Positions 1 through 64,000 of a DNA stretch of 64,000 nt are shown here, one piece after another. Within the stretch, counting starts at the first letter, position 1, and each line of letters opens with the position of its first letter. The notes below the pieces were generated by a model. That model ran no database searches. It was not told where the DNA came from and saw nothing but the letters and a program-made list of their open reading frames with translations. This stretch comes from Rhizaria sp. SCN 62-66 (lineage: Eukaryota). The stretch spans positions 1 through 64,000 of the forward strand of contig MEDY01000046.1 in assembly GCA_001724265.1 (NCBI GenBank). The letters are read 5' to 3'. A program made the translations under genes and the position numbers.

Positions 1-311
1 GGCGGGGAGGCGCTGCGTAGAAAGCGTGGCAGCAGGTGACGGAACAGACGACCCCAGCCGGTTGCCTTACTGGTACTTGCTGTCGTCGTCTTTCTGGGGA
101 CCGATGGGACATTGTCAGAAATACCACAATCTGCCGTGGCAGATTTAGACGTCTCATTTGTCACTGTGCTTGATGCTGCGGGAGATTCGTCGGTCACAGC
201 TGAGGACGTAGGCGTTGAAGTGGGAGGAAACATGTACCGACGCGCACTCATGACAACAGCACTGAGAGCTGCAGCACCGCCCAGCATAACAACTGGAGCT
301 GCCATTGCCAT
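1..311 (-). CDS. 5' part of a hypothetical protein running off the window edge (MAMAAPVVMLGGAAALSAVVMSARRYMFPP...), N-terminal hydrophobic segment then Ser/Thr-rich
   Basis: Minus-strand frame open from ATG 311 to position 1; upstream in-frame TAA near 414-416; absent from the ORF track, probably because it is incomplete. No family recognised. Confidence 0.4.
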   Translation of the reverse strand, partial: MAMAAPVVMLGGAAALSAVVMSARRYMFPPTSTPTSSAVTDESPAASSTVTNETSKSATADCGISDNVPSVPRKTTTASTSKATGWGRLFRHLLPRFLRSASP

Positions 312-1120
312 GGTGAGCCGGAGCACCGGCAAGGCGGAGAAAGGCGCGTTGAGAAAGGTGGCCGGAGTAACGCGAACCCCCAGGCCGAGAGGGGAAAGAC
401 TGACACTGGCGGCTTAGAGTCTGGTTAGAAGAGATAGTTGAACCGTAAACCAATAAGACTCACTACACCTACACTACAAAATGAATAAACACATAATGTG
501 CATGAATACCACGATTTTGCGAACTTTTGGAGACTTTTTGGTCGGAAAGTGGAGTTTGGGGAGAGAGCAGATTGTTGACGAAAGTAGGTGCATAGGTTTT
601 GCAGAGTAGATCGTCAGTAAGATCGTTGATAGAGCCATCAAAGATGTGCCAAATACACGGCTTAAAAAACTAATCAATCATTCACTTTCACCAAGGAATG
701 TCGATTGTGTGTATCTTAGAAGGCTGATAAAGTCACGCCACCACATGCCATGACTGCAACGGGTGGCAACTCCCCTCACTCAACAGCAGCGGCCCCTGTG
801 TTAATTCATGCAGTGGCGGCAGTGGCGGGAGGACGAAGTGAAACACTGCAGAACGGGTCTATTTGTTCATTGTTTGCTCAGAGCGCTTCGTTGAACCGTG
901 CATCGGGGGCGCATTTTTTCCTTCCTTTTCTACTTTATGAATTGCTGTTGTTGATGGAATTGCTGGTGTATTCTGCCTCCTGCTCGCCGACCCTTGCTCC
1001 TTAGCCTTCGATCGAATCTGCCGTCATTCACCGATTTCTGCTTACCTAAACATTTGACATGCTTACGTTTCCTCATAATCATCGACGAAATCTTCATTTA
1101 TTAACAGTGCCCCCGTCAAA

Positions 1121-4100
1121 ATGGCTTCCATGGTACGTCTCCTGTCCTTTCTGTTCTAGCCACGCTCGATACCAGTCGCTTCCCTCTCATTACCCTCTCC
1201 GCCCCATCATTCCGCGCCAAGCCATATGCTTCTCTCTTTCTCACCTCGAAACTACGACTACAATTTCTCTTCTCCTTTCTTACTACGCATTTCCAATCAT
1301 CATGACGCGCGTGCTTCAGAGTCAGCAGACGGTGTCCGAGCACGACATCTGGGAGGGCATGCTCAAGAAAAAGTCTCCCAAGGGCCTCGTTAAGGTCTGG
1401 CAGGACCGCTGGGTTCGCCTCACCAACGAGAACCTGCGCTACTACAAGAAGCGTGACTCGGACGAGCAGGGCCTGATTCCTATCTCGTACATCGCAACGA
1501 TCAACTTCGACCCCGAGAACCTGAAGCGTCAGCGCTACCGTTTCGACGTCCAAGTCTACGAGAAGCATGGCGGCCGCGTCTTTTCCTTCATCGCCCGCAC
1601 GGAAGAGGAGTGCACTAAGTGGGTCGAGAAGCTCCGCGCCGCGCACGCCGCGTACGATGACCCCACTGCGGGCGACGGTGGCGCGGGCGGCGACTCGGCG
1701 CCCTGGGGCGGCGCTGGCGGCGCCTCCAAGGTCAAGTTCAACAAGCCCCCGGCTCCCGGCGCGGGCGGCGTCGGCGGTGGCGCCGGGGCCGGCGGCGCGG
1801 GCGGTGCTGGCGGCGCGGGCGGGTCCGACGGGTGGTATGCGGCGTCGCTAGCCGGCTACGGTCTGCGGTCTCCGTTCACCTCACTGCCCAAGAAGCCCTA
1901 CGAGCTGACGGAGCAGTCTCTATGCGCGACGGCCTTCGGCGGGTACAAGATCCTCTTCCCCGAGACCGTCTCCCCGTTCGGCTCCGTATACGTGCTGGGT
2001 GACGACTCGTACAGTCTGCTGCGCCGGTCCTACCTGCTGCACGCCGTGGCGTACGACTCGCCGTGCTTCCAGATGGTCGAGGAGTCGATCGCGGCGCTGT
2101 CGCGCATCGCAACCCAGTGCCCGACGCTGCCGCGGTACCTGCACCGCGGCTGCACGTCCGACACGGCGTACTACATCATGCACCCGCCGTTGCGCGTGGT
2201 GGACCACTCACTCAAGGCGTGGCTCGACAACGACGCCGTGTTCCCCCCCGATGTTGTCGCCCACGTCGGCGCGCTCGTGCTCGCCACGCTCGAGGCTGTC
2301 CACGCACACGGCCACATCTTCCACTCGCTGTCGACGGCGACCGTGTTCTTCGACGCTGAGGGCAACACGCGCGTCATGGACCCGTTTCTCACGATCCCCG
2401 TGGAGCAAGCCGCCGAGAACCTCGTGAGCTACACGCCCCCCGAGGTCGCCGCGTGCGGCAGTGTCCACGCGGGCCGCGCGGCCGGCCACGACACCGTCAA
2501 GGGCGACTTCTGGCGTCTCGGCGTATTCCTGTACGAGATGTCGACGCGCATCGTGCCGTTCCGCGTCAACGTCGACCGGCTCGTGCCACCTGAGCAGCAG
2601 GACGCGATGAGCGACGAAGAGCTCGACGCCGTCATCTCCGACGCCATCCTCGCCCTCATTGCCAAGTACACTCCGCAGGACCTGCAGTTTCCGCCCTCCG
2701 TGCCGGCCGACATCCGCGACCTCATCGCGCGCCTGCTCGACCCCAACCCGGCAACGCGCCTCTCGGACTTCGCCGTCGTGCGCGCGCACCGCGTCTTCGC
2801 GTCCGCCGTGCCCGCGGGCCAGGACTGGAGCTGCGCGGCGCTCATGGCGCAGCTCCCGCGGCCGCAGTGGATCCAGGACACGATCGTGGCCGAGATGGCG
2901 GAGCCGCGCCGCGCGACGCCAGTCAACCTCACGCTCGCACCCGAGCCGGCGCGCGTGCAGCACCTCACCGTGACCGTGCTCGCGGCCCGGGGGCTCACTA
3001 CGGCGGCCTCGGAGCGCGTCTACGTCACGGCCGCCGTCGAGGGCGATCTCTGGCGCACCAGTGTGCTGCCCAAGGCGCCGTTGACGTGGAGCGAGTCGCA
3101 CACGTTCTACCTCCATAACGCCGATGCCGCGCCCGCGGCCAGCGACTTGGTGTTCGAGGTGTTGTCGAAGAAGCTCGAGCTGGACGGCTCGAACCCGCTC
3201 GTGGGCGTCGCCGCGCTGCCTTTGCTGACCGCGCGCACGATGGACGAGCTGGAGACGATCGCACTGACCGTGCTCGACGCCAAGGGCCTGCCGGTGGGCG
3301 AGCTCGAAGTGCAGCTGCAGTGGGGCGAGGACCGGTACGAGCTCTCCCGCGGCATCCTCCACAACCTCACGCGCGCCGACGTGCCGCTCGTGCAGGCTTT
3401 CTCGCGGCCGCACCAGAAGCCTAACTACCTGTGGGCACAGATCGTCGACGCGTCGCTCGTGCGCACCGAGGGCGCGGACCAACAGCCCGCCACGCGCCCA
3501 CAGCCGGGGCTCTCCATCGCAGGGTCCTCCGGCAGCGGCGGCAGCGGCGGCGGCGCGCCCGCGGACTGGGGCGCGGCGGCCAGCGCCAACAACAACGGCG
3601 GGCCCGGCTCGCCGTACTCGCTCCCGGCCTCGGGGGCAAGCTTCTCGCTGACCAGCGCGGGGGCGCCCAGCACGCCGATGCGCCCGGCCCCTCCGACGCC
3701 CGGCGCTGTGATGCCCGTGCCGCCGCCTTTCCCCGGCGGCGCGGCGCGCACGGCGTCGTCGTCCTACTCCGGCGCCGGTAACAGCGCTGGCGGCGGCAGC
3801 GGCGGGTTCGCCCCCAGCACGCTCCCGGGCCGCCAGAGTTCGGGCTCCGGGTCCGGCGTCGGCGAGACCGGCGGGGGCGGTTTCTCCCCGCTGTCGCCGC
3901 TCTCGCTCGCGAACCAGGGCTCGTTCCAGGGCGCCCCGCTCCACGCGCTCGCGTCCCCGTCGGCGTCGTCGTCTTCCGGCGGTCCCCGCGCCGTGCCACC
4001 GCGCCCCTCGGCGCTGGGCTCGCCCATGAACGGCAGCATCCTCAACAGCAACAGTGGCAACTCTGTGGTGTCGCCAACCGCGGGCCCCCGCGCCGGTCCC

Positions 4101-4745
4101 CCGCTTTTCGTGCCCCCCGGAGCGTCTCCGACCGCCCACGGCCCCGGCGCCCACGGCCCCGGTCGTCTTTCGCAGCCACATGGCCCGCTGCCCGGCGTGC
4201 CGCACCTCCCGGGCGTGCCCTCGCGGCCGTCCAACGCCATCGCGCTCCCGCTGCCGCCACCGGCCGAGACGGGTCCCTCGCCGTTCGACGCCGCGGCGCC
4301 CACCTGGACGGCCCCGCCCGCGGTGCCCGCCGTGCTCCCAGTGCCCGGCCCTGCGGCCGCGATGGCCGCCAATAACTCCCCACTGACTTCGCCGTCAGGC
4401 GTGCGCGCGGGAGGGGCGCCGCCGCCGTTCTCGCCCCCCGGCGCCGCGCTGTCGGCCGCGCAGCAGGCGGCGCAGCAGCAGGCAGCGGCGGCCGCGGCGG
4501 CGCTCGAAGCCGAGCGCGCGCGCGAGCGTGCTGAGAGTATCTCGGCGCAGAAGGCCAAGGCCGCGGCTGAGAAGGCGGCGGCGGCCGCGGCGGCGGCGGC
4601 GGACCCCAACAACGTGCCTGGCAACTGGCGCACCGTCCCGGTGGACCCCGGGAACCCCGAGTCGTCGTTGTACTATTACAACAGGGTCACCAAGGTTACG
4701 CAGTGGGAGGTTCCCGTCTGCCTCGTCCTGGGCGGCCCCAAGTAA
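1121..4745 (+). CDS. PH domain + AGC-like pseudokinase + C2 domain + Pro/Gly-rich linker + C-terminal WW domain protein; exons 1121-1132, 1320-4745
   Basis: PH: EGMLKKKSPK..WQDRWVRL..LRYYK..FSFIA..CTKWVEKL. Kinase fold: YTPPE, DFWRLGVFLYEM, DLIARLLDPNPATRL. C2: LTVTVLAARGL..YV..RTSV..TWSESHTF..GELEVQLQW. WW: PGNWR..YYYNRVTKVTQWEVP. Phase-0 intron GTACGT(1133)..cag(1319) after aaaATGG. Stop TAA. Confidence 0.8.
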
Positions 4746-5479
4746 GCGGGAAGCAAGTTAGCGCTTGATCTGCAGTCGCTTTTGTTGACTGTGAATCATC
4801 AGCGTATTCGTGTGTCTGCTGCTGCGAGTTTTTGTTTTTTGTGATGGGTCATCTTTTTTTTTGTAGTCTTCTTGTTCTCAGATCTTAAACGCTCCGGCTT
4901 TGCTGTTGCTACTGCCCTGGTGCAGCGAGATACACCTCGATGTAGCTGGAGTTGTTAACACCATTTTGTTCTTTTGTTATCGTCTTTTTGTATTCCAGAG
5001 ACGATGACTTGAAGTATTGAGATAGTGATTGATTGAGTGATATGTCTTGTGACGTGCCTTAACTGGAAATACACCATTGTAACACTTTTAAGTTCATATC
5101 TTGTCATTGTCTTATTGAAATCGCATGCTACATGCTTGACGTGACTGACTCTTGCGTGGCTGATTCGTGGCTGGCTGATTGTGGCTTGGGGCGGAAAGTA
5201 GCGCAGTTGTTGGAGATGAATTAACATGCGATCCCTCTGTTGGTTTAAACTGTATGAATACGACCTTTACTGAGCGAAGCGGATTTATATGTTTCGTTTT
5301 TCAAATTTTCAATTGTCTTATTATATCGCTCTCCCTGACAACTTTCTTTACAGGTTAGAACCCTCAGTTCGTCCTTTCAGACTCACTCGTCTGTCTCAGC
5401 GTCGACACTCTCCGCACTTCGTCTTTCGCCCCACGCGGCCCCGCTCTCCGGGCAGCCCTTTTTTGTTTTCAGCTCCGCG

Positions 5480-8400
5480 ATGGCCTCTGCATCGCTGGCG
5501 GGCGTTCCGCCATCGTCGCGCGGCAAGCGCCCGTTGCCGTCCGATGCTGAGGGCTCAACGGTGGAGCAGATTCTCTTCATCCCGCTGGGCTCGGGACAAG
5601 AGGTCGGCCGCTCCTGCCACCTACTACGCCTGAAGGGCAAGACCATTATGCTTGACTGCGGCCTCCACCCGGCGTTTTCGGGCCACGAGGCGCTGCCGTA
5701 CCTCGACGACGTCGATCTGGGCAGCATCGACCTGCTGCTCGTGTCGCACTTCCACCTGGACCACATCGGTGCACTGCCGTACATTCTGCGTCAGCCGCGG
5801 TTTAAGGGCGAGGTGTACATGACGCATCCTACGCGCGCCATCTACCGCCTCATCATGGAAGACTATCTCAAGGCCTCTGTGTCGAGCGACGCCGGCGCCG
5901 CCGCCGCACCGTCGGGCGCACCACCGCTCTTCACCGTCAATGACGTTGTTGACACCATGTCGCGCATCAAGTGCGTCAACTTCCACTCGACCACCACGGT
6001 TCGTGGTATCCGTTTCCGGCCCTACCATGCCGGCCACGTGCTCGGCGCCGCCATGTTCCACATCGAGGTCGGCGATACGAAGCTGCTCTACACCGGCGAC
6101 TACTCGCGCGTCGAGGACCGCCACCTCGTTGCCGCCGAAGTGCCCTCCGTGCGCCCCGACGTTCTCGTCGTTGAGGCCACGCACGGCGGCCTTACGCTAC
6201 CCTCCCGCGAGCAGGAGGAGGACAAGTTCGCGCGCTTCATCCATCGTATCGTCAAGGGCGGCGGCAAGTGTCTCGTGCCGCAGTTCGCGCTCGGCCGCAT
6301 GCACGAGCTGCTGCTCATCCTCAACGACTACTGGCAGCGCCACCCCGCGCTCCACTCCGTGCCCATCTACTACGCCTCCGACCTCTCGCAGCGCTCCATG
6401 GAGGTCTACCGTAGTTATGTCAACGTGATGAACGCGACGATGCGCGCGGCCTCGTCTGCGGGCCGCACGCCGTTCGACTTTGAGCACGTCATCCAGACGC
6501 GCTCCCCGGCCGGCATCGACCAGTCCGGCCCTTGCGTTGTCTTTGCCTCGCACGGTATGTTGACTGGTGGCCTCGCGCTGAACCTTTTCGGTCGCTGGTG
6601 CGAGGACAAGCGCAACGGCGTCATGATCGCCGGCTACAATGTCGAAGGCACGCTTGCGTACCAGCTCGCTCACGACAAGCCCGACATGCACCGCACAGCG
6701 CAGGGCCGCATGCTCGCGGTAAACATGCAGGTCGAGTCCGTGTCGATGTCGAACCACGCAGATGGCAAGGATACGGTCGAGTTCGTGCGCCAGGTGCAAC
6801 CCACGTACTGCATTCTCGTCCACGGCAACCCCCACGGCATGAGTACGTCCCAAGATATCATATTGTGTTCTATATGTGTTTTTATTCCTTTTTGTATTTT
6901 CACAGGATTTTTTGGTGACATTTTTCATCTTGATTATGCTCACACTGTTTCTTCCTGAATCACTTGTTCTTGCTATATAGTGGCTCTCAAGAGTCGTCTG
7001 ACTCAGGAGTTCCGTTCTCGCGGCCTCCTTGTCGCGGCGCCGACCAACTGCCAGCCCGTGCAGATTACCCTGCAGACGCGCAAGACCGTTAAGGCCGTCG
7101 GCGCGCTTGCCGCCGCCACGGACGACGAGGACCGCATTCTCTCCGACACTTCGGGCGCCACCCTCGCAGGCCTTATCGTGCGCCGCCCTGCGCACGAGGC
7201 CAACCGCTACCTGCTGCTTGCGCCCGCGGACCTGCCACATTACGCGCCGCCCCTCGCGGCCGCCGGTTTTGCCTCCAAAGTGCGTCTGCCGTGGTGGGGC
7301 ACGTGGGCCGGCGCGCAGGCCGTCGTCGCCGGCGTGTTCGAGCTCGACGTCGCTCTCGACGAAGACGCCGCTGCCGCCGCGCTTGCTGCCGCGCAAACCA
7401 ACACCTCCGCAGGCGACGCGCAGCAACAGCAGCTGTTGCCGCCGCAGCCGCTGCGCGCGCGCCGCGTGACGCTGCTGGGCGGCGCAGTCGCACTCTGTCA
7501 GCACCCGCTGCCGCTGGCGGCGCAGACCGAGTACACGGCCTGGTTTGCGCTGCCCGCCGCGGACCGCGCGCGCGCACCGGCGCCGGCGACGCTGTTTGAG
7601 CCGCAGCTCGTGGTGTCGTGGACGGCGTCGCCGATCGCGGACATGGCCGCGGATACGCTGGTGGCGCTGTTTATGTCGCTCGAGGCCAACCCCGGCGCCG
7701 TGCGCATGCTGTCCAAGGGCGCCACGGGGTGCTGCGCGGCCGAGTCGTCACCCGCGGTTACCGTCGGCAACTTTGCGGACTCAGCCCCCGCCTCCGCCTC
7801 GGGCTCCGCCTCTGCGTATGTGGGTGGTGGTGACGCTGAGTCAGTGGCGAAAGAAGAGCGCGAACTAGAGGCACAGACGGCTATGCGCCCGTATCTCGCG
7901 CCCGATGACGAGGACGTCGCTCTCGCCAACAGCGCCAACGCCCGCGCCGACGCCGACGCGACTGCGAATACTGACCACGGCGGCGGCGTCACCGGCGTCA
8001 AGTCCGAGCCTGGTGCCGCTCGCTCAGCGACCGGCAGAGGCCCCCAGGTCAAGACGGAGCCCGGCGCTGCCCCGCCTAAGCCCACTGCAAGCGCCGCCCC
8101 CACCGCCGCTGCTGCTGCTGAGCCTGTACCGGTGGAACCCGTTGCGCTGATCGACGATTTCGCCGCTCTGTCTGCGCACCGCGCCTCAACCAAGGCGACC
8201 GCGGAGGCCTTCACGCTCGCTCTCCGCGCCGAGCTCGCGAGCATCGAGACTGTCGACGCTTCCGCGGACGCCCCCGCGGAGTCCACGGCTTCGGTGACTG
8301 TGGGCGACGGACTGCGCCCGCAGGACATGTGGGACCCGCGGTGGTCGGCGGCCGCACTGGCTGAGCTCGAGGAGATGCTCGCCAACACTTTTGGCGCCAA

Positions 8401-8662
8401 CGCATTCGCGCTGGACGCCGCGTCGCGCGCGCTTTTCGCTGCCCGCTGCGGCGTGGACGCGGTGGCCGCGGCTGCTGAAGCGGGCGCGCTGCTTGCGGGC
8501 ACGCCAGAAGCCGCTGCCGAGGCCGGCGCTGTCTTCGCTGACGCTATCACCGATGCTGCGACCGAGGCCGCTGCGTTCGCCCCTCCTGCTGTCGTTTCTC
8601 CCGCTGCTGCTGCGGCCTCTGCTGCGGGCGCTGCAATGAGCGACGACGCCACTAACGTTGCC

Positions 8663-8695
<33 letters not shown>

Positions 8696-9514
8696 GAGTC
8701 CGCGCCCATCACGCTTTCTGACTCTGATTCGCTCGCACTCGCAGTATCCCCTGCCGCTGGCTCCGCGCTTGCGTCCGCGCTCGCTGCCGCGCTGGCCCCG
8801 GCCCCCGCGTCCGCAGCTGCGGTTCTCCCCGGTGCACCCGCTGCGCTGCGTCGGCTGCTCACTGTTGCCGGCCGCCGCGGCGCGCGTATCGCACCGTCCG
8901 GGTTTGTCGCGCCGTTGCTCGTGTTTGTTGTCGACGGCGTGCCAGGTTTGCTGCGGCTCGCCGACATGAGCGCGGCGTCGCTCGGGTACAACGAGTACGC
9001 CGCGCTTTTCCGCATAGTCTCCACCGCTAATGCCACGAGTTCCACGGGTACTCGCGCCAAGTGCAGTCCGCTGCCGCGCGAAGTGTACGACAAGGCGCGC
9101 GACGCGATCGCGCACCACGTTGAGCGGCAGGCAGCCAAGGCGTGCGGCGCGTTGTTTCCGCTGCGGCTCTCGGACATCGTGCTGGCGACCGACGCGGACG
9201 CGGACGCGACGGGCGAGGCCCGCGGCAGTCTTGCCGGCGACGAGGACGACGATGGCGCGGCCGCCGGCGCGGCAGCGGCGGCCGCGGCGGAGGACGGCGC
9301 AGGCCGCATGGCGCTGCTGGATGAGGATGGTGAGGCGCTGCCCGATACCGAGGGCGCTGGTGGCAGCGGGGACAAGGACGGGCTGGACGTCGCGGCGCTG
9401 ATGGGCGGCGAGTATGACGGCGACGACAGCGGCGCTGCTACTGCGGCTGCTCCCGAGCAACATGAGCAGCAGCAGAGGGCGATGAGGGATGAGTACAACG
9501 AGGAGGAGAACTGA
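5480..9514 (+). CDS. CPSF3: Cleavage and polyadenylation specificity factor subunit 3 (CPSF73/Ysh1), MBL/beta-CASP endonuclease with long Ala-rich C-terminal extension; intron 6843-6980
   Basis: PLGSGQEVGRSC, SHFHLDH, YHAGHVLGAAMF, YTGDYSRVEDRHLVAAEVP, SNHAD, LVHG; C-terminal SWTASPIADMAAD resembles the CPSF73 C-terminal domain. The GTACGT..tatag intron joins the two ORF-track pieces in frame. Stop TGA. Confidence 0.9.
8665..8693 (+). repeat. (GCT)n coding microsatellite (poly-Ala)
   Basis: ctgctgctgctgctgctgctgctgctgc within the CPSF3 extension; a similar tract lies at about 17641-17672. Confidence 0.8.
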
Positions 9515-9932
9515 TGACACTGTCTCACCCGCTTAGAACAAATATATAATAGATTAAGGCCTCGCGTTGATTAATACATAATATATGACGCTTTTCGAAA
9601 CGGCTATGTTGCCAACATACAACACGAATACACACAATATGCTTCCAAAGCAACGCAGCACGGGAGAGTGCTAGTGAATGAGTACAAGTTCAATGAATAC
9701 AAACATATTTGGAGAGTATAAGTTGATATTGTATTTTTGATTTAGAACAGAAAAAAGCATTAAGCTTTGAAACAAGTAAAGTGAACTATGGAAACAAGTG
9801 TGACTTTCGCATCACGTGCAAGGCAACGCAGAAGTCAAGCGGAGAATGAACGTCCAGAAGGACATGACGCAAGTGTAGTAGCGCAGAGGAACTGCACACG
9901 AGCATGCTGCTGTCACTAGCGTCTTGTGTCGC

Positions 9933-10313
9933 TTAGCCGGACTTCCAGATGAGAATGTTGAGGTGTCCGTACTGCACCTGGGCGTACTTCTTAGCCTCGT
10001 GGGTGACATCGGAGCCGAACTGCTGTCCGACGACGACATTCCACGTGCGCGAGTACATCTTATCCATCTCGCGGCGGATGTGCGCGGCGATCTCGCGCTC
10101 TGAGGTGCAGAGCTCAATGGCTTCGGTGGCGACGCGCTCGACGCCCTCCTTAGTGGCGTCGTCCATGTCCACCGTCTTGAAGTCGATGCGGATCGGCGAG
10201 GCCTGAAACTGCTTGAACAGGTCCATCTCGGAACCGCTATTATTGAGCGAGTTCGAGCGCGAGCGCAGAGAACCGCGGCGGATGGAGTTGCGACGGGAGT
10301 TGGATAACGACAT
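9933..10313 (-). CDS. Dynein light chain, LC8/DNAL4 family, with Ser/Arg-rich N-terminal extension
   Basis: TVDMDDATKE..IAAHIRREMDKMYSRTWNVVVGQQFGSDVTHE..ILIWKSG matches the LC8 consensus (IAA.IKKEFDKKY.PTWHCIVG..FGS.VTHE..LFKSG). Stop TAA. Confidence 0.9.
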   Translation of the reverse strand: MSLSNSRRNSIRRGSLRSRSNSLNNSGSEMDLFKQFQASPIRIDFKTVDMDDATKEGVERVATEAIELCTSEREIAAHIRREMDKMYSRTWNVVVGQQFGSDVTHEAKKYAQVQYGHLNILIWKSG

Positions 10314-10890
10314 CGGAACCTATTAGAGTTGGGCGAGCGGGAACAACAAGAAGGGGTGGAGATGTGAGACACGAATGAGACGAAATTAGACCGTTTGACA
10401 GGAGGCAATAATAAGGATTCAGAAATAACAGATAATCAAAATAGCCATTAGGCACATCAAAAAATACAAAAGTCGCGCGTTATTTCAAACAACGGTTGTA
10501 TTGGCGAGATTGACGCCGCAGAAGAAAACGAGTAACGTTCGCTTTCCTCAGCGGCTGGCCGGTTGGTTCGCGAAAAATCGGCTTCACGAATGCCCGTTTA
10601 CGCGAGACTTTGGACACATAGAAAGCTTCATTAGAGTACTACAATAAGATATTTAGCAAATGATATAGATGAAATCATTAGTCGACTGCTATGGGGCTAT
10701 GTTTATTTCCAATTATCTGTTGAGTATTTTTCCTAATATCCATCCGCCGCAACGACTGCAAACACTCACCAACTCGCTATCCAATTCACCTGTATTTCCT
10801 CTCTGCAGCCTGCATTACTTAAGGCTCTTGCTGTTTTCGACTGAACCATAACAAACACAGAAATCAAAAGAACCTTGCTGACCATAACAT

Positions 10891-13800
10891 ATGAGTGCGC
10901 CTGCTGACGCCGCGGCCCCCGCCGCCTCAGTGCGCTCCACGGGCCCGCACCGTCTCTACGTCTCGGGCCTTCCGCCCACCATCACAGAGGCCGAGCTGGC
11001 CGGCCGCTTCGTTTCTTACGGCACCGTCTCAGACATCCACATTGCGCGCGGCGACCCGCTTCTTGCGCTGGAGCAGGGCAAGGAGGCCGGCGCGCGCGCC
11101 TGCCGCGGCTTCGCGCACCTCAGCGTCGCTTGCTCTTCTGCGAGCTTGGCGTCGCTGCTCGCCGCGTTCCGCAACTCGACCTGGCGCGGCCGCCAGTTCA
11201 TCGTCGAGCTGGCCGCAACCCCGCGCCTGGTGGGGCCCGCTGCGCCTGCGTTCCGCGCACAGGAGGCCGTGGCGTACAAGGCTCACGTCAACGCCGGCAT
11301 TCACAAGCGGATGGCGAACCGTTTCGGCACCGAGCCCGACGGGACGCTGCGCCTTAACACGGACTCGGCCGTCTCGGTCAAGCTGCCCACGGTGATGAAG
11401 CGCCTCTCCGTCCCGCTCGACGCGCAGCGCGTGTTGATCGTGCCCGACGCCGCCGCCGCGCAGGCCGCGACGGAGCACGCAGACGCAGTCCGTGCCGCTC
11501 GCGCCGCCGCGGCCGAGGTCGAGGCCGTCGCTACCACGGCCTTCAAGAACGCCTACTACGCCAACGCGGCGTACGAGGCGGACCCCACGGCCGAGACCTC
11601 CGCCGCTGCAGCCGCCGCCGCCGCCGAGGCCCGCGCCACGCGCGCCGCTGCGGATGAAGCTCTGTTAGCGCCGGCGACCGAGCGGTTCATCGTGCCACCG
11701 CGCGCGGTTGTCGTGCTGCCAACGAAGCCCGTTGCGCCCTCCGCTATCGCGGAGAAGGTCGTCGCCGGGCTCGACAAGCTCGTCTGCGAACGCTTTGGCC
11801 CCTCGGCTGCGGTTGCCGCACTCGCCGCGCCGCTGACTGCGGCGCAGCAGGCCCGCCGCGCGCGCGCCGTCTCCGCCTCCGACTCCGCCAACGACGGCGA
11901 CGGCGACGAAGGCGATGAGAGCGACGAGGCGGAGGACGACGGCCAGCCGGACTCGTGCGACGAGCTGGAAGAAGAGGCCGCCGCCGTGCCGCGCCGCCGT
12001 CTCGCGCCCGGCGCGCCCCCCGCGGCGCGGCTCTGCGGCGCGCTTGCCACCGACCTCGACGACGCCGACGCCGTCGCTGCCGCGGGCGCGAAGGGCTTCC
12101 CCGCGGCGCTGCTCGCCGCCGCCGACGCCGCCACCGTGCGGTCGCGCCGCGGCGGGCTGGTGCTGGCCCGCATGACTCGCTCGCAGCAAGCCTCCGCCGC
12201 CGCCGTGGCCGCCGCGGCCGCCGCGGTGGCGTCCTGCCCGCACGCGTCCAACTGGTTCCCGCCGGCCCCCGCGGCCGGCGCTGCGCCCGCCGCGGTGCAG
12301 CTGCAGTGCGTGGCGCCGCACCCAGTCACCGCGGCGGCCACGAGCGCGCTGGCCGAGTGGCTCACCGTTGCCGCGCTGGCGGAGCGCGAGACCGAGGAGG
12401 AGAAGCGCGCCGCCGCGGCCCGCGCCGCTGAGGCCGCGCGCGTCGCCGCCGAGAAGGCTGAGGCTGCGCGGATGGCGGCCGAGAAGCTCGCCGCGTCGCG
12501 CGCCGCCGCCGAGAAGGCCGCTGCCGCCGCCGCGGCGCTATTTAAGATCAAGCGCCGCACCAAGGCCCCCGCCGCGCCCGCCGCGCCCGCCGCCACCGCC
12601 TCTGCGACGGCTGCTGAGGGCGACGCCGACAAGAAGAAGCCCGCCGCGGTGACCGGTGCGGCGGTGCTGCGCGCGCTGGACCTGGCGTTGGCGACCGCGC
12701 TCTCGGCCGAGGGCAGCGGCGCGCACGCCGACGCCGCGTTTCCCTGCGCGCGCGCCGCTAGCGGGGACCTGTTCGCGCGTCTCTGCACCGCCACTGCGGC
12801 TGCCGCTTCGGCTTTCGGTGACTCCAAGTCGTCCTCCTCGTTAGACTCTGCCAAGTCCGCGGAGACCGAAGGCCCGCTGCGCGCGCTGGTGGCCGCGGCC
12901 GTGGCCTCCGTCGCCGCCGCTGGTGCGCGCGCTGGCGCGGCGGGCGTTGCGCGCGCGACGGTGAGCGCGACGCTGCCGTACCCACCGATGCCCGCCACCA
13001 CTGAGGCCCTCGAAGCCGCGGTCTCAGTGGTGTCCTCGTCGTCGTCGTCTTCCGCTGAGTCTAGCATCAAGATCAAGGACAAGAGTGGCAACCTCCCCGC
13101 GCTCTTCACCCAGGTCCCCGACGCCGCCCCGGTGCTTTTCACCGCGCGCCTCCCCGCGCGTCTGGTGCTGTCGCGGCTCTGGTTGCTGCTGCGGCGCCGG
13201 TCCGCCGCGCGGCGCCGCGCCACCGTGCTGCTGTCGCTACTGCCACCGTTTTCCCCGCAGCACCCGCCCGCGGCGCCCGCGCCCGCCGTGCTGCGACTTG
13301 CTATCTCCCGCGCCGCGCGGCTGCTGCCCGGCGCGCTGGCGCGGTCGTCCGAGCTCAAGCTGGCTGTGGCGTCGCTGCGGCCGCCCGCGCCGTCGGCCGC
13401 GCTGCTGCACGCGCGCGCCGAGCTCAACGAGTTCATCGCTAAGCTGCAGGCGCGCGGCGTGATGTTCACTGCCGACGGCGAGTACGACGAAGAGGCGTCC
13501 AACGCCGCCGTGCACCGCGCCGCGCGCATGAGCAAGAACGAGCGCCGCCGCGACAAGGATCTCCGCCGCGCGCTGCGCAAGCTCGAGCTGGGCCCCTGGG
13601 AGCACGCGCGCCGGCTGCGGCTCGAAGGGCTTACCAACGACGCCGCGCAGCGCGCCGTGCGCAAGATGCTGCACGAGCGCAAGCGCGCAGCCGAGAATCT
13701 GGGCGAGTACGCCTTCCCCGAGGCCGCGGCGGGCGACGCGCTGGCGCTGCGTGCGCACGGGCTCGGCTTCAGCCACGGTTTTGGCGGCAAGGACGGCGAC

Positions 13801-16800
13801 GCCGTCATCGGGGTCGACGACTTCGACTTCGCGCCGGTGCCCGAGCAGCAGCTTGACGGCGACGCGCCCATCGGCGCTGACATGATGGGCGACTTCGACG
13901 ACCTTTATGGCAACAAGATCACCGCCGTCGACGCTGCAGCCGAGGCCGCCAAGGCGCGCGAGGCCGCTGAGGTCGCCGCCATCGCCGCTGCAGCCGCCGC
14001 GGCCAAGGTGGCCGACGAGGAGGAGGAGCGCGCGCGCGCCGCAGCCGCTGCGGCGGCGTCGGCGGCGGCTGAGGACCCCATTATGGCGCTGCTGAGCGCG
14101 ATGAAGCAGAAGAAGACCACCTTCACGCCCGCGCTTGTTGCTGCCTCCGTTGCTGCGGCAAAGCCCGTGACTGTGACCGCTGCTGCCGCCAAGCCCCCTG
14201 CTGCTGTTGCCGCCGCGGCGCCTGCTGTTGCATCGCCGTCGTCCAAGCTCGCTGCCAACCTTGCTGGTGGCGCTGGTGGTTTGAGTATCGGTGGTCTCAA
14301 TATCGGCGGCCTGAGTATCGGTGGCCTTAACATCGGCGGGTCGATTTTCATGTCCGACACTGACTCCACCGCTTCGGCCACAAACACGGCCACTTCCACT
14401 GCCAATGCAGCCGCAGCTGCTGCCGCCACTAAGAGCGCTGCAGTCACTGAGTCCCAGACCGTGACCGAGACCGAGGTGCTCGTGGAGGCCCTCTGGGACG
14501 CCCCCGCGCTGTCTGAGCTGCTGTCGCGCGCGGTCACGGACCTTTCCCGCGCCCTCTTGCGCTCGCGCGCGGCGCTGACGCGGCAGAGCGTGGCTTACTC
14601 TTCGGGCTTCGAGGAAGAGATGGCCGGTATGCGGGCGCGCAACGCCGCCGCCGCTGCCGCCGCGGCCGCCGCCGCTGCCGTGCAGGCCGTGCCGTGGGCA
14701 CCGCTGCCGACCGCGGGCGGCGCCAAGGGCCGCGCGGACCCGCACTCGCTCGCCATGGCCGCCGCGGAGGCCGCCGCGCGCCGGTCCGTCGCCGCTACAA
14801 ACACACCGGGCGCAGCGCCTGCGGTGTCTGCCACGGCTGCGGCCACAGCTGCTGCGGCGGCGGCGGCGTCGCGCGCCGGACTGTCCAAGGTCCAGGTCGC
14901 CGCCGTGGCTGCTGCGGCCGCGGCGCGTGTGTCCAAGACGTCCGTGAGCACTCTGGTCGACTCTGAGGACGAGGCAGACGACACTGCCGACGCTGTGATT
15001 GCTGAGGAGGAGAGCGAGGCCGAGAACGAGCAGGAGAAGATGATGAGCGCACCGCTCGCCGCCGCCGCCAAGGCCGCTGCCAGGCTCGAGGCTGCGGCCG
15101 CCAAGGCTGCTGCTGCCGCTGCCGCTAAGAAGGACGCTGCGGCTGCGGAGGGCAAGGACAAGAAGGGCGCCGAGCCCGTCGTCGTTGGCGCCAAGGCCAA
15201 GGCCGCGAAGGCTGTGGCTGCGGCTGCCACTGAGACTGGGGCGGACGCCAAGATTGAGGAGACTGTCACCAAGCCTGTCGCTAAGAAGGCTGCCGTCACT
15301 GCTGCGAAGCCTGCCGCTGCTGCCATGACGGACGGCAGCGACGACGAGGCCCCTGTCCCTGCTCCCGTTGCTAGTCCCAAGGCCAAGGCCGCCACCACTA
15401 CAAAACCCGCTACTGAGAACAAGACTGTCCCCAGCGCTGCCGTTAACTCCTTGAGCGCCACTGCCAACACCGACGCTGACGCCGACGCCGACTCGTACGA
15501 GGTCGTGGCCGAGGCCGATGCCGACGCTGACGCCGAAGCCACAAAGCCCGAGAAGACGAAGAAGAAGCGCGAGAAGAAGCGCGCTGCGCCGGTCAACGCG
15601 CGCCTCGACGCGGCCTCGGGCGCCTTCGCCGGTCTGCGCGGCTTCACGGCCACGGCCGCGGCGACGGGTGCTACGGTCACCGGGCCGGCCGCGGACCTCA
15701 ACGCCCGCCGCAGCGCGCTCATGGCGGCGTTCGCGGACGACAGCGACAGCGACGACGCCGCCGCGGCCCCCAACGCGCTACTCCGCCGCGCAGCGACAAA
15801 CCCGGCCGCGTACCGCGCCTTCAGCCCCGCGACCGCGGCGGCGGCCGCTCTGGCGGGGACCGCGGCCGAGGACGACGGGTTCGTCGTCGTGGAGACGGCG
15901 GACCGCGAGGATGGCATCTACGACGACGACGCCGGGCGCGTCGAGGATTGGTCCGACGTCGACCTCGACGACGGCAAGGCCTCCGCGCACGCGCTTGACG
16001 AGGACCCCTCGACGGCGCACCGCCGCGCGCGTGCTCGCGGCGCTCTGGCCGCGCAACGCCGCGCCGCGATGATCGCCTTCGCGCGCGCGGAGCAGCGCAT
16101 TGCGTCGGGGCTCGCCGTCGCCGACGTCGACGCTGCACTCGGCAGCACCGAGTTCGCGGACGCCGAGGCCGACTCCGCCGCCGACGTTACCGCTGCTGCG
16201 GAGGGCGAGGGCGACAGTACTGCCGCGCCCGTGTCTGCCGCCGCGGCTGCGGCCAAGGCTGCGCGTATCGCGGCGGGCAAGGCTGCCGCGGCGGCAACGT
16301 CTGCGCTGCGTCTCGCGGCGCGGTTCGACGACTTCTCGGCCGCGGATGAGTACGTCGGTCTCGTCGACGGGCTCGACGGCGTCGAGGCCGACGCGCCCAG
16401 CGCCAGCGCCAAGGCCAAGGCCAAGGCCAAGGCCAAGGCCAGGGCTGCCTCAGTTGGCGGCAAGGATGCGGCGTCCGCGCGCGGTGCTGCCCGCGCGCCC
16501 CGCGGCCGCGGCGGCGACGGCGACGCGGCCGAGAGTGGCGAGCCCCGCAAGCGCCGCGAGTCCCGCGAGTCCCGCGAGCCCCGCGCCCCGCGCGAGCCGC
16601 GTGCACCGCGCGGTGACGGCGCTGGTGATGCAGGCGATGGCAGCAGCGAGCAGCGCAGCCAGAGCGTGCCGCCGCGCGCGCCCCGCGGCGGTCGCCCCGA
16701 GGGCTCGAGCCAGGAGCGCAGCAGCAGCGCGGGGGGCCGCAAGCCCAAGACGGGGAAACCGCCGCTGTCGTTCAAGTCTGCCCCCAAGGGTACCAAGGGC

Positions 16801-18825
16801 GCGCTGGGTCCGCGTGGCGGCAAGGCCGTCGACACGCGGCGCCGCAGCGGCGTCGAGATCCGCCTTGCGCGCAAGGCCAAGCGCACCACGCCCGACGGCG
16901 GCGCTGCCGCGCCCCCTAGCGGCGAGGGCGGGTTCAAGACCAAAAAGCGCCAGGACTCGCGCGTCGGTGCGCGCGTGTGCAAGAAGGACTACAAGGAGAA
17001 AGGCGAGCGCCCCGACGGGTCCGTGCTCTACGCTGCGCCGCGCCCCGCCAAGGGCGGCTGCTGCGGCGCCGTGAGCAAGTAGGCGGTTTGCGGAGCTGCG
17101 AATAAGACTGCGACCGCGACCGTGACCATGACTGTGACCGCGTGCGGCGTGATCGGGCTGTCTGCGGACCGCGCGAGCATGTACGACAACAAGACGTGCA
17201 AGAAAGACATCAAGGAAAAGGGTGAGAAGAGTGACAAGAAGGAGAAAAAGGACAAGAAGGAGAAGAAGGATAAGAAGGCTGCTGCTGCTGATGACAACGG
17301 AGATGAGGAACCTCTTTTCTCATTTGGCGTTACTTCGCCCTCCAAGGCCGCTGCTGCTCCTATCATCACAGCAACTTCTGCTCCTGCGCTTGACTTTTCG
17401 ACTGCTGCTGCACCTGCCGCGGCTGCGCCCGTTGCTCCGCCTGCCGTCGTTGCACCTGCCGCTTTGCCGGCTGCTGCGTCTGCTAAGGCCGGTGGCTTCT
17501 CTTTCGGTTTCAGCGACCCCGCTGACGCCGCACCTGCCTCTGTTACTGTCCCGGCGGCTGCTGCTGCTGCCGCTCCTGCTCCCAATTCTGGTGGCTTCTC
17601 GTTTGGCTTCAGCGACCCTGCAGCTGCCCCCGTTGCGCCCGCTGCTGCTGCTGCTGCTGCTGATGCTGCTGCTTCGAAGAGCGGCGGTTTTTCATTCGGG
17701 TTCTCCGACCCAACAGCTCCCTCTGCTGCCGTCACCTCTGCGGCTGCCGCAGCTGCCGCGGTTCCCGCCGCTGGCAGCGGCGCGGCGCCGACAACGGACG
17801 CCCAAGCCGCGCTGCGCGCGCGCTTCCGCGTGTACACGGACTCCGACTTGGTGTCCTTCACGCTCTCCGGCGGTCAGGGCACGCTGCACGCGGGCACGCG
17901 CGGCGTCGTCAAGGCAATGGCCGATGGCATGGTCAAGCGCCTCGAGACGGCGCACCAGGATGCCAACGCGCTGCTCGTGCCAGAGCACGTCGCCTTGCAG
18001 AAACAGCACGAGTCACTTGCCACGGTTGCACCGGAGGTTGTGGCGGCGGCGGCCAAGCCCAAGTTCAGCTTTGGCTTCACCTCTGCTGAGGAGACGAGCT
18101 ACGCGAATGCTGCTGCTCCTGCTGCTGCCCCCGCTGTCCTGGCCCCCGTTGCGGCCAAGGGCGGCTTCAGCTTCGGATTCGCAGCTCCCGACGATGCCAC
18201 GTCTTCCGCCTCTGCGTCCGCCGCTGACTCCGGTACCACTGCTCCTGCGACCGGCGCGAGCGCGCTGGCGGCACGGTTCGCCGCGCCCTCGCAGCGCACG
18301 CAGGTGATTCCCTCTGCCGCTGGTGAGGCGCGTGTGACCGCGCTGGGCAAGGACATGACCTCAGCCGTGGCGGCTGCGGCTGCGGCTAAGGCGGCCCAGG
18401 AGGCGGCGGTCAAGGAGGCGGCTGAGGCTGCAGCGGCCGCGGCGGCGCTGCGCGGGGCCAAGACCGAGGAGGAGCGCGCCGCGGCCGCCAAGGCTGCCGA
18501 GCGCGCGGCGCGGGAGGAGAAGCGGCAGCGCGCCAAGGCGGCGGACGTGAACATGATGCTTGCGCAGGCCACGATGGCCGCGGCGGCGCAGTGGGGCGGC
18601 GACGGCAAGAAGAAGGACAAGAAAGACAAAAAAGACAAGAAGGACAAGAAGGACGACGCCAGCATTGCAGGCAGTGGTGTGAGCGCGTTCATGCGCGACA
18701 GCACGTTCGAAGAGGACGGCGAGAAGGCGTGGAGCCGGCACAAACGCACTGCGGAGAAGGACTACAAGTCTAGCATGCATGCGGCCCGCAACAAGCGTCC
18801 GCGTGAAGCAGGGTCGCGCAAGTAA
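10891..18825 (+). CDS. Nucleolar protein 8 (NOL8)-like, about 2640 aa, read through one in-frame TAG (17080-17082)
   Basis: N-terminal RRM (RLYVSGL..FVSYGTVSDIHI..CRGFAHL..NSTWRGRQFIVELA) of NOL8 type. The extreme C-terminus (FMR..W..KR..DYKSSMHAARNKR) resembles the NOL8 C-terminal motif. ORF-track pieces 10891-17082 and 17122-18825 are in the same frame, separated only by TAG. Stop TAA. Confidence 0.65.
14275..14340 (+). repeat. Coding tandem pentapeptide repeat GGL(S/N)I x4
   Basis: ggtggtttgagtatc ggtggtctcaatatc ggcggcctgagtatc ggtggccttaacatc: synonymous divergence with conserved peptide. Confidence 0.8.
17491..18183 (+). repeat. Dispersed FSFGF (GGFSFGFSDP) peptide repeats with Ala/Pro spacers
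   Basis: GGFSFGFSDP at about 17491, 17590 and 17683; KFSFGF at 18061; GGFSFGF at 18160. Flanked by KKD/E runs (about 17220-17277 and 18607-18654). Confidence 0.8.
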
Positions 18826-19463
18826 GTCTGCGCACATTATTATGCACACTGCAACTGTTGTGTTACAGCCAGCCGACCAACTGCCTACTGCATATTGCAA
18901 GCTTCTGAAACTTCCAACTACGAAGAACACGCACTGTTAATATTATATATTCTTGTTAATTACTATTACTGAGTATCTCATTCAAGGTACGCAATACATT
19001 GACCATCATTTGTTATCTCGACATAATGTTACGCGGTGGTTATTGCAACGCTCTTCGAGGTATATCCTGATGTGATATGCTTAGATGAAAAAGTTTTATT
19101 ATGGGGTAGCTTTCTTCCGTTAGGCAAATATCAGTAGAGCATATGGGCTTTCGTTGTCTTTGTTTCGTCACGTACTCTTCCGATTCAGCTTTTTCACCAC
19201 ATATGCGTTTTCTGCTTTTTCGCAGCATCGTTCGTTCGTCCAGCTGCTGCATCACCTTGAAGGCAAGTTGGATCTTGACCTATCGTGAAACAAATTGAGC
19301 GTCAAAGTGAGTGTCAGATAGTGAAGCAAATATATTCGCAGTTTTATGCTATATTCAAATTCAGAGTGCGTTGGTGAATTGTTTTTGTAGCTGTATCTTA
19401 TTTTTCTCATCAGGCCTCTTAACTTGTCAAAAACATGCTTGCCCACTCCGAGAGAAGGAGCGG

Positions 19464-22400
19464 ATGTCCCACGTATTCCCTTCCTCTCCCCACCCAGCAG
19501 TGTTTCTCGACACTGTTCGTGCGGTTGACGCTACCCCCGTGTCTACAACGGCACTGAGCTCATTCATCACCGCCATTGAGGCACACACCTCCATTGCTCC
19601 ATCTTCATCATCGCAGTTCTCAGACTACTGGGTTGCTGCAGCCGCTGACGAGGCAGCCAAGCTATTTCGTAGTCTTCCACGCGACGAGATTGCCGAACGC
19701 ATTCGCCCCTTAATCTCTTCTGCTCCTGTCGCTGGCACTGCTTCAAAGGATGATGCATCGAGCGCTGCTGCTGCTCCGGGTGCAGGCGTTGCCATCCACT
19801 CAGTGTTCTCCGCGCTTGCTGAGGCCAACGCGGCTCGTGCTGCGGGCGGCTTTGCTGTTAGTGTTGCACCCCTTTCAGATGCTTCTCGGTTTCCCACTGT
19901 TGCTGCCACCGTGTTCTCCACTTCGAAGCCGAAGCAGGGCGGCGCGAAGCAAACTGCTGCAGCAGATGCTGGGAGCGCTCCGTCGTATGAAACGCGCTCG
20001 TACAAGACCGACATGATGATGGAGTCTCCTGGCACCGGATTTGACACCGCACCCCTTGCTGCTTATGTTGACGGGCTTTCCGCGACAAACAGTGACGCTA
20101 ACTCTGCTGCGAGCGTCACTGTGCTTTCGGACGGCACCAAGCGCGTCTGCGGCTCTGTCCTGTGCGCCCGCGCGCCCGCGACTGTTGGCCGCGCGCACAC
20201 GTTGCTGTTCCCACAACCACCAGCGCTTCCCGCGGCCGCGGTTGCTATCCCGAGCACCTCAGCAGCTGCCAATCCTGACACCAGCGTTGAGACCCGTGCG
20301 GCAACCGTGCGCGTGTCTCCGTTCGCTCCCTCATGGGCGCTGCACTCTGCGCGCAACGCAGGCCCGCGCGTGCCGCGCATCCCGGCCTACGCGCCGCTGG
20401 TTTTTGCACTTGACCCGGTCCCGCACGCTACTGTCGTCGCGCGCACGAACAAAGGCGGCAAGGCCCTTGCTGCGAATACGGCCGCAGGTGTGGCTGGCGC
20501 GTGGAGCCTGGCGGGCGTGCTTGTGCAGTCACCGTCCGCGGTTGAAGCCGCATACGAGCCCGTTGCCGCGGGCGCTGCAGAGACCGACCAGGGCCCTGTG
20601 CGCCCTGCGCTTGGGGCCGCCCTGACCGCAGTTGCGCCCGACACCGCCGTGGCGACTGCGACGGAGGTTCTGCTCACACCATACTCGAAGGCGTACTTCG
20701 CTCCTGTTGGCAGTAAGAATGCGACAGCTCCTGCCATCAATGCGACAGAACACCTGTCGCCTCCTGCCGCGGTGCCGCCATTTGCTTTGACCGGTGGTCG
20801 GGACTCATATTCCCCGCTGCCTGCAGTCACTCTTCCGGCCCCCGCGACTGCGAGCGCTGGCGATACTGCAGCTCTAGTGTCCCCGCTGTGTGCGGCGGCG
20901 GCATGGCGGCCTGCGACTGTGGCGCCGCGCGTGTCTGTTGCGCACACGACGTTTCTGCCTCACGCATTTGGTTTGCACGCGCTGCATCCCGTATATGTGT
21001 TCACTCCGCATGCCTCCAACAACAGTACTGAGAGTCCTGAGCAAAGCAGCAGTGCTGCTGCTGTAGGGCCGAGCGTGTTAGTTGACCCCGTCGGCTTCCT
21101 TGTGCTTGTGGAGACGCCCGCCGCCGCGTGGGCGCACGCGCTCGACACGGCCAAGGACACCGTGCGCTGCGCGTGGCCGCGCCCGGCGCCCACAGTCACC
21201 AGTAGCAATAGCAGTGCGGACGCGTGGGCGCAGCTGGAGGACCGTCAGGCGCGCCGTCTACTGATTGCTGTGGAGGCGCTGCAGCAGCAGGTGACGAACG
21301 TGTTGGCGCCGTCGCTGCTCAGCATGGCGCGACTGGGCGCCGCGATGGGCATGTCGGACGACAGCTAGCGGAGTCTGAACGACATGACTGGCTACATGGC
21401 AGAGATCATCGCTGCTGTGCGGCCCGGCGCAACCACGCCCGCGACTGGCGACAGTGCTGCGGCGGACGCGACCAGCGCTGCGGGGCCCGCGACAGGACTT
21501 CTGCGGCTGTCGGTGTTTCCGCGCACTGCGCTAACGCGTCTTGAGGGCCACCTCAGTCAGTTCACGTCTCATGGCGGCGAGGCTGCCGCGATGTTCCCTT
21601 CCGTGGCCCAGGCTGCCGCTGAGCTTGAGGCCGCGAAGCTTGCAACTGCTGACCTGCGTGCAGTCGCCGCAGCGGCTGCCGCATGTGTCACCGCGGGCTC
21701 TGCATACGTTGCGTCAACAGGCGCGCTCGCGGCGGGCGCTGCTGCTGAGCTCCTGCGCAATCACGGCATTGACGCGGCGTCCCGCATCGAATTGCCGCGC
21801 GATCTGATGACACCACAGGAGGCGGCGCGTCCTTGGGGCACGGTCATGTCGCCGAAGAATGTGTCCCCGCCCGCTGCTGCAGCGCTGGCGGCGCGCTGGG
21901 CGCTGCTGACGACGGAGCAGCGCACTGCGGCGCGCGCTGTGGCCGCTCTCAAGCAGTGGCTTGCGGAGACCGATGTCGACTTTGACGCCCCTCCGCCGCC
22001 CGCGGGCGCAGACACCAGCGACGCGACTGCGAGCTCAAACGCGAGCGCGGGGACGGGCGCTGTCGGCGTTGCTGGCCGTGTTGGCTCTGTGTCGTTCCTG
22101 GCAGAACTGCAGTCTGCGCGCAAGACGCGTCGCAGTGTCATGGACTACACTCTCGGCGACGGCGGACCACTGGCGGTGCTCTTTGGCGGCGGCGCGCACG
22201 GACAGGACGCAGCGCAACAGGCTATGAAGCTGCGGCAACAGTGGGCGCAGAAGGTTGAGGCCGAGCGCGGCGTTGTCATGGTCGGTCCACGTGTTGACCC
22301 GCTCTTCTTCACGCAAAAGGACGCGTACAAGGTAAGCATCGCCGTGTTTCACAACTGAAATGTCGTATACTTCTACAAATTGTGCAACGTATACTTAAAA

Positions 22401-23293
22401 AAAACACCCACTTGATTTATGTATTTCTTTGTTTATAGCACGTTTTGACTATGATCGAACGCATGGAGAGCGCTGTGATCCGCGTCGGCGCTGCGCAGAC
22501 GCCCGTGATTGGCACTGCGGCCGCTGGCGGCGTGCCCGTTTCCGCGCAGACGATCCTCAGCGCACTGTTCCACGGCATGGGCTACGTCGCGATGGACCGC
22601 GGCGGCCTCATATTTCTGCTTGACCAGAACATCGCCTTCCTGCCGCTGGACGCCCCGCCGCGCGCCCGCGCAGTCGTGCACCGTGCACGCGACGCGGGCC
22701 GCGTGCTCCGCAAGGCGCGCCGCGATCACCCGCAAAAGAAGCTCTCTCTGCGCGTCAACTGGGACCTGAACGGCGTTATTGCGGCGCTGCGGAAGCACCA
22801 TTCGAGCTCGTGGATCACGACGGACCTGGAGGTTGTATGGACGCAGATGCACCGCGCAGGCACGATGCTCACGTTCGAGCTGTACTGGGGCGAGGAGCTC
22901 ATCGCGGCAGATGTCGTGCATCTCATCATGCGCTGCGCGTACGTGGCGACGCGTTTCTCATCGCGTTCGAACGAGCACCGCGCTTTGCAGCCGGGTTTCT
23001 TGCTTGCCTTTGTTGCAGCGCGCGCACTGAGGGAGGCTGGAGTGCTGCTCTGGAGCCTCGGCGGCGTCGACCAGTCTTCCGCGATGGCGTACAAGCACGA
23101 GATTGCGGTGACTGAGCCCGGTGCCGTGTTTTCTGCACGGTTCAGGGCGGTGCGCAATCTGGGACCGATCATGCAGACTGTGCCCGGGGAGAACGGAGCG
23201 GCGCCGACACAGAAGCCTGTGTACTGCCCCTTCCCTCTTCACAGCGTTCTCGTCGAAGATATCACGGACGCGCACGTCCTATCTTTTGATTGA
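19464..23293 (+). CDS. Large protein with a C-terminal leucyl/phenylalanyl-tRNA-protein transferase (Aat)-like domain; in-frame TAG at 21366-21368; intron 22332-22438
   Basis: LSLRVNWDLNGVIAALRKHH..SWITTDL..MHRAG..TFELYWGEELIA resembles Aat (I..F..VI..C..TWIT..LH..G.AHSIEVW..ELVGG). ORFs 19311-21368 and 21384-22358 are co-frame across a TAG. The phase-0 GTAAGC..tatag intron joins them to 22439-23293. Stop TGA. Confidence 0.6.
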
Positions 23294-23714
23294 GTACATA
23301 GTAGCGTTTGCGGACCTTATGCTTATGACTGCTGACGACCACAGCATTCCCCGCCGTTCTACATTCAAGTCACTATTACCTGCGATCTGAAATCAAATTT
23401 TACTCTTGGTTCTATTTCAACTTTCACCCCGTTCACGGCCTGTGTTAAGCTGACAACGACCGTGAGCACTTGTCAGTTGCGTTTACGAGGCCACTGATCA
23501 GGCGCTTACGAATACACTATGATCTACATTAAGAAAATCGCATTATAGGCAAACACGCATTGGACAAGGTAGATATATGCTTTATATTAGTATTGATATT
23601 TCTATTATTGTTAGAGACACACATCTATGTCTCGATTTTCACCTAGTCAGCAGCCGAGCTAATCCCACTGCCTTGCACTCCTTGTCAACTTGAACAACAA
23701 CTCCACAGAGACTT

Positions 23715-25914
23715 ATGTCTGACAACAAACGTTACCACGTTTCTCAGGATGAGAAACAGTTTCGCGGTGCTGCCGACGCGGTGGTACGCAAGTTATTGAG
23801 CTCGTTTTGTGTCTAGTTTTGCCACTTTTCACTCCGCGCATCTTCCACCTCATGCTTCCAGCCCAGCTCTCACCTTCACTTATTCCTTGTCTGACTTTTG
23901 TCTTGCCTTGCTTTTACAACCCCTCATTGCATCTACTAAGGCGGGTGCTCCTTCCAAACTGAAGCACTCGATCGCCGACGCGACCAAGGTTTCCGAGGAG
24001 GCCATCGCACGCGCGGGCCGCACCACTGGCGACGCCATCAAGGACGCTGCCCACGCAGTCCACGACAAGGCCGCCGACGCGGGCCGCCACACCGAGACTG
24101 CGGTGCGCGACCAAGCGCATAACCTGCGCTCGTCGTTCGACAACTTTACGCGCCCCGAGCACGCCGCGCGCGCCAAGGAGGACTTGAAGGACGCGGCTTA
24201 CCACGGCAAGGAGGCCGTCAAGGACGCCGGCTACGCCGCCAAGCAGGGCCTCGAGAGCGCCGGCGCCTACGCATCTGACGCCGCCGCGCGTGCCAAGTCC
24301 TCCACAAGCTCCGCGATGGACCGCGCGGGCGCTTACGCCTCGGATACTGCAGCTGCCGCGCAGCGCAAGGCCGCTGACATTGGCAGCACGATGAAGAGCG
24401 CCGCCAGCGACGCGTCGCACAAGGCCGCCGATGCCGCGCACTCAGCGTCCGCGGCGGCCGAGCGCACTGTTGATGCAGCCAAGAGCAAGGCCAGCGAGGC
24501 GGGCGCCAAGATTGAGCACGCCGCGGTCGGCGCGCGCGACACAGTGATCGACGCCAAGGACCGCGCCGCCGCGTCCGCGCAGCGCGCGGGCGAGGCCGCG
24601 GCGCACACGGCGCAAGACGCGGGGACCGCAATCAAGCGCGGCGCCGAGAGCGCCAAGGACAGCGCGGTGCAGGCTAAGGACGCCGCGAAGGCGAAGATGC
24701 AGGACGCTGGCGCTGCGGCCAAAGACGCCGCCGCGGGCGCCAAGGCCAAGATGCAGGACGCCGGCGCGGCCGCGAAGGAGAAAATGCAAGACGCGGGCGC
24801 TGCGATGAAGCGTGGCGCCGAGAGCGCAAAGGATACCGTTCTGCAGAAGACGCATGAGGCAAGCCAGGCTGCCAAGGACACTGCTTACACGGCCAAGGAT
24901 AAGGCCGCCGAGATGGGCGCCGCTGCCAAGGAAAAGGCGTCAGAGATGGGTTCTGCAGCTAAGCTGACCGCAATCAACGCCAAGGATGCGGCCGAGCAGA
25001 AGGCACTCGACGCCAAGATGGCTGCGGTCGACCTGAAAGACTCGGCGGCGCAGAAGGCGCACGAGTTCGGCGCAGCGGCCGCGAGCACCGCAACGGCGGC
25101 CAAGGACAAGGCATACGACGCCGGCGTCGCGGCCAAGGAAGGAGCAGTCGCTGCCAAGGACGCGATTGCCAGCAAGGCCCACGACGCCGGCATCGCCGCC
25201 AAGGACGCCGCGGGCACAGCAAAGGACAAGGCCTACGAGGCCGGTGCTGCAGTCAAGGACGCCGCCATCAGCGCCAAGGACGCCGTCGCGCAAAAGGCCC
25301 ACGACGCCAAGGAGGCGATGATTGGCGCCAAGGACGCGGCGGCGCAGAAGGCGCACGACATGGGCAACGCCGCCAAGGTCAAGGCCTACAGCGCGAGCCT
25401 CGCGGCTGAGGACGCGGCGATCGCGGTGAAGGAGAAGGTGCATGACGCCGGCGTGGCGACCAAGGACGCGGCCATCAGCGCCAAGGATAAGGCAGCTGAG
25501 ACGGCGCACAACGTCGGTGACGCTATTTCCACGACGGCGCACAACGCGGCCGAAGGGCTCAAGCACGCGGCCGCAGTGACGGCGACCAAGGCTGGCGAGC
25601 TCGCGCACGCCGCCGGGGACGCCGCCGCGGCTGTGGGCCACACGATCGCTGATGCCGCCGCGGCGACGGGGTCAACGCTCAAGTCTGCGGGCGCGTCCAT
25701 CGCCGCGGGCGTGGCGTCGGCGGCGGGCGCAGTCAAGGACGCCGCGTCGAGCGCCGAGAGCGACGCAAAGCACGACGCAGACGCGCTGGCGGCCGACGCG
25801 GAGGCGCACAAGGAAGGATTCGGCACGCGCATCGCAAACACGTTCAAGGGGCTGTTCCGCCCAGAGACCTCTGCCGAGGCCGCCGCGCGTGAGATGCGCG
25901 AAAAACAGAACTAA
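23715..25914 (+). CDS. Group-3 LEA-like hydrophilic protein with 11-mer repeats; intron 23784-23940
   Basis: Dozens of AKDAAxQKAHD/AKDKAxE-type 11-mers; A/K/D/E-rich and no Cys or Trp in the repeats. First exon MSDNKRYH..DAV then GTACGC..taag, phase 0. Stop TAA. Confidence 0.8.
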
Positions 25915-26419
25915 GCTATCAGCGCTCTGAAGCAAGCAGGGCTGAGTGAGTGATGTGGAGTGCGCGACGTGCGCATGAAGCAGGGTGACTGCACCGCGTG
26001 CAAACGATAGGACAGTAGTCTCTGTCTAATGTCGATGTCTGTTTGCACAGTTGCACATGGTGGTTTGACGCATTAATGTAAAACTCTATAATGATATTTT
26101 GTATATCTGTGATTAAGTCTAGCTTAAGCTACTATGAGATAAGCTCTATTATGCATCTCTCACATGAAAGAACAATCAAGTACTTGAAGAAGTAACTTTG
26201 CATTTGATTCGTCGAATACAAAATGCTTTTGTGTACAAGCAACTGATATGCCACTATAATACGTACTTTATTGATATAGATCTATTAAACATCAACATTT
26301 ATCAAATTTGACTTAAACGGCATTACTTGGCCTGTTGGCATCATACTTACGAAGACTTTTCATTTAACTTGCACCAATCCACATCACAACGCGTGATTAC
26401 ACGATCTCCAATGCGAAGC

Positions 26420-27394
26420 TCACTCGTCGCCATTGTCTGCGTCAATCTAGTCTTTCCCGTTCCCATTCTTGTTCAGATCGTCTTCGCCGTCATCGTCATC
26501 GTCGTCGACAACGCGGCGACCCAGGAGCCCGGCCATGTTATAGTGCGCGCGCCGCTTAAGCTCAAACGCGCGCTTCTCCGCCTCGGCCTCTTCGCGCTGC
26601 GCAGGCGTGAGTCCGTAAAACTCGTCCATCTCCTCGCCCTCGATATCATCGCCTTCACCGTCATCGTCGTCGTCGTTGCCGTCGTCGTCGCTGTCGTCGC
26701 TAGCGGGCGGCGTGTCCTCCGTCGCCACGCGCGCGCCCGCGTTGATGTCGCCACCGTGCTCGCTGTCTGCGGCGGGTGTGTTGGCCGCGAGGCGCGCGCG
26801 CTTGAGAGCCGACTTGACAGGCTTGCCGGTGGAGGTGAAGAGCTTCGGCATGCCGGCAGCGGTCGCGCACGCGCTGCGGTACTCCAAGTCGCCGCTGCCA
26901 ACCGTCACCGCGGTCACCGCGTCAAGCGTGGGGAGTTCCCCGACAAAGCAGCCCTCAGTGGCCGCGGGGGCCAAGGTCGCGGCGACTACGGCGGGCGAGC
27001 CGGTGCTGGAGCAGGTGGGCGCAAGCGCGGGCGAGTTTGACGCCGAGAGCGCGGGGGAGCCAGGCGCGTGGTATGGCGTCTTGGGCTCGTCGATGGTCAT
27101 GCGGGGGACCTTCTCAGATTCGTTGAGTGCAAGGTTGTCTTCGTCCCAGACGATTCCGGACGCGGGCGCGACGGCACGCTCGCTGCGGAGACATCGAGGG
27201 AAGAACCAAAGCATAAGAGAAGCAGTATGAAAGGAAGCACACAAAGGGTTAGTGTGAGGGACAGATAGAACAAAAATAGGCCCAATAAACACATTGAATA
27301 TGCGCATGACGATCAGTTGCATGGAAACGTACGGCTTATCAGCTGTGCTGGATTTGAGGATTGGGCGAGGCACGTTGCTTGCTTGCTCTGACAT
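26420..27394 (-). CDS. PPP1R2: Protein phosphatase 1 inhibitor-2 (Glc8 family); intron 27332-27183; in-frame TAG at 26449-26447 with true stop TGA at 26422-26420
   Basis: PILK (SILK-type motif), IVWDEDNL, IDEPKTPY and FELKRRAHYN are diagnostic. The 150-nt AT-rich GTACGT..gcag intron removes a spurious hydrophobic stretch. The acidic tail continues past TAG as IDADNGDE-TGA. Confidence 0.88.
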
Positions 27395-27789
27395 CTCGAA
27401 AGAACACTGCAGGGAATGTGTGATATTGAAGGATATTATGAGAGTTGAAGTGTATAATAAACGGAATATATAGAAATCACGTTATAAAATACGGATACAT
27501 CTATCATGCAACGAATAACGGATTTTGAAGTGCATTTATTTGATTGCTTTGATCACACAAAACGATATCCCGATTTTTGAAGACGCGTGTCGCGAACGCA
27601 TTTGTGGCCAGGCATAGCTTTGCCGATTTTCTCGACGATATCGGGATCTCATGCCACAGATTCAGAATACTGTCAGAATTAATACATGATGTTTACTTTA
27701 TTAAACAAGGAATCACAGAGACAATAATCAGCGGTCACGATCATCGACTAAATGTAGGTTACACATGATACGCAACAGTATCGGAGAAC

Positions 27790-30700
27790 TTAACCAGTGC
27801 CAGCAATGGGGTCCGCAACAGTAGCATCGCGCGTGGCTTCAACCATGCTGCCTGCACGCGCAAACCGAAGCAGCCGCGAGCGCTGCAGCGACGAGAACGT
27901 CTTCTGTGCGCGACTGTGTGCGAACACGGGGTGCGCGACGATGGCACGCGCGATGCGCTGCTTCCAGTCGAAGTTGAGCTTCAGATTTTCGTGCGACGAC
28001 GCGTCCAGCCTACAGAAAACATGAATAATAAAGAAGCAAGGAGCATCAATGTAAGATTAGGAGGTCATTAGCAACAGGTATGAGTGCGAATCAAAGGAAT
28101 GTGGAACGCGCATGTCACGGTCGCCAATGGGTTAAACGATGTTACGTACTCAGAAACAAGGAACGTCTCGAAAGTCTCGTGCTCGAGCAGAGCTATGACG
28201 CCCCACGTGTGTCCCGCCGCGGCCAGCAGCAGGTCTAGAGAGGCGAACTGTACGTCCTCAAGCACGGACCGCGCAGACTGTTTAGAATCATACGATACAT
28301 ACAAAAGTGACAAACAACGGTATACAGTTGAGGTGAGTGTAAAGCAAGAAAAGAAATCATTTTGAGAATGAGAAATGAACTAAGTTAAAAATGATGACGT
28401 GTAAAACCAATGGAATTCTGGGGTATACAGAGGCAGTGTGTTTGCGCTCGTAACGTACGCGCATGATGTGCGAGATGGCGTGCGGCAGCGCGGCGGCAAT
28501 ATCCGTCTCAACCCCCGCAGTCGCCTCAGCCTCGGCCCCAGCCGCGGCCGAGGACGCCGGCCAGGGCCCCGCAACGGCCTCTGGGTCCGCGGTCGCGGTG
28601 CGCACTGCGGCTGCGGCGCGCGCGAGGGCGGCGTCGGCCGGCGGCTGCGGCGCGGCGAGCAGCGAGAAGATGTACACCTGAGCGAGCGCCGCGGCCGCGT
28701 TGCCGGCGTGCACGGGCTTGAGCATGCTCGCGAGCGCGTGGTGCGCGGTGGCGCGGGTGTCATCGTCGAAAGCGAGCGCGAGACCCAACAAGGGCGCGAG
28801 CGGGGCCGACACAGTCACTGATCCACTTGAACTCGCGCTCGTGCTGCTGCTGAGGCCCCAGAGCAGGCCCTGAGGGGAGGCGCAGGCGGCAGCAATGGCG
28901 ACGGCAGTGGCCGACTGCAGCTGCGGCAGCCGTGCGTAGCCGCTGAGCAGCGCGGGCAGCGCATCCACGCACGCGTGCGCCGCGGAGGTCTCCGCGCCCG
29001 GCAGCAGCAGCGCCAGCGCGGGCACTGGACACGCGCGACTCGCTTCGGGACTGTTCGCGTTGACGGCGGCAGCGGTGTTGTTGGCGAGTGTGATGAGCTC
29101 GGTGAGCAGGCGGATGAGGTTGCCGGCAAGAAACACTGCGGGCACGGCAAACCGGCGCGTCTGGCGAGCGTACCAAAGGCCCACCACGGCGGCCGCGTCC
29201 TCCTCTGCGAGCGCGGCGCCTTCCTCCGAGACACGACTCTTGCGAGCGGCCGCAGCGGCAGTAAACTCACACAGCGCGCGCGCCACCGCAGCGGCCACGG
29301 CGTCGCCACCAGCACTGAGCGCGGGGACAGAGGTGGCGGCGGTGTGCGCGACGGCGGCGGTGAGCGCGGCGGCGGGCGGGAGCGCGGGGTCGAAGTCGCG
29401 CGCGTCAGTGTCCACGGCGAACGGGTTCGCGTCGGTTAACAGCGACATCAGCAGACGCTGCGGCACGCGCGCGGCGGAGAGGGAAGTTAAGCCGCGGGGC
29501 AGCGCCGCGAGAGCGCGCAGGTGCGTCTGCGCGGTCAGTGAGGTGAGCGGGTCAGTCTCATCCTGCTGCTCCTGCTCAAGGTCACTGCTGCTGCTGGTGG
29601 CGAACGCGAGGTCTGCGAGCGCAGTGACAACGCCCATAGTAGAGAGGCGGACCTGCACTGCGGCGGCACGGTCGGCGCACTCAACGCCGTCGACAACTGT
29701 GATAATGCCAGAGCTGGCGCCGCTCGCCACGACGCCGGGAGTCAGCGTGACAGTTGGCGTGGCACCGACGCTGCTGCTGGTACTCTTGGCATTAGCGGCC
29801 GCGGTGGCTGCAGCAAGGTAGAGATCGAAGAGGCGGAGACGGAACACTTCGGTTTCAACGCCCAGCGGACTCGTGGCGCTCGCAGCATCGCTCGCAGAGC
29901 CCTTAAGGGCCGCGGCCTCTGAGGCCGTGAGGGGCTGTCCACTTGCGTTGACGGGGGTGTCGCTGTCTGCGCTACCGTGGGCCGCCACGAGCGCACGGAA
30001 CGCAGCGGGCTCGGTAATGCGGACCGCGGACACCGGCAGCGGGTGCTGCTCGTTGGCATTCGCGCTGGATGGGGCTGTGATGGGGTTGCCGCAGAGAGCT
30101 GCGTAGGAGGACTGGAGGAAGATACGCGTCGGCACGAACTATAAACACACAGAGATTGAACAAAAGCGCAGGTTTAGAGAGTAAATCTACAATTACAAAA
30201 TGAATCATGTTGGGCATGCACAAACATGCTAGTGACATTATGTGAGCCCAAGATATCATAGCATATATCCTTTGTTTTGGGCTTTCGACGTACTTCGTTC
30301 AGCGCGGAGTCGTGCGCAATGAGTGCGCAGATGGCATGGAAGTCCTCCGTGTCACACCAACGGCAGCGATCCAGCAGCGTCGCGTACACCTCAGCTGGCA
30401 GGCGCCAGCGCGGTACCGCGTCAGCCGCGACGGCGGCGGTGGCGGCTGTGTCAGAGTCGGCCATTGCGGAGGGCTGCTGCTGCTGAAATGTGAGCGCGTG
30501 CGTCAGACCGTCGAGCAGGAGCCGGAGCACGGCGCTGGGGCTGTTGCGCAGCAGCGGAAGCAGCGCCGAGACGGTGTCCGTAGAACGCAGGTTGTCGAGC
30601 CCGACGGTGGAGCTGAAAACGCGCGCAGCGGTGCGGCGCATAGTGTCGGCGAGCATCAAGTCGTCGGCCGAGTCCTCGGTCTGCATCGACAGCAGCTCCA

Positions 30701-30821
30701 GCAGCGTCGAGAAGCCACCCAGGTCGGAGATAAAGGTCGATACGGACTCATTCAGAGCGGTCGCGGCCATAGGGCGAGCACTGGGCTCGAGGAAGCGCTG
30801 AAAGGCGTCAGTCAGGTCCAT
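27790..30821 (-). CDS. 26S proteasome assembly chaperone PSMD5/S5b (Hsm3)-like; exons 30821-30294, 30138-28459, 28277-28150, 28009-27790
   Basis: Three GTACGT..AG introns give one open frame. C-terminus (QFASLDLLLAAAGHTWG..FETFL..DWKQRIARAI..RLLRFARAG) parallels the PSMD5 C-terminus. Helical, Leu-rich. Stop TAA. Confidence 0.6.
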
Positions 30822-31239
30822 CAGCGGTCTGATGTTCGGGAAGAGGGTCAGCAGGACGAGTTGGTTAGTTCAGTATTGGGTTCTCGCTCAGTTGATCGTC
30901 AAAGCGATTGCTGCTTTCGAAGCATATTTTAATATCGCACATTATATATTTTCCGTTGATTATCTATCATCGCATGTTGTTCAACAACCAGAAGAGCGTT
31001 GTTTCCATCGAATCCCTGAGCTTCCCGCCCGTTGCCCAAACCATTCTGTGGTGGTGACGTCAAAGTCGCGCATACACTTGAGAATCGAGATGCTAAGAAA
31101 TGCACAATTGCTTTTCGGATACCCACCAAATTAAAATAATTGCATGTTCTCTTATGTTCCCGTCTCACGCTAACTGTCACGTGGTACACCTTGTTCAACA
31201 TTTTCTAACGGTTTTGCACGCGCTTTTGCCTGCTGAAGT

Positions 31240-31989
31240 ATGCAATCACCGAAGACGACCCCGTCCAAGGGGGCGCGTCCCACGACACTCTCTGTCGCGT
31301 CCCCGACCGCGCGTCCCGTGCATGGGACACCCTCAGCCCGCGCCCCCGTCTCGTCCACGTCTGCCAGCGCCGCGCCCGCGCGCACCCCCACCCGCGCCCC
31401 CGCTGCTTCTGGCGCTGCGTCCGCGTCTAGTTTGACATCCCCATCGTCCCAGCAGCCCCGCGCCGCCGCGCGCCCCCCGCTGTCCTCGCCCACGGGCTCT
31501 GCCAAGCCCGCCGCGCCGAGCGCCGCGAAGCCCCGGCCCCCGCTCGCCTCCCCAGTCGCATCGCGCCCCGCCAGTCACACCTCCTCGTCTGCCACTGCCA
31601 CTGCCGCTGGTGCTGGCGGTGGCGCTGCCCGCGCTGCTCCGGGGACTCCGCAGCGCAAGCCCGCGCCGTCCTCCTCCTTCGGCGCTACTTCCACCCCGTC
31701 GCGCCCCGGTCCCAGCCCCGCTAGTCCGGGCCCCAACAACACTGGTGCTGCAACTGCGCCCCGTTCCCCCTCGAGCTCCGGCGCGTCCCGCCCCCGCTCC
31801 CCCGCCGGTGCCGGCGCTGCGTCGCGCCCGCGCTCCCCCGGCGGCTCCGCGCGGCCGCGGTCGCCGGGCGGCGTTGACATCCCTGATGAGCACCAAGGTG
31901 ACCGGCTGGTGGCGCGGAAGCACCGGCGCCAAAGCAGCCACTCGAGCATGATGGCGCTCTTCGAGGCAGAGTTGCAGTCAACTGAGTGA
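31240..31989 (+). CDS. Hypothetical Ser/Pro/Arg-rich disordered protein with SRPRSP repeats
   Basis: GC-rich ORF between AT-rich flanks; PRSP x4 near the C-terminus. No family recognised. Confidence 0.55.
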   Translation: MQSPKTTPSKGARPTTLSVASPTARPVHGTPSARAPVSSTSASAAPARTPTRAPAASGAASASSLTSPSSQQPRAAARPPLSSPTGSAKPAAPSAAKPRPPLASPVASRPASHTSSSATATAAGAGGGAARAAPGTPQRKPAPSSSFGATSTPSRPGPSPASPGPNNTGAATAPRSPSSSGASRPRSPAGAGAASRPRSPGGSARPRSPGGVDIPDEHQGDRLVARKHRRQSSHSSMMALFEAELQSTE

Positions 31990-32468
31990 GTATATGCTCA
32001 TTTGCTGTTGTTGCCGCATAGCTAGTTGACTGCGTGTATATGGTTGTGATTTTATGTGGACTCCTCTGATTTGTGGTGCTGCACGTTCTCTTTTGTGTCG
32101 TTTTGTGATTGCTTAAAATGAACGGCCTGATTGACTTCGTAAACACGCACTTGATTTATTAACAAACGAGAAAAAACAAAGTTTGTCAATACAACTTTAC
32201 ACGATCCTTCAAAAATATATTTGGATTTTGTTCTCATGATACTCGAAAGTATGTTTTTTTAAATGTGAACTTACACTCGCTTGTCAGTAGCTATCTATAA
32301 TGTTATATTCAAAGCGAGATTAGCGACGTTGCAAAATGCAACGGCGCTATTCTTGCATCAGACTATTCTGATTTCAGGTTTGCTTTTCTTGTGTTTCATA
32401 CGTTTTTTACATCTTACCCGTAGCAATCTTACTGCCGTGGCTCCGTATCTGGCTCATGGCTCGCCCAC

Positions 32469-33098
32469 TTACCGCTCACGCGAGCGCGCCCGGATGCTGC
32501 TCAGCGTGCGGTCAACCGCAACACTGTGGACGGCCGTGGGCGGCGGCTCCTTGAGCTCCGCCGCGGTCTGGCGCGCGTGGATGATGTCGTTGACGCGCTG
32601 CTTGTCCTCGCGCGAGAGCTCGTGCGTAGTGCGCAGCGCCGCTGCGGCGCCCACCTGGCCCCCACTCACTGCGCGCACGAGGCGTTCGCGGCGGCCGCGG
32701 AACAACGGCTTCGGATGTGCAGCGCCAGGAGGGTGGTGACCGAGGTTTACACTGGGTTGACCAGTACGACTGCGTTGGTCTCGGTCGGAGCGGGTCACCG
32801 CACGGAACTCGGGCGTGAGCGAGGCAGCAAGCCAAGGCGGGTTGGCGGAGGAGCGGAGGTCCGCGGCGAAGAAGTTGCTGCCAACGACGCGGTCGATAAC
32901 GCTCTGCACGCGAGGCGAGTGCGCGTCGCTGTAAGGGTAGCCCATGCGCTCCGCGACGTCACGCGCATGCACGATCGACGACAGAAGCAGCTTGCCCTCA
33001 TTAGGCAAATTGTCCTTAAAGCGCAGGGCGCCTGCCTCTTTGATTTGCGACGAAGAGGCGCGGATCGCGTTGCGTGGGCGCTGGAGGGACGACTACAT
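32469..33098 (-). CDS. Hypothetical protein; possible start ATG-TAG at 33098-33093
   Basis: GC-rich frame extends upstream of the ORF-track start (TTG 33008) without stops to TAG 33095-33093, directly preceded by ATG. That TAG could alternatively be a splice acceptor. Confidence 0.45.
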
Positions 33099-33652
33099 AG
33101 AAGTCTACCCAAGCGTTTGATCGGCAACTACACGTTCACAGAAAACAATAAGGAAGGAGGGTTGATTTGAAGTTAAGCAGAACCGGATTTCTTACTATTC
33201 GAGAACATTTAAGTCATACACGACATATTTTTAAGTTCAAATGTACATGTACCGTGGCGTGCTTGCTTGTGGCAAGGCTTTTCAGTTGCAACTTAAAAAG
33301 AATAACGAACTTGTGGTCACAAAGTAAAACAGTGCATATTTTCTCATAGGCAGCGTTACCAAATAAGCGTATTTAAGTAACACGTTATGCCACTTATAAG
33401 GTGTATTAAAAGACGTGTTGCTGTGCATGGCGACAAAGAAGCATGTGGAATAACTCAGTGCACTGGTCGAGACAAGGGTATATGTTCACACCCAATACAA
33501 TAACGGTTAGTTCTATCGCTGAGATGGAAACACAAACAGCATTCGGAGTTTTGCCGGACTGTTCCCACCCCGAGCAACGGCTTAACGCCATTTGAAGCTG
33601 AACCAGCATGCTCCCACACGCAGTGTTCTCTCAGTGTTGGCATCGACAGCAC

Positions 33653-33994
33653 TCATGTCGACTCCCCACGGTCAGCCTTCTCGTCCTCACCCACTATGGC
33701 GACTGTCTTGATAGGCTTGACGAGTAATTCGGTGACACTGTGGGCGCTGTTTGCAACACTGCTGCCGCTGCTACTGCTGATACTGCTGCTACTGGTTGTT
33801 GCTGTGTAGGGCGTACTGGTGCCGATCGCGGGCGATTTGTCGATAGAAGCGATCAAGAGATCACTGCTTGTAACGTTACTTGCACGAAGGGCAATCGCCT
33901 TGCCTGTGAGTGCAAAGTCAGGACTAGAGTAGTTGGTGGTCGTTGACATGTTGGCAATGTAGGCGTGGTCTCCGAGGCGTTCAGAGGGCTCCAT
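33653..33994 (-). CDS. Small hypothetical Ser/Thr-rich protein
   Basis: 113-aa ATG..TGA ORF with modestly higher GC than its flanks; no motif. Confidence 0.3.
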   Translation of the reverse strand: MEPSERLGDHAYIANMSTTTNYSSPDFALTGKAIALRASNVTSSDLLIASIDKSPAIGTSTPYTATTSSSSISSSSGSSVANSAHSVTELLVKPIKTVAIVGEDEKADRGEST

Positions 33995-34395
33995 AGAAAT
34001 CTAAGGCGGGAAGGGAGATCCAGTAGGAAATGAGTTGGGTCAGAAAGTATAATTGACGAGTCAGGATTATCTCAATGCAAACCAACTTTTAATTGTCAAT
34101 TTTGCTCGAACAGCTGTTTTAATAGGCAAGAATGAGACCGATCCAAAATCTGCCTGCTTTTCACTTGCGACTTGAAGTCAAAGGCAAGTTCGTGGTAATT
34201 TTGGAACTCTTGATGGTTTGAGGCAAATGAATGGCAGCTACACGATCTAACAAAGCCTGAAGTCAAGTAATACATTCTTGAAGAGTTGCATTGTATTTCA
34301 AAGCTAAATGTTAGGCTTCACGGATCACACAGAACAACAAGGGCATCGCACTCGAGCGACGCAAACAAACTGAAGCAGTAACCGGCGCTGCCGCT

Positions 34396-35430
34396 TTACC
34401 GCGCACCGAGGCAGGTGCGACCAGCATCAATCTTAACCGTGTCACCGGTGATCCACTTGGCCTTGTCGGAGGCGAGGAAAGCGATGAGCTCGCCGACGTC
34501 GCCCGGCTGCGGCAGCGCACCACGGTTGAGCGCGAGAGGGTGGGTCACCTGCTGCGAGCGCTCGAGAAACTTCTCGTACGCCTCGTCGCTCATACCTGCG
34601 CAACGAGGTACGGAGATCAACAAACATAAAGAGATGAGCGACTGGGTTTTGACAGACAGAGTATATCGTTCTCATATCTGATTCAATAATAATCTTACGC
34701 TCTAGCGAAGCATGAGAGAAGCGGGACGTACCACCAGTCTTCTGGAGGGGGGTGACGATGAGGCCTGGGTTGACGCAGTTGGCGCGGATCTTAAAGGGCG
34801 CAAGGTCGACCGCAGCGCACTTGGTGAGCATGTCGACGGCAGCCTTAGATGCGCAGTCTGTGAGTATGTGAGTAGCAATGAGAGGAACTTGATTAATGAG
34901 CATGGATGATGAGTGAAAGGGAATCAAATCTAAGGACAACAAAGGATGACGAAAAGAGCAAGCGCGAAAAACGTACACGCAGCAACGCCGCCAAAGGACT
35001 GCATGCCGTTGACGGAGGAGACGTTGATGATGGAGGTGCCGTCCTCGTTCTTCTTGAGCTGCGGAATTGCGTGCTGCATCATCTCGAACACGGCCTTGGT
35101 GTTGGCCGCGAACGTCTCGTTGAAACTCGCAAGAGTCGTGTTGTCAATGGTGCCGGCGCGAAGAATGCCGGCGCAGTTAACGAGCGTGGTGAGCCCGCCC
35201 AGCTGCTCGACCGCGGACGCCACGGCGGTCTCGCACGCACCGTCGGCAGTGAGGTCGGCGACAACGAAGCTGCAGCCGCACTCCTGCTGCAGAGCCTCAA
35301 GAGCGGCCTTGTTGCGGCCAATCGCGCACACAGTGGCACCCTCCTTAACCATCTCAAGGACGCTGCCGCGGCCGATGCCAGAGGACCCACCGGTGACGAT
35401 AACCTTCTTACCATCGAGGAGCTTGGACAT
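34396..35430 (-). CDS. Classical short-chain dehydrogenase/reductase (FabG-like); introns 34976-34858 and 34731-34596
   Basis: TGGSSGIG cofactor motif, VNCAG, NVSS, YCASK catalytic motif formed across the splice junction (T|AC), NCVNPG, WITG..IDAG. Stop TAA. Confidence 0.93.
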
Positions 35431-36017
35431 GTTGAACTTACTGTATCGCACAGTGAAGCTAGATTGTGAGAGATTTTCATGGAGTTGCACATCTTAATTA
35501 AAGATTATTATTTTTTGATTATTTTACAGTCACATAAAGCCATCAACGGCCAACTTAACGATTGAATTTCCGCGATATGCCCAGATAGTGTTTGACAACG
35601 TCGACCTTGAAACACCATCACCAGTCACCATGGTCATGACCAGTGACTGAAAGAGGAACCAACAAAATGGGAGCATATCATTCTGCGATTAAATATTCAA
35701 ATATGATCTCTGAGAATATATTTGGGGGTCAAATACTAATATACTATGGCTTATATTTTTCAAAACATCGTTAATTTGCGAGTTTACAGAGCAAAGCATA
35801 ACATTTTCGACTCGTTGGGTGCTTCAGCTCTCTAGTACATTACAGATCGCTTCAATATCATTGTACAAACATGCATTTCCCACTATAACTATAGATCCAA
35901 GTGTATCACCATACCATGCACGTGACTTCAAGTCACTACATCTATGTCCGTTACTTTCACTCAATATTTGTTCTCTTTCCATAATGTTACTCTACATCAG
36001 AGGCCCGCGTCACCACC

Positions 36018-39000
36018 TCACTGGCGCCCGCGCCCGCGCCCGCCGGGGCTCGCCGCGCCCGACTCGCTGGCAGAGGAGAAATCCCCAGTGTACCTCCGCT
36101 TCTTACCTCCCATGGCAACCGCGCCCGCGCCGGCGCCGTCCCGGCCCTTGTGGCCGCTGGCGCCGCGGCCGCGCATTGGCGACGCAGGCTGCGACCGCGA
36201 CGCTGACCCCGAGCCAGAGCCGGAGCCAGAGCCAGACTCCTCGCTGACCCTCTCCAGCGCCGCCGCCGCCGCTGAGAAACCACCGCGACCGTGAGCAATG
36301 GGGGGGGCGGGGCTGGGGCGCGGGCTCGCTATGCCCCTACTAGAGCTGCGGCTGGGTCGGCCCATAACAGCAATGGCGCCGGCGCCAGCGCCAGAACCAG
36401 CGACCGCGCCAGTTCTAGCGCCAGCGCCTGCGCCGCCGCTAGCGCTTGTGCCTGCGCCGGCGCTCGTGCGCGTGCTTGATGCGGCACTGGCGGCGCTGGC
36501 GCGGCGCTGCTTGCCGTCGCCGGGCGGCGTCCAGCGCGGCCCGCGCGCGATGAAGATGGGCGCGAACGCGCTGGTCTGCTGCACCGACACAAACCCCATG
36601 GCCCGCAGCGCGAGCAGTTGCACAAACGACACGGCGACGTCGGTCGCGGTCAGCGCGCCTGCGCCCGCGGGGCCCGCCGCGCGGACGAGCGCATCGTGCA
36701 GCGTTACCGCAGCGGTACCCATGGGTCCCGTGGGACCCGCGGGGGCAGAGGTACCGGCGGTGGCGTCGGCTGCGGAGAGGGCGCGGTGCAGGATGCGGTG
36801 GAAAGTGTGAGTCGCGCGCGTCATGATCGCGTCGTGCGCACTGGCGGTGGCTGCTGCGGCGACGGCAGCGGCGGCGCGGGCCTCGGCCGTGGGGCGGCCT
36901 TCGCTGTCGACATCGGGCCCGGCGAGCGAGATATCGGTCGCCAGCAGGATGCCCTCGGACGGGATCTGAGAGAAGTTCGCCAGTGACACGTCGCCAAACG
37001 ATGGGCCCAGGTCGACGCCGCCCATCGCGGGCGCGTTGGAGATTGAGAACACACCGGCGCCCGGACCGAGGCCGACGCCAGTCTGCACGTCCCCGAAATG
37101 CTCACGGTCACCTTCACCCTCACCGGCTCCGAAGACGTCAGATGACGCGGCGAATGAAAAGTCGCCCTGGCCGAGTCCGCTCTGGTTTGACGCCATCGAG
37201 AGGCGGTCTGAGGCCGCGCGGCGCTGCTCCGCTGCGTCAAATCCCACCGAGGCCGCGAACGACACATCACCACCGGCGGCTGCAGCCATGTCTTCGTCTA
37301 ACGGCAGGAAGCCTCCGTCGTCGTACTGTTGATGCTGGGCGTAGTCGTCGTGCTGTTGCTGCTTGTATTGCGCGGTGGACGTGTCCTCTTCTTCCTCGTC
37401 GCCATACACTGCACTAACGTCCAGCATTGACCGATACGCCCCCGCAACACCGGCGCCAGCGCGAGCAGTTGAAACAGCGGGCGTTGGGCGGATATAGCCC
37501 TGGTGGTCGAGCCCAGCCGCTGCGAGCGCCAGAACGGCGGCCGCTGGCCCCACAAGCGCTGTCGGGTACATCCCGCTCCATGGCGCGGACTGCAGAGTCA
37601 GCGCCGCTGGCGGCAGCGGCAGCGCGGCGACGGCGGCGTCGGCGGCGCCCAGCGGCGGCGCGCGCTGGCGGAGCGCGCCGTAGGGGCGAATCAACGCGGA
37701 TGGATCCGTGATGGCAGCATTCATCGCAGCGTCGGTCAGCTGCGTGCGCGCGTCTTGCTTCATTAGCGACACGGCGGCAGAGGCGGCGGAGGCGGAGGCC
37801 AGGCGGGAGCGTTTGGGCACGGGACCTGTCACGGTAGCGGCGGCCTGCGCGGCGGCTAGCGCGGCGGCCGCCGCGGACGCGGGGGACAAGGGCGCGCCGC
37901 CGGCACCGGCAGCGGTGGCGGCAGCGGCGGATGAAGGGGACTACGGGGCAGCGACCAGCAAACCCTATGTGAACAAGTCGGAATCGGAGATATAATGATT
38001 TAGTGAGATTTCATTGCAATAAATAACATAATTTCGTGGTATCGACATAAAAGCAGTCAGGGCATGAACAAATCGATATGTTAGTTTGCGTGTCAGTAAG
38101 GTAGTCCAAAATAGTGACATACGCGTCGCGCAGCGGCTGCAAGCTGTTCATCATCGAGCCCCGCCTCTGCCGCCGCAGCGGCGCGCTCGGCGGTGGCGGC
38201 GTCATAGTCTACGTCGTCAAGCCCGATGTCGAGCCCGAAGGTGTTGAGCGCGTGCAGCCTCTTACGGCTCCGCGCTGCCGCAGCGGCGGCGGCCACTTCG
38301 CTGCTGGAGAGCGCGGCGGCGTAGGCGTGTTCACTGGCCTCAGCGACCGCGGCGTCGGCCATCTCCATCGCCTCGTGGAACGCGTCTTCATGTGTACCCT
38401 CACGTGTACTGTCACGGGTACCCGCAGCAGCGGCGCTGGAGCCGGGGAGGGGGCCGAGGAGGCCCTCAGTGGCGTCGCCCAGTAACGCGTACGGGTCATA
38501 CCCACCCATCTGTGCAGCCCACAGTGGAAACAAATAGCAACAAACAATATGATTTTAGTAAGTTGAAACTAAGAAACGTCCATCAAACATAGATAAAGTT
38601 TAGATACAGTTGGTTTCAAGTTGTTGTGAAAGATTCATTCTTCAAGTTAGCTTAAGCGAAACGTACGTCGAACTCGTCCATGCCGCCGTCACCGATGCCG
38701 CCGAAGCCCGCTGCTCCGAACGCCGCGTCCAAGTCTAGCCCCATGCCAGCAGCGTCTTCGGGGCCCACCCCGCGCTGCGCCGACAGCCGGCGCGCGGCAG
38801 CAGCCGCAGCGGCGCCCTGGCCGGCTCGCGCGCCCGGGACGGCGGCGGCGAGCGCGTCGACGTCGACGTCCGCCAGCAGCAGGTCGCCGGCGGCTGCGAG
38901 GTCGTACAGCGCGTGCTCATCAACACCCACAGCCACACCGGCAGCACCAGCTGCGGTAGCCGCGGCATCAAGTGAGGCCGCGTCGGCGACGTGCGCGGAG

Positions 39001-39684
39001 GCCGCGGCCGCGTCGGCGTCGGGCCCTGCGGCGGCAGCGGCGGCGGCGCGCGCGGCGGCCGCGGCCTTGGCCTGCGCAAGCGCGTGGCGCGCGGTGATGA
39101 TGCGGAGACGCGCCTCGAGGGCGTCAGCGAATAAGAAACCGGTTTGCTTCTCCTCAACGCGCACGACGCCGCGCAGCAGGGTCGCCTGCGTCGGCAGTGC
39201 AAGAGGAACCTTTGCGTGGCAGAGCGACGAACGAGTTGAAGTAAAAAATGTGTGATCAAGTGAGTATAGCTTCTCGTGACAAAGAGAGATCGAGCTGAAT
39301 TAAGCGTGGGTTAAGCGTGTGCGTACCTTAGGGTTGCCAATGCTGTGGCACATAAGAACAAGATCATAGCGGGAGAGCTGTGCCTTAGTCATGCGGCGCA
39401 GGCCGACAGTGCCTGCAAGCCAAAGCTTGGCCAGTTCACTGTTCTTCCGACCAAAGATCTAAAGATGACACGGTATTGGAGCAAAATCATCAGGGATTTC
39501 ATTTAGTGCGTATACATTGAAATCATATATCAGTCGGTTAATACGTTAATATGTCGGATTCCAAGTGAAATAGACTTGAATGTCGTGCGACAAGAAATTT
39601 ACTGCCGTCCCACAAGGCGCAAGTGTAGAATGACAGCGATATAGACAGGATGATCGACAAACGTACGTCAAAAGAATAGAACAT
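36018..39684 (-). CDS. Rad21/Rec8-family cohesin alpha-kleisin; exons 39684-39667, 39458-39327, 39209-38667, 38509-38123, 37964-36018
   Basis: Spliced N-terminus MFYSFD-IFGRKNSELAKLWLAGT..VPLALPTQATLLRGVVRVEEKQTGFLFADA is the Rad21/Rec8 N-terminal domain. C-terminal winged helix: VAVSFVQLLALRAMGFVSVQQTSAFAPIFI. Four phase-0 introns. Stop TGA. Confidence 0.85.
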
Positions 39685-39978
39685 AATTTAAAACAACCAG
39701 TTGTTGTATACACGCAAAATCTGGTCTTGATTTGAGCAGTATGAAAGCAAAGAATCGTTGTTTAAAGAAAGTTTATCTATTGGCCACACTGGGCGCGCAC
39801 AGTCCCTCTTTTTAACCACGAATTGGTTTTCAAGTTGCAACCAGACACTAGAACTCGGTATTTTTCTTAGACGTTGCCTGTACGCAGTATATTCAAATGT
39901 TGCCGCAATATATGTCAGAGTCTGAACATGTTTAATCGAGGCAAGTCATCTCCGTGATCGCCGTGACTATGTTTCCTC

Positions 39979-41025
39979 TCAGCCCTTGTTTTCCGCAAAC
40001 GCCACAGGCGTCACGCCTCCCTGTTCCGCACTTGCGCCACCAGCACCGTTCGCAATGAGCCCCGCAACCCCGCGCGGGCCCGCGCCGTTCCTGCGCGAGC
40101 GCACGCGCCTAAGCTCGTCGAGAATCACGCTCGAACAGTCGTACATCTGGTCCAGGTACCTATGACATGCGCGCGCCCCCTCGGCGAGTCGCGACGTCGA
40201 GGGATCGAACAGCACCGGCGTGACGCACTGGCCGACCTGGTGCACCAGCTGGACGCGGCCCGTCCCGCCCTGTGCGCACGTCACATACTCGAAGTTGAGC
40301 TGCAGCGAGCACAGCCGCTCGCGCACTCCGCGCGACTCAGCACAGCCTTCGTACGCGTACAGCCGCAGAGCGCGGCGGTTGTACAGACTCGGTTGCGCGT
40401 AAAGCCCGTACGGCGAGAAGCCGCGGAGCAGGCAAACAAGCTTGGCCGTGGTGCGCGTGCCGCCGGCGCCCGCGAGCGGCGGGCCCATGTTGCGGTGCGC
40501 TCCCTTGCGCGCGTAGGTCGTGTACAGATACAGTAAGATCTCGTCCGTGTCACCCTGCAGCACGATGTTGGTGTTGGGGTCCTCCAGCAGCGGCAGCGCG
40601 TCGGAGCCGGTCGGGGAGCGCGCAATGAGGTCGCCGCGGAAGCGCGCGTCGACTGGCATGGTGAGGAGCGCGCGCGCGGGCGCGATGAGAGGCAGAGGGA
40701 AGACAGACACGGCGATGTCGAGCACGCAGAGGCACTCGCGCACGGGGATGCACGCCGCGTCAAGCTCGCGGTCAAAGAGGATCAGCGGGCGCAGCGGGCG
40801 CTTGCGGACGTCAGCGACGAACGAGCCCGAGAGCAGGCGCACCAGGCACGCGAGGTACGCGGTCGAGGGCGCGACTGCGGCGGCGAAGAGGGTGACGGCG
40901 ACGACGATGGCGAAGTCGCTCCAGTCTGACAGGCCGAAGATGGCGGCGTAGACAAGCGCGATGGGGATCGTGAACTTGGCCAGGGTGAGCGTGTGATCAG
41001 CCATCTCGTTGCGCTCGGAGGTCAT
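39979..41025 (-). CDS. Protein with two tandem GST-N/glutaredoxin-like thioredoxin-fold domains and an N-terminal hydrophobic (TM-like) region
   Basis: Repeat 1: PLILFDRELDAACIPVRECLCVLD..PLLEDPNTNIVL..ILLYLYTTY. Repeat 2: LRLYAYEGCAESRGVRERLCSLQL..PVLFDPST..YLDQMY. May have an upstream exon. Stop TGA. Confidence 0.7.
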   Translation of the reverse strand: MTSERNEMADHTLTLAKFTIPIALVYAAIFGLSDWSDFAIVVAVTLFAAAVAPSTAYLACLVRLLSGSFVADVRKRPLRPLILFDRELDAACIPVRECLCVLDIAVSVFPLPLIAPARALLTMPVDARFRGDLIARSPTGSDALPLLEDPNTNIVLQGDTDEILLYLYTTYARKGAHRNMGPPLAGAGGTRTTAKLVCLLRGFSPYGLYAQPSLYNRRALRLYAYEGCAESRGVRERLCSLQLNFEYVTCAQGGTGRVQLVHQVGQCVTPVLFDPSTSRLAEGARACHRYLDQMYDCSSVILDELRRVRSRRNGAGPRGVAGLIANGAGGASAEQGGVTPVAFAENKG

Positions 41026-41421
41026 GGGGACGGGGCAGCGAGCGGGCTCACACGTGACAGACGCGGCCGGCGGGGAGACCGTTCGGGGGGAACGCTAAGC
41101 ACTATGAAAACAATGTAGAAGGTTTGTGCAAAGAGTCTTGACTACAGACAGTTGAATAGATATTAGCGGAGATGTGAGCAGGACTCGGTTGTCAAAGACT
41201 ATCCAGGACAGCAACCATAATAAGACGCCGCCTCCAGAGCGACGTTTCCAACTGCTAGGTGCACTCCAGACCAAGCTGTCATGCCGCTTCAAAACATTAT
41301 TTCAGAGATGCAATAAACAGAATATATCATTATTGCATCAGTGTGCATTATGACAATTTGATGGAACCACTGACGATCAAATCCTTGCACACTCTACTTT
41401 TTCTCGTTCAGATTCGGTGAC

Positions 41422-44013
41422 ATGCTGTGTGCGACCCATAAGGCCGCAGTTGCAGTACACCGCGTAACGCCTGCTGCTCGGCGCATAACACCTAGCTCGC
41501 TAACATCCCTCCATCGCGCGTCGGCGCCAGCGTCTTTGTCCAATAATTCCCGTCGTTAGACTGGACGCTCGTTTGATCTTGCATCGGTTGATGTGAGCGC
41601 ACTCTTCGCGTCCCCACCCAACGCAGGCTCCGTGCTCGCCACAGCCGTGGCGCTGCGCGACGGAGCCCGTTCAGTTGGATTTCTTTACATCAGCAACTCC
41701 CCGCTTACTGCGCACATCCCGCGTATTCATGCAGCGTCAGAGTGGTTCTTCGCGCTTCCCGACGCCGCGAAGGCTGCCGTACGCACTGACAACGCGCAAC
41801 GCGGCTACCACCGCTTCCAGGGCGCGCCGCACTCAATCTCCGCCGCTCACCCTGACTCTGGCGCAGACAGCGCTGCGGTCCCCACTCCACTTGCGGGCGC
41901 GACGCAGGATGGGATTGAGGCGTTCACGGTCGCGAACGACACAGCGCGCGTCGATGAGCTCCGCGAAGGGTACGACCAGCTCGCACTGCTGTCGCCGCCG
42001 CGCCTCGCGGCGGCGGCCGCGGCAGACGCGCGCGACCCTCAGCCACCGGCTGTGCTAGCGCGCGCAATTGCCGGCCCCGCGCAGAGTGTCGCGCGCGCAG
42101 CGAGCGCTGGCTTCGGCATTGCAGCGCCACTGTCCTCAACGGGAATGGCAACGCCGCTGCAGGGAATCGCAGCACCTCTCTCCGCTCCGATCACTGCGCC
42201 GCTATCGACGCCGTCTGCCTTTTTGCATGCGGGATTCTCTGCGCCGATCTCTGCACCGGCAGCGTTTCCTGTATTGAGCGACGCCGCGCGTCATCAACGC
42301 ACACGTGCTGCGGCGAGTGCGGGCAGCGAATCTTCTCTCAGTGAGTCGACTGTCACCTCTGCCGCCGCTGCGCCTGCCAGGACAGTGGCGACCTCAGGCC
42401 GCCTTGCTGACTTGTGCGACGAGGATGACGACGAGGCTGATGCGGGGGGTGATAGCGGCGTTGCCGTGCCGCTGGCAACGCTGTGGCGGTCCCAGCACGC
42501 AGCGGCGGGTCTGCCCTTCGCTCCGTCCGTCTCCGGCGGCGCTGCACAGTCGCTCGCGCACTCACCTGCTTAGACGCGGAGCCCGATGCCTGTGGCCTGC
42601 AGCGGGCTGCCGTTCGGTGTTCTCGCGCCGCTCTCTGCATCGACGGTCACTCTGAGTCAAGCTGCTTCACCGCCCGATCACAGTCAGCGCGTCCCAACTG
42701 TAAATGCGACAGGAGTCTCGCGTGGAGGCAACAGGTGGCCACGCGCCAGTCCCGCACCGCCCGCCCTGGCTATTCCTGCGCTCAGCACCACAGAGAAACA
42801 ACCCGAAGACGTCTGCAACAGCGACAAAAGCGACAGTACAAATACAGGAAGCACCACGGCTGCGTCTGTGACACAGACTGGGGATGCTGCTGCTGTTTTC
42901 CGCAGAGTGCTAACGGAGTATTACGACGCGTGCGCTGATACAGGCGACGTGCTTTCAGCGGCGCTTGCGTTCTCTCTTTCTCTGCCGCCTCGCACTGCGA
43001 CTCCGAACACCGCCACCGCTGCCATGGTCACGGATGCCGCCGCGGCAGTGGCGCCATTGATGCGCTTTCTGGGACGTCGTGGCTGCTCCAACGCTAAGGA
43101 TCTTGCGGCAGGAAACATGGGCGATCGCCCGTGGGACCGCGCTTGGGAGCGCGTGCCGCTTGCGCACAGCCGCCGCGCACACACTCTGGAGCTCAAACGT
43201 TACCCCGATCCTGCGCGCACGCGTATGGGGGCTGCAGCCCACGCCGCGTTGCCCACAGCCGCGGGACGCAACGCAGGTGCTGCCAGCGCAGAATATGCAC
43301 TTGCTCCGCTTGACTCGGACAGCGACGACTGTTCGAATCCTCGCTCTCACAACGTTATCAGTGGCAGTCAGGCTGTTGGCGCGGGCCCCGTGGCGCTGCG
43401 CATGCCGGTTCACTCAGACTTATCGACGCTTACGTTTTTGCTCCAGTCACACGACCAGGGCGGACTCCTTGTGTGCGACGCTGGAATTGGTACGAAATCA
43501 TAGAATAATGTGCATGCAGTCTGAATCAATTGTACACCCCCGTAATCCACACTACCTTTTAAATCAATGTGACACTTATCTCCTGTCCCACGACTACTTG
43601 TCTGTTCAACGCTTGTAGACCAGTGGCTTCGCGTGCCGCAACGCGCAGGCCACGTGCTAGTGAACACTGGGGATTTTTTCCGTTCCTGGTCGCGAGGGCT
43701 GCTGCCATCAACGTTGCATTGTGTCGCCTCAGTCCGTTCAAACTCCGACATCCCTAGCAGTTAGATTGACAACACCACAAGTGCGGTTTCTGGTGCAAAT
43801 AGTGTCTTCCGTGAGCGACTTAGCACGGTCTTCTTCTATCAGCCCGACATGGACGCAATTGTCGCTCCGCTGCCCGAGGCTAGCTTCCACCCCGCCAACC
43901 TCTCAATGACAAATGGCCACTGCGGCGGCGATATCGTCAGTGGGGTGGCGGCAAAAGCCCGGAAGCTCGAGGAAGTGTTTTTAGCTGGAGATCGTTATCC
44001 GTTTGTTGAATAA
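41422..44013 (+). CDS. 2-oxoglutarate/Fe(II)-dependent dioxygenase (IPNS-like) with Ala-rich insertions; three in-frame TAGs (41557, 42571, 43762); intron 43490-43618
   Basis: DIOX_N-like region (SVDVS..VGFLYISN..FFALPDAAK..RGY). HxD in PVHSDLSTLTFLLQ, GGLLV, then after splicing QWLRVP..VLVNTGD..STLHCV..RLSTVFFYQPD (distal His and RxS). Stop TAA 44011-44013. Confidence 0.85.
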
Positions 44014-44911
44014 TGCGCAGCGACTTTCTTCTGCGTCAGGTAAAATGCGAAACACTTCCGTGATCCTGAATGACCTAAACTAGTTCTGAGTGCCCCCTGT
44101 TTTTAACTGTATACTGCATATTTTGTGCGAAACTTGGTACATTTATTAATAAAAGTGAATTAACATAACAAATGGGCACATTTATGATATATTCCAGAAA
44201 TATATTGAATGTATTGCGTTGTTTTGCACTTGCGTTCGAAATGGGTCTTCGGGGTAGTAAGTGTTAACATCGGGAGATTACGTATTAAGTCGATAGGAAT
44301 ATTGCATTGGATGCATGAACGAACAGCTGATTTGGGGGGGAACATAAAAAAATATAATTTAATGAATTTAGGCAACGCATTCACTTGCTAATGCAAGATG
44401 AACGAAAGAGGTGCATGTTAGCACCGGGTGTCAGTTGTGTTGTTTGGGTACGGATGTCGGTTTCTCTTCTTAGAAACTGACATTACGCTTAAATTGAGCC
44501 TCAAGCTCAATGTCAAAAGTGTTATATCATTATGATACAGTTTTTATACACTCTGCCAGTATGCAAAGTGGAGACTGCATGTTTACTGTGCTGGGAGTCG
44601 CCGATGCGATGCTCCACAGTCAAACGCGCCAATACAATCGTTTCCGACATCGCGAGTTAAGAGTCAAAACTATTGATCAGTCACATTTGTGATCTCAATC
44701 AAGTTGTGTGAATACACGAAAACACATTTGTTTCTCGTAGCTGCAGCGTGTGTAGAACAGCAACTGCAGGCTTAGTTGTAGGTGATGAGTATTATAGCCA
44801 ACACAAAAACGAAACTATCGTTTGGCGTTGGGCGAGCGACAAGCCACAAAGTCTGTGCAAATTTCAGCCTGTGCATTTGTGAAGTAAGCTCAAATAGTGT
44901 CACCATGCCGT

Positions 44912-47900
44912 TTACTTGTAGCGCCTGACAATAGGGCGGAGCTTGCTCGAAAGCTTTGCATCCTCGGCCTTGAGTAAGTAACGCTTGACGAACTCTTCCT
45001 CTTTCATGAACTCTGTCTCCTTGGCGGGGATCTTGATCGCATCTTCGGCCACAAAGACGGCAACCTTGCGGCGCACATCCTCCAGAGCGGCATCAAGCAA
45101 GGCGAATACGCGTGTCCTGCGACGCTTGAACCGAAGCTCTGCCATGAAGGCATCGGAGATGTAGTAGCACTTCTCGCGGTTCTCGTTGCACGCAAGCACG
45201 TGAGCGTGCGAATCACCAGGAGTGTGGAATTTCATACACACACCGCAGAAGTCGTGCTTGCAGCTACCGCAGCGCACGGCGGCGCAGTTGGTCCAGTCAT
45301 ACACGATGACCTGACACTCAGGGTTCGGGCACTTGTCCTGCTGCGCGTCGCGAATCGCCGCCAAGAGCACAGCATTGCTCTCCTCCACGTCAGCGCTGTC
45401 GGCAGCGCTACCACCAACATTTTGAGTAATGTTACAAGTCTTGCAGGAGAACACCTTGGCGCCACCAGCTATATTGAATCAAGAATCAAGATTCGGAGGA
45501 ACAAGAAGTGATTGGTGAGAGGATAGGATTGTCAAATATCTCTGATGAGCTAGACATGTAAATAGGGTTCTTTCGGTATGGTCTCATTGATAAAAATAAA
45601 ATTACATCCAATCATGTAAACAACGTACCCGCAGGAGCCAGAGCATTTGCGCGCTGGATTTCAGGGCAAGTGTTTGTGGGGCACTTGACAAATGCGTCCT
45701 TATTCTTGAGCAGGTATTTGTCGCGCGCCCACCGGAGCATCGCCTCAAACTCACCGGGGCCAAATGCGGCAATGGGGATGTCGCGCAGCGGCAGCTTTGC
45801 CTTGCATCCTGCGGCGCAGCAGTTGCACCCATTCTGCTTTAGCTGGTTGACAACATGTGGGAGGCAGTCGTGACACGCGACGTGATTGCACACACTTGAG
45901 GCCATGCCCAAATTCTGACGCAACACTTCGTCGCCGCAGTAAGTCAAACACTCATTTCCAGTCAGCGCATCAGTCTTTTGGGTCGTGTCGAGCATGTCAC
46001 GCGACTCGAGGGCCTCCTTCAGATTGGAGACGTTTGTGTTGGAGCCTGACACAAGATAAATGTCGTTTCGTGAGGCATTTTGCGTTTTTCCAGAGTAGAT
46101 ACTCTCGACCTTGCTCTTCTTTAGCAGCTGCTCAACATCACTCGCTTTGGCAGTGCTTTTAATCTCAATTCGGTTGTCAACCCACGCAAAGTCGGCGAAC
46201 TTTGTGACTAGTTCTTGAAGCTTAGCCCGCATTGCGTTGCAGCATGCTGCACTGCCATACATGTCGATCGAGTTTGCTTTGTGATTAATCTCAGCCCACA
46301 CAGGTAACTTTGACTTGAACTTTACTTGCGCTCCGTGTTTACCCTTATCGGCATCTTTGTCTTTGTTGATCTTCTCCGTAGTTTTCTTGCTGCGAAATTC
46401 CGTAAACAGCCCGCCAAGCTGACGTGTACCGTTTGCACCGGTGAGGCGTGAAAAGACGTCGATTAGCGCGCCCGTATCTCGCTTGACTGACTCGACACGG
46501 TGAGACACAAAGACAAACTCGTTCTTCATGTACTTCTCAGCAGCTTCAATGGCGGAGTCATCACCTGCCACAATGATGGTGTACTTAGAGGAGTTCTTCT
46601 TGTTGCCGTTCCTGCTGTTAACATCAACAGTGGGTAGAATCTTGCATTCCGCGCCCTTGGTGACAGCAGCCAGCTCTTCCATGACCTCATCACCCATTGA
46701 GGTACCCACCTCAGCAGGTAGCACAATCATCAGAAGCGGGCACATCCGCTGCTGAAGACTGCGGCCAAAGTGATTGGTATCGAACATACTCCCCGCGGGA
46801 AACTGTCCATCAATGTAGGCGTACTGACGAGGGTTGTTGCCCTTACGCTCCACAGCCACTGCAACCTTTTCAACAGAGTCATGTGCAAACGCGGGCGGCA
46901 GCTCGAGACCACCGGCCGCGGTGGCAATCCAGCTCGCCTCGCAGATCTGATCCCTGCGAATAATTTCGATGCCACATGCAGCCTCTGCAATTGCCACAGT
47001 ACCAGCCGCAGACTGAGAGTAAGCAACTGTGCAGCCTAAGCGGCGCAGCACTGAGTGGTTGTGCAGCACATAATACAAAAGCGCTGCATCTCCCCTCGAG
47101 GCGCAGGTTAGTGTCGCTGTAGTGCGATCGGGGTTGTTTTCGTCGCGCTCAAACGTAATGGTGGGAACCTTACTGTCGTAGTTGTCGGGAATAAAGAAAT
47201 CGCGGAACACCTCTTCGTCATCGTACTCGTCAGGGGTGTTTGCAGGGATGTTGGACACTGCCACCAAGGCAGTTTCATTGTCGCACAGAAGATCGAGCAC
47301 TTCGAGACCGGCACCACAAAGCAGAGCGACGTTGCCCCCGACGTCCATCTGACGCACTTCGACAAGCTTGCGTCCGTGCACCGCTTGGCGAAGCTTGTAA
47401 AACGCGAGAAATGCCAGATCGGCGTTGTTTTTGGGTGCACGAACCATGACACCAGATGCGTCGATCACAACCGTGCAGTCGTGCTTCTTCTCGAAACGTT
47501 CGCGTGCCGCCGGAGTCGGGAACAATGCGTCTGACTCGCCAAGGTTAAGCGTGTAGAACTTGCTTTCTGTTGCTGTCTGATGAGCCAAGGCATGACACTT
47601 CTTGTAGAAGTTTGGACTATATTTTACAATCCAGTCCAGCTCAATGGGCACCGGCGGGGTTGTGACAATGCACTGACCGTGAGAAGCGTGCGCGGACACA
47701 TACACAGCCCACTGGCTCAACCCGCGAATCTCAGCGGGAGACTGACGGCGCCAGTTAATCAACGTCTTGCCACTGCTTGCGCTCGTGTAGTACGCATGGT
47801 TGTTGTTGGTTAACCCCGCGTCGTCGTTGAGCTTGCGGATGGCGTGAGTAAAGTACCCTGCTGCAACGCACTTGAATACATCTTCATCGCGAATGTTATT

Positions 47901-50699
47901 AATGTTGACCATCGCATTCATGAACAATAGATTAAAGCTTGAGATGTGTTGGGCCATATGCTACTCCTTCATAAAAAAGCTCGTGAAGTTCTTAATCATG
48001 TGCTCAATCCAGTTGTGAGCAAGCAAAAAGTACTACTCCGGCAGTTTAGACTTCTTGACCTCGAGACTACGCTGCTGTGGCGATGTTGCCGTACGCCAGG
48101 CCACAATTGCCTTCAAGCACGCTTCGACGCCGATTGACGACTTCTTTTTGAGACTCTCAACAAGATCATCTCCGAGCACAACATCGTCGTTGACTGTCGC
48201 ATCTCCATCTGACACATGGGCGATGAAACCTGGGTTCGAGAGGTGAATGTAGTGAAGTGCGGCAGCAACAGCAGCACCAAACCCGAGATTTTTAGACTTA
48301 CTGCCCTCAACGATCACTTGAGTAAGCTCAATGGGACAGCCTGTAGCAACGCTCATCCTGCCGATCTCAGTAGTCATGAGAGTATCTGGGTGAATTGCAC
48401 CGAGTTCACACAGGTCCTCCATCGCGTGCTTCACTGCATTCTACGACGGTGGATCAAACCAACGGAACTCACTTGGACTATGGCCCAGGGATGCGAGACA
48501 CAGCACCGTCGTTTGCAGCGGTTGGCACAGCACTGCAGCAACGTTTGCTGGGGCAAAACGCTTGAGCTGGTTGTGACTATAGAGACGCACACAGTGGCCT
48601 GGGCGAGTACGGCCAGCGCGACCCTTGCGCTGCTCGGCCGAGGCCTGCGAGATAGACTTCAGCGACACGTGCGCAAGGTGCGTCTTGGCGTTAAACTCGC
48701 TGGCGGAACGCAGGCCGGGGTCAATGACCACGGTCACGCCGTCGATCGTCAGCGATGTCTCGGCAAACTCGGTCGCCAGGTACACGACGAACTCGTTGTT
48801 CTTGTTCTTGTACGCTGCTACTTTGCCCCTGCCCCTGCCCTTGTTCCGCGCGCCGCCCGCGGGCTTACCTGAGCTGTTCTCATCCTCATCAATAGACCCG
48901 AGGTTGCTTGCCGGCTCAAGGTGACCGTCAGCATCTGTCATAGTGACTATGGTGAAGGTCGCATCATTGGGCATCGAACGCGCAATTGTTGATCGCTCGA
49001 GTAGCCGCTTGGCTTGCTCGATGTGACCGTCAGTCGGGAGGAACACCAGAATGTTGCCCTTGAGCGGCCCGCACAAGCTGCCACGCAAGCAACTTGTAAT
49101 GTTTGACACAACCGTGCTTGCCAGGGTGGGCCCAGTAAAGGGCACGGCAGGCGGCACGTGCATGATGTCAACCCAGTTGCGTTGGTCTTTGATGTTAACC
49201 TGGCCAACGCAAAGCGCGTTACCATCGCGTGCAAAGTAGTCGCTGAACGCCTTCGAGTCAATCGTAGCCGACATGACGACAACCTTGATGCCCATACCGA
49301 CAGCTTTTGAGGCGAGCGACAGAAGGATGTCGCTCTCGACAGTGCGCGCATGCGCTTCGTCAAGCACAATACACCCGACTGTCGCATCAGGAACAAGCGC
49401 ACCTTCAGAGCCTAAAGCGCTGTCGGTTTTTCGCGATACTGCAACACGATACGCGTTAATGACGTCCATCTCGGAGGCGTACGCAATGCGGGTGCTGTCG
49501 CTTGCACCTTGGCAGTCGGCGCCGAGGAACGCCACGCCCGATGTACCATCCTCGGCCTTGGCCCCCTGAAGGGTGATGCCGTTGCAGCCATGGATTGCGT
49601 TTTCGTCGCCATTACTTAGGCTCTTCAACAGCCCATGCACACGAAAGCAAGATCCATTGAAGATATTGCGGACGTACTTGGATAGTTCTTCAGCCGCCAT
49701 GCGGTGCGGCTGCGTACACAGCACTGTCTTGCCACGCATGAATTCGAGATCGCTGACAAAAATGGGCACCTGCGTGCTCTTGCCACAACCGGGTGCACCC
49801 GTGACAATAATGATGTCGTTGTCAGTCACCGTGTCCTCAATCTCCTTGCGGTGCCAGCGCACAGAGTGCTCGCCCAGCAGCAGGCTTGCCTCACGGCGAA
49901 GGTAGCGGACCATAGCCTCATCGCTCAGCTGCGCATTGCGTGCTTTAGACACACGCGCGTTAAGGTCGTTGGTGTACTAGTCAAAGCACACCCGCAATGC
50001 GTCACGGTCTGCGCCACGCAACGTTGACTGCGGGCTAAAGTAGTTCGAATGGACTGTCTCACAGATCGTAGCCAACTGGACCTCTGCATGCTTGACCAGC
50101 TGTGCAAGAGGAAGAGTGGCAAGCTTCTTATAATCGTATTGCTTGGCAGGGCTGCGAAGGATGTTCGCATTGTTGTTGCGATCGTTACTGCGGTTGTTTG
50201 CACGTTGGTGGTCACTGCGTCCATGGCCGCCTTCACTGACACGTTCGCGGCGGTTTCCGCGGTTGTGGGCGCTGTTTTCAGGATCACCACCGTCGTTCAC
50301 AGCACCGTTCGAGCCGTCGTCGAAGTCGTCGTCGTTCCCCTCGGGTGTATTGCGGGGTTGACCAGGAGCGCCCCGAGCATGACGAGTCTTCTGGTGCTGG
50401 CGCCGTTCACGCTCGTTCTTGGCGTTTACCGCATCTTGATAATCCGGGTCATCTTCGTGGATGTAGGAACACATCCATTTCTTGCCACTGTCGCAGCCGC
50501 GACGAGTATTGTTGCGAGAGCAGATCAAATGCATAGCGGTGTGGCGGTAGATGCACGTGGAAGCATGCGGATTCCGTGCCAAACAAAGGGCCTTACGGAT
50601 ATATGGACATAGCGGGGTTTCATGCTCGGTGCACCTGGAGTTGAAGCAGAGGCGGCCTTTGCACTTCCGGGCTTCGCCAGGAGGGCGTCCAGAACTCAT
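44912..50699 (-). CDS. CCCH-zinc-finger + DEAH-box RNA helicase + RBR (RING1-IBR-RING2) E3 ligase fusion; four in-frame TAGs (49979, 48443, 48035, 47963); intron 45628-45469
   Basis: GAPGCGKSTQVP, CTQPHRMAA, DEAH, MSAT, LVFLP, LATEFAETSLTIDGV, SQASAEQRKGRAGR, FDPPS..DLCELGAI (HA2). RING1: CLTYC..CNHVACHDC..CCAAGC. IBR-like: CPTNTC..CKTC. RING2: CPNPEC..NCAAVRCGSCKHDFCGVC. Five ORF-track pieces join into one frame. Stop TAA. Confidence 0.88.
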
Positions 50700-51233
50700 C
50701 CTTGGATGCAGCTAAGCCTGCTTTTGCTAAAATAGATGAAATATAAACAGTCACGCGAAAATATTCACATGGTGAGTCAGCAAGCAAAATGTGCTGGAGA
50801 GAGAATGGAGATCCGCCCAATCTCACCGTGGGGGTTCGTACATTGACTTGAGCTGAAGATACGAAAGATAGATACACGTAAAGCATTTAATATAGAGTTA
50901 CATAGGAAAATGCAACTCAAGCTTATTCCTAGTCCCAATACGTTGATAAACGGATATCTCAAGAATCTGTGTCTATTTCATTTGTTGTCCCATTCTTTGG
51001 ATTGGTCGCCTCACACGTCAGTCAGCAAGTAGCCTGGGCGGCTTAGCTTTTACCAAAGGAATCGAGAGTTTTATTTAAGAGGATTTTAACACCGTTTCGA
51101 AAATTTAGCGGGGGAGTGGCAATGGGATATTGTCGAAAGAAATTAAGACGGGCCACTTCCGTTCACAGATATTGATGGTTAACTGACATATTATACGTAA
51201 TACGTATGAAATAAATGTAGTCAATGTGACAAC

Positions 51234-54200
51234 TTAGTCCATCGGCAGAATGGCCTGATGGACGTCGCTCAGAGGCTCTCCCTCGTTGCCACATCCACCG
51301 AGAACCCACAATGCACCACCTTGCACTAATAGCATGGGATCTGTGCGCGGCGTAGGCACAGCCGCACCTGGCGCCGTTGCAGCTACGACCCACGCCATGG
51401 TGCGCAGATCCAACACCTGCAGACCTGGCGCCATCGCGCCTATTGCTGTCTGCCCACCGAACACAAGTACACGCGCCCCGTCAGCCACAGCGGCGGCGCC
51501 AGTCAGCACGCTTTCGGTTCTGACAGCCACGCTTGCGTTCGTGCCACCCATACGATCATTGCACGCCGCGATGACGGAGGCGCGTGTGTTGACTGTGCGG
51601 TGCTCAAGCCAGAGGGCTGATCCTGCGTAACGGCCAGTGACCGAGTCGATGTCGAGTCGCAATTCGTACACAGCTGCCGCCGCCGCAGCACCAGGGGACC
51701 GCGCGCCAGCGACAACGAAGACAGAGCCGCCTGACGACACAACCAGTGCGCCGATGTGCGCACTAGCCGTCGAGGGGGACGGCGGGGTCGCGGTCGGATC
51801 GCCACCCGTCTTGCTCTCATCCTCCTGGCCGGACGCGACTGAGGCTAACGAGCGCGGGCGAAGAGGGCCAGTTGCGCTGGCGGCTGGCTTAACGCGCACA
51901 GAGAGCTCGCGCCAGCCCGCAGTCGGGACGCGCAAGTCGAGCAGCCAAGAGGCCACGGCGTCCGAGGCAGCGCCGCCGGCAGCTGCGATTGTGACGAGGT
52001 TGGAACCGACCCGGACGGTGCGGCGCTGGCTGCATCCAGGCACGGCACTTGCAGGTAGCGTGATAACAGAGACAGCGTTGGTGGTGAGCAACACCGACAC
52101 AAGAACAGCGGCGCCGGTAGCTGCGTCTGAACCGTCAATAAAGAGCTTGCCAGCGTCGTAGTAAATGCCCGCGATATCGAACGGCGTCACGTCCGACGTG
52201 ACGAGCGACACAGTCCGGACACGTTCCTGAGCGTTGAAAATCGACGAAGTACCTGAAGAAGATGCGTCCGCCAACGAAGACGCTGCTGACTTCGGTGCTG
52301 CGACGGTGCCCATCACTGTGATGGCACGGGGGTCAAGCTTGAGCGAAGCACGCGGCGAAGCGCTGCGGTGCAGTACGACGGGCGACGCGGGACGAACCAC
52401 AAGCACTGCCGAGCTGGGCAGTGCGTCGCGCTCGTCGTTGAAAGCATCTAAGGACGCGTTACCACCGCTGCCGTCGTTCTCGTCGTCCAGTGCGATGGCG
52501 CCGCGCGGGGCACGAGCAGGCGGGTCATCGGCGCCCGTGCCGTACGTGCGACAAAAGAGAGCGCGCTCGGGAGTATCCATGTTGGGCATCCAGTGCGACA
52601 TCGCAGTTGACTGCAGCGTCACGACGGCCCAGGCGACTGTTGTCCCAGATCCCATCGCGGTCGTAGCACAACGCACTGAATGTACTGCAGTCAGCACCGC
52701 CACGCCGTTTGGTGTAGCAGTCGCAAAAGACGGCTTTGTTGTCATGCCACCCGTTAGTGTGTTCGAGCGACTGCGATCTTTGATGGCTGGGATGGAAGTC
52801 GCCGTGGCGGCATCCGGCATAACGCTGACGATGGGCGCCGAGACATCGAATCGTGGTGTGAAGACCATCGATGCCGGTTGCAGTGGAGGGTACAGTGTCG
52901 CGAGCACGGGGGTCGACTCAACACCCAATGTGTCAACACTTAGCAAACGTGGTTTCTCACTGTCGCTGTCGCGAGAATTCTTACCAGAAACCAACGAGAT
53001 GGCACGCTTCAGGAACGTCATCTTAGGACGCGCTGCCTCTGCCAATGCAACAGCAGCAGCAGGATCATGAATCAGCTGCGGCAGAGCGTGAGGCGAAACA
53101 GAGACGTGACGCACGTCAAGCCGGCCCCAGTCGCGACTACCCCCGATCTGGACTACGCCGCGCGAGAGCGCCAGCAACGGCGCGAGAGTGAGCATGCTGG
53201 TGACCGGACTTGGCACGTCAGCAGTGCCAAGAGCTGCAATGAACGGGCAGTTGTTAACGACGACGCCCTTAGGACAATGTGGTGTCGCTGCAGCAAGCGG
53301 CGACAGTGTCACAGGCACTCCGTCCAGGAAGACGCGGAACATGCGTCCCAGCGGCGTCGCGCGGCTTTCATTGAGAAGTGTCCCAAACCTTCCGGTAACT
53401 GTAAGCCGATGCCACGTGTCGAGCGCAACCGTGGGGGCTGCCATGTTGTTGTCATCGGCCGCAAAGCGGTACGCAGACGCACCGGCCCAGTCAATGCGAC
53501 CACCAGGGTGCACGGCAAGCACAGGAGGGCGTGCGGCGTCGCGGAACATCCGCACACGTGCCTCCTCGGAGAGTGAGTCCTTCTGAATGACGATTGCATG
53601 ATCCATGCGCGAGTAAAGCGAGGGTGCGCCCTGGTGATTAGCAATGTCAGACTCAGTTGCGCCACATGACACGCCGAGCCCAAAGCTCAACAACGGGAGA
53701 GCGAGTGGACCTGGGAACGTAACTGCGCCCGACGCAGCCGAGACGTTGGATCCACCCGTGTGTGTGACTGGGGAGTCAACAGGTGACGACTGCAGCTTGA
53801 ATTCAAGGACGATTGTGTACTCGCGCACCGCAGCGTAGCGTTCACGAGCATTACGCATGTTAGCGAGATTGTGAGCCCATCCTAAGGCGGAGTACTCGGA
53901 CAAGGAGTGCAGTTTGTTAAACCATTCAGCTTGAACAGGCACGAGCGAATCGCGCACCGAACGCGCACGTGGGGCTGCCGACAGGGCCGAGCTCGTTGGA
54001 GGTAACGCCACAGACAGGAACTCCCCTGCGCCAAGTGATGCCACGAGCCGCGGAAGCGCGGGGATACCTGTCGGCGCCACACCGCTTGTGTAGGCGACGG
54101 GTGCGTTCCCTGAAGTGTCGGCCATGTAAGCCAGCTGTACTTGCTGGCGTGCAACACGCGGAGGAATCACGGCCGGCTGAAACACGACGTGCGGCGGTCC

Positions 54201-57200
54201 GTGCGACGCTAGTCCAGCAAGCAGGCCCATCGTAGTCGAAGGGACCGAGCTCGCGGTGCCGAGTGGAGCGGTTACATGCTTAGAATACTGATGGATCTCC
54301 GAGAACGACCGATGATGAGCGCCGCCACATGCAAAGATGTGACGCGCGCGCCGCGCGAGGCAGTACGGCTGAGGCGCAGTCGGCGATACAGAAACCACCG
54401 CAGGCGGCTCGTTGTAAGCGCCAATCGTTCCAGGTGGCGGCGGTGGAGGCGGCGACGTAAGCGAAGACGAAGCCGGTGCCGGCGGGAAAAATGCAGCCTG
54501 CGGTCCAGACGGGGGCGTGATCGCACGCAACTGGCCCATCATGCGCGCGAGTGGGTTATAGGGGTCTGGGGTGCGGTCGACATCATCCACTGCAGGGTAG
54601 GCTGGCGCAGCCTCTTCGGGCGGAGTGGAGGCGGGGGCTAGAACAACAGACGCGGCAGAACCCTCGAAGGGCAAGCGGTCTTCGGCAACATCAAGGCACG
54701 CGCACTCGCCAGCGCGTCGGATCCCCGGACAGTCATCGTCGGCATCACTCTCGGTGTCACTTCCAGAACCACAACCGCCATTGTTATCGGCCATCGCAAT
54801 CAGATCGTCATCAGCAACGACCTTGACGCGATACGCTGGCTTCGGAGCAGGCTCGTCCTTTGCATTGCGCCATGTCGCCAAGTGTGCCGACCAGTCCAGC
54901 GCGCATACTTCGTCCACACTGGGACGAGCTCCCGGCGAAGTGCTACCACAAACGGCCAGTGTAGAAGCCAGTTCAGGCGCAGCATGCCGCAGGAGCGGAC
55001 CGTCGGGCACACGCGCAGCGGGCGGACGAACACGCACGGTTGCTGGCAGACGCAGGAGTGAGCGTGGCGCGAATAGAAGACTGCGGGGAATGAACATGTA
55101 GCCAGTGCGCGCATAACGTTTTTCTGCGCGCAAATCGGAGGCACGCGAGAAGGTCGCAGCCAGCGCCCATGGAGACATGCTCAAACCGTGCGCCAGCCGC
55201 TGCCAACGCAGCGCTGAGGCTGCCGTCTCCACAGGGCACGTCTCGGCTGCGGCAGCGTCAGCGAGCCGCGGAGCAGAGAAGGCGGCTTCAAGAGGCATCG
55301 ATGCAGGGAGCGGCCTGTCTGCGCTGATCTCCGTCATGGGCGGGGGAGGTGGCACGTATTTCATCCCAGCACGCGCAGCAGCAAGTTGAGTCGCGGTGTT
55401 ACGTGGCGCAGACGAGAAAGCCGGCCGGACGAAGACAACCGACTCCGTCCACGTAGCGTTCTGCACCTGCACACGCTTCGATACTTCATCCTTGCCTTTG
55501 TTTGCTGGTTTTGCCTTGGAAAATGACACCACTGTTGCATTTTTGAATACTTCTGCAACGCCACCGCCGCTAAGAATAGCATCAGCAACTTGATGCTTGT
55601 CGAAGGAGCCGAAGCACTGCATAAGCAGTTCCGGTGGGTTACGGATGATGTTGGCAAGGAAGTTGGGCGAGATGTAAAACTGCTTTAAGTACTCCGCGTT
55701 CAACGACGTCAACAGCATCGCTTGCGGAGCAGGACGGTCAGCATCACAAACCTGACACTTGCGGGCCTCTAAAGGGGACTCCGCATAGGTGCACACAAGA
55801 CAAGTCCACATCTTCGATGCGGTCAGAAGGCGCGAGCGGTGAGTCGCAGTGACTTGCATTCGGACATCACATTCTGTTTCCAGTCGCCGTTTTTCAGCAG
55901 CGGTGCGCACAACACCCATTGGCAGAGGTTGTTGCACCGGCTTGGATAATACCGTTTCGACAGTCTTCGCGGTGGGTAGCGTGGGATAGATTGTGTAGAC
56001 AGCAAACGGGACCTCGCTCCCGATGCCTGCTGAGCGCAGCAGCTCACCCGCAGACGGCCCTGCCGCAAGCGCCAAGTGCTCCCAGTCAAGTGCGCGCGCG
56101 CGAGAGATCCGTGAACCGGCACAGCGGCGCCGGGATTGCATGCGCAGATGGTTGCTGGCAATGAAGGGATGGACCTCGCGTGTCGGCGCAGCGGACACGG
56201 CAATGCTATACGCGGGAGGCGGTGGGAACGAGGTGTCCTGAGTCACACGCGCGGTGACTCTGAGCGCACCATCAGGCACAGCATCGGCGACGCCCGAGTC
56301 ATACGTAGGCGCTGGCGCCGACAGCGTTGTACTCAGATTGTCCACAATAATCTCTCCTGAAGCAGCGGTCCGCGCACGCGTCGTAACCACGACATCATCT
56401 AGCTCGTCGTCTGAAGCAAAGTCCTCCTCATGTACCGGCGTCTGTGCAGTGGCGTCGACTCTGAACGGCGTTGGCGCCACACCCGAGAGCGACGACGATT
56501 GGGAATCAGCGGAACGCATGCCAGAGACAGCTAACGGTTCGCGTGAACCAGAGAGCACGCCATAGACGCGCGTGAGCGGCATCTTGAATGGCGGCGCTAA
56601 CGTTGCGGTCACAGTCAGCGCGGGTGAGATAGCGGCCTCGCCCGCACGCGGCGCACCTGTGCCCGCAGCGTGCAGAGTGCGCGTGTAAGGATGGGGCTCG
56701 AGCGGAGCGCTTGACTCAACAATGTGTGTGGAGTACACGGTGGCGGGCGGCAGGGTCGGAAAGTCGATGGGTGCCGCACAGAGACCAACAATGCCGACGC
56801 AAACTGTGGACGCAGGAACGGTAGAGGCGATAGCCTTCTCATCGGGAACATTCGCTGCGCGCGCAAAGCGGCCGAGGCGTGCAAGAGCAGCCGCAGTCAC
56901 GTTAAGGACACCATGCGCTGAACCCGTCCAGCAATCCGGTAGCTGGTGGAGCGGGCCGAGACGCAGACCGTTGCGAGTGAAGAAGACGCGGTTCGTGTGC
57001 GTGCAGTAGCCAGCGCCAAGTGTGGCAGGCAATGCAAAGGGCGCACAATACTGGACGGCAACCTCGCGGCCGGCGTGGCGGAAAATTAAGACACCGTCAC
57101 AGTTCAGGGCAACAACACCATCAGTCTGGTAAGCGGGCAAATACCGTGCGGCATGTGTGGCCGAGCCGAGAACAACGCCTGTCGTGACCATAATCGCAAT

Positions 57201-60200
57201 GTAGGGGCGTACACCACGACCACGCTCGACGTTGTTGTCGTCATCAGCTGCAGTCGCACTCGGCGCCGCAACGGTGACACCGGGCAGCGAGCCTGCAGCG
57301 CGCCGGCGCGTGGAGGCCAATGCAGCTGGGCTTTTCTCTGCTTCCGTCAAAGCGGCATCCGAAGTCGCGCCTGTCACGCTACTTGCTAGTTTTACGGCCA
57401 TCTTATAGAAACGATTCTTGATAGTCCCATCAGTTACGGCTTGATTAAGTTTCTGAATGGACGCAAGCATACGAAATCGCATAACGGATCCCTCAGCTTG
57501 AGGTGCAGCGTTTGACTCTTCCTCTTCCTCTTCGTCACTACTGTCGGAGTTTCCACCCGAACGCACATTGGAAACTGGAGGAGCGCCAGCATTAGAAAGT
57601 GCGACCGCAACTTCTTCCTTACGCGTGACGTTACCGCGGCTGTCGTCATGTGCGGCCAGTTGAGTCATCCGAGTCACGCCGTCGGTGACGGGCGTGGCGT
57701 GAGCAATAAAGGGCAGGATCGTCGCCTCGAAGTAGACGTACCCACCGCAGTGGGCAGCAGGGAAAGCCTTTGCGGCAGCCTCTGCCTCATCCTTGGCACC
57801 GGCGCCGTCCCAGTTCGCCGACAACAGCTGCGCCGGCACGCCAGGAAGATAAGGCAACGGCGTCGCCGTGACGAGGTTCACGAGTGACGTCTGCGCGCGG
57901 GCAAGGCAGTGCGTGTAGCTCTCAGTCACAAAGTGCACCGGGACCTTGTACGCCTGCATGTGTTGCGTCCAAGGTGCGGAACGTGGGCCAGGCGAATACA
58001 CGCTGCTCCACAACGCGATCATGTTCGTGTTGGCGCCAACCGCAGCGGCCCAGGTGAGTTCCATCATTGCCAGCACGCGGCGGCGCAGGTCATCTGCAGA
58101 CTGCCGGCGCGCGACAGCAGCGTTAGCAAGAAGCTGGGGATAAGTGCCATCAAGAACCAGGTTGTACCCATTTTCACGCATGATGATGTCCGACTCAGCT
58201 GTCAGTGTCTGCGGCCACATCATCGCAGCGTGCAGTGCCGCCTCACTCACCGGCGCCATCAGTGCACGATCAACACGGGTCCACAAATAACGCGGTTCAC
58301 GGCGATTGCATGCAGCCTCATTGCTCGCACTATTAGAGGACGCATCATGAGTCAGGTTTTCGCCCCAACCGCCAGACTCCTCCTCATTGTCGTCATGCCT
58401 TTGATTGTTTGACCGACGCTTAGCCACAATAGCATTGCGAATGCGCGACTCGTTCGCAAAGTGCAGACTAATCTCGTTCTTAGCTGTAACACGGGACTTG
58501 GTCTCGCTATCTGAGCGCTGGGTTAGATCCTCATCCATCAGCGTGCGCATCGACGTCACAGCTAACGCTGCGGGTGTGGGGATTGGCCGTGTCGTGCGAA
58601 ACGGGCGCATCACCATCGCCGTGCCGCGGACAACGGGTGCTACGAGCGAACGCATCGTCTGCGCAGGAACAACAATCTGTGCGTCGCCGCTGGGCATCGC
58701 CACACTGGTAAGCGCAGATGTTGACTCAAGCACAGTCAGGTAGCGACCACCGCCGTCTACTGGCGCGCGGCGGCGCAGCAGCAGCCGGGGTGCAGGCGGA
58801 GAGATGGCAGAACCAAGCGGGGGCGCGCGGATGCCAGCGCAGATAATCATCGACTGCTCCATGGCGCAGGTTTGATACATCTTGATAACCGCAATGCCAT
58901 CGATGAACACAGTTAGAGCACCGTTGATGTTGTCCGTCGTGAGCGTGACAGAGCTGCGGGACGTGAGCGGTGGGAGGCGTTTCGAGCACAGATCCTTGTC
59001 AAGGCGCAGATGGGTCTCCATGCCACTGTTGTTGTTGTTCTTGTTGTTGTTGCGCTTATTGTCATTAACCTTGGTACTCTTGACCTTGGTCCGCTTAAAT
59101 CCTGAGAATGTGTTGGCGATCATCATCTTCATTTTTTTCTCGACTGAGTTAAACATCGAAAAGACACCGCTGGATTTCTCATCGTCCTCCTCAATTTCAG
59201 GACTGCTTGCATCATCCGCTGAAGGCGGTTCAAGTAAAGCTGCGACAGTCGCGTCTACAGCCGAGATGCTCCCACACGGTGCGAGCTGAGCTGCACGTTT
59301 AAGCACCGATGTTGCGATTTCAATGTCAGGTCCTACAAAGGCGTGGCCCGTTGACAGGATCACAACGCCATCTGATGGGGCACGCGCCCACGGCAAGCTA
59401 TTCGTTTGCGGGGACACAGAGGAAGATGCAGGTCCAGACAGTGACGAAGACTCAACACTACTGCCATTAGCCAATCCGTCACCGTTGGGCTGCGTGATCG
59501 TGTGCAACGCGGATAGCGCCGCGCCAAGCGAGCTGCCCGCATTAACACTCGAATGCCTAGTGCTATGATCGTCGACAGCAATCCCACTTGGTAGGGGTAA
59601 CAACGCGATGAAAAAAGACGGAGCGTCCGCAGCCGAGATCGCGTCCTCGTCAGCACACGCATGCTCCTGACCCTCAGTTGTAACCCAAGACACTGGTACT
59701 GTTGTGCTTGTAGGTAAGATATCAACCGTGAAAGAGGAGAACAGATTGCTGTGCGAAGCGCCATTCATTGCAGACGCAACGTGCCAGCTCCCGGGTGTCG
59801 CGGTGGGCGCGAGAGAGAGCACGCTGCCTCCGGGGGCAACCTCGACCGACAGCTCGACTTGTGCGCTCGCAGCGATCGCAGGAGCAACCGTTGGGACAGC
59901 CCATGAGTGCGCGCGGCGGTCAGTCTCGATGTTGGCCTTTGTCACAGCAGGGTCTTCGGCGACCACAGTTAAGTTAACAGAGGGCACAGATGAGTCCATG
60001 TTTGCGCAAAGCGAGCAGCCGAGTGAGAACTCCATTCCGTTGGGCGGGTGCGCGAGCTTCAGAGGACATTTGCTTGGCCGCGACAAGATAGATGTGCCAA
60101 TCCTGGCAAAGATCTCTTCTTGCGACTTCAGCTTGCCGAATCCGGAATAGTCTGTCTTGAGAATCTTCTGCACGTCGGGGTCACACTGACTCTGTTCATC

Positions 60201-63200
60201 CATCGCCTTGACGTTCATGCGCGTCGAGACGTGGCGGGAGTAATTATCGTGGCATCACTGACAGAAGTGAACGGACGCAAAGCAGAAGAAAACAGCAATG
60301 TTGCAACAGAAACGACACTTCCATGAGATAAAGTCTGTTCCGTGCTTCTTACACGTTGTCTCTGAGTTGACTAAGCGGTTCGCCTGGCAGCGACTGCAGA
60401 TCAGCGTCGTGGGATCAAACCGATTCGCACCATCTGCGGGTACCACCGCACCTGCAGCGTTGTTGGGTGCCGGTGCGCCCATGTCATCAACGCAGTTGCG
60501 CGCGCCGGCGAAGTACGGCTTGGTACAGCGATGACACTCGAAGAACTGGAAATGGTCCATAGCAAATGCCCCGGGGTTGGCGTAGAACCGTCCGCCGCGC
60601 TGCACGATGCTTGGATCGCGTTGAAGGCCTTCAGCCTCAAGTGCTTGCAGAGCAAGCCGCTTGACAGCGAGTTCTTTCTTGTGCATATTAGTCATGGTCT
60701 CCTCCAGAAGCGGGTGACGAACACGCACGCGGCACACGGGGCAGCCCAGGAAGTCGAACGACATGCGCGCCCCGGACCAGCCTGCGCGCAGCTTGGCGCG
60801 CACACACTCGTAGTGGAACGTGTGGCCGCACGAGGACAGCCGGATCACAGGACTGATGCCCAGTGGAGCGAGACAGACAGAGCAGTCATCTTCTGCGCAC
60901 AATGGCTCTGCCAGCTGCGAGCGGCCGTTTGCGTTAGCCTTTTGAAAGTCGAGCGTCAGAGACCGCAACACGGATAGGCGCAGAGCAGCAGGACCGGCGG
61001 TCACATGGCATTTGCCACCAACACCATGAGCGTGACCACATGCTCCAACAACAGTTGCAGGAGCGGACACCATCGAGAGTGAGCTGTCGGACAGAGGCGC
61101 GGTGAGTGCAGCTAGAGCATTTTTGCGTGCCTCAGTCTGGGCCATGTAGGCGGCTGTCGCAGCGGCTGTCGCAGCTTCCTCGCGGAGTGCCGCGCAGGCT
61201 GCGTGGAGACAAGGAGGGCAGCTAGAAAGGGGCTCATCCTTAACACCACGGCAAAAATGACCACACGAGAGTAGCTTCATACAAGATGACTCGAACGCAG
61301 TCTTGCAAGACACGCGGTTGCAAACAATCCAATCTTTTTTGAGGCCGATGCTTTGGTTGATTTGACGCGCATCCACGTTGAAGGGCCTTGCCTTCTCATT
61401 GTAGTCATTGTACATTTCTTCGCCGTTAACATCTGGCAACGCGTTGTTCAGACTTGAGATCTCTTTTGCCGCAGCAATCGCCTCTGTGCGCGCCAAGAGA
61501 AGTACGGCTTCATTTTCTTCTGAAGCGTCCTCGTCGCACCACATGCAGCGCTGTTGGCTCGACTTGCGAAGCAACGCAGACACACATGTTTCACCCACGT
61601 GATACGGCGCCATTCGGCATCGGCGACACGAGTCGGTGTGGCATGCCAGACAGAGCACGCGCTGGAGCGCCCAGTGGATCCGTGACTGGTTCGGTAGCCC
61701 GTTAATCTGGCGGCCGCGCATCCTTGGGTTGGAGTGTGAGACTGTGAGAGGAAACTCAGCGACACGCTTCAAAACCTCGTGCTGCGACAGAGGTGGGTCT
61801 AACGTCGCAATGGCGCCGCACTTCTGACAGCCCCACCAGTGACCGACAGTGGCGAACGGCGACCGCTCAACAGTAAACCTGTTCCTAATGCGTTCCACCT
61901 TCTCAAAATACGCAAGCACTGCACTTGTCATCGAACTCGAAATGTAGCCACAGAATGCGTTGATCGAAGGAGTTGCCACAATTGATTTGTCCTTCATAGA
62001 ATTTGGACCGCGTTGCCACCACGTAAGGTGCTGACTCAGCATATGAAGAGTCACCGGCCGCATGGCAGTGTCGTCGCCCTTGCTGTCATGTGCCTCGCGC
62101 AGAGTCGACACGTCTCCCAGCATCGAGAGCACAGCCTGGGCCTCAAACGCGGCGAGAGCGGCAGCGTCAGTACCGAGAACTTCAGTGGCGTCGCCGGGAC
62201 ACAGCGCTGAGACGAGTCCAGCAACGGCTTCGTTAGTGACGTGTTCCTTCTTGCCCGATGCCACAACTAACAGTGCAGAGGCCACGCATGCGCGGCAAAG
62301 ATCAGACGACGGTGCAGGACCACCGTGCGCAGCGTATGTCGCAGCCTGGCCAAGCAACACTGCGATGTCCGAAGACACACGTGGACGTTCAGGAATTACT
62401 GCGGCAAGCGTACCAGGCCACGTTGCATAGAGCGGCGCGGACTTATCAGCGGCGAAGCACACACGCCTGCCATTACGAACTTGACTCATCCAATTGAAGT
62501 CGTTGATACTGTCCTTAGGGACAACGGGCGGCTGGAGCAGCTTCGAGATAAACGATGCTGTCGAGGTTGAGTGCAACTCAGCGATACCCGCCGCGTTAAT
62601 GTGCTCCTCTATCTCTTGTGCGACAGCACCATGGTCGGTGAAGATGGCTTTGCCGCGGAAGAAGAAAGTGTCCCATCCACTCGAAATGGTCGACGCAGCT
62701 GCCGCGGCAGCTGCCACGAAACCAGCAATGGGAGAGATGGGCACGCGCAAATGATAAAACATATCAATATCACTGCGCTCACCACCGCAGCAGTTGCAGG
62801 GCATCGACGTCAGCATGTGACGCGGCGCTGCCAAACGCGCACTTGGAGCTAAAGCTAGCAAGGCGACTGGGAGCTGCGTGGTGATAGTGCCACTGTTCTC
62901 AGGCAACGCCAGGGAGACACCGTGGTACGAGTTCATCTGACGGAACAACTCAGGCTCCACGCGCGGAGTGTCGACAGACTGTAGCGCCAAATACGGGGCA
63001 GAAATGGGCGCGGTCACCGTCCACGCAGCAGCAGCGCGCGGGTGCTTAGCAAAGCTCGGGAGACCCAACAAAGCAAGTTGGTCATCAGTAGCTCCGCGTT
63101 GGGCCGCCAATGATGCCACAGCAGCAGTTGAGGCATTGATGACGAGACTTAGAGTCGGTGCACTAGGCTTTGAAGCGCCCATGCCGGTGCCAATAGCCTC

Positions 63201-64000
63201 CATCTCACCGACGGCAAAAAAATTGGGCGTCGTCAGCTTGGCGGCAACGAGTGGCCGTGTGACATCTGTGTCAAGCGCCATGGCAACCAATGCGGGGCGC
63301 GCGCGAGCAACTGACAACGCGCAATGCCATGCACCAGCAAGCGCATCTGTGTTGGCTGCAGAAACAACGGCCTCTATAGCACGCTCGCGCATCAATGATC
63401 CCGGAGGCGCAGTTGTTGCGATCGTCGGCAGAAGCAGCGTGCCAATCTTCTCGTCAGCAGCAGAGGCAGGGTCAACCTCAGGGGAGCCAGCACCGACAAC
63501 TGTTGCAGCGGTTTTGGGCGAAGCAGCTGCCTTCGGGACAGCAATCGCAGTGACATGAAAACGTGCGTCCGCAGCAATAGCCAAGTCGGAAGGTAACGCA
63601 CGTGACTGGATTTGGACAAGTGCTGAAGCTGCAAGGCTTCTAGCAGGTGCGTCCACTTCAGGGTCATCGTCAGAGGCGTCCGACGGTGGATACGAACACG
63701 AAGGAACAACATTCACCTTTGCGCGCGCATGCGCAGTCGCGACGGCGGAGGCACCCGCATAGATGGCATTTGCGGATGCGACCGTTGTGGCCATATCTGG
63801 CAGTGCTGACACAAACGCTCCGTGAGCGACCGCTTCCAGCATGAGACTCGACGTCGATAAGCGCGAATCGCTGGCGATGTTCGCGAGCGTGGCCTCCGTC
63901 ACTGGTAAATCGGCAATGCGTCGATTCTTGTCTGCCAGTGTCGCCTGCGCCACAGAGAAAGACGTCACTAAAGCGGGCAGTGGATTCAGCGCAGGTACAT
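51234..64000 (-). CDS. Giant (>4200 aa, 5' end outside the window) E3 ligase: IBR-like domain + MYCBP2/Highwire/RPM-1-type RING-Cys-relay module + SPRY + RanBP2-type zinc finger + LamG-like + Kelch-like repeats; one in-frame TGA at 60257-60255
   Basis: SCMKLLSCGHFCRGVKDE..CPPCL; RING CSVC..CGHTFHYEC..W.G.RMSFDFLGCPVC; CHRCTKPYFAGARNC; CKKHGTDFISWKCRFCCNIAVFFCF..HFCQ*CHD; CPLKLAHPPNGMEFSLGCSLC. SPRY: YFEATI..VFFTRNG. ZnF: WTCLVCTY..CQVCD. Kelch-like: VLVFGG..LWVLGG. Frame open to the window edge. Stop TAA. Confidence 0.8.

Follow-up and report, generated by a model that had tools for sequence, protein, structure and literature searches.

UAG is probably, with a chance that we put at about 85%, a rare sense codon, most likely for glutamate, in the nuclear DNA of a wastewater eukaryote that is uncultured and of at least one relative, with UAA and UGA terminating translation. 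The window, by which we mean the whole 64,000-nucleotide stretch of DNA that was analysed, is a 64-kb multi-gene contig with 63% GC and introns of ~130 nt that start with GTACGT. The DNA of the host has a GC content of ~63% and is intron-poor, the organism is known from wastewater and bioreactor metagenomes, and UAG accounts for ~0.07% of codons. A preliminary description of the window had claimed that UAG is a sense codon of the nuclear genome, that UAA and UGA remain stops and that the lineage may be unreported. This core reading is supported because TAG codons occur in conserved coding sequence that aligns without gaps, are absent from gene ends and are common to a relative. The sense assignment is backed by homology, by the related locus L002, by the asymmetry between internal and terminal stop codons and by independent data sets. 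UAA is clean as a stop codon, but UGA is found in frame once, in a conserved domain. Translation of UAG in vivo is what these sequences would predict.

The description had listed twelve TAG codons, and all twelve are present on the strands and at the positions where it placed them. As evidence they differ. Four (21366, 48443, 48035, and 49979) are firm, as they lie in gapless alignments to a metagenomic relative with conservation on both sides, and five (17080, 41557, 42571, 43762, and 47963) are probable, as they lie in continuous GC-rich coding sequence without an intron signature. One (26449) is ambiguous and two (33095 and 37943) are probably noncoding. The accompanying argument that the genes are intact and frameshift-free carries less weight than was given to it, since real introns in this DNA stay in frame and hold stop codons, and the lack of a frameshift is therefore by itself no proof of coding.

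The helicase gene and its relatives

The DEAH-type helicase plus IBR/RBR gene on the minus strand (44912..50699) has a main exon at 45615-50699, an intron around 45479-45628 whose bounds are uncertain, and a last exon ending in TAA at 44912-44914. In-frame TAG occurs four times in its 1,695 codons, TAA and TGA not at all, and the alignments with P0005 (42% identity) and L002 (52% identity) run gaplessly across three of the four. The TAG at 48441..48443 (X770) lies in the conserved segment 'FRWFDPPS_NAVKHA', where the gapless alignment places Glu of P0005 and Pro of L002 opposite the codon, and it is kept in record 30 of the X7 contig with 0 differences. At 48033..48035 (X906) the TAG is part of the motif 'LPE_YF..A..W' and is matched by Glu in P0005 and His in L002; record 29 of X7 covers it, again with 0 differences. 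The TAG at 49977..49979 (X258) is aligned without gaps to Asp in L002, in a segment that aligns poorly and in which aligners disagree on the residue. This codon is repeated in L001, which is the same organism in another assembly, and is unchanged in X3 and X4. The fourth, at 47961..47963 (X930), lies in a variable, AT-richer segment between conserved blocks, and its poor, gapped alignment puts Cys, Pro, or Ser opposite the codon depending on the aligner; a search for a plausible intron at X930 found none.

The related organism represented by L002 provides an independent view of the same gene. One of its frames is open for 890 codons save for two TAGs, with no in-frame TGA over this length, and the other frames contain 70 and 30 stops. 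Both TAGs are at positions other than those of the window. One of them falls inside helicase motif VI ('SKASA_QRIGRAGR'), where the residue in the window is Glu and where Glu is present in 21 of the 49 DEAH matches that fit the motif pattern, out of 120. As the frame of L002 is broken only by these two differently placed TAGs, the UAG trait belongs to a clade.

Other genes with in-frame TAG codons

The TAG at 21366..21368 is in a 964-codon gene on the plus strand (19464-22358). The codon is opposite Glu in the relative P0250 ('MGMNDDSERAV' compared with 'MGMSDDS[TAG]RSL' in the window), and 'MGM.DDS_R' is conserved on either side of it. The TAG at 17080..17082 belongs to an Ala-rich RRM/FG-repeat gene of 2,644 codons, also on the plus strand (10891-18825). 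Its flanks have GC contents of 0.72 and 0.63 and a 'CKKDxKEKGE' repeat on either side, no donor site lies within 500 nt, and the coding log-odds are the highest of all (23.8 and 23.4 for the two sides).

Three TAGs are in a 2OG-oxygenase-like gene on the plus strand (41422-44013). The first (41557..41559) is preceded by a presequence-like N-terminus and followed by the DIOX_N domain, and the stretch from the TAG to the beginning of that domain holds no ATG. The second (42571..42573) is in a low-complexity insert and is CAG in a second strain, as seen by a T>C difference at 42571 in record 13 of the X4 contig. The third (43762..43764) is in exon 2, flanked by 'STLHCV' and 'RLSTVFF' of the 2OG-Fe(II) fold, and is unchanged in X3 and in record 23 of X6. 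Contigs from the RNA library also keep this TAG, but they span the intron at 43490-43618 and perhaps derive from unspliced RNA or from DNA.

The remaining three TAGs are all on the minus strand. The codon at 26447..26449 is in an IPP-2-like gene in which a TGA end follows 8 codons on, and it is ambiguous, being either a sense codon or a true stop. The codon at 33093..33095 is in AT-rich sequence, and the one at 37941..37943 is in a Rad21/Rec8-like gene at, or 7 codons past, a likely 3' splice site. Upstream GC at these two is 0.40-0.42 and donor-like sites are found 103-182 nt upstream. Both are probably intron or UTR and unusable as evidence; the description had marked them as tentative.

Introns and the context of the TAG codons

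The confirmed intron of the CPSF73 gene on the plus strand (6843..6980) is AT-rich, 138 nt long and in frame, runs from GTACGT to TATAG and contains a TGA at 6956. In the alignment of CPSF73 with carp CPSF3 there is a 46-residue gap exactly at this intron. The intron of the 2OG-oxygenase-like gene (43490..43618, plus strand) is 129 nt long, also in frame, runs from GTACGA to TTGTAG and holds a TAG at 43501 and a TGA at 43522. Both of these stop-bearing in-frame introns had been overlooked in the preliminary description.

An AT-rich context with a GTACGT start was found at 0 of the 10 main TAGs. At 17080, 42571, 43762, and 47963 the GC content of the upstream 120 nt is 0.45-0.72 and the frame is open throughout. 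A GTACGT-type donor within 500 nt is absent at most of these four; the exceptions are 43762, where it belongs to the known intron ending at 43618, and 47963, where a GTAAGT lies within conserved coding sequence.

Stop codon usage

Ten coding segments with a total of 13,609 codons contain nine TAGs, no TAA, and one TGA in frame, so that TAG makes up 9 of 10 in-frame stops, and frameshifts are absent. The 15 clear gene ends of the window consist of nine TAA and six TGA (one of them a tandem TGATGA) with no TAG, and the ambiguous end at 26449/26422 comes in addition to these. All 15 end codons had been correctly assigned, and the claim that internal TAA is lacking is borne out by the ten segments, in which in-frame TAA is far from being as frequent as TAG (0 vs 9). 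A Fisher test comparing in-frame stops (8 TAG, 1 other) with terminal stops (0 TAG, 15 other) gives p = 1.2e-5, or 7.1e-5 when 26449 is entered as a terminal TAG. Were TAG to account for 20-30% of stops, its absence from 15 ends, a small sample, would have a probability of 0.005-0.035. TAA also closes two genes of relative B (L003/L004). Two gene ends of the window, a TGA at 22356 and a TAA at 32471, were absent from the preliminary description.

The in-frame TGA

The only in-frame TGA (60255..60257, minus strand), which had been overlooked previously, is in the zinc-binding motif 'VHFCQ[TGA]CHDNY' of a MYCBP2-type RCR domain. The gene has more than 4,254 codons (51234-63998) and continues beyond the window. 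The region around the TGA is matched without gaps by human MYCBP2 chains 5o6c/6t7f, and the residue at the site is Ala, Glu, and Ala in three metagenomic homologs. Either more than UAG differs in this genome or the contig contains nonsense alleles or errors; the codon hints that UGA is perhaps decoded now and then. Selenocysteine recoding was considered and is not supported, as no SECIS match was obtained in 50600-51400 at E up to 10 with Rfam models, which may miss SECIS elements of protists. Across the window there were no Rfam matches at the gathering score.

Alternative explanations

Under the standard code the TAG-bearing genes would be pseudogenes, nonsense alleles or assembly errors. 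Errors can occur in metagenome contigs and the TGA at 60257 may be a case of one of these kinds, but the restriction of in-frame stops to TAG in 9 of 10 cases without a single frameshift, the lack of TAG at all 15 gene ends and the otherwise intact frame of L002 (52% identity), with two TAGs of its own elsewhere, make this very improbable. The TAGs are also seen again in contigs from other studies and in a second strain. The X3 contigs, from another study, show 0 differences, X7 leaves 47963, 48035, and 48443 unchanged, and TAGs are likewise repeated in X4 (49979) and L001, which contradicts their origin as assembly errors. Hardly more probable is that, before translation, the TAGs are spliced away within short, unrecognised in-frame introns whose last bases are TAG, or are altered by U-to-C editing. 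In-frame introns with internal stops and a terminal TAG do occur in the genome, and 41557 could be the end of a 105-nt in-frame intron (GTACAC..TAG), but the GC content of that segment (0.59) differs from that of the confirmed introns. Around the TAGs the sequence is GC-rich and the GTACGT donor seen at intron-like sites is missing, and since the alignments over 21366, 48035, 48443, and 49979 have no gap, nothing is spliced out at these four. As for editing, the single T>C at a TAG (42571) comes from an X4 run that leaves 49979 unchanged; because this run covers introns and spacers evenly and has many other differences of all types, the T>C is a strain variant.

An ambiguous or context-dependent code, in which UAG and perhaps UGA serve as both sense and stop codons as in Condylostoma, karyorelicts, and Blastocrithidia, is unlikely as well, if less remote. 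It would account for a translated TGA at 60257, within a conserved CxxC motif and a frame that is otherwise open over more than 4,254 codons, and for possible termination at 26449, 8 codons ahead of a TGA. Against it, in-frame TGA is found once in 13,609 codons compared with six clear TGA gene ends, TAG is present at no unambiguous gene end, and L002 has no in-frame TGA over 890 codons.

The amino acid encoded by UAG

In 13 comparisons at seven sites, two of which (X258 and X930) are poorly aligned with a residue that varies by aligner, the residue opposite TAG is Glu five times, Pro three times, and Asp, His, Ser, Ala, and Lys once each. The empirical log10 likelihoods are -13.2 for Glu, -15.0 for Asp, -15.6 for Pro, -17.5 for Gln, and -30.6 for Leu, which places Glu ~50-fold above Asp, ~10^4 above Gln, and ~10^17 above Leu. 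Five Glu in 13 is in line with the rate at which Glu is conserved as Glu in the same alignments (0.32). Judged by these alignments, UAG most likely encodes glutamate. The preliminary description had given no amino acid for UAG, and the data here favor Glu.

It is doubtful, though appreciably less so than the readings above, that UAG is a sense codon for another amino acid, either Gln, the commonest assignment elsewhere, or else Asp, Lys, Ser, Leu, or Tyr. The CAG (Gln) of the second strain at 42571 is the sole strain variant at a TAG and is not GAG, Gln is opposite X258 in one pairwise alignment, the informative sites number only seven, and UAG in other lineages has usually been reassigned to Gln, according to the available portion of one source (PMC11687900). 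On the other side, Gln is opposite TAG in 0 of 13 comparisons in the three-way alignment, and both Gln and Leu are disfavored by the likelihoods given above.

Glutamate insertion would be carried out by a candidate tRNA with anticodon CUA that reads UAG only, probably derived from tRNA-Glu(CUC) by a single change at position 36. Anticodon CUA does not wobble onto UAA. The release factor eRF1 would have lost efficient recognition of UAG and kept that of UAA and UGA. A search of the window and of the loci L001-L004 found no tRNA genes.

Comparison with known codes

A contig of this size, GC content, and intron structure is unlike ciliate macronuclear DNA, and the introns and GC content are also unlike those of trypanosomatids. 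The peritrich and Blastocrithidia codes are code tables 30 and 31, respectively. Changes of the nuclear code are rare in eukaryotes and a split between UAG and UAA is rarer, and recognition of the two by the release factor is separable, as described in the portions available of PMC5304391 and PMC11687900. The same excerpt of Panek et al. (2017, PMC5304391) gives two reassignments of UAG only, to Leu in Rhizaria sp. exLh and to Gln in Iotanema spirale. These are non-ciliate protists in which the change was found from sequence alone and, as in the window, UAG is a sense codon with UAA and UGA kept; the window differs in that Glu is the most likely residue and the genome is GC-rich. McGowan et al. 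(2024, PMC11687900), in the available part, describe UAG as Leu or Gln in phyllopharyngean ciliates, Gln in Protocruzia, and Ser in Scotinosphaera. There too UAG has parted from UAA, which is the favored stop (nine TAA vs six TGA here), whereas the amino acid suggested here is Glu.

Glutamate is assigned to UAG in Oligohymenophorea sp. PL0344, in which UAA is Lys and UGA is a stop (McGowan et al. 2023, PMC10553269, as excerpted). PL0344 shares UAG=Glu distinct from UAA and uses a dedicated suppressor tRNA; unlike PL0344, UAA is not reassigned here (0 in frame in 13,609 codons, nine gene ends) and the host appears not to be a ciliate. In the excerpts, UAR is Glu in the peritrich code (PMC11687900) and in Blastocrithidia nonstop, where UGA is Trp and UAA is also a stop (PMC12153298). 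The window resembles these codes in UAG=Glu, and a rare in-frame UGA would recall Blastocrithidia, but UAA is never in frame and UGA is at six gene ends. A UAR=Glu code was rejected for the window given 0 TAA vs 9 TAG in frame in 13,609 codons.

In the literature searched, no code was found that reads UAG as Glu and keeps both UAA and UGA as stops. We consider it slightly better than an even chance that a clade of at least two to three uncultured GC-rich wastewater eukaryotes has an undescribed code of this kind, of independent non-ciliate origin and the first in which UAG only is reassigned to Glu. If true, this would add a code table and a further independent origin, that of a non-ciliate UAG=Glu code with UAA and UGA stops, and could offer a natural pair of eRF1 and tRNA(CUA) of possible use in code engineering. 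Gene callers that assume the standard code cut genes at TAG in the host organism, and because of such split calls the eukaryote metagenomic bins of the clade are mis-annotated. The gene with the TAG at 21366 is in the database as two separate proteins, P0248 and P0249, which are its halves.

Stop codon usage

The preliminary description held that UAG is a sense codon in this genome while UAA and UGA act as stops, and this interpretation proved essentially right and the finding real. All 12 TAG codons and all 15 terminal codons that it listed were found at their positions. In 10 well-defined coding segments (13,609 codons) the in-frame stops comprise nine TAG, one TGA and no TAA, so the claim that internal TAA is absent holds across these segments. 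The 15 gene ends consist of nine TAA and six TGA with no TAG, and the G+C content drops after each. The difference between in-frame and terminal stops is significant (Fisher p = 1.2e-5), also when the TAG at 26449 (-) is taken as a terminator (p = 7.1e-5). TAA is additionally found at two gene ends of the organism referred to here as relative B. What is new beyond the earlier reading is the probable amino acid, glutamate, evidence for the trait in a relative, a ranking of the 12 TAG sites by strength, and an in-frame UGA that is unexplained.

Introns as a contrast case

The genome has spliceosomal introns. The CPSF73 frame is open across a 138-nt AT-rich stretch at 6843-6980 (GTACGT...TATAG) apart from an in-frame TGA, and this stretch corresponds exactly to a 46-residue gap in the alignment with carp CPSF3. 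A second in-frame intron of 129 nt at 43490-43618 (GTACGA...TTGTAG) contains both a TAG and a TGA. Because in-frame introns that carry stops exist, a frame that stays open past a stop is insufficient evidence by itself, and every TAG has to be backed by homology or by a context unlike that of an intron. A donor scan of the window found GTACGT at the start of eight AT-rich, intron-like stretches, at 6843 (+) and at 28458, 30293, 34731, 34976, 38666, 45628 and 27332 (-), where it is almost invariant. The same donor occurs in a carrier gene of relative B. The lengths of the two confirmed introns, 138 and 129 nt, are divisible by three, which keeps the frame, although two examples are few enough for this to be coincidence. 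The position of the CPSF73 intron is common to P0126, a 72%-identical relative; its ORF, too, runs off at 'VHGNPIGM'.

The helicase gene and its relatives

The gene encoding the DEAH-type helicase fused to IBR/RBR (44912-50699, -) has four TAGs downstream of its ATG, X258 (49979), X770 (48443), X906 (48035) and X930 (47963), and two more in the leader upstream of it. Its nearest relative, the metagenomic protein P0005 (42% identity), aligns without gaps over X770, where the window has 'FDPPS[TAG]NAVKHA' and P0005 has 'FEEPTENSVTHA', and over X906, where 'LPE[TAG]YF' is aligned with 'LPREYF'. X930 is flanked by conserved helicase blocks and lies within a poorly aligned segment, in which the residue opposite varies between aligners.

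JGI metagenome contigs were scanned with the alignment of the window and P0005 proteins, and three kinds of locus were recovered: the window's own organism (L001, 99% identity, TAG 49979 present), relative B, the organism of P0005 (L003 and L004), and a third organism (L002) that is 52% identical over helicase residues 216-1073 and aligned without gaps across X258, X770 and X906. The occurrence of three related organisms in one contig scan (the window's and those with 52% and 42% helicase identity) suggests a small clade of co-living organisms. The L002 frame spans 890 codons with only two stops, both TAG and at positions unlike those of the window, against 70 and 30 stops in the other frames. 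One of these TAGs lies in helicase motif VI, 'SKASA[TAG]QRIGRAGR', where the window has Glu; in the 49 of 120 DEAH matches that fit the motif pattern this residue is Glu in 21, Asn in 17, Gln in six, Lys and Arg in two each, and Met in one. Judged from these alignments, the reading of TAG as sense is probably common to this relative.

Two further observations concern relative B. The translated leader just 5' of the helicase ATG in the window (50700-50750, -; 'FHLF[TAG]QKQA[TAG]LHPRMS') resembles positions 6838-6900 of L004 ('FLIWIQQQAIPKMS'), which could be due to chance or to conservation of a 5' leader or uORF. All five members of the P0005 cluster (P0005 and P0251-P0254, from several assemblies) end at '...VTVRARSA', and the window helicase runs about 600 residues further; this common end would fit an in-frame TAG or an intron at that point in relative B.

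Other in-frame TAG codons

For the gene at 19464-22358 (+), which contains the TAG at 21366, an exhaustive profile-free search returned three proteins: the gene's own halves, P0248 and P0249, and a relative, P0250, which starts 'MGMNDDSERAV...' where the window has 'MGMSDDS[TAG]RSL...'. The filing of this gene as two proteins split at the TAG indicates that standard-code gene calling fragments the genes of this organism.

The frames around the TAGs at 17080, 42571 and 43762 (+) are continuous and GC-rich, and none has a donor that could make the TAG intronic. For 17080 a codon-usage classifier gave a mere hint, as GC3 is only 0.71 and coding and non-coding frames are poorly separated. At 41557 (+), in the 2OG-oxygenase-like gene (41422-44013), there is no ATG between the TAG and the DIOX_N domain, so translation must pass the TAG, unless it forms the end of a 105-nt intron; the candidate intron is GC-rich and atypical. 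Of the remaining sites put forward as sense codons, 26449 (-) cannot be judged, since a TGA follows eight codons later. The two that had been listed tentatively, 33095 and 37943 (-), border on AT-rich sequence, have donor-like sites upstream, and are probably intron or UTR.

The probable amino acid at UAG

Three-way and pairwise alignments were used to examine the residues opposite the TAG codons, and likelihoods were calculated from the substitution frequencies within those same alignments. Opposite seven TAG sites there are 13 residues, namely five Glu, three Pro, and one each of Asp, His, Ser, Ala and Lys, with X258 and X930 in poorly aligned segments where other aligners place Gln or Cys. 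The log10 likelihoods are -13.2 for Glu, -15.0 for Asp, -15.6 for Pro, -17.5 for Gln, -26.9 for Tyr and -30.6 for Leu. The share of Glu (5/13) comes near the rate of 0.32 at which Glu is conserved as Glu in these alignments, and lies far above the 6-8% background (P = 0.0007-0.002). Glutamate is the best call, to which we give a probability of roughly two in three on the basis of sequence comparison. If UAG is read as Glu, TAG would make up nine of the 622 Glu codons (~1.4%) of the counted segments.

Reassignment of UAG alone has been described to Leu in Rhizaria sp. exLh and some phyllopharyngean ciliates (PMC5304391, PMC11687900), to Gln in Iotanema, Protocruzia, Hartmannula and Trochilia (PMC5304391, PMC11687900), and to Ser in Scotinosphaera (PMC11687900). 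UAG is described as Glu alongside UAA as Lys in one ciliate (PMC10553269), and within a UAR = Glu code in peritrichs and Blastocrithidia (PMC11687900, PMC12153298). A literature search covering the main text of full-text papers found no report of UAG as Glu with UAA and UGA as stops, nor one of any eukaryote from wastewater with a code of this kind.

Recurrence in other data sets and RNA

Contigs of other data sets were compared with the window as differences and joints listed, with 39 further differences and 63 further joints unlisted. Contigs of X3, from another study, show no differences over the listed pieces across the compared 20 kb and cover 42571, 43762 and 49979, and in X7 the TAGs at 47963, 48035 and 48443 are unchanged. 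X4 represents a strain that differs slightly. It retains 49979, as all eight differences of that contig are placed elsewhere, and at 42571 it has C for T, so that TAG becomes CAG. In X4, record (contig) 15 has one unlisted difference and record 13 has two, any of which could in principle fall on a TAG, so that a few X4 sites are not vouched for.

The polyA-RNA library X6 has contigs over 41557 and 43762 and zero cover over 44740-48074. Record 23 retains TAG 43762, yet it enters the intron at 43490-43618, as does record 22. Record 20, over 41557, covers two divergent genes and has three unlisted differences, so the state of 41557 there is not vouched for. The X6 contigs probably represent unspliced RNA or carried-over DNA and, as the intron is read through, are uninformative on mature mRNA. 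Among the joints listed there were no credible splice joints, those listed being artefacts of GC-rich repeats whose sides span 18-22 letters.

An in-frame TGA in the giant gene

The claim that UGA remains a stop was borne out at six gene ends, but the giant gene (51234-63998, -) has an in-frame TGA at 60255-60257 (-), flanked by open frames of 1,247 and 3,006 codons. It lies inside a conserved CxxC of the RCR domain, where 'VHFCQ[TGA]CHDNY' aligns without gaps with 'THFCNACHDD' of human MYCBP2. A search around the TGA with the giant protein returned only homologs at ~33% identity, too distant to bear at strain level on whether the TGA is real. Three metagenomic homologs carry Ala, Glu and Ala at this site. 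A candidate intron ending just before the TGA (GTAAGA at 60352) was rejected, because the stretch encodes conserved RCR residues. No SECIS element was found in the window at the Rfam gathering score, and none near the 3' end of the giant gene. Possible explanations for the TGA are a nonsense allele, an error, readthrough at this site, and occasional decoding of UGA.

Gene content and setting

The gene content of the window is typical of a eukaryotic nuclear genome, with genes for a PH-kinase-WW protein, CPSF73, an IPP-2-like protein, a Rad21/Rec8-like protein, the 2OG-oxygenase-like protein, the helicase, and the giant RING, MYCBP2-type RCR and Kelch protein (>4,254 codons). ARAGORN found no tRNA genes in the window or in L001-L004, and no Rfam RNAs scored at the gathering threshold in the window. 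In a collection of 15 billion proteins the closest ones are metagenomic throughout, and near-identical DNA is present in data sets that several studies obtained from bioreactors, wastewater and activated sludge. In the contig family of the window, one cluster member is on a contig of 172 kb. CPSF73 exon 1 is ~50% identical to metazoan, Corallochytrium and Chromosphaera proteins, which is too weak and database-biased for placement. A multi-gene 64-kb contig of high G+C with ~130-nt GTACGT introns is, we presume, unlike a ciliate.

The G+C content averages ~61% and falls to ~50% between 32 and 36 kb and between 44 and 48 kb. In the helicase/RBR region (44000-51000), which holds four of the nine in-frame TAGs, it is ~50-54% vs ~63-72% in the neighbouring genes; this region is contiguous with the giant gene in L001, another assembly, as well. 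The CPSF73 gene is terminated by a tandem stop, TGATGA (9512-9517, +).

Follow-up and report, generated by a model that had tools for sequence, protein, structure and literature searches.

The window studied here, a stretch of DNA of 64 kb taken as a whole, comes from a GC-rich eukaryote of wastewater and bioreactors in which UAG probably encodes an amino acid while UAA and UGA still terminate, to judge from its open frames and their alignments. At least three genes contain in-frame TAG codons, each of which fills one alignment column; they are the sole interruptions and are common to strains. The oddity spans several genes of the window and is not gene-specific. Since the organism appears to read TAG as an amino acid, a dioxygenase gene that carries three TAGs is most likely intact and not broken. 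In an earlier note on this DNA it had been proposed that TAG is translated, and the proposal is now supported by the TAGs in at least three genes, gap-free alignment columns in a neighbouring helicase, gene ends that are TAA or TGA with one ambiguous case, the lack of any frameshift, and a CAG variant. The same stretch recurs in DNA runs X1-X4, which come from three studies of wastewater and bioreactor samples.

Decoding of this kind would presumably rest on a cytoplasmic tRNA with the anticodon CUA, and the release factor would have lost its efficient action on UAG. In the dioxygenase, the first TAG would add one residue within the presequence, the second one residue within a disordered insert, and the third one residue in the loop that leads from the distal His to the RxS motif. 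No tRNA genes were found within the 64-kb window.

The dioxygenase gene

The gene and its parts are as follows.

41422-44013, plus strand: dioxygenase gene of two exons, DIOX_N and 2OG-Fe(II) oxygenase domains, GT..AG intron, TAA stop
41422-43489, plus strand: exon 1, with an Arg/Ser/Ala-rich leader, DIOX_N, extended inserts of low complexity and, with HxD, the N-terminal half of the 2OG-Fe(II) fold
41557-41559, plus strand: TAG 1, in frame, codon 46, within the leader
42571-42573, plus strand: TAG 2, in frame, codon 384, in a low-complexity insert; CAG in strain X4
43490-43618, plus strand: intron of 129 nt, AT-rich, spliceosomal-type, donor GTACGAA, acceptor ..TGTAG, phase 1
43619-44013, plus strand: exon 2, with the C-terminal half of the 2OG-Fe(II) fold, the distal His, RxS and the stop TAA at 44011-44013
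43762-43764, plus strand: TAG 3, in frame, in a variable loop from the distal His to RxS; kept in strain X4 and in a contig of library X7

The spliced frame comprises 821 codons, the stop counted. Exon 1 ends at its 3' side in ...GGLLVCDAGI and a single G, which together with the first two letters of exon 2 (AC) forms an Asp codon across the junction. With the intron removed, the spacing GGL..(10 aa)..W is again that of the homologues, and the donor GTACG is also used by the intron of a CPSF73-like gene in the window, whose protein matched only generic MBL/beta-CASP clusters. The product of exon 2 reads QWLRVP...STLHCVASVRSNSDIPSS[TAG]IDNTTSAVSGANSVFRERLSTVFFYQPDMD...RYPFVE and is followed by TAA, while the surroundings of one of the TAGs read DIPSS-x-IDNTTSAVSGANSVFR, where x is the TAG position. 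All three TAGs of the gene stand in the context T-TAG-A. The leader carries seven Arg, one Lys and neither Asp nor Glu in its first 49 codons, and the dioxygenase frame has no Met between TAG 1 and the DIOX_N domain. Basic leaders upstream of the domain are also present in the orthologues P0001, P0246 and P0248.

The codons of the HxD motif lie at 43411-43413 (His) and 43417-43419 (Asp), that of the distal His (H33 of exon 2) at 43717-43719, and those of RxS, downstream of the third TAG, at 43816-43818 (Arg) and 43822-43824 (Ser); these coordinates place TAG 43762 between the distal His and RxS. The HSD at 43411-43419 aligns with MPVHSDLS of P0246 and P0001. In an alignment of exon 2 with 12 of its 29 homologue matches (13 sequences in all), H33, R66 and S68 were invariant in every sequence. 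Each exon was also scanned separately against Pfam, TAG being read as X. DIOX_N (PF14226) scored 35.6 bits over residues 57-133 of exon 1 (gathering cut-off 27.3), and 2OG-FeII_Oxy (PF03171) scored 28.2 bits over residues 2-75 of exon 2 (gathering cut-off 23; profile positions 50-101 of 101), with a match that runs across TAG 43762. The earlier note's gene coordinates and its three in-frame TAGs (41557, 42571 and 43762) were thus borne out when the sequence was re-read, as were the presequence-like leader around the first TAG, the location of the third between catalytic His and RxS, and the preserved catalytic residues (HxD, distal His and RxS are all present); the profile check that it had suggested for the read-through product gave both domains above their gathering cut-offs, one of them across the third TAG.

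The orthologue P0001 has 39% identity, the same architecture as exon 1 and the same end point, and it is aligned on both sides of TAG 2 in one HSP. When exon 2 and 12 homologues were used as a profile, thymine dioxygenase 5c3p was matched with E = 1.7e-45, as were 85 other solved sequences. The gene product shares the HxD...H triad and the RxS motif with this enzyme and with the DIOX_N/2OG-FeII_Oxy enzymes (ethylene-forming-enzyme-like, TraH, ACC oxidase, IPNS), but differs from them in the low-complexity inserts, about 400 residues in all, that separate DIOX_N from the catalytic fold, in a His-to-Arg loop of 32 residues, and in its N-terminal basic leader. It probably belongs to the DIOX_N-containing (IPNS-like) clade of the 2OG-Fe(II) oxygenase superfamily. 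Thymine dioxygenase is the nearest solved relative, which does not fix the substrate of the enzyme in the window. Read through, the gene would probably encode an intact, spliced Fe(II)/2-oxoglutarate dioxygenase of 820 residues, with a leader suggestive of targeting to the mitochondrion.

Other genes with in-frame TAG

In-frame TAGs were also found in a neighbouring gene on the opposite strand and in a third gene.

45612-50699, minus strand: gene for a zinc-finger, DEAH helicase and Cys-rich C-terminus; 1,695 codons and a TGA stop
49979, 48443, 48035 and 47963 (first bases), minus strand: in-frame TAGs of the helicase, from the open frame and orthologue alignments
21366-21368, plus strand: in-frame TAG of the third gene, in the ORF 19311-22358, followed by 330 more codons open in frame in DNA of about 67% GC

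Each of the four helicase TAGs fills one column, gap-free, against a sense residue of two orthologues (P0003 and P0004). TAG 49979 lies upstream of the entire helicase core, in which the motifs GAPGCGKST, DEAH, SAT and QRKGRAGR are intact and whose identity is 63% to P0004 and 44% to P0003. The cluster variants of P0003 are almost identical to one another. P0004, from a closer relative, is an ORF with both its start and its stop internal to the conserved gene and with its end in ...PISKASA, just before motif VI; this end fits in-frame stops elsewhere in that relative's gene, where an intron may also be present.

The IPP-2 gene has a single TAG, and its end is ambiguous because this TAG stands nine codons before its TGA. 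A giant gene of 4,254 codons, with a GC3 similar to that of the dioxygenase, has no TAG at all. In the strain of the window it carries an in-frame TGA at 60255, where two other runs have TCA. Selenocysteine was considered at this TGA and found unlikely, as the other strains read Ser and not Cys and a search of the 64-kb window against Rfam at gathering thresholds gave no match, and hence no SECIS.

Codon and terminator counts

Over 15 coding segments (15,152 codons), the in-frame stops amounted to nine TAGs, one polymorphic TGA, and no TAA, the last count being a consequence of the ORF definition. What does carry information is that, in every GC-rich coding block, a single frame runs from end to end with neither TAA nor TGA. 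The other two frames of the coding segments hold 250 and 455 TAA and TGA codons per 15,152 codons, and for this reason an 820-codon frame free of both is not due to chance. Three of the nine TAGs are in the dioxygenase, four in the helicase, one is at 21366 and one is near the end of IPP-2. The 15 ORF ends, a small sample, comprise seven TAA, eight TGA and none that is clearly TAG. The spread is uneven, with three TAGs in the 820 codons of the dioxygenase and none in the 4,254 of the giant gene, and part of this is selection bias, since the dioxygenase gene was picked for its TAGs.

Such rarity (nine in 15,152 codons) and unevenness are also what might be seen if TAG were mainly a stop at which a near-cognate tRNA, such as tRNA-Gln or tRNA-Tyr, allowed leaky or programmed readthrough, or if the code were ambiguous and dependent on context. 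The TAG ahead of the IPP-2 TGA could then be the true stop, and the T-TAG-A common to the dioxygenase TAGs might be a readthrough context. We regard this explanation as unlikely. Three to four such events in series on one mRNA would, at ordinary efficiency, leave almost no full-length protein; the bases at +4 of the helicase TAGs vary (T, A, T and C), and no gene has a clear TAG end.

Strain differences and the possibility of gene decay

It might also be proposed that the dioxygenase and the adjoining helicase are pseudogenes or nonsense alleles, and that their TAGs are premature stops, derived for the most part from CAG>TAG and the like. In a one-step nonsense model about 60% of new stops in these codons are TAG, so that the TAG-only pattern (nine of ten in-frame stops, p about 0.05) is weak when taken alone, and the TAGs are indeed concentrated in two adjoining genes. 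In strain X4, TAG 43762 is unchanged and 42571 reads CAG (a T>C change on one contig, at depth 6.89 of 6.89); the CAG could be ancestral, and the CAG/TAG polymorphism fits a young nonsense mutation equally well. Nonsense variants exist in the population to judge from the TGA/TCA polymorphism of the giant gene, and real nonsense alleles may therefore occur in it. Besides TAG>CAG, the strain differences listed for the dioxygenase are three non-synonymous and no synonymous, with 46 further differences beyond those listed, and purifying selection on the gene is for that reason not demonstrated at strain level.

Set against decay is the form of the interruptions. About 2.5% of point changes in these codons make a stop (3,450 of 136,368 paths), and among the strain differences listed for non-coding DNA of the same stretch there is one indel to 11 substitutions, so neutral decay should give more frameshifts than nonsense codons. 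The 2.46 kb of the dioxygenase and the 5.09 kb of the helicase, which hold seven TAGs in about 7.5 kb, have no frameshift. The catalytic and helicase motifs are all intact and the interruptions are TAG only; in the third gene the TAG is followed by 330 open codons, and TAG terminates none of the 15 ORFs examined. At least three of about 15 genes would have to be non-functional, in a compact region densely packed with genes. Decay is thus improbable, a little more so than readthrough. Among the differences listed for X4, none falls on 47963, 48035, 48443 or 49979, with one unlisted difference in each of the two covering contigs. In a metagenome scan with exon 1, the sole match was L001, a contig of 2,856 nt identical to window 42345-45200. 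In the search for DNA of relatives, scans of genome contigs with P0001 and P0004 gave no match, and three scans of viral contigs gave none either.

RNA-library contigs, and the possibility of editing or hidden introns

The RNA data consist of assembled contigs from X7, a poly(A) library, and from X6, which is labelled RNA-Seq, is flagged as probably DNA and barely overlaps the dioxygenase gene. Pieces of X7 contigs cover 41001-41592, 41770-42171, 43232-43542 and 43531-43889. They are colinear with the genome, and one of 1,339 nt extends beyond the intergenic DNA into the gene next to it, which is divergently oriented. Because the intron and the divergent promoter region are included, the X7 contigs may be DNA or unspliced RNA, and the splice joint 43489/43619 was not seen in them. 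The piece 43531-43889, possibly DNA, keeps TAG 43762 and has a single difference from the window, at 43556.

A-to-I editing of premature UAG to UGG has been reported in some filamentous fungi. Correction of the TAGs in RNA, either by such editing to Trp or by U-to-C editing to CAG, would likewise account for genes that stay under selection and lack frameshifts, and the CAG variant means that Gln is tolerated at 42571. This explanation is nonetheless very improbable, as Trp occurs at no TAG column (the orthologues have E, E, Q, D, C, T and S) and the X7 piece retains its TAG, with the reservation given above as to its nature.

Least probable of all is that the TAGs belong to introns that escaped recognition and are spliced out. 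TAG does form the 3' end of known introns here (TGTAG at 43618; TATAG at about 6980, in a second intron of about 138 nt), and T precedes all three dioxygenase TAGs. Nevertheless, the helicase TAGs stand in gap-free orthologue alignments, the GC content is high around TAGs 41557 and 42571 (0.58-0.72), unlike that of the AT-rich introns, and is 0.50 at TAG 43762, the sole in-frame candidate (GTACG 41779 to an acceptor at 42573) would remove the conserved NAQRGYHRF block, and an intron of 33 nt around TAG 3 would be far below the observed 129 and about 138 nt.

Candidate residues at UAG

If UAG is sense, as we prefer, its meaning may be approached through the orthologue residues at the TAG columns, of which about seven are usable. 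TAG 49979 stands against Gln in P0003 and Asp in P0004, TAGs 48443 and 48035 both against Glu in P0003, and TAG 47963 against Cys; in the dioxygenase, 41557 stands at about Ser and 42571 at Thr, and the CAG of the strain variant at the latter encodes Gln. These columns suggest a polar residue, for which Gln and Glu are equally good candidates. In an alignment of 14 sequences with generic DEAH helicases, Pro predominates at the position of TAG 48443, and TAGs 48035 and 47963 fall within an inserted region that the generic helicases lack; a PDB search with this sub-region alone gave no match. A pairing of TAG 48035 with the conserved acidic residue of a WCxENF motif was considered and dropped, since a MAFFT alignment did not reproduce it.

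We raise as a tentative suggestion, itself rather doubtful, that the window may represent an unreported non-ciliate, GC-rich lineage in which UAG alone encodes Glu, with UAA and UGA as stops. In the literature searched no such code is described, and UAG is given there as Glu only alongside a reassigned UAA.

Comparison with known codes

Changes of the nuclear code are rare, and the uncoupling of UAG from UAA is rarer still. In one ciliate, where UAA and UAG differ in meaning, the residues are reportedly Lys and Glu.

UAG-only reassignment is a known type of code change, found in Iotanema, a sainouroid rhizarian and some ciliates. Uncoupled UAG and UAA are recorded from one fornicate, one rhizarian and a few ciliates (PMC5304391, PMC11687900), and the case of one ciliate in which UAA and UAG encode different amino acids has been published (PMC10553269). 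In the nuclear code of Iotanema spirale, UAG is Gln and UAA the primary stop (Panek et al. 2017, PMC5304391). The window resembles it in that only UAG appears reassigned, UAA and UGA terminate, and Gln is one of the two candidates. Iotanema is, however, an anaerobic fornicate, whereas the window has an O2-dependent dioxygenase with a presequence-like leader and GC-rich genes, and Glu is an equally good candidate. In Rhizaria sp. exLh (Sainouroidea) UAG is Leu (PMC5304391). This is again UAG-only reassignment in a non-ciliate protist, but Leu misfits the window, with E, E, Q/D, C and T at its TAG columns and CAG in the strain variant.

Phyllopharyngean ciliates read UAG as Leu or Gln and prefer UAA as their stop (McGowan et al. 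2024, PMC11687900). As is proposed for the window, UAG alone is reassigned there and a suppressor tRNA(CUA) is expected, and the change was likewise found in metagenome assemblies (PMC11687900). Set against these ciliates, the window has coding DNA of 62-75% GC, intron lengths near 130 nt and a family of contigs that reaches 172 kb. UAG or UAR is Glu in peritrichs and in Blastocrithidia nonstop (PMC11687900, PMC12153298). Glu is likewise a candidate meaning of UAG in the window; unlike those codes, in which UAA is also reassigned, UAA ends at least seven ORFs of the window and occurs nowhere in frame.

Significance

Standard gene callers cut the genes of this organism at TAG. The database entries for the helicase are split, the protein appearing as pieces of 503, 129 and 781 residues, and the proteome is therefore mis-annotated in public resources. 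The dioxygenase should be annotated as an intact gene and not as a pseudogene. If true, sense UAG in this organism would be one more independent instance, from an uncultured eukaryote of high GC content, and as such a data point on the capture of stop codons.

In-frame TAGs in the dioxygenase gene

It was claimed in an earlier note, from the sequence alone, that a 2OG-Fe(II) dioxygenase gene at 41422-44013 keeps its catalytic residues despite three in-frame TAG codons, and that TAG is therefore very probably translated. All three TAGs were found exactly where they had been placed, and the HxD motif, the distal His and the RxS motif are all present.

Features of the dioxygenase gene
41422-43489 (+), exon 1, including HxD at 43411-43419
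43490-43618 (+), predicted intron, 129 nt, donor GTACGAA, acceptor TGTAG
43619-44013 (+), exon 2, with TAA stop at 44011-44013
43717-43719 (+), distal His, exon 2
43816-43818 and 43822-43824 (+), Arg and Ser of RxS, exon 2
41557, 42571 and 43762 (+), first bases of the in-frame TAGs in the spliced frame (TAG 1, TAG 2 and TAG 3)

The predicted spliced frame comprises 821 codons, stop included, with an Asp codon (G|AC) at the junction, and the homologue spacing GGL-(10 residues)-W is regained once the 129-nt intron is removed. When the product was scanned against Pfam with TAG masked as X, both domains scored above their cut-offs: DIOX_N at exon 1 residues 57-133 (35.6 bits, cut-off 27.3) and 2OG-FeII_Oxy at exon 2 residues 2-75, across TAG 3 (28.2 bits, cut-off 23). 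When exon 2 was aligned with 12 homologues, taken from the 29 that an exhaustive HMMER search returned, H33, R66 and S68 were invariant in 13 of 13 rows. Since the spacing between His and RxS is highly variable among these homologues, TAG 3 is placed in a variable loop, yet the RxS strand can be produced only if this codon is read. Against solved structures, the alignment profile had thymine dioxygenase 5c3p as its top match (E = 1.7e-45) and retrieved 86 sequences of solved DIOX_N-type enzymes at E <= 1e-3. The gene is an ordinary DIOX_N-type 2OG oxygenase; what makes it of interest is the code.

An orthologue of exon 1 (P0001, 555 residues, 39% identity) was the sole match among 8,000 scored candidates. 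It has the architecture seen in the window, namely a basic leader, DIOX_N, low-complexity PxS-rich inserts and MPVHSDLSTLTF, and its ORF end coincides with the exon 1/intron boundary of the window gene. The leader of P0001 shows that the window coding sequence begins upstream of TAG 1; no Met was found between TAG 1 and the DIOX_N domain of the window gene. Of 49 codons in the window gene's leader, 7 encode Arg, 1 encodes Lys and none encodes an acidic residue; in this the leader resembles a mitochondrial presequence, which would suggest organellar targeting.

TAGs in other genes and terminator usage

The TAGs are not peculiar to the dioxygenase gene. The neighboring helicase gene carries four, and a third gene carries one.

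Other TAG-bearing genes
45612-50699 (-), helicase gene, 1,695 codons, encoding CCCH-like zinc fingers at the N-terminus, a DEAH core and a C-terminus that is Cys-rich and RING/IBR-like
49979 (-), helicase TAG, aligned in a gap-free stretch with Gln (P0003) and Asp (P0004)
48443 (-), helicase TAG, gap-free, Glu (P0003)
48035 (-), helicase TAG, gap-free, Glu (P0003)
47963 (-), helicase TAG, gap-free, Cys (P0003; stretch poorly conserved)
19311-22358, ORF with TAG 21366 and 330 open codons after it, at about 67% GC

The columns come from two helicase orthologues, P0003, with 1,119 residues and 44% identity, and P0004, with 472 residues and 63% identity. The helicase core is intact and wholly downstream of the first TAG (49979), and TAG 48443 is flanked on both sides by gap-free alignment to solved Prp43 and DHX helicases. 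In the motif V region, all nine differences between the window and other organisms' contigs in all four compared runs were synonymous third-position changes, which shows long-term protein-level constraint downstream of a TAG. In the protein database the window helicase exists only as three ORF pieces (503, 129 and 781 residues), split at TAGs. Two more possible in-frame cases lie at 17080 and 26449. The first is in ORF 10888-18825 (+; 2,645 codons, Ala-rich, with repeated, FG-repeat-like GGFSFGFSDP motifs), where two similar KKDxKEKGE motifs flank it in GC-rich sequence; a Pfam scan of this ORF gave no match.

The window is eukaryote-like, with coding blocks of 0.6-0.75 GC and AT-rich spacers and short introns. 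Both clear introns (6843-6980 and 43490-43618) are AT-rich and span about 130-140 nt, with GTACG at one end and TAG at the other, and the SDR gene at 34396-35493 (-) apparently has two further introns. GC3 is 0.74-0.87 in most genes of 1-40000 and 0.66 in gene 19311-22358. In 41000-64000 the dioxygenase, helicase and giant genes have a GC3 of 0.59-0.63; this low-GC3 group accounts for seven of the nine in-frame TAGs, and the remaining two are in genes of 0.66 and 0.74.

In-frame counts over 15 coding segments (15,152 codons) are 9 TAG, 0 TAA and 1 TGA, against 49 and 49 TAG, 35 and 115 TAA, and 215 and 340 TGA in the two other frames. Because the ORFs were delimited by TAA/TGA, the absence of TAA and near-absence of TGA are partly built in, and the informative part is that every coding block is spanned by one TAA/TGA-free frame. 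All 15 ORF ends examined carry TAA (7) or TGA (8), in most cases with a GC drop beyond it, and none carries TAG; the IPP-2 gene end is ambiguous, its TGA being preceded at 9 codons by a TAG, and the ends of g28k and g30k, in AT-rich sequence, are uncertain.

The single in-frame TGA (60255-60257, -) lies in the giant gene at 51234-63998 (-), which runs past the window end, has at least 4,254 codons and carries RING-finger matches (zf-RING_11, zf-RING_2) just upstream of the site and a weak, below cut-off Kelch-repeat match at its C-terminus. The context is ...FFCFASVHFCQ[TGA]CHDNYSRH..., followed by 3,006 open codons. The codon is TGA in run X3, as in the window, and TCA (Ser) in X4 and in X6, a run labelled RNA-Seq and flagged as probably DNA. 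No SECIS element was matched in the window, and the TGA probably represents a young nonsense allele or a heterozygous variant.

Strains and read-derived contigs

The stretch is present in four DNA runs from three studies (X1-X4) at 0.85-1.00 of sampled words. They are labelled bioreactor or wastewater metagenomes, except X4, which has no organism label, though its study includes another run labelled activated sludge; X1 is a possible source of the window. X3 contigs and the metagenome contig L001 (42345-45200) are identical to the window, and L001 is not independent. X4, with differences at about 0.3-0.5% of positions, has C at 42571, giving CAG (Gln) for TAG 2, and retains TAG 43762; its helicase TAG sites have no listed difference, with one unlisted difference left on each covering contig. 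In X4, a 13-nt insertion (TCTTCGGGGTAGT) after intergenic 44245, beside matching window sequence, is the sole listed indel in the compared 20 kb. Contigs from the RNA libraries run colinearly with the genome through the intron, with no splice joint listed. One contig of the poly(A) library X7 (40254-41592) covers the 5' ends of two divergent genes and their spacer, which points to carried-over DNA or overlapping transcripts in that library.

Pseudogene decay or an altered code

It is unlikely that the dioxygenase and helicase TAGs are nonsense codons left by pseudogene decay. The TAG-only pattern by itself says little against decay, since a one-step mutation model on these codons makes 60% of new stops TAG, so that 9 of 10 gives only p ~0.05. 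The stronger argument is that seven nonsense codons in 7.5 kb are accompanied by no frameshift. Stop-creating changes make up about 2.5% of point changes (3,450 of 136,368 paths) and, in the non-coding parts of the compared 20 kb, the listed strain differences comprise 11 substitutions and 1 indel, so neutral decay with seven nonsense codons should have given at least as many frameshifts. Decay would also have to affect at least three of about 15 genes. Against UAG being sense, with UAA and UGA kept as stops, are the uneven spread of TAG, with none in the 4,254 codons of the giant gene, and the dioxygenase strain differences, of which, besides TAG>CAG, three listed are non-synonymous and none synonymous. 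For the helicase the listed tally is 4 synonymous and 5 non-synonymous differences, and for the giant gene it is 3 of each and the TGA site. Constraint cannot be shown from counts this small, and a further 46 differences lie beyond those listed. Together, the TAGs in other genes, the lack of frameshifts and the lack of any gene ending at TAG support the claim of the earlier note, and UAG is quite likely translated.

The residue encoded by TAG and known codes

Leu and Trp do not match the residues aligned at the TAG columns. By our estimate from BLOSUM62-type expectations, the columns E, E, Q and D would favor Glu several-fold over Gln. Gln is favored by the TAG/CAG polymorphism and by the prior from known cases, Gln being the commonest reassignment according to PMC11687900. 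The residue may be either Gln or Glu.

Codes in which UAG alone is reassigned and UAA stays a stop are described for Iotanema spirale, with UAG as Gln, and for a sainouroid rhizarian, with UAG as Leu (PMC5304391), and also for phyllopharyngean ciliates (Leu, and Gln twice; PMC11687900); peritrichs and Blastocrithidia are reported to have UAG as Glu alongside reassigned UAA (PMC11687900 and PMC12153298). Full-text searches of an incomplete literature collection returned no such code for a GC-rich non-ciliate from wastewater. The window's case may belong to a lineage that has already been described.

Follow-up and report, generated by a model that had tools for sequence, protein, structure and literature searches.

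In-frame UAG codons in a divergent DEAH helicase–RBR gene of a GC-rich protist contig and in its closest orthologue: probable translation, most likely as glutamate

On the minus strand of the window, the whole stretch of 64,000 nucleotides analysed here, lies a gene which is best explained, from its sequence, as specifying a large protein composed of Cys/His fingers, a helicase of the DEAH type and a ubiquitin ligase of the RBR type. Four TAG codons lie in the reading frame of this gene. The gene is probably intact and under selection, with UAG standing for an amino acid, most likely glutamate, in the uncultured window organism as well as in the relative that carries the orthologue L001, and with TAA and TGA still serving as stops. 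That the ribosome inserts an amino acid, which one it is, its basis in tRNA and eRF1 and its extent across the genome are what we infer from the evidence below.

The gene extends from an ATG at 50697–50699 to a TAA at 44912–44914 and contains a single intron; a TGA stands four codons past the TAA. Exon 1 (45629–50699, minus strand; 1690 full codons plus one base) is open apart from the four TAGs and contains the N-terminal Cys/His-rich fingers, the core of the DEAH helicase, an extended middle section and a Cys/His cluster resembling RING1. Its 3′ end was set by a GTACGT donor and by the join with exon 2, which keeps the frame. The intron (45469–45628, minus strand), the sole real one found in the gene, is of the spliceosomal type (GTACGT...ATATAG; 160 nt, GC 0.34, phase 1), and its removal restores ...LAPA|AGGAKVFSCKTCN, in agreement with the orthologue P0001. 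This model derives from the sequence and the orthologue match; among the RNA contigs, none was seen to span the joint. From exon 2 (44912–45468, minus strand) come the IBR/RING2-like portion of the RBR module and the C-terminal tail; it stops at the TAA.

Motifs I, II and VI of the DEAH/RHA helicases are all present in the window protein at the expected spacing. Motif I (GAPGCGKST; 49773–49799, minus strand) is invariant in alignments A1–A3, motif II (DEAH; 49350–49361, minus strand) is invariant in alignment A1, and motif VI (QRKGRAGR) occupies 48609–48632 on the same strand. The best match among solved structures is DHX8 (E=1.7e-24), the PDB alignment reaching the winged-helix part and going no further. 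Pfam Helicase_C was above its cut-off in all three orthologues (24.2, 23.8 and 28.6 bits) and below it in the window protein (22.3 against 23.5 bits), and neither HA2 nor OB_NTP_bind was matched at E≤0.01 in any of these four proteins. The N-terminal fingers and the RBR part were scarcely detected by Pfam: the IBR match (PF01485; E=3e-4, 21.1 bits) is under the 24.3-bit cut-off, IBR_1 reached 17.8 bits, the RING1-like cluster had no Pfam match, and the Cys/His spacing of the RBR part was judged by eye. Two distant homologues, P0044 and P0082, bear helicase as well as IBR Pfam domains. An AlphaFold2 model of the helicase core from a four-row alignment (mean pLDDT 41, pTM 0.27) was too poor to judge the fold. 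The original prediction named DEAH11/12-type helicases for comparison, and the gene may resemble these proteins, DEAH11/DEAH12 of Arabidopsis.

The minus-strand frame within 45609–50699 comprises 1695 codons and is interrupted solely by TAG, at residues 241, 753, 889 and 913 (TAG 4, TAA 0, TGA 0). The original prediction of four in-frame TAGs in a single frame was thereby confirmed, and all four peptides quoted in it were reproduced exactly. On this strand the two alternative frames contain 5 and 5 TAG, 9 and 30 TAA, and 27 and 66 TGA, giving out-of-frame totals of 39 TAA and 93 TGA in the exon 1 region. The restriction of the exon 1 frame to one type of stop far exceeds chance, whereas the in-frame count of TAG (4) matches those of the alternative frames (5 each).

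The first TAG (49977–49979, minus strand; codon 241) stands opposite D (GAT) in L001 and L/Q in P0001/P0002. The second (48441–48443, minus strand; codon 753), opposite E/E in P0001/P0002, which share an E-N-x-V-K context, and P in L001, is located just past motif VI, where the winged-helix part begins. This segment aligns without gaps to the solved DHX8 and DHX15 (FDFMDAPPMETL.. / FDFMDPPAPETL.., E=1.7e-24), which bears out the claim that it belongs to the conserved region following motif VI. The third (48033–48035, minus strand; codon 889) falls inside a conserved KLP.x.YF..A..W block, with E opposite in P0001, P0002 and P0004, and H (CAC) in L001; its flank shows one gap, two residues upstream, in the L001 alignment. 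The fourth (47961–47963, minus strand; codon 913), opposite S in L001 and P/P in P0001/P0002, falls where conservation is poor and the local sequence is richer in AT (GC 0.39 within ±60 nt). The flanks of the first three TAGs, like those of both TAGs found in L001, align to orthologues.

Could the TAGs be excised with very short introns, some of them sitting in acceptor-like ...TAG| contexts? TAG is a usual ending of a 3′ splice site, the gene's real intron itself ends in ATATAG, and the window protein has some 10–14 extra residues around the fourth TAG. At the first three sites, where the flanks align gaplessly to orthologues and solved helicases, such excision would remove conserved residues, and the one intron observed has a length of 160 nt, is AT-rich and is introduced by GTACGT. 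It had been claimed that no GTACG donors surround the TAGs. This is nearly right: seven GTACG occur on the gene strand, and no such donor precedes a TAG except the one at 48094, 59 nt upstream of the third, from which it is separated by a stretch conserved as coding sequence among the orthologues. Splicing of this kind is therefore scarcely credible as a source of the pattern.

The sequencing runs and assemblies leave the four sites unchanged. Four runs were compared with the window and revealed no difference at a TAG site, the polyA-RNA run being without cover there; in that run (X8, a metatranscriptome), which showed no splice joints, the one contig listed in the gene, 48101–48362, is clear of all four TAGs and of the intron. 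The strain of run X2, approximately 0.3% diverged, covers all four sites and is identical at each, and run X4 matches the window throughout, so the search for different bases at these positions ended without a discrepancy. In addition, the TAG-bounded fragments P0123, P0125 and P0126 have been recorded from 7, 4 and 6 contigs, respectively, and a public contig of 172 kb carries these proteins. Their occurrence in X2, X4 and a number of assemblies shows that the TAGs are real and rules out assembly error as their source.

The closest orthologue, on the 2673-bp metagenome contig L001, is 56% identical to the window protein and possesses in-frame TAGs of its own: two in 836 codons, with neither TAA nor TGA, at positions that differ from all four in the window. 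The TAG-bounded fragments of this gene (P0124, P0243) are likewise recorded from other assemblies. Its first TAG is in motif VI (SKASA-TAG-QRIGRAGR), where the window has GAG (codon 689, immediately ahead of QRKGRAGR), and the exchange is framed by identical codons (GCC _ CAG CGC). It had been suggested that TAG would exchange with CAG, TTG or GAG; in a comparison that rests on L001, the one orthologue with DNA, GAG was seen, and CAG and TTG were not.

L001 was obtained by scanning metagenome contigs (596 pattern matches, 6 confirmed loci, one useful). A scan of genome contigs gave 10 loci, all of them weak P-loop matches in bacterial MAGs, with no further DNA of the lineage, and a scan of viral contigs gave no loci. 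A protein search of 1.84 billion representatives returned 26166 proteins at E≤0.001. Entries above 400 bits came from only four organisms, the next best scoring 268 bits, so the TAG columns are not readable in more relatives.

Evidence of selection comes from two comparisons. Between the window and L001, pN is 0.25–0.36 and pS 0.71–0.85 in every segment, including those behind the TAGs of either species; downstream of the TAGs the values are 0.31–0.36 and 0.76–0.79. By this measure purifying selection persists on the sequence beyond the TAGs. Between the X2 strain and the window, SNPs numbered 10 in 4191 coding bases and 7 in the 694 bases of intron and upstream sequence (Fisher p=0.006), which makes the coding density about one quarter of that in the flanking non-coding sequence; three of these SNPs are in the intron (45469–45628), and no indels were seen between the two strains.

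These data bear on the proposal that the gene is a pseudogene in which nonsense mutations arose separately in the organisms of the window and of L001. Genes of the helicase-type RBR group are often lost, according to the portion of Marin (2010, PMC2904391) drawn on here; the within-species SNPs in the gene (5 synonymous, 5 non-synonymous) do not depart significantly from neutrality (p=0.08); and TAG is the stop most readily made from the gene's codons, accounting for an estimated half or so of nonsense paths. Decay is nevertheless improbable: TAG accounts for each of the six interruptions in the two species, and 1880 + 836 codons contain no TAA, TGA or frameshift; there are no indels between strains, and the density of coding SNPs is reduced; behind the TAGs, pN falls well short of pS; and a diverged strain retains all four. 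The check for pseudogene status that accompanied the original prediction thus favoured an intact gene. Its central claim, that the TAGs are translated and are neither breaks nor hidden introns, is supported by the gapless homology, the orthologue's own TAGs, the purifying selection and the retention in a second strain.

In an effort to define the amino acid, the residues opposite the six TAGs were read in the three other orthologues: D/L/Q, P/E/E, H/E/E, S/P/P, E/T/K and P/S/E. Glutamate accounts for 6 of these 18 residues, at six sites in a four-member family in which P0001 and P0002 are mutually non-independent. Summed by hand over the 18 residues, the BLOSUM62 scores are 27 for E, 11 for Q, 11 for P, 7 for D, 3 for K and −42 for L. 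Opposite the window's TAGs, L001, the closest orthologue, has D, P, H and S, and never E. On these six sites the amino acid specified by UAG is most likely glutamate; leucine was rejected on its BLOSUM sum.

In sexual-stage fungi, A-to-I editing converts UAG to UIG, which is read as tryptophan. Repair at the RNA level, whether by this route or by U-to-C conversion to CAG, would account for TAG alone being affected, as UAG-specific editing predicts. If it restores an ancestral codon, it also predicts W or Q in relatives, and W is found at 0 and Q at 1 of the 18 opposite residues. We regard such repair as very improbable, and tryptophan through editing was rejected on the absence of W.

The use of TAG is uneven across the window. 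The adjacent gene has no in-frame TAG in 4254 codons (28 and 18 in its other frames), compared with 4 in 1880 codons of the helicase gene (Fisher p=0.009); about 7 would be expected in it from the share of TAG among the glutamate codons of the helicase gene. It had been argued that lower GC explains the concentration of TAGs in the latter. This explanation is not supported: the adjacent gene, devoid of in-frame TAG, is similar in GC3 (0.59–0.62 versus 0.62) and in its GAA:GAG ratio (54:117 versus 32:60). The adjacent gene also has one polymorphic in-frame TGA (TGA versus TCA).

In-frame TAA is absent from the helicase gene (1880 codons), L001 (836) and the adjacent gene (4254). Among 13 long ORFs read as genes, a small sample based on our own gene models, TAA closes 5 and TGA unambiguously closes 6, and in the remaining two a TAG that is possibly the true terminator stands 8 or 7 codons ahead of the TGA; TAG may thus still terminate some genes.

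A further clear in-frame TAG was noted at 21366–21368 (plus strand) in an ORF of no known family (19311–22355; GC-rich context), flanked on either side by positive coding scores (0.18 and 0.21); it may instead fall in a GC-rich 79-nt intron starting from an upstream GTGACG. Another possible case is at 17080–17082, in a different gene. The coding-potential scan, which is noisy in GC-rich DNA and gives positive scores to antisense ORFs, lends weak support to both. Two TAGs were left uncounted: that at 41557–41559 possibly ends an in-frame 105-nt intron that starts with GTACAC at 41455, and that at 26446–26448 is possibly the true stop of an IPP-2-like gene. In the 64-kb window ARAGORN found 0 tRNA genes and Rfam 0 RNA families, and eRF1 is absent from it. 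The GC content of the window ranges from 0.47 to 0.76. Most of its genes are Ala-rich and divergent, and Pfam searches of 8 ORFs gave few families. CPSF3, which shows 72% identity to a metagenome protein and approximately 50% to animal/holozoan proteins, is too conserved and too unevenly sampled for lineage placement.

The uneven distribution (4/1880 here, 2/836 in L001, 0/4254 in the adjacent gene) could also be accounted for by leaky or ambiguous decoding, in which UAG is mainly a stop, read through by weak suppressor or near-cognate tRNAs, and in-frame TAGs are tolerated only by a few dispensable, weakly expressed genes at a low protein yield. The two ORFs with a potentially terminating TAG 7–8 codons ahead of TGA agree with such a scheme, as does the frequent loss of helicase-type RBR genes, described as "often dispensable" in the part of Marin (2010, PMC2904391) drawn on here. 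Four successive read-throughs would, however, multiply to hardly any full-length protein unless each were efficient; the 781 codons from the last TAG to the end of the exon are conserved; and the bases after the six TAGs of the window and L001 (TAC, AAT, TAC, CAT, CAG and GAT) have no read-through motif that we could see in common. Leaky decoding is on balance unlikely.

Under the preferred reading, translation of UAG as an amino acid, the patchiness of TAG would point to a cost of decoding it, or to a young code change, with TAG collecting mainly in weakly selected genes as a result. By analogy with other UAG-only codes, a mutated copy of tRNA-Glu(CUC) with the anticodon CUA is predicted, which would pair with UAG and not with UAA, together with an eRF1 whose grip on UAG is weakened. 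A more specific proposal, which we advance tentatively and with more doubt than belief, is that of a change of UAG to glutamate which is young or still ambiguous and leaves UAA and UGA as stops, in a wastewater protist that is not a ciliate and has a GC-rich genome with introns. At such an ambiguous stage a suppressor tRNA-Glu(CUA) would compete with eRF1, and UAG would persist only in weakly selected genes. If true, this would be a natural "ambiguous intermediate" of a code change, and codon-capture ideas would not lead one to expect it in a GC-rich genome.

Changes of the nuclear code are rare, and those which affect UAG alone and keep UAA are rarer still. A code with only UAG reassigned, to glutamate, in a non-ciliate would, if true, be a new code variant in a new lineage, and its sparse use, confined to particular genes of a GC-rich genome, has a bearing on the way reassignment begins, whether through an ambiguous intermediate or through codon capture. 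The literature searched yielded no description of such a code in protists that live in wastewater or are GC-rich. There is also a practical consequence: public protein sets carry the helicase–RBR gene as three fragments, gene callers split genes of this sort, and the proteome of this wastewater eukaryote is accordingly mis-annotated.

Among known codes, those in which UAR specifies glutamate are NCBI table 30 (peritrichs) and table 31 (Blastocrithidia); both read UAA as glutamate too, and Blastocrithidia reads UGA as tryptophan. The probable assignment of glutamate to UAG would link the case described here with both. Unlike them, it reveals no UAA read as glutamate, nor the UGA read as tryptophan of Blastocrithidia, bar the polymorphic TGA in the adjacent gene. 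The remaining comparisons draw on parts of the papers cited. In peritrich ciliates UAG=Glu accompanies a reassigned UAA (PMC11687900). Oligohymenophorea sp. PL0344 has UAG=Glu, UAA=Lys and UGA as stop (McGowan et al. 2023, PMC10553269); the resemblance would lie in UAG being glutamate with a meaning distinct from that of UAA, and the difference in UAA, a sense codon there and here found at none of 1880 + 4254 in-frame codons and at the end of at least five genes. In the parts of these two papers drawn on, UAG=Glu is found only where UAA is reassigned too (PMC10553269, PMC11687900).

The gene product has its probable counterpart in the helicase-type ("Plant I") RBR ubiquitin ligases, very long proteins in which a DEAD/DEAH helicase is combined with a C-terminal RING1-IBR-RING2 (Marin 2010, PMC2904391). 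As in these, a helicase is joined to a putative C-terminal RBR module in a very long protein; unlike them, the window protein is very divergent and belongs to a tiny group of orthologues.

The UAG-only cases that we found in print have UAG as leucine or glutamine (PMC5304391, PMC11687900). Phyllopharyngean ciliates read UAG as one or the other and prefer UAA as stop (McGowan et al. 2024, PMC11687900). There, as probably here, only UAG is reassigned and UAA stays a stop, and both cases came to light by metagenome mining; the ciliates use UAG proteome-wide and have identified suppressor tRNA(CUA) genes, whereas here UAG is sparse and patchy, no tRNA gene was seen in the window, and a GC-rich, intron-bearing 64-kb contig with many genes is, in our judgement, not ciliate-like. 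Other parallels are Rhizaria sp. exLh (UAG=Leu) and Iotanema spirale (UAG=Gln), both nuclear UAG-only reassignments (Panek et al. 2017, PMC5304391). Like these non-ciliate eukaryotes, the window organism has UAG within genes and probably terminates with UAA and UGA, and the predicted basis is the same, a tRNA whose anticodon is CUA together with eRF1 changes (PMC5304391). It differs from them in that the opposite residues favour glutamate over leucine (−42) or glutamine, and in its setting: a GC-rich genome with introns from wastewater-type metagenomes, and a handful of sites in place of a transcriptome-wide tally.

The helicase-RBR gene is a single long gene on the minus strand (50699–44912). 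Exon 1, from an ATG at 50697–50699 to 45629, has a frame open over 1695 codons but for four in-frame TAGs, at codons 241 (TAG 1; plus-strand coordinates 49977–49979), 753 (TAG 2; 48441–48443), 889 (TAG 3; 48033–48035) and 913 (TAG 4; 47961–47963). Translation exactly reproduced the peptides quoted in the original prediction of four in-frame TAGs in one gene. An AT-rich, phase 1 intron of 160 nt (45628–45469; GTACGT...ATATAG; GC 0.34) leads to exon 2, which runs from 45468 to a TAA (44914–44912), with a TGA four codons past it. The protein has Cys/His-rich fingers at its N-terminus and a DEAH helicase core (GAPGCGKST, DEAH and QRKGRAGR), the top solved match to which is DHX8 (E 1.7e-24); the AlphaFold model of this core (pLDDT 41) was too poor for use. 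The long stretch following the core matches no known family. In the C-terminal region the intron separates a RING1-like cluster from an IBR/RING2-like part, whose IBR match (E 3e-4) lies under the Pfam cut-off. Two distant homologues (P0044, P0082) also combine helicase and IBR domains, an architecture described as the 'Helicase' or 'Plant I' RBR subfamily (PMC2904391).

The reading frame of exon 1 contains four TAG, no TAA and no TGA, while the other two frames contain 5 and 5 TAG, 9 and 30 TAA, and 27 and 66 TGA. TAA and TGA are kept out of the helicase frame like true stops; TAG is equally common in and out of frame. The DNA of the window is present in bioreactor, wastewater and activated-sludge metagenomes, with at least half of the sampled words in four of 17 listed runs, one of which may be its source. 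Contigs of several runs were compared with the window over 44700–64000, and no indels were seen there. Run X4 shows no difference from the window, and X2 represents a strain diverged by approximately 0.3% whose contigs span all four TAG sites; neither shows the altered bases at these sites that would count against the prediction. TAG-bounded fragments of the gene (P0123, P0125 and P0126) have been recorded from 7, 4 and 6 contigs, respectively. Repair of the TAGs at the RNA level is quite improbable; the sole polyA-RNA contig listed in the gene (48101–48362) lies outside the TAGs and the intron.

The orthologue family is tiny. A word-index search revealed two orthologue-like proteins, P0001 and P0002 (43–44% identity), and among the 26166 proteins matched at E<=0.001 in 1.84 billion representatives only four organisms gave scores above 400 bits, the next match scoring 268 bits. 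A metagenome scan confirmed six loci out of 596 pattern matches. One of these, the 2673-bp metagenome contig L001 (GC 0.49), encodes an orthologue with 56% identity to the window protein and two in-frame TAGs, neither at a position used in the window. Its frame has no TAA or TGA in 836 codons, as against 29 TAA and 56 TGA in the other frames, and fragments from other assemblies (P0124 and P0243) end exactly at its TAGs. There are thus six interruptions in two related organisms, all of them TAG and none at a shared site. L001 is far less GC-rich than the window, yet its TAG-only interruptions are similarly dense (2 in 836 codons).

That the gene is a pseudogene appears improbable. Between the window and L001, for which dS is saturated, pN was 0.25–0.36 and pS 0.71–0.85 in every segment, and pN was below pS also downstream of each species' own TAGs. 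Across 4191 covered coding bases strain X2 shows 10 differences from the window, and across 694 bases of intron and upstream spacer it shows 7 (Fisher p=0.006). SNP density is approximately 1% in the spacer (50700–51233) and intron (45469–45628) and 0.25% in coding sequence, which provides a usable internal yardstick of constraint. On the other side, the X2 coding differences comprise 5 synonymous and 5 non-synonymous changes, replacements not being significantly below neutral (p=0.08); the neighbouring gene gave 13 and 10 (p=0.001). Removal of the TAGs by micro-introns is very improbable. Homology to the orthologues is gapless across TAG 1, 2 and 3, and introns hiding them would therefore remove conserved residues; the conservation originally claimed on both sides of TAG 2 extends to solved DHX8 and DHX15. 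The surroundings of TAG 4 are less conserved and AT-richer (GC 0.39), and a small intron may exist there.

In the other three orthologues, the columns of the six TAGs read D/L/Q, P/E/E, H/E/E, S/P/P, E/T/K and P/S/E, with glutamate the most frequent residue (6/18). BLOSUM62 sums over these columns, calculated by hand, were E 27, Q 11, P 11, D 7, K 3 and L -42. The local pattern x-N-x-V-K at codon 753 is common to the window, P0001 and P0002, the latter two having E at x. The cleanest site is the motif VI TAG of L001, which faces a GAG in the window between identical codons (GCC _ CAG CGC). Of the exchanges with CAG, TTG or GAG originally envisaged, that with GAG was found here, and in L001, the sole orthologue compared as DNA, no TAG was paired with either CAG or TTG. 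L001 counts against glutamate, having D, P, H and S where the window has its four TAGs. If TAG is translated at all, these alignments moderately favour glutamate, on six sites and with P0001 and P0002 not mutually independent.

Elsewhere in the window a further clear in-frame TAG occurs in an unrelated gene (21366–21368) and a possible one at 17080–17082. Two are ambiguous: that at 26446–26448 may be a true stop and that at 41557–41559 a 3' splice site. The latter forms the last three bases of a possible 105-nt, in-frame, stop-free intron (41455–41559, plus strand; GTACAC...CGTTAG) in a 2OG-oxygenase-like gene; it otherwise resembles a stop in frame, after the start codon and ahead of the DIOX_N domain. 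Among 13 ORFs judged to be genes, five end in TAA and six clearly in TGA; the remaining two have TAG 8 or 7 codons ahead of TGA. No tRNA or other RNA families were found in the 64 kb. Composition is very uneven (GC 0.47–0.76 per 2 kb), with many Ala-rich, low-complexity proteins, and GC-rich genes carry long spurious ORFs on either strand, so that ORF length alone is no evidence of a gene here. The CPSF3 (CPSF73) gene (5339–9514, plus strand) consists of two ORFs joined in frame across a TGA (6956–6958) in an AT-rich, intron-like stretch; its best match is a metagenome protein (72% identity), animal and holozoan proteins showing approximately 50%.

What speaks most strongly against simple, genome-wide reading of UAG is the adjoining giant MYCBP2/PHR-like E3 ligase gene (51234–63998, minus strand), which runs past the window end. 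Its 4254 or more codons, 171 of them for Glu, include no in-frame TAG in the 4254 counted, against 28 and 18 in the other frames (Fisher p=0.009 versus the helicase gene). Since its GC3 is similar, the proposal that lower GC explains the many TAGs of the helicase gene is not supported. Leaky or ambiguous UAG decoding, confined to tolerant genes, is an unlikely but real alternative. Many RBRs of the helicase type are reported to be dispensable (PMC2904391), and TAG may accumulate in such genes if UAG decoding is costly. The E3 ligase gene also carries an in-frame TGA (60255–60257), between ORFs 51234–60254 and 60258–63998 and within the conserved MYCBP2-type RCR/tandem-cysteine domain, where HFCQ-TGA-CHDNY is the counterpart of HFCNACHDDF in solved MYCBP2 (E 9e-26). 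This site is polymorphic, being TCA (Ser) in X2 and a further run, X5, and TGA in the window and X4; it is either one strain's nonsense allele or a hint that UGA, too, can be read.

We favour translation of UAG in the window lineage, probably as glutamate. The mechanism proposed for known cases combines a CUA-anticodon tRNA, unable to pair with UAA, with a weakened eRF1; by analogy, a tRNA of this kind would read UAG here, and eRF1 may likewise be weakened. Reassignment of UAG alone, with UAA still a stop, is reported in Rhizaria sp. exLh (Leu) and Iotanema spirale (Gln) (PMC5304391) and, to Leu or Gln, in phyllopharyngean ciliates (PMC11687900). UAG specifies Glu in ciliate PL0344, with UAA=Lys (PMC10553269), and together with UAA=Glu in peritrichs (PMC11687900) and Blastocrithidia (PMC12153298). 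In the literature searched, UAG=Glu with UAA and UGA both stops was not found in a GC-rich non-ciliate; beside these systems, the window probably represents a new code variant in a new lineage.
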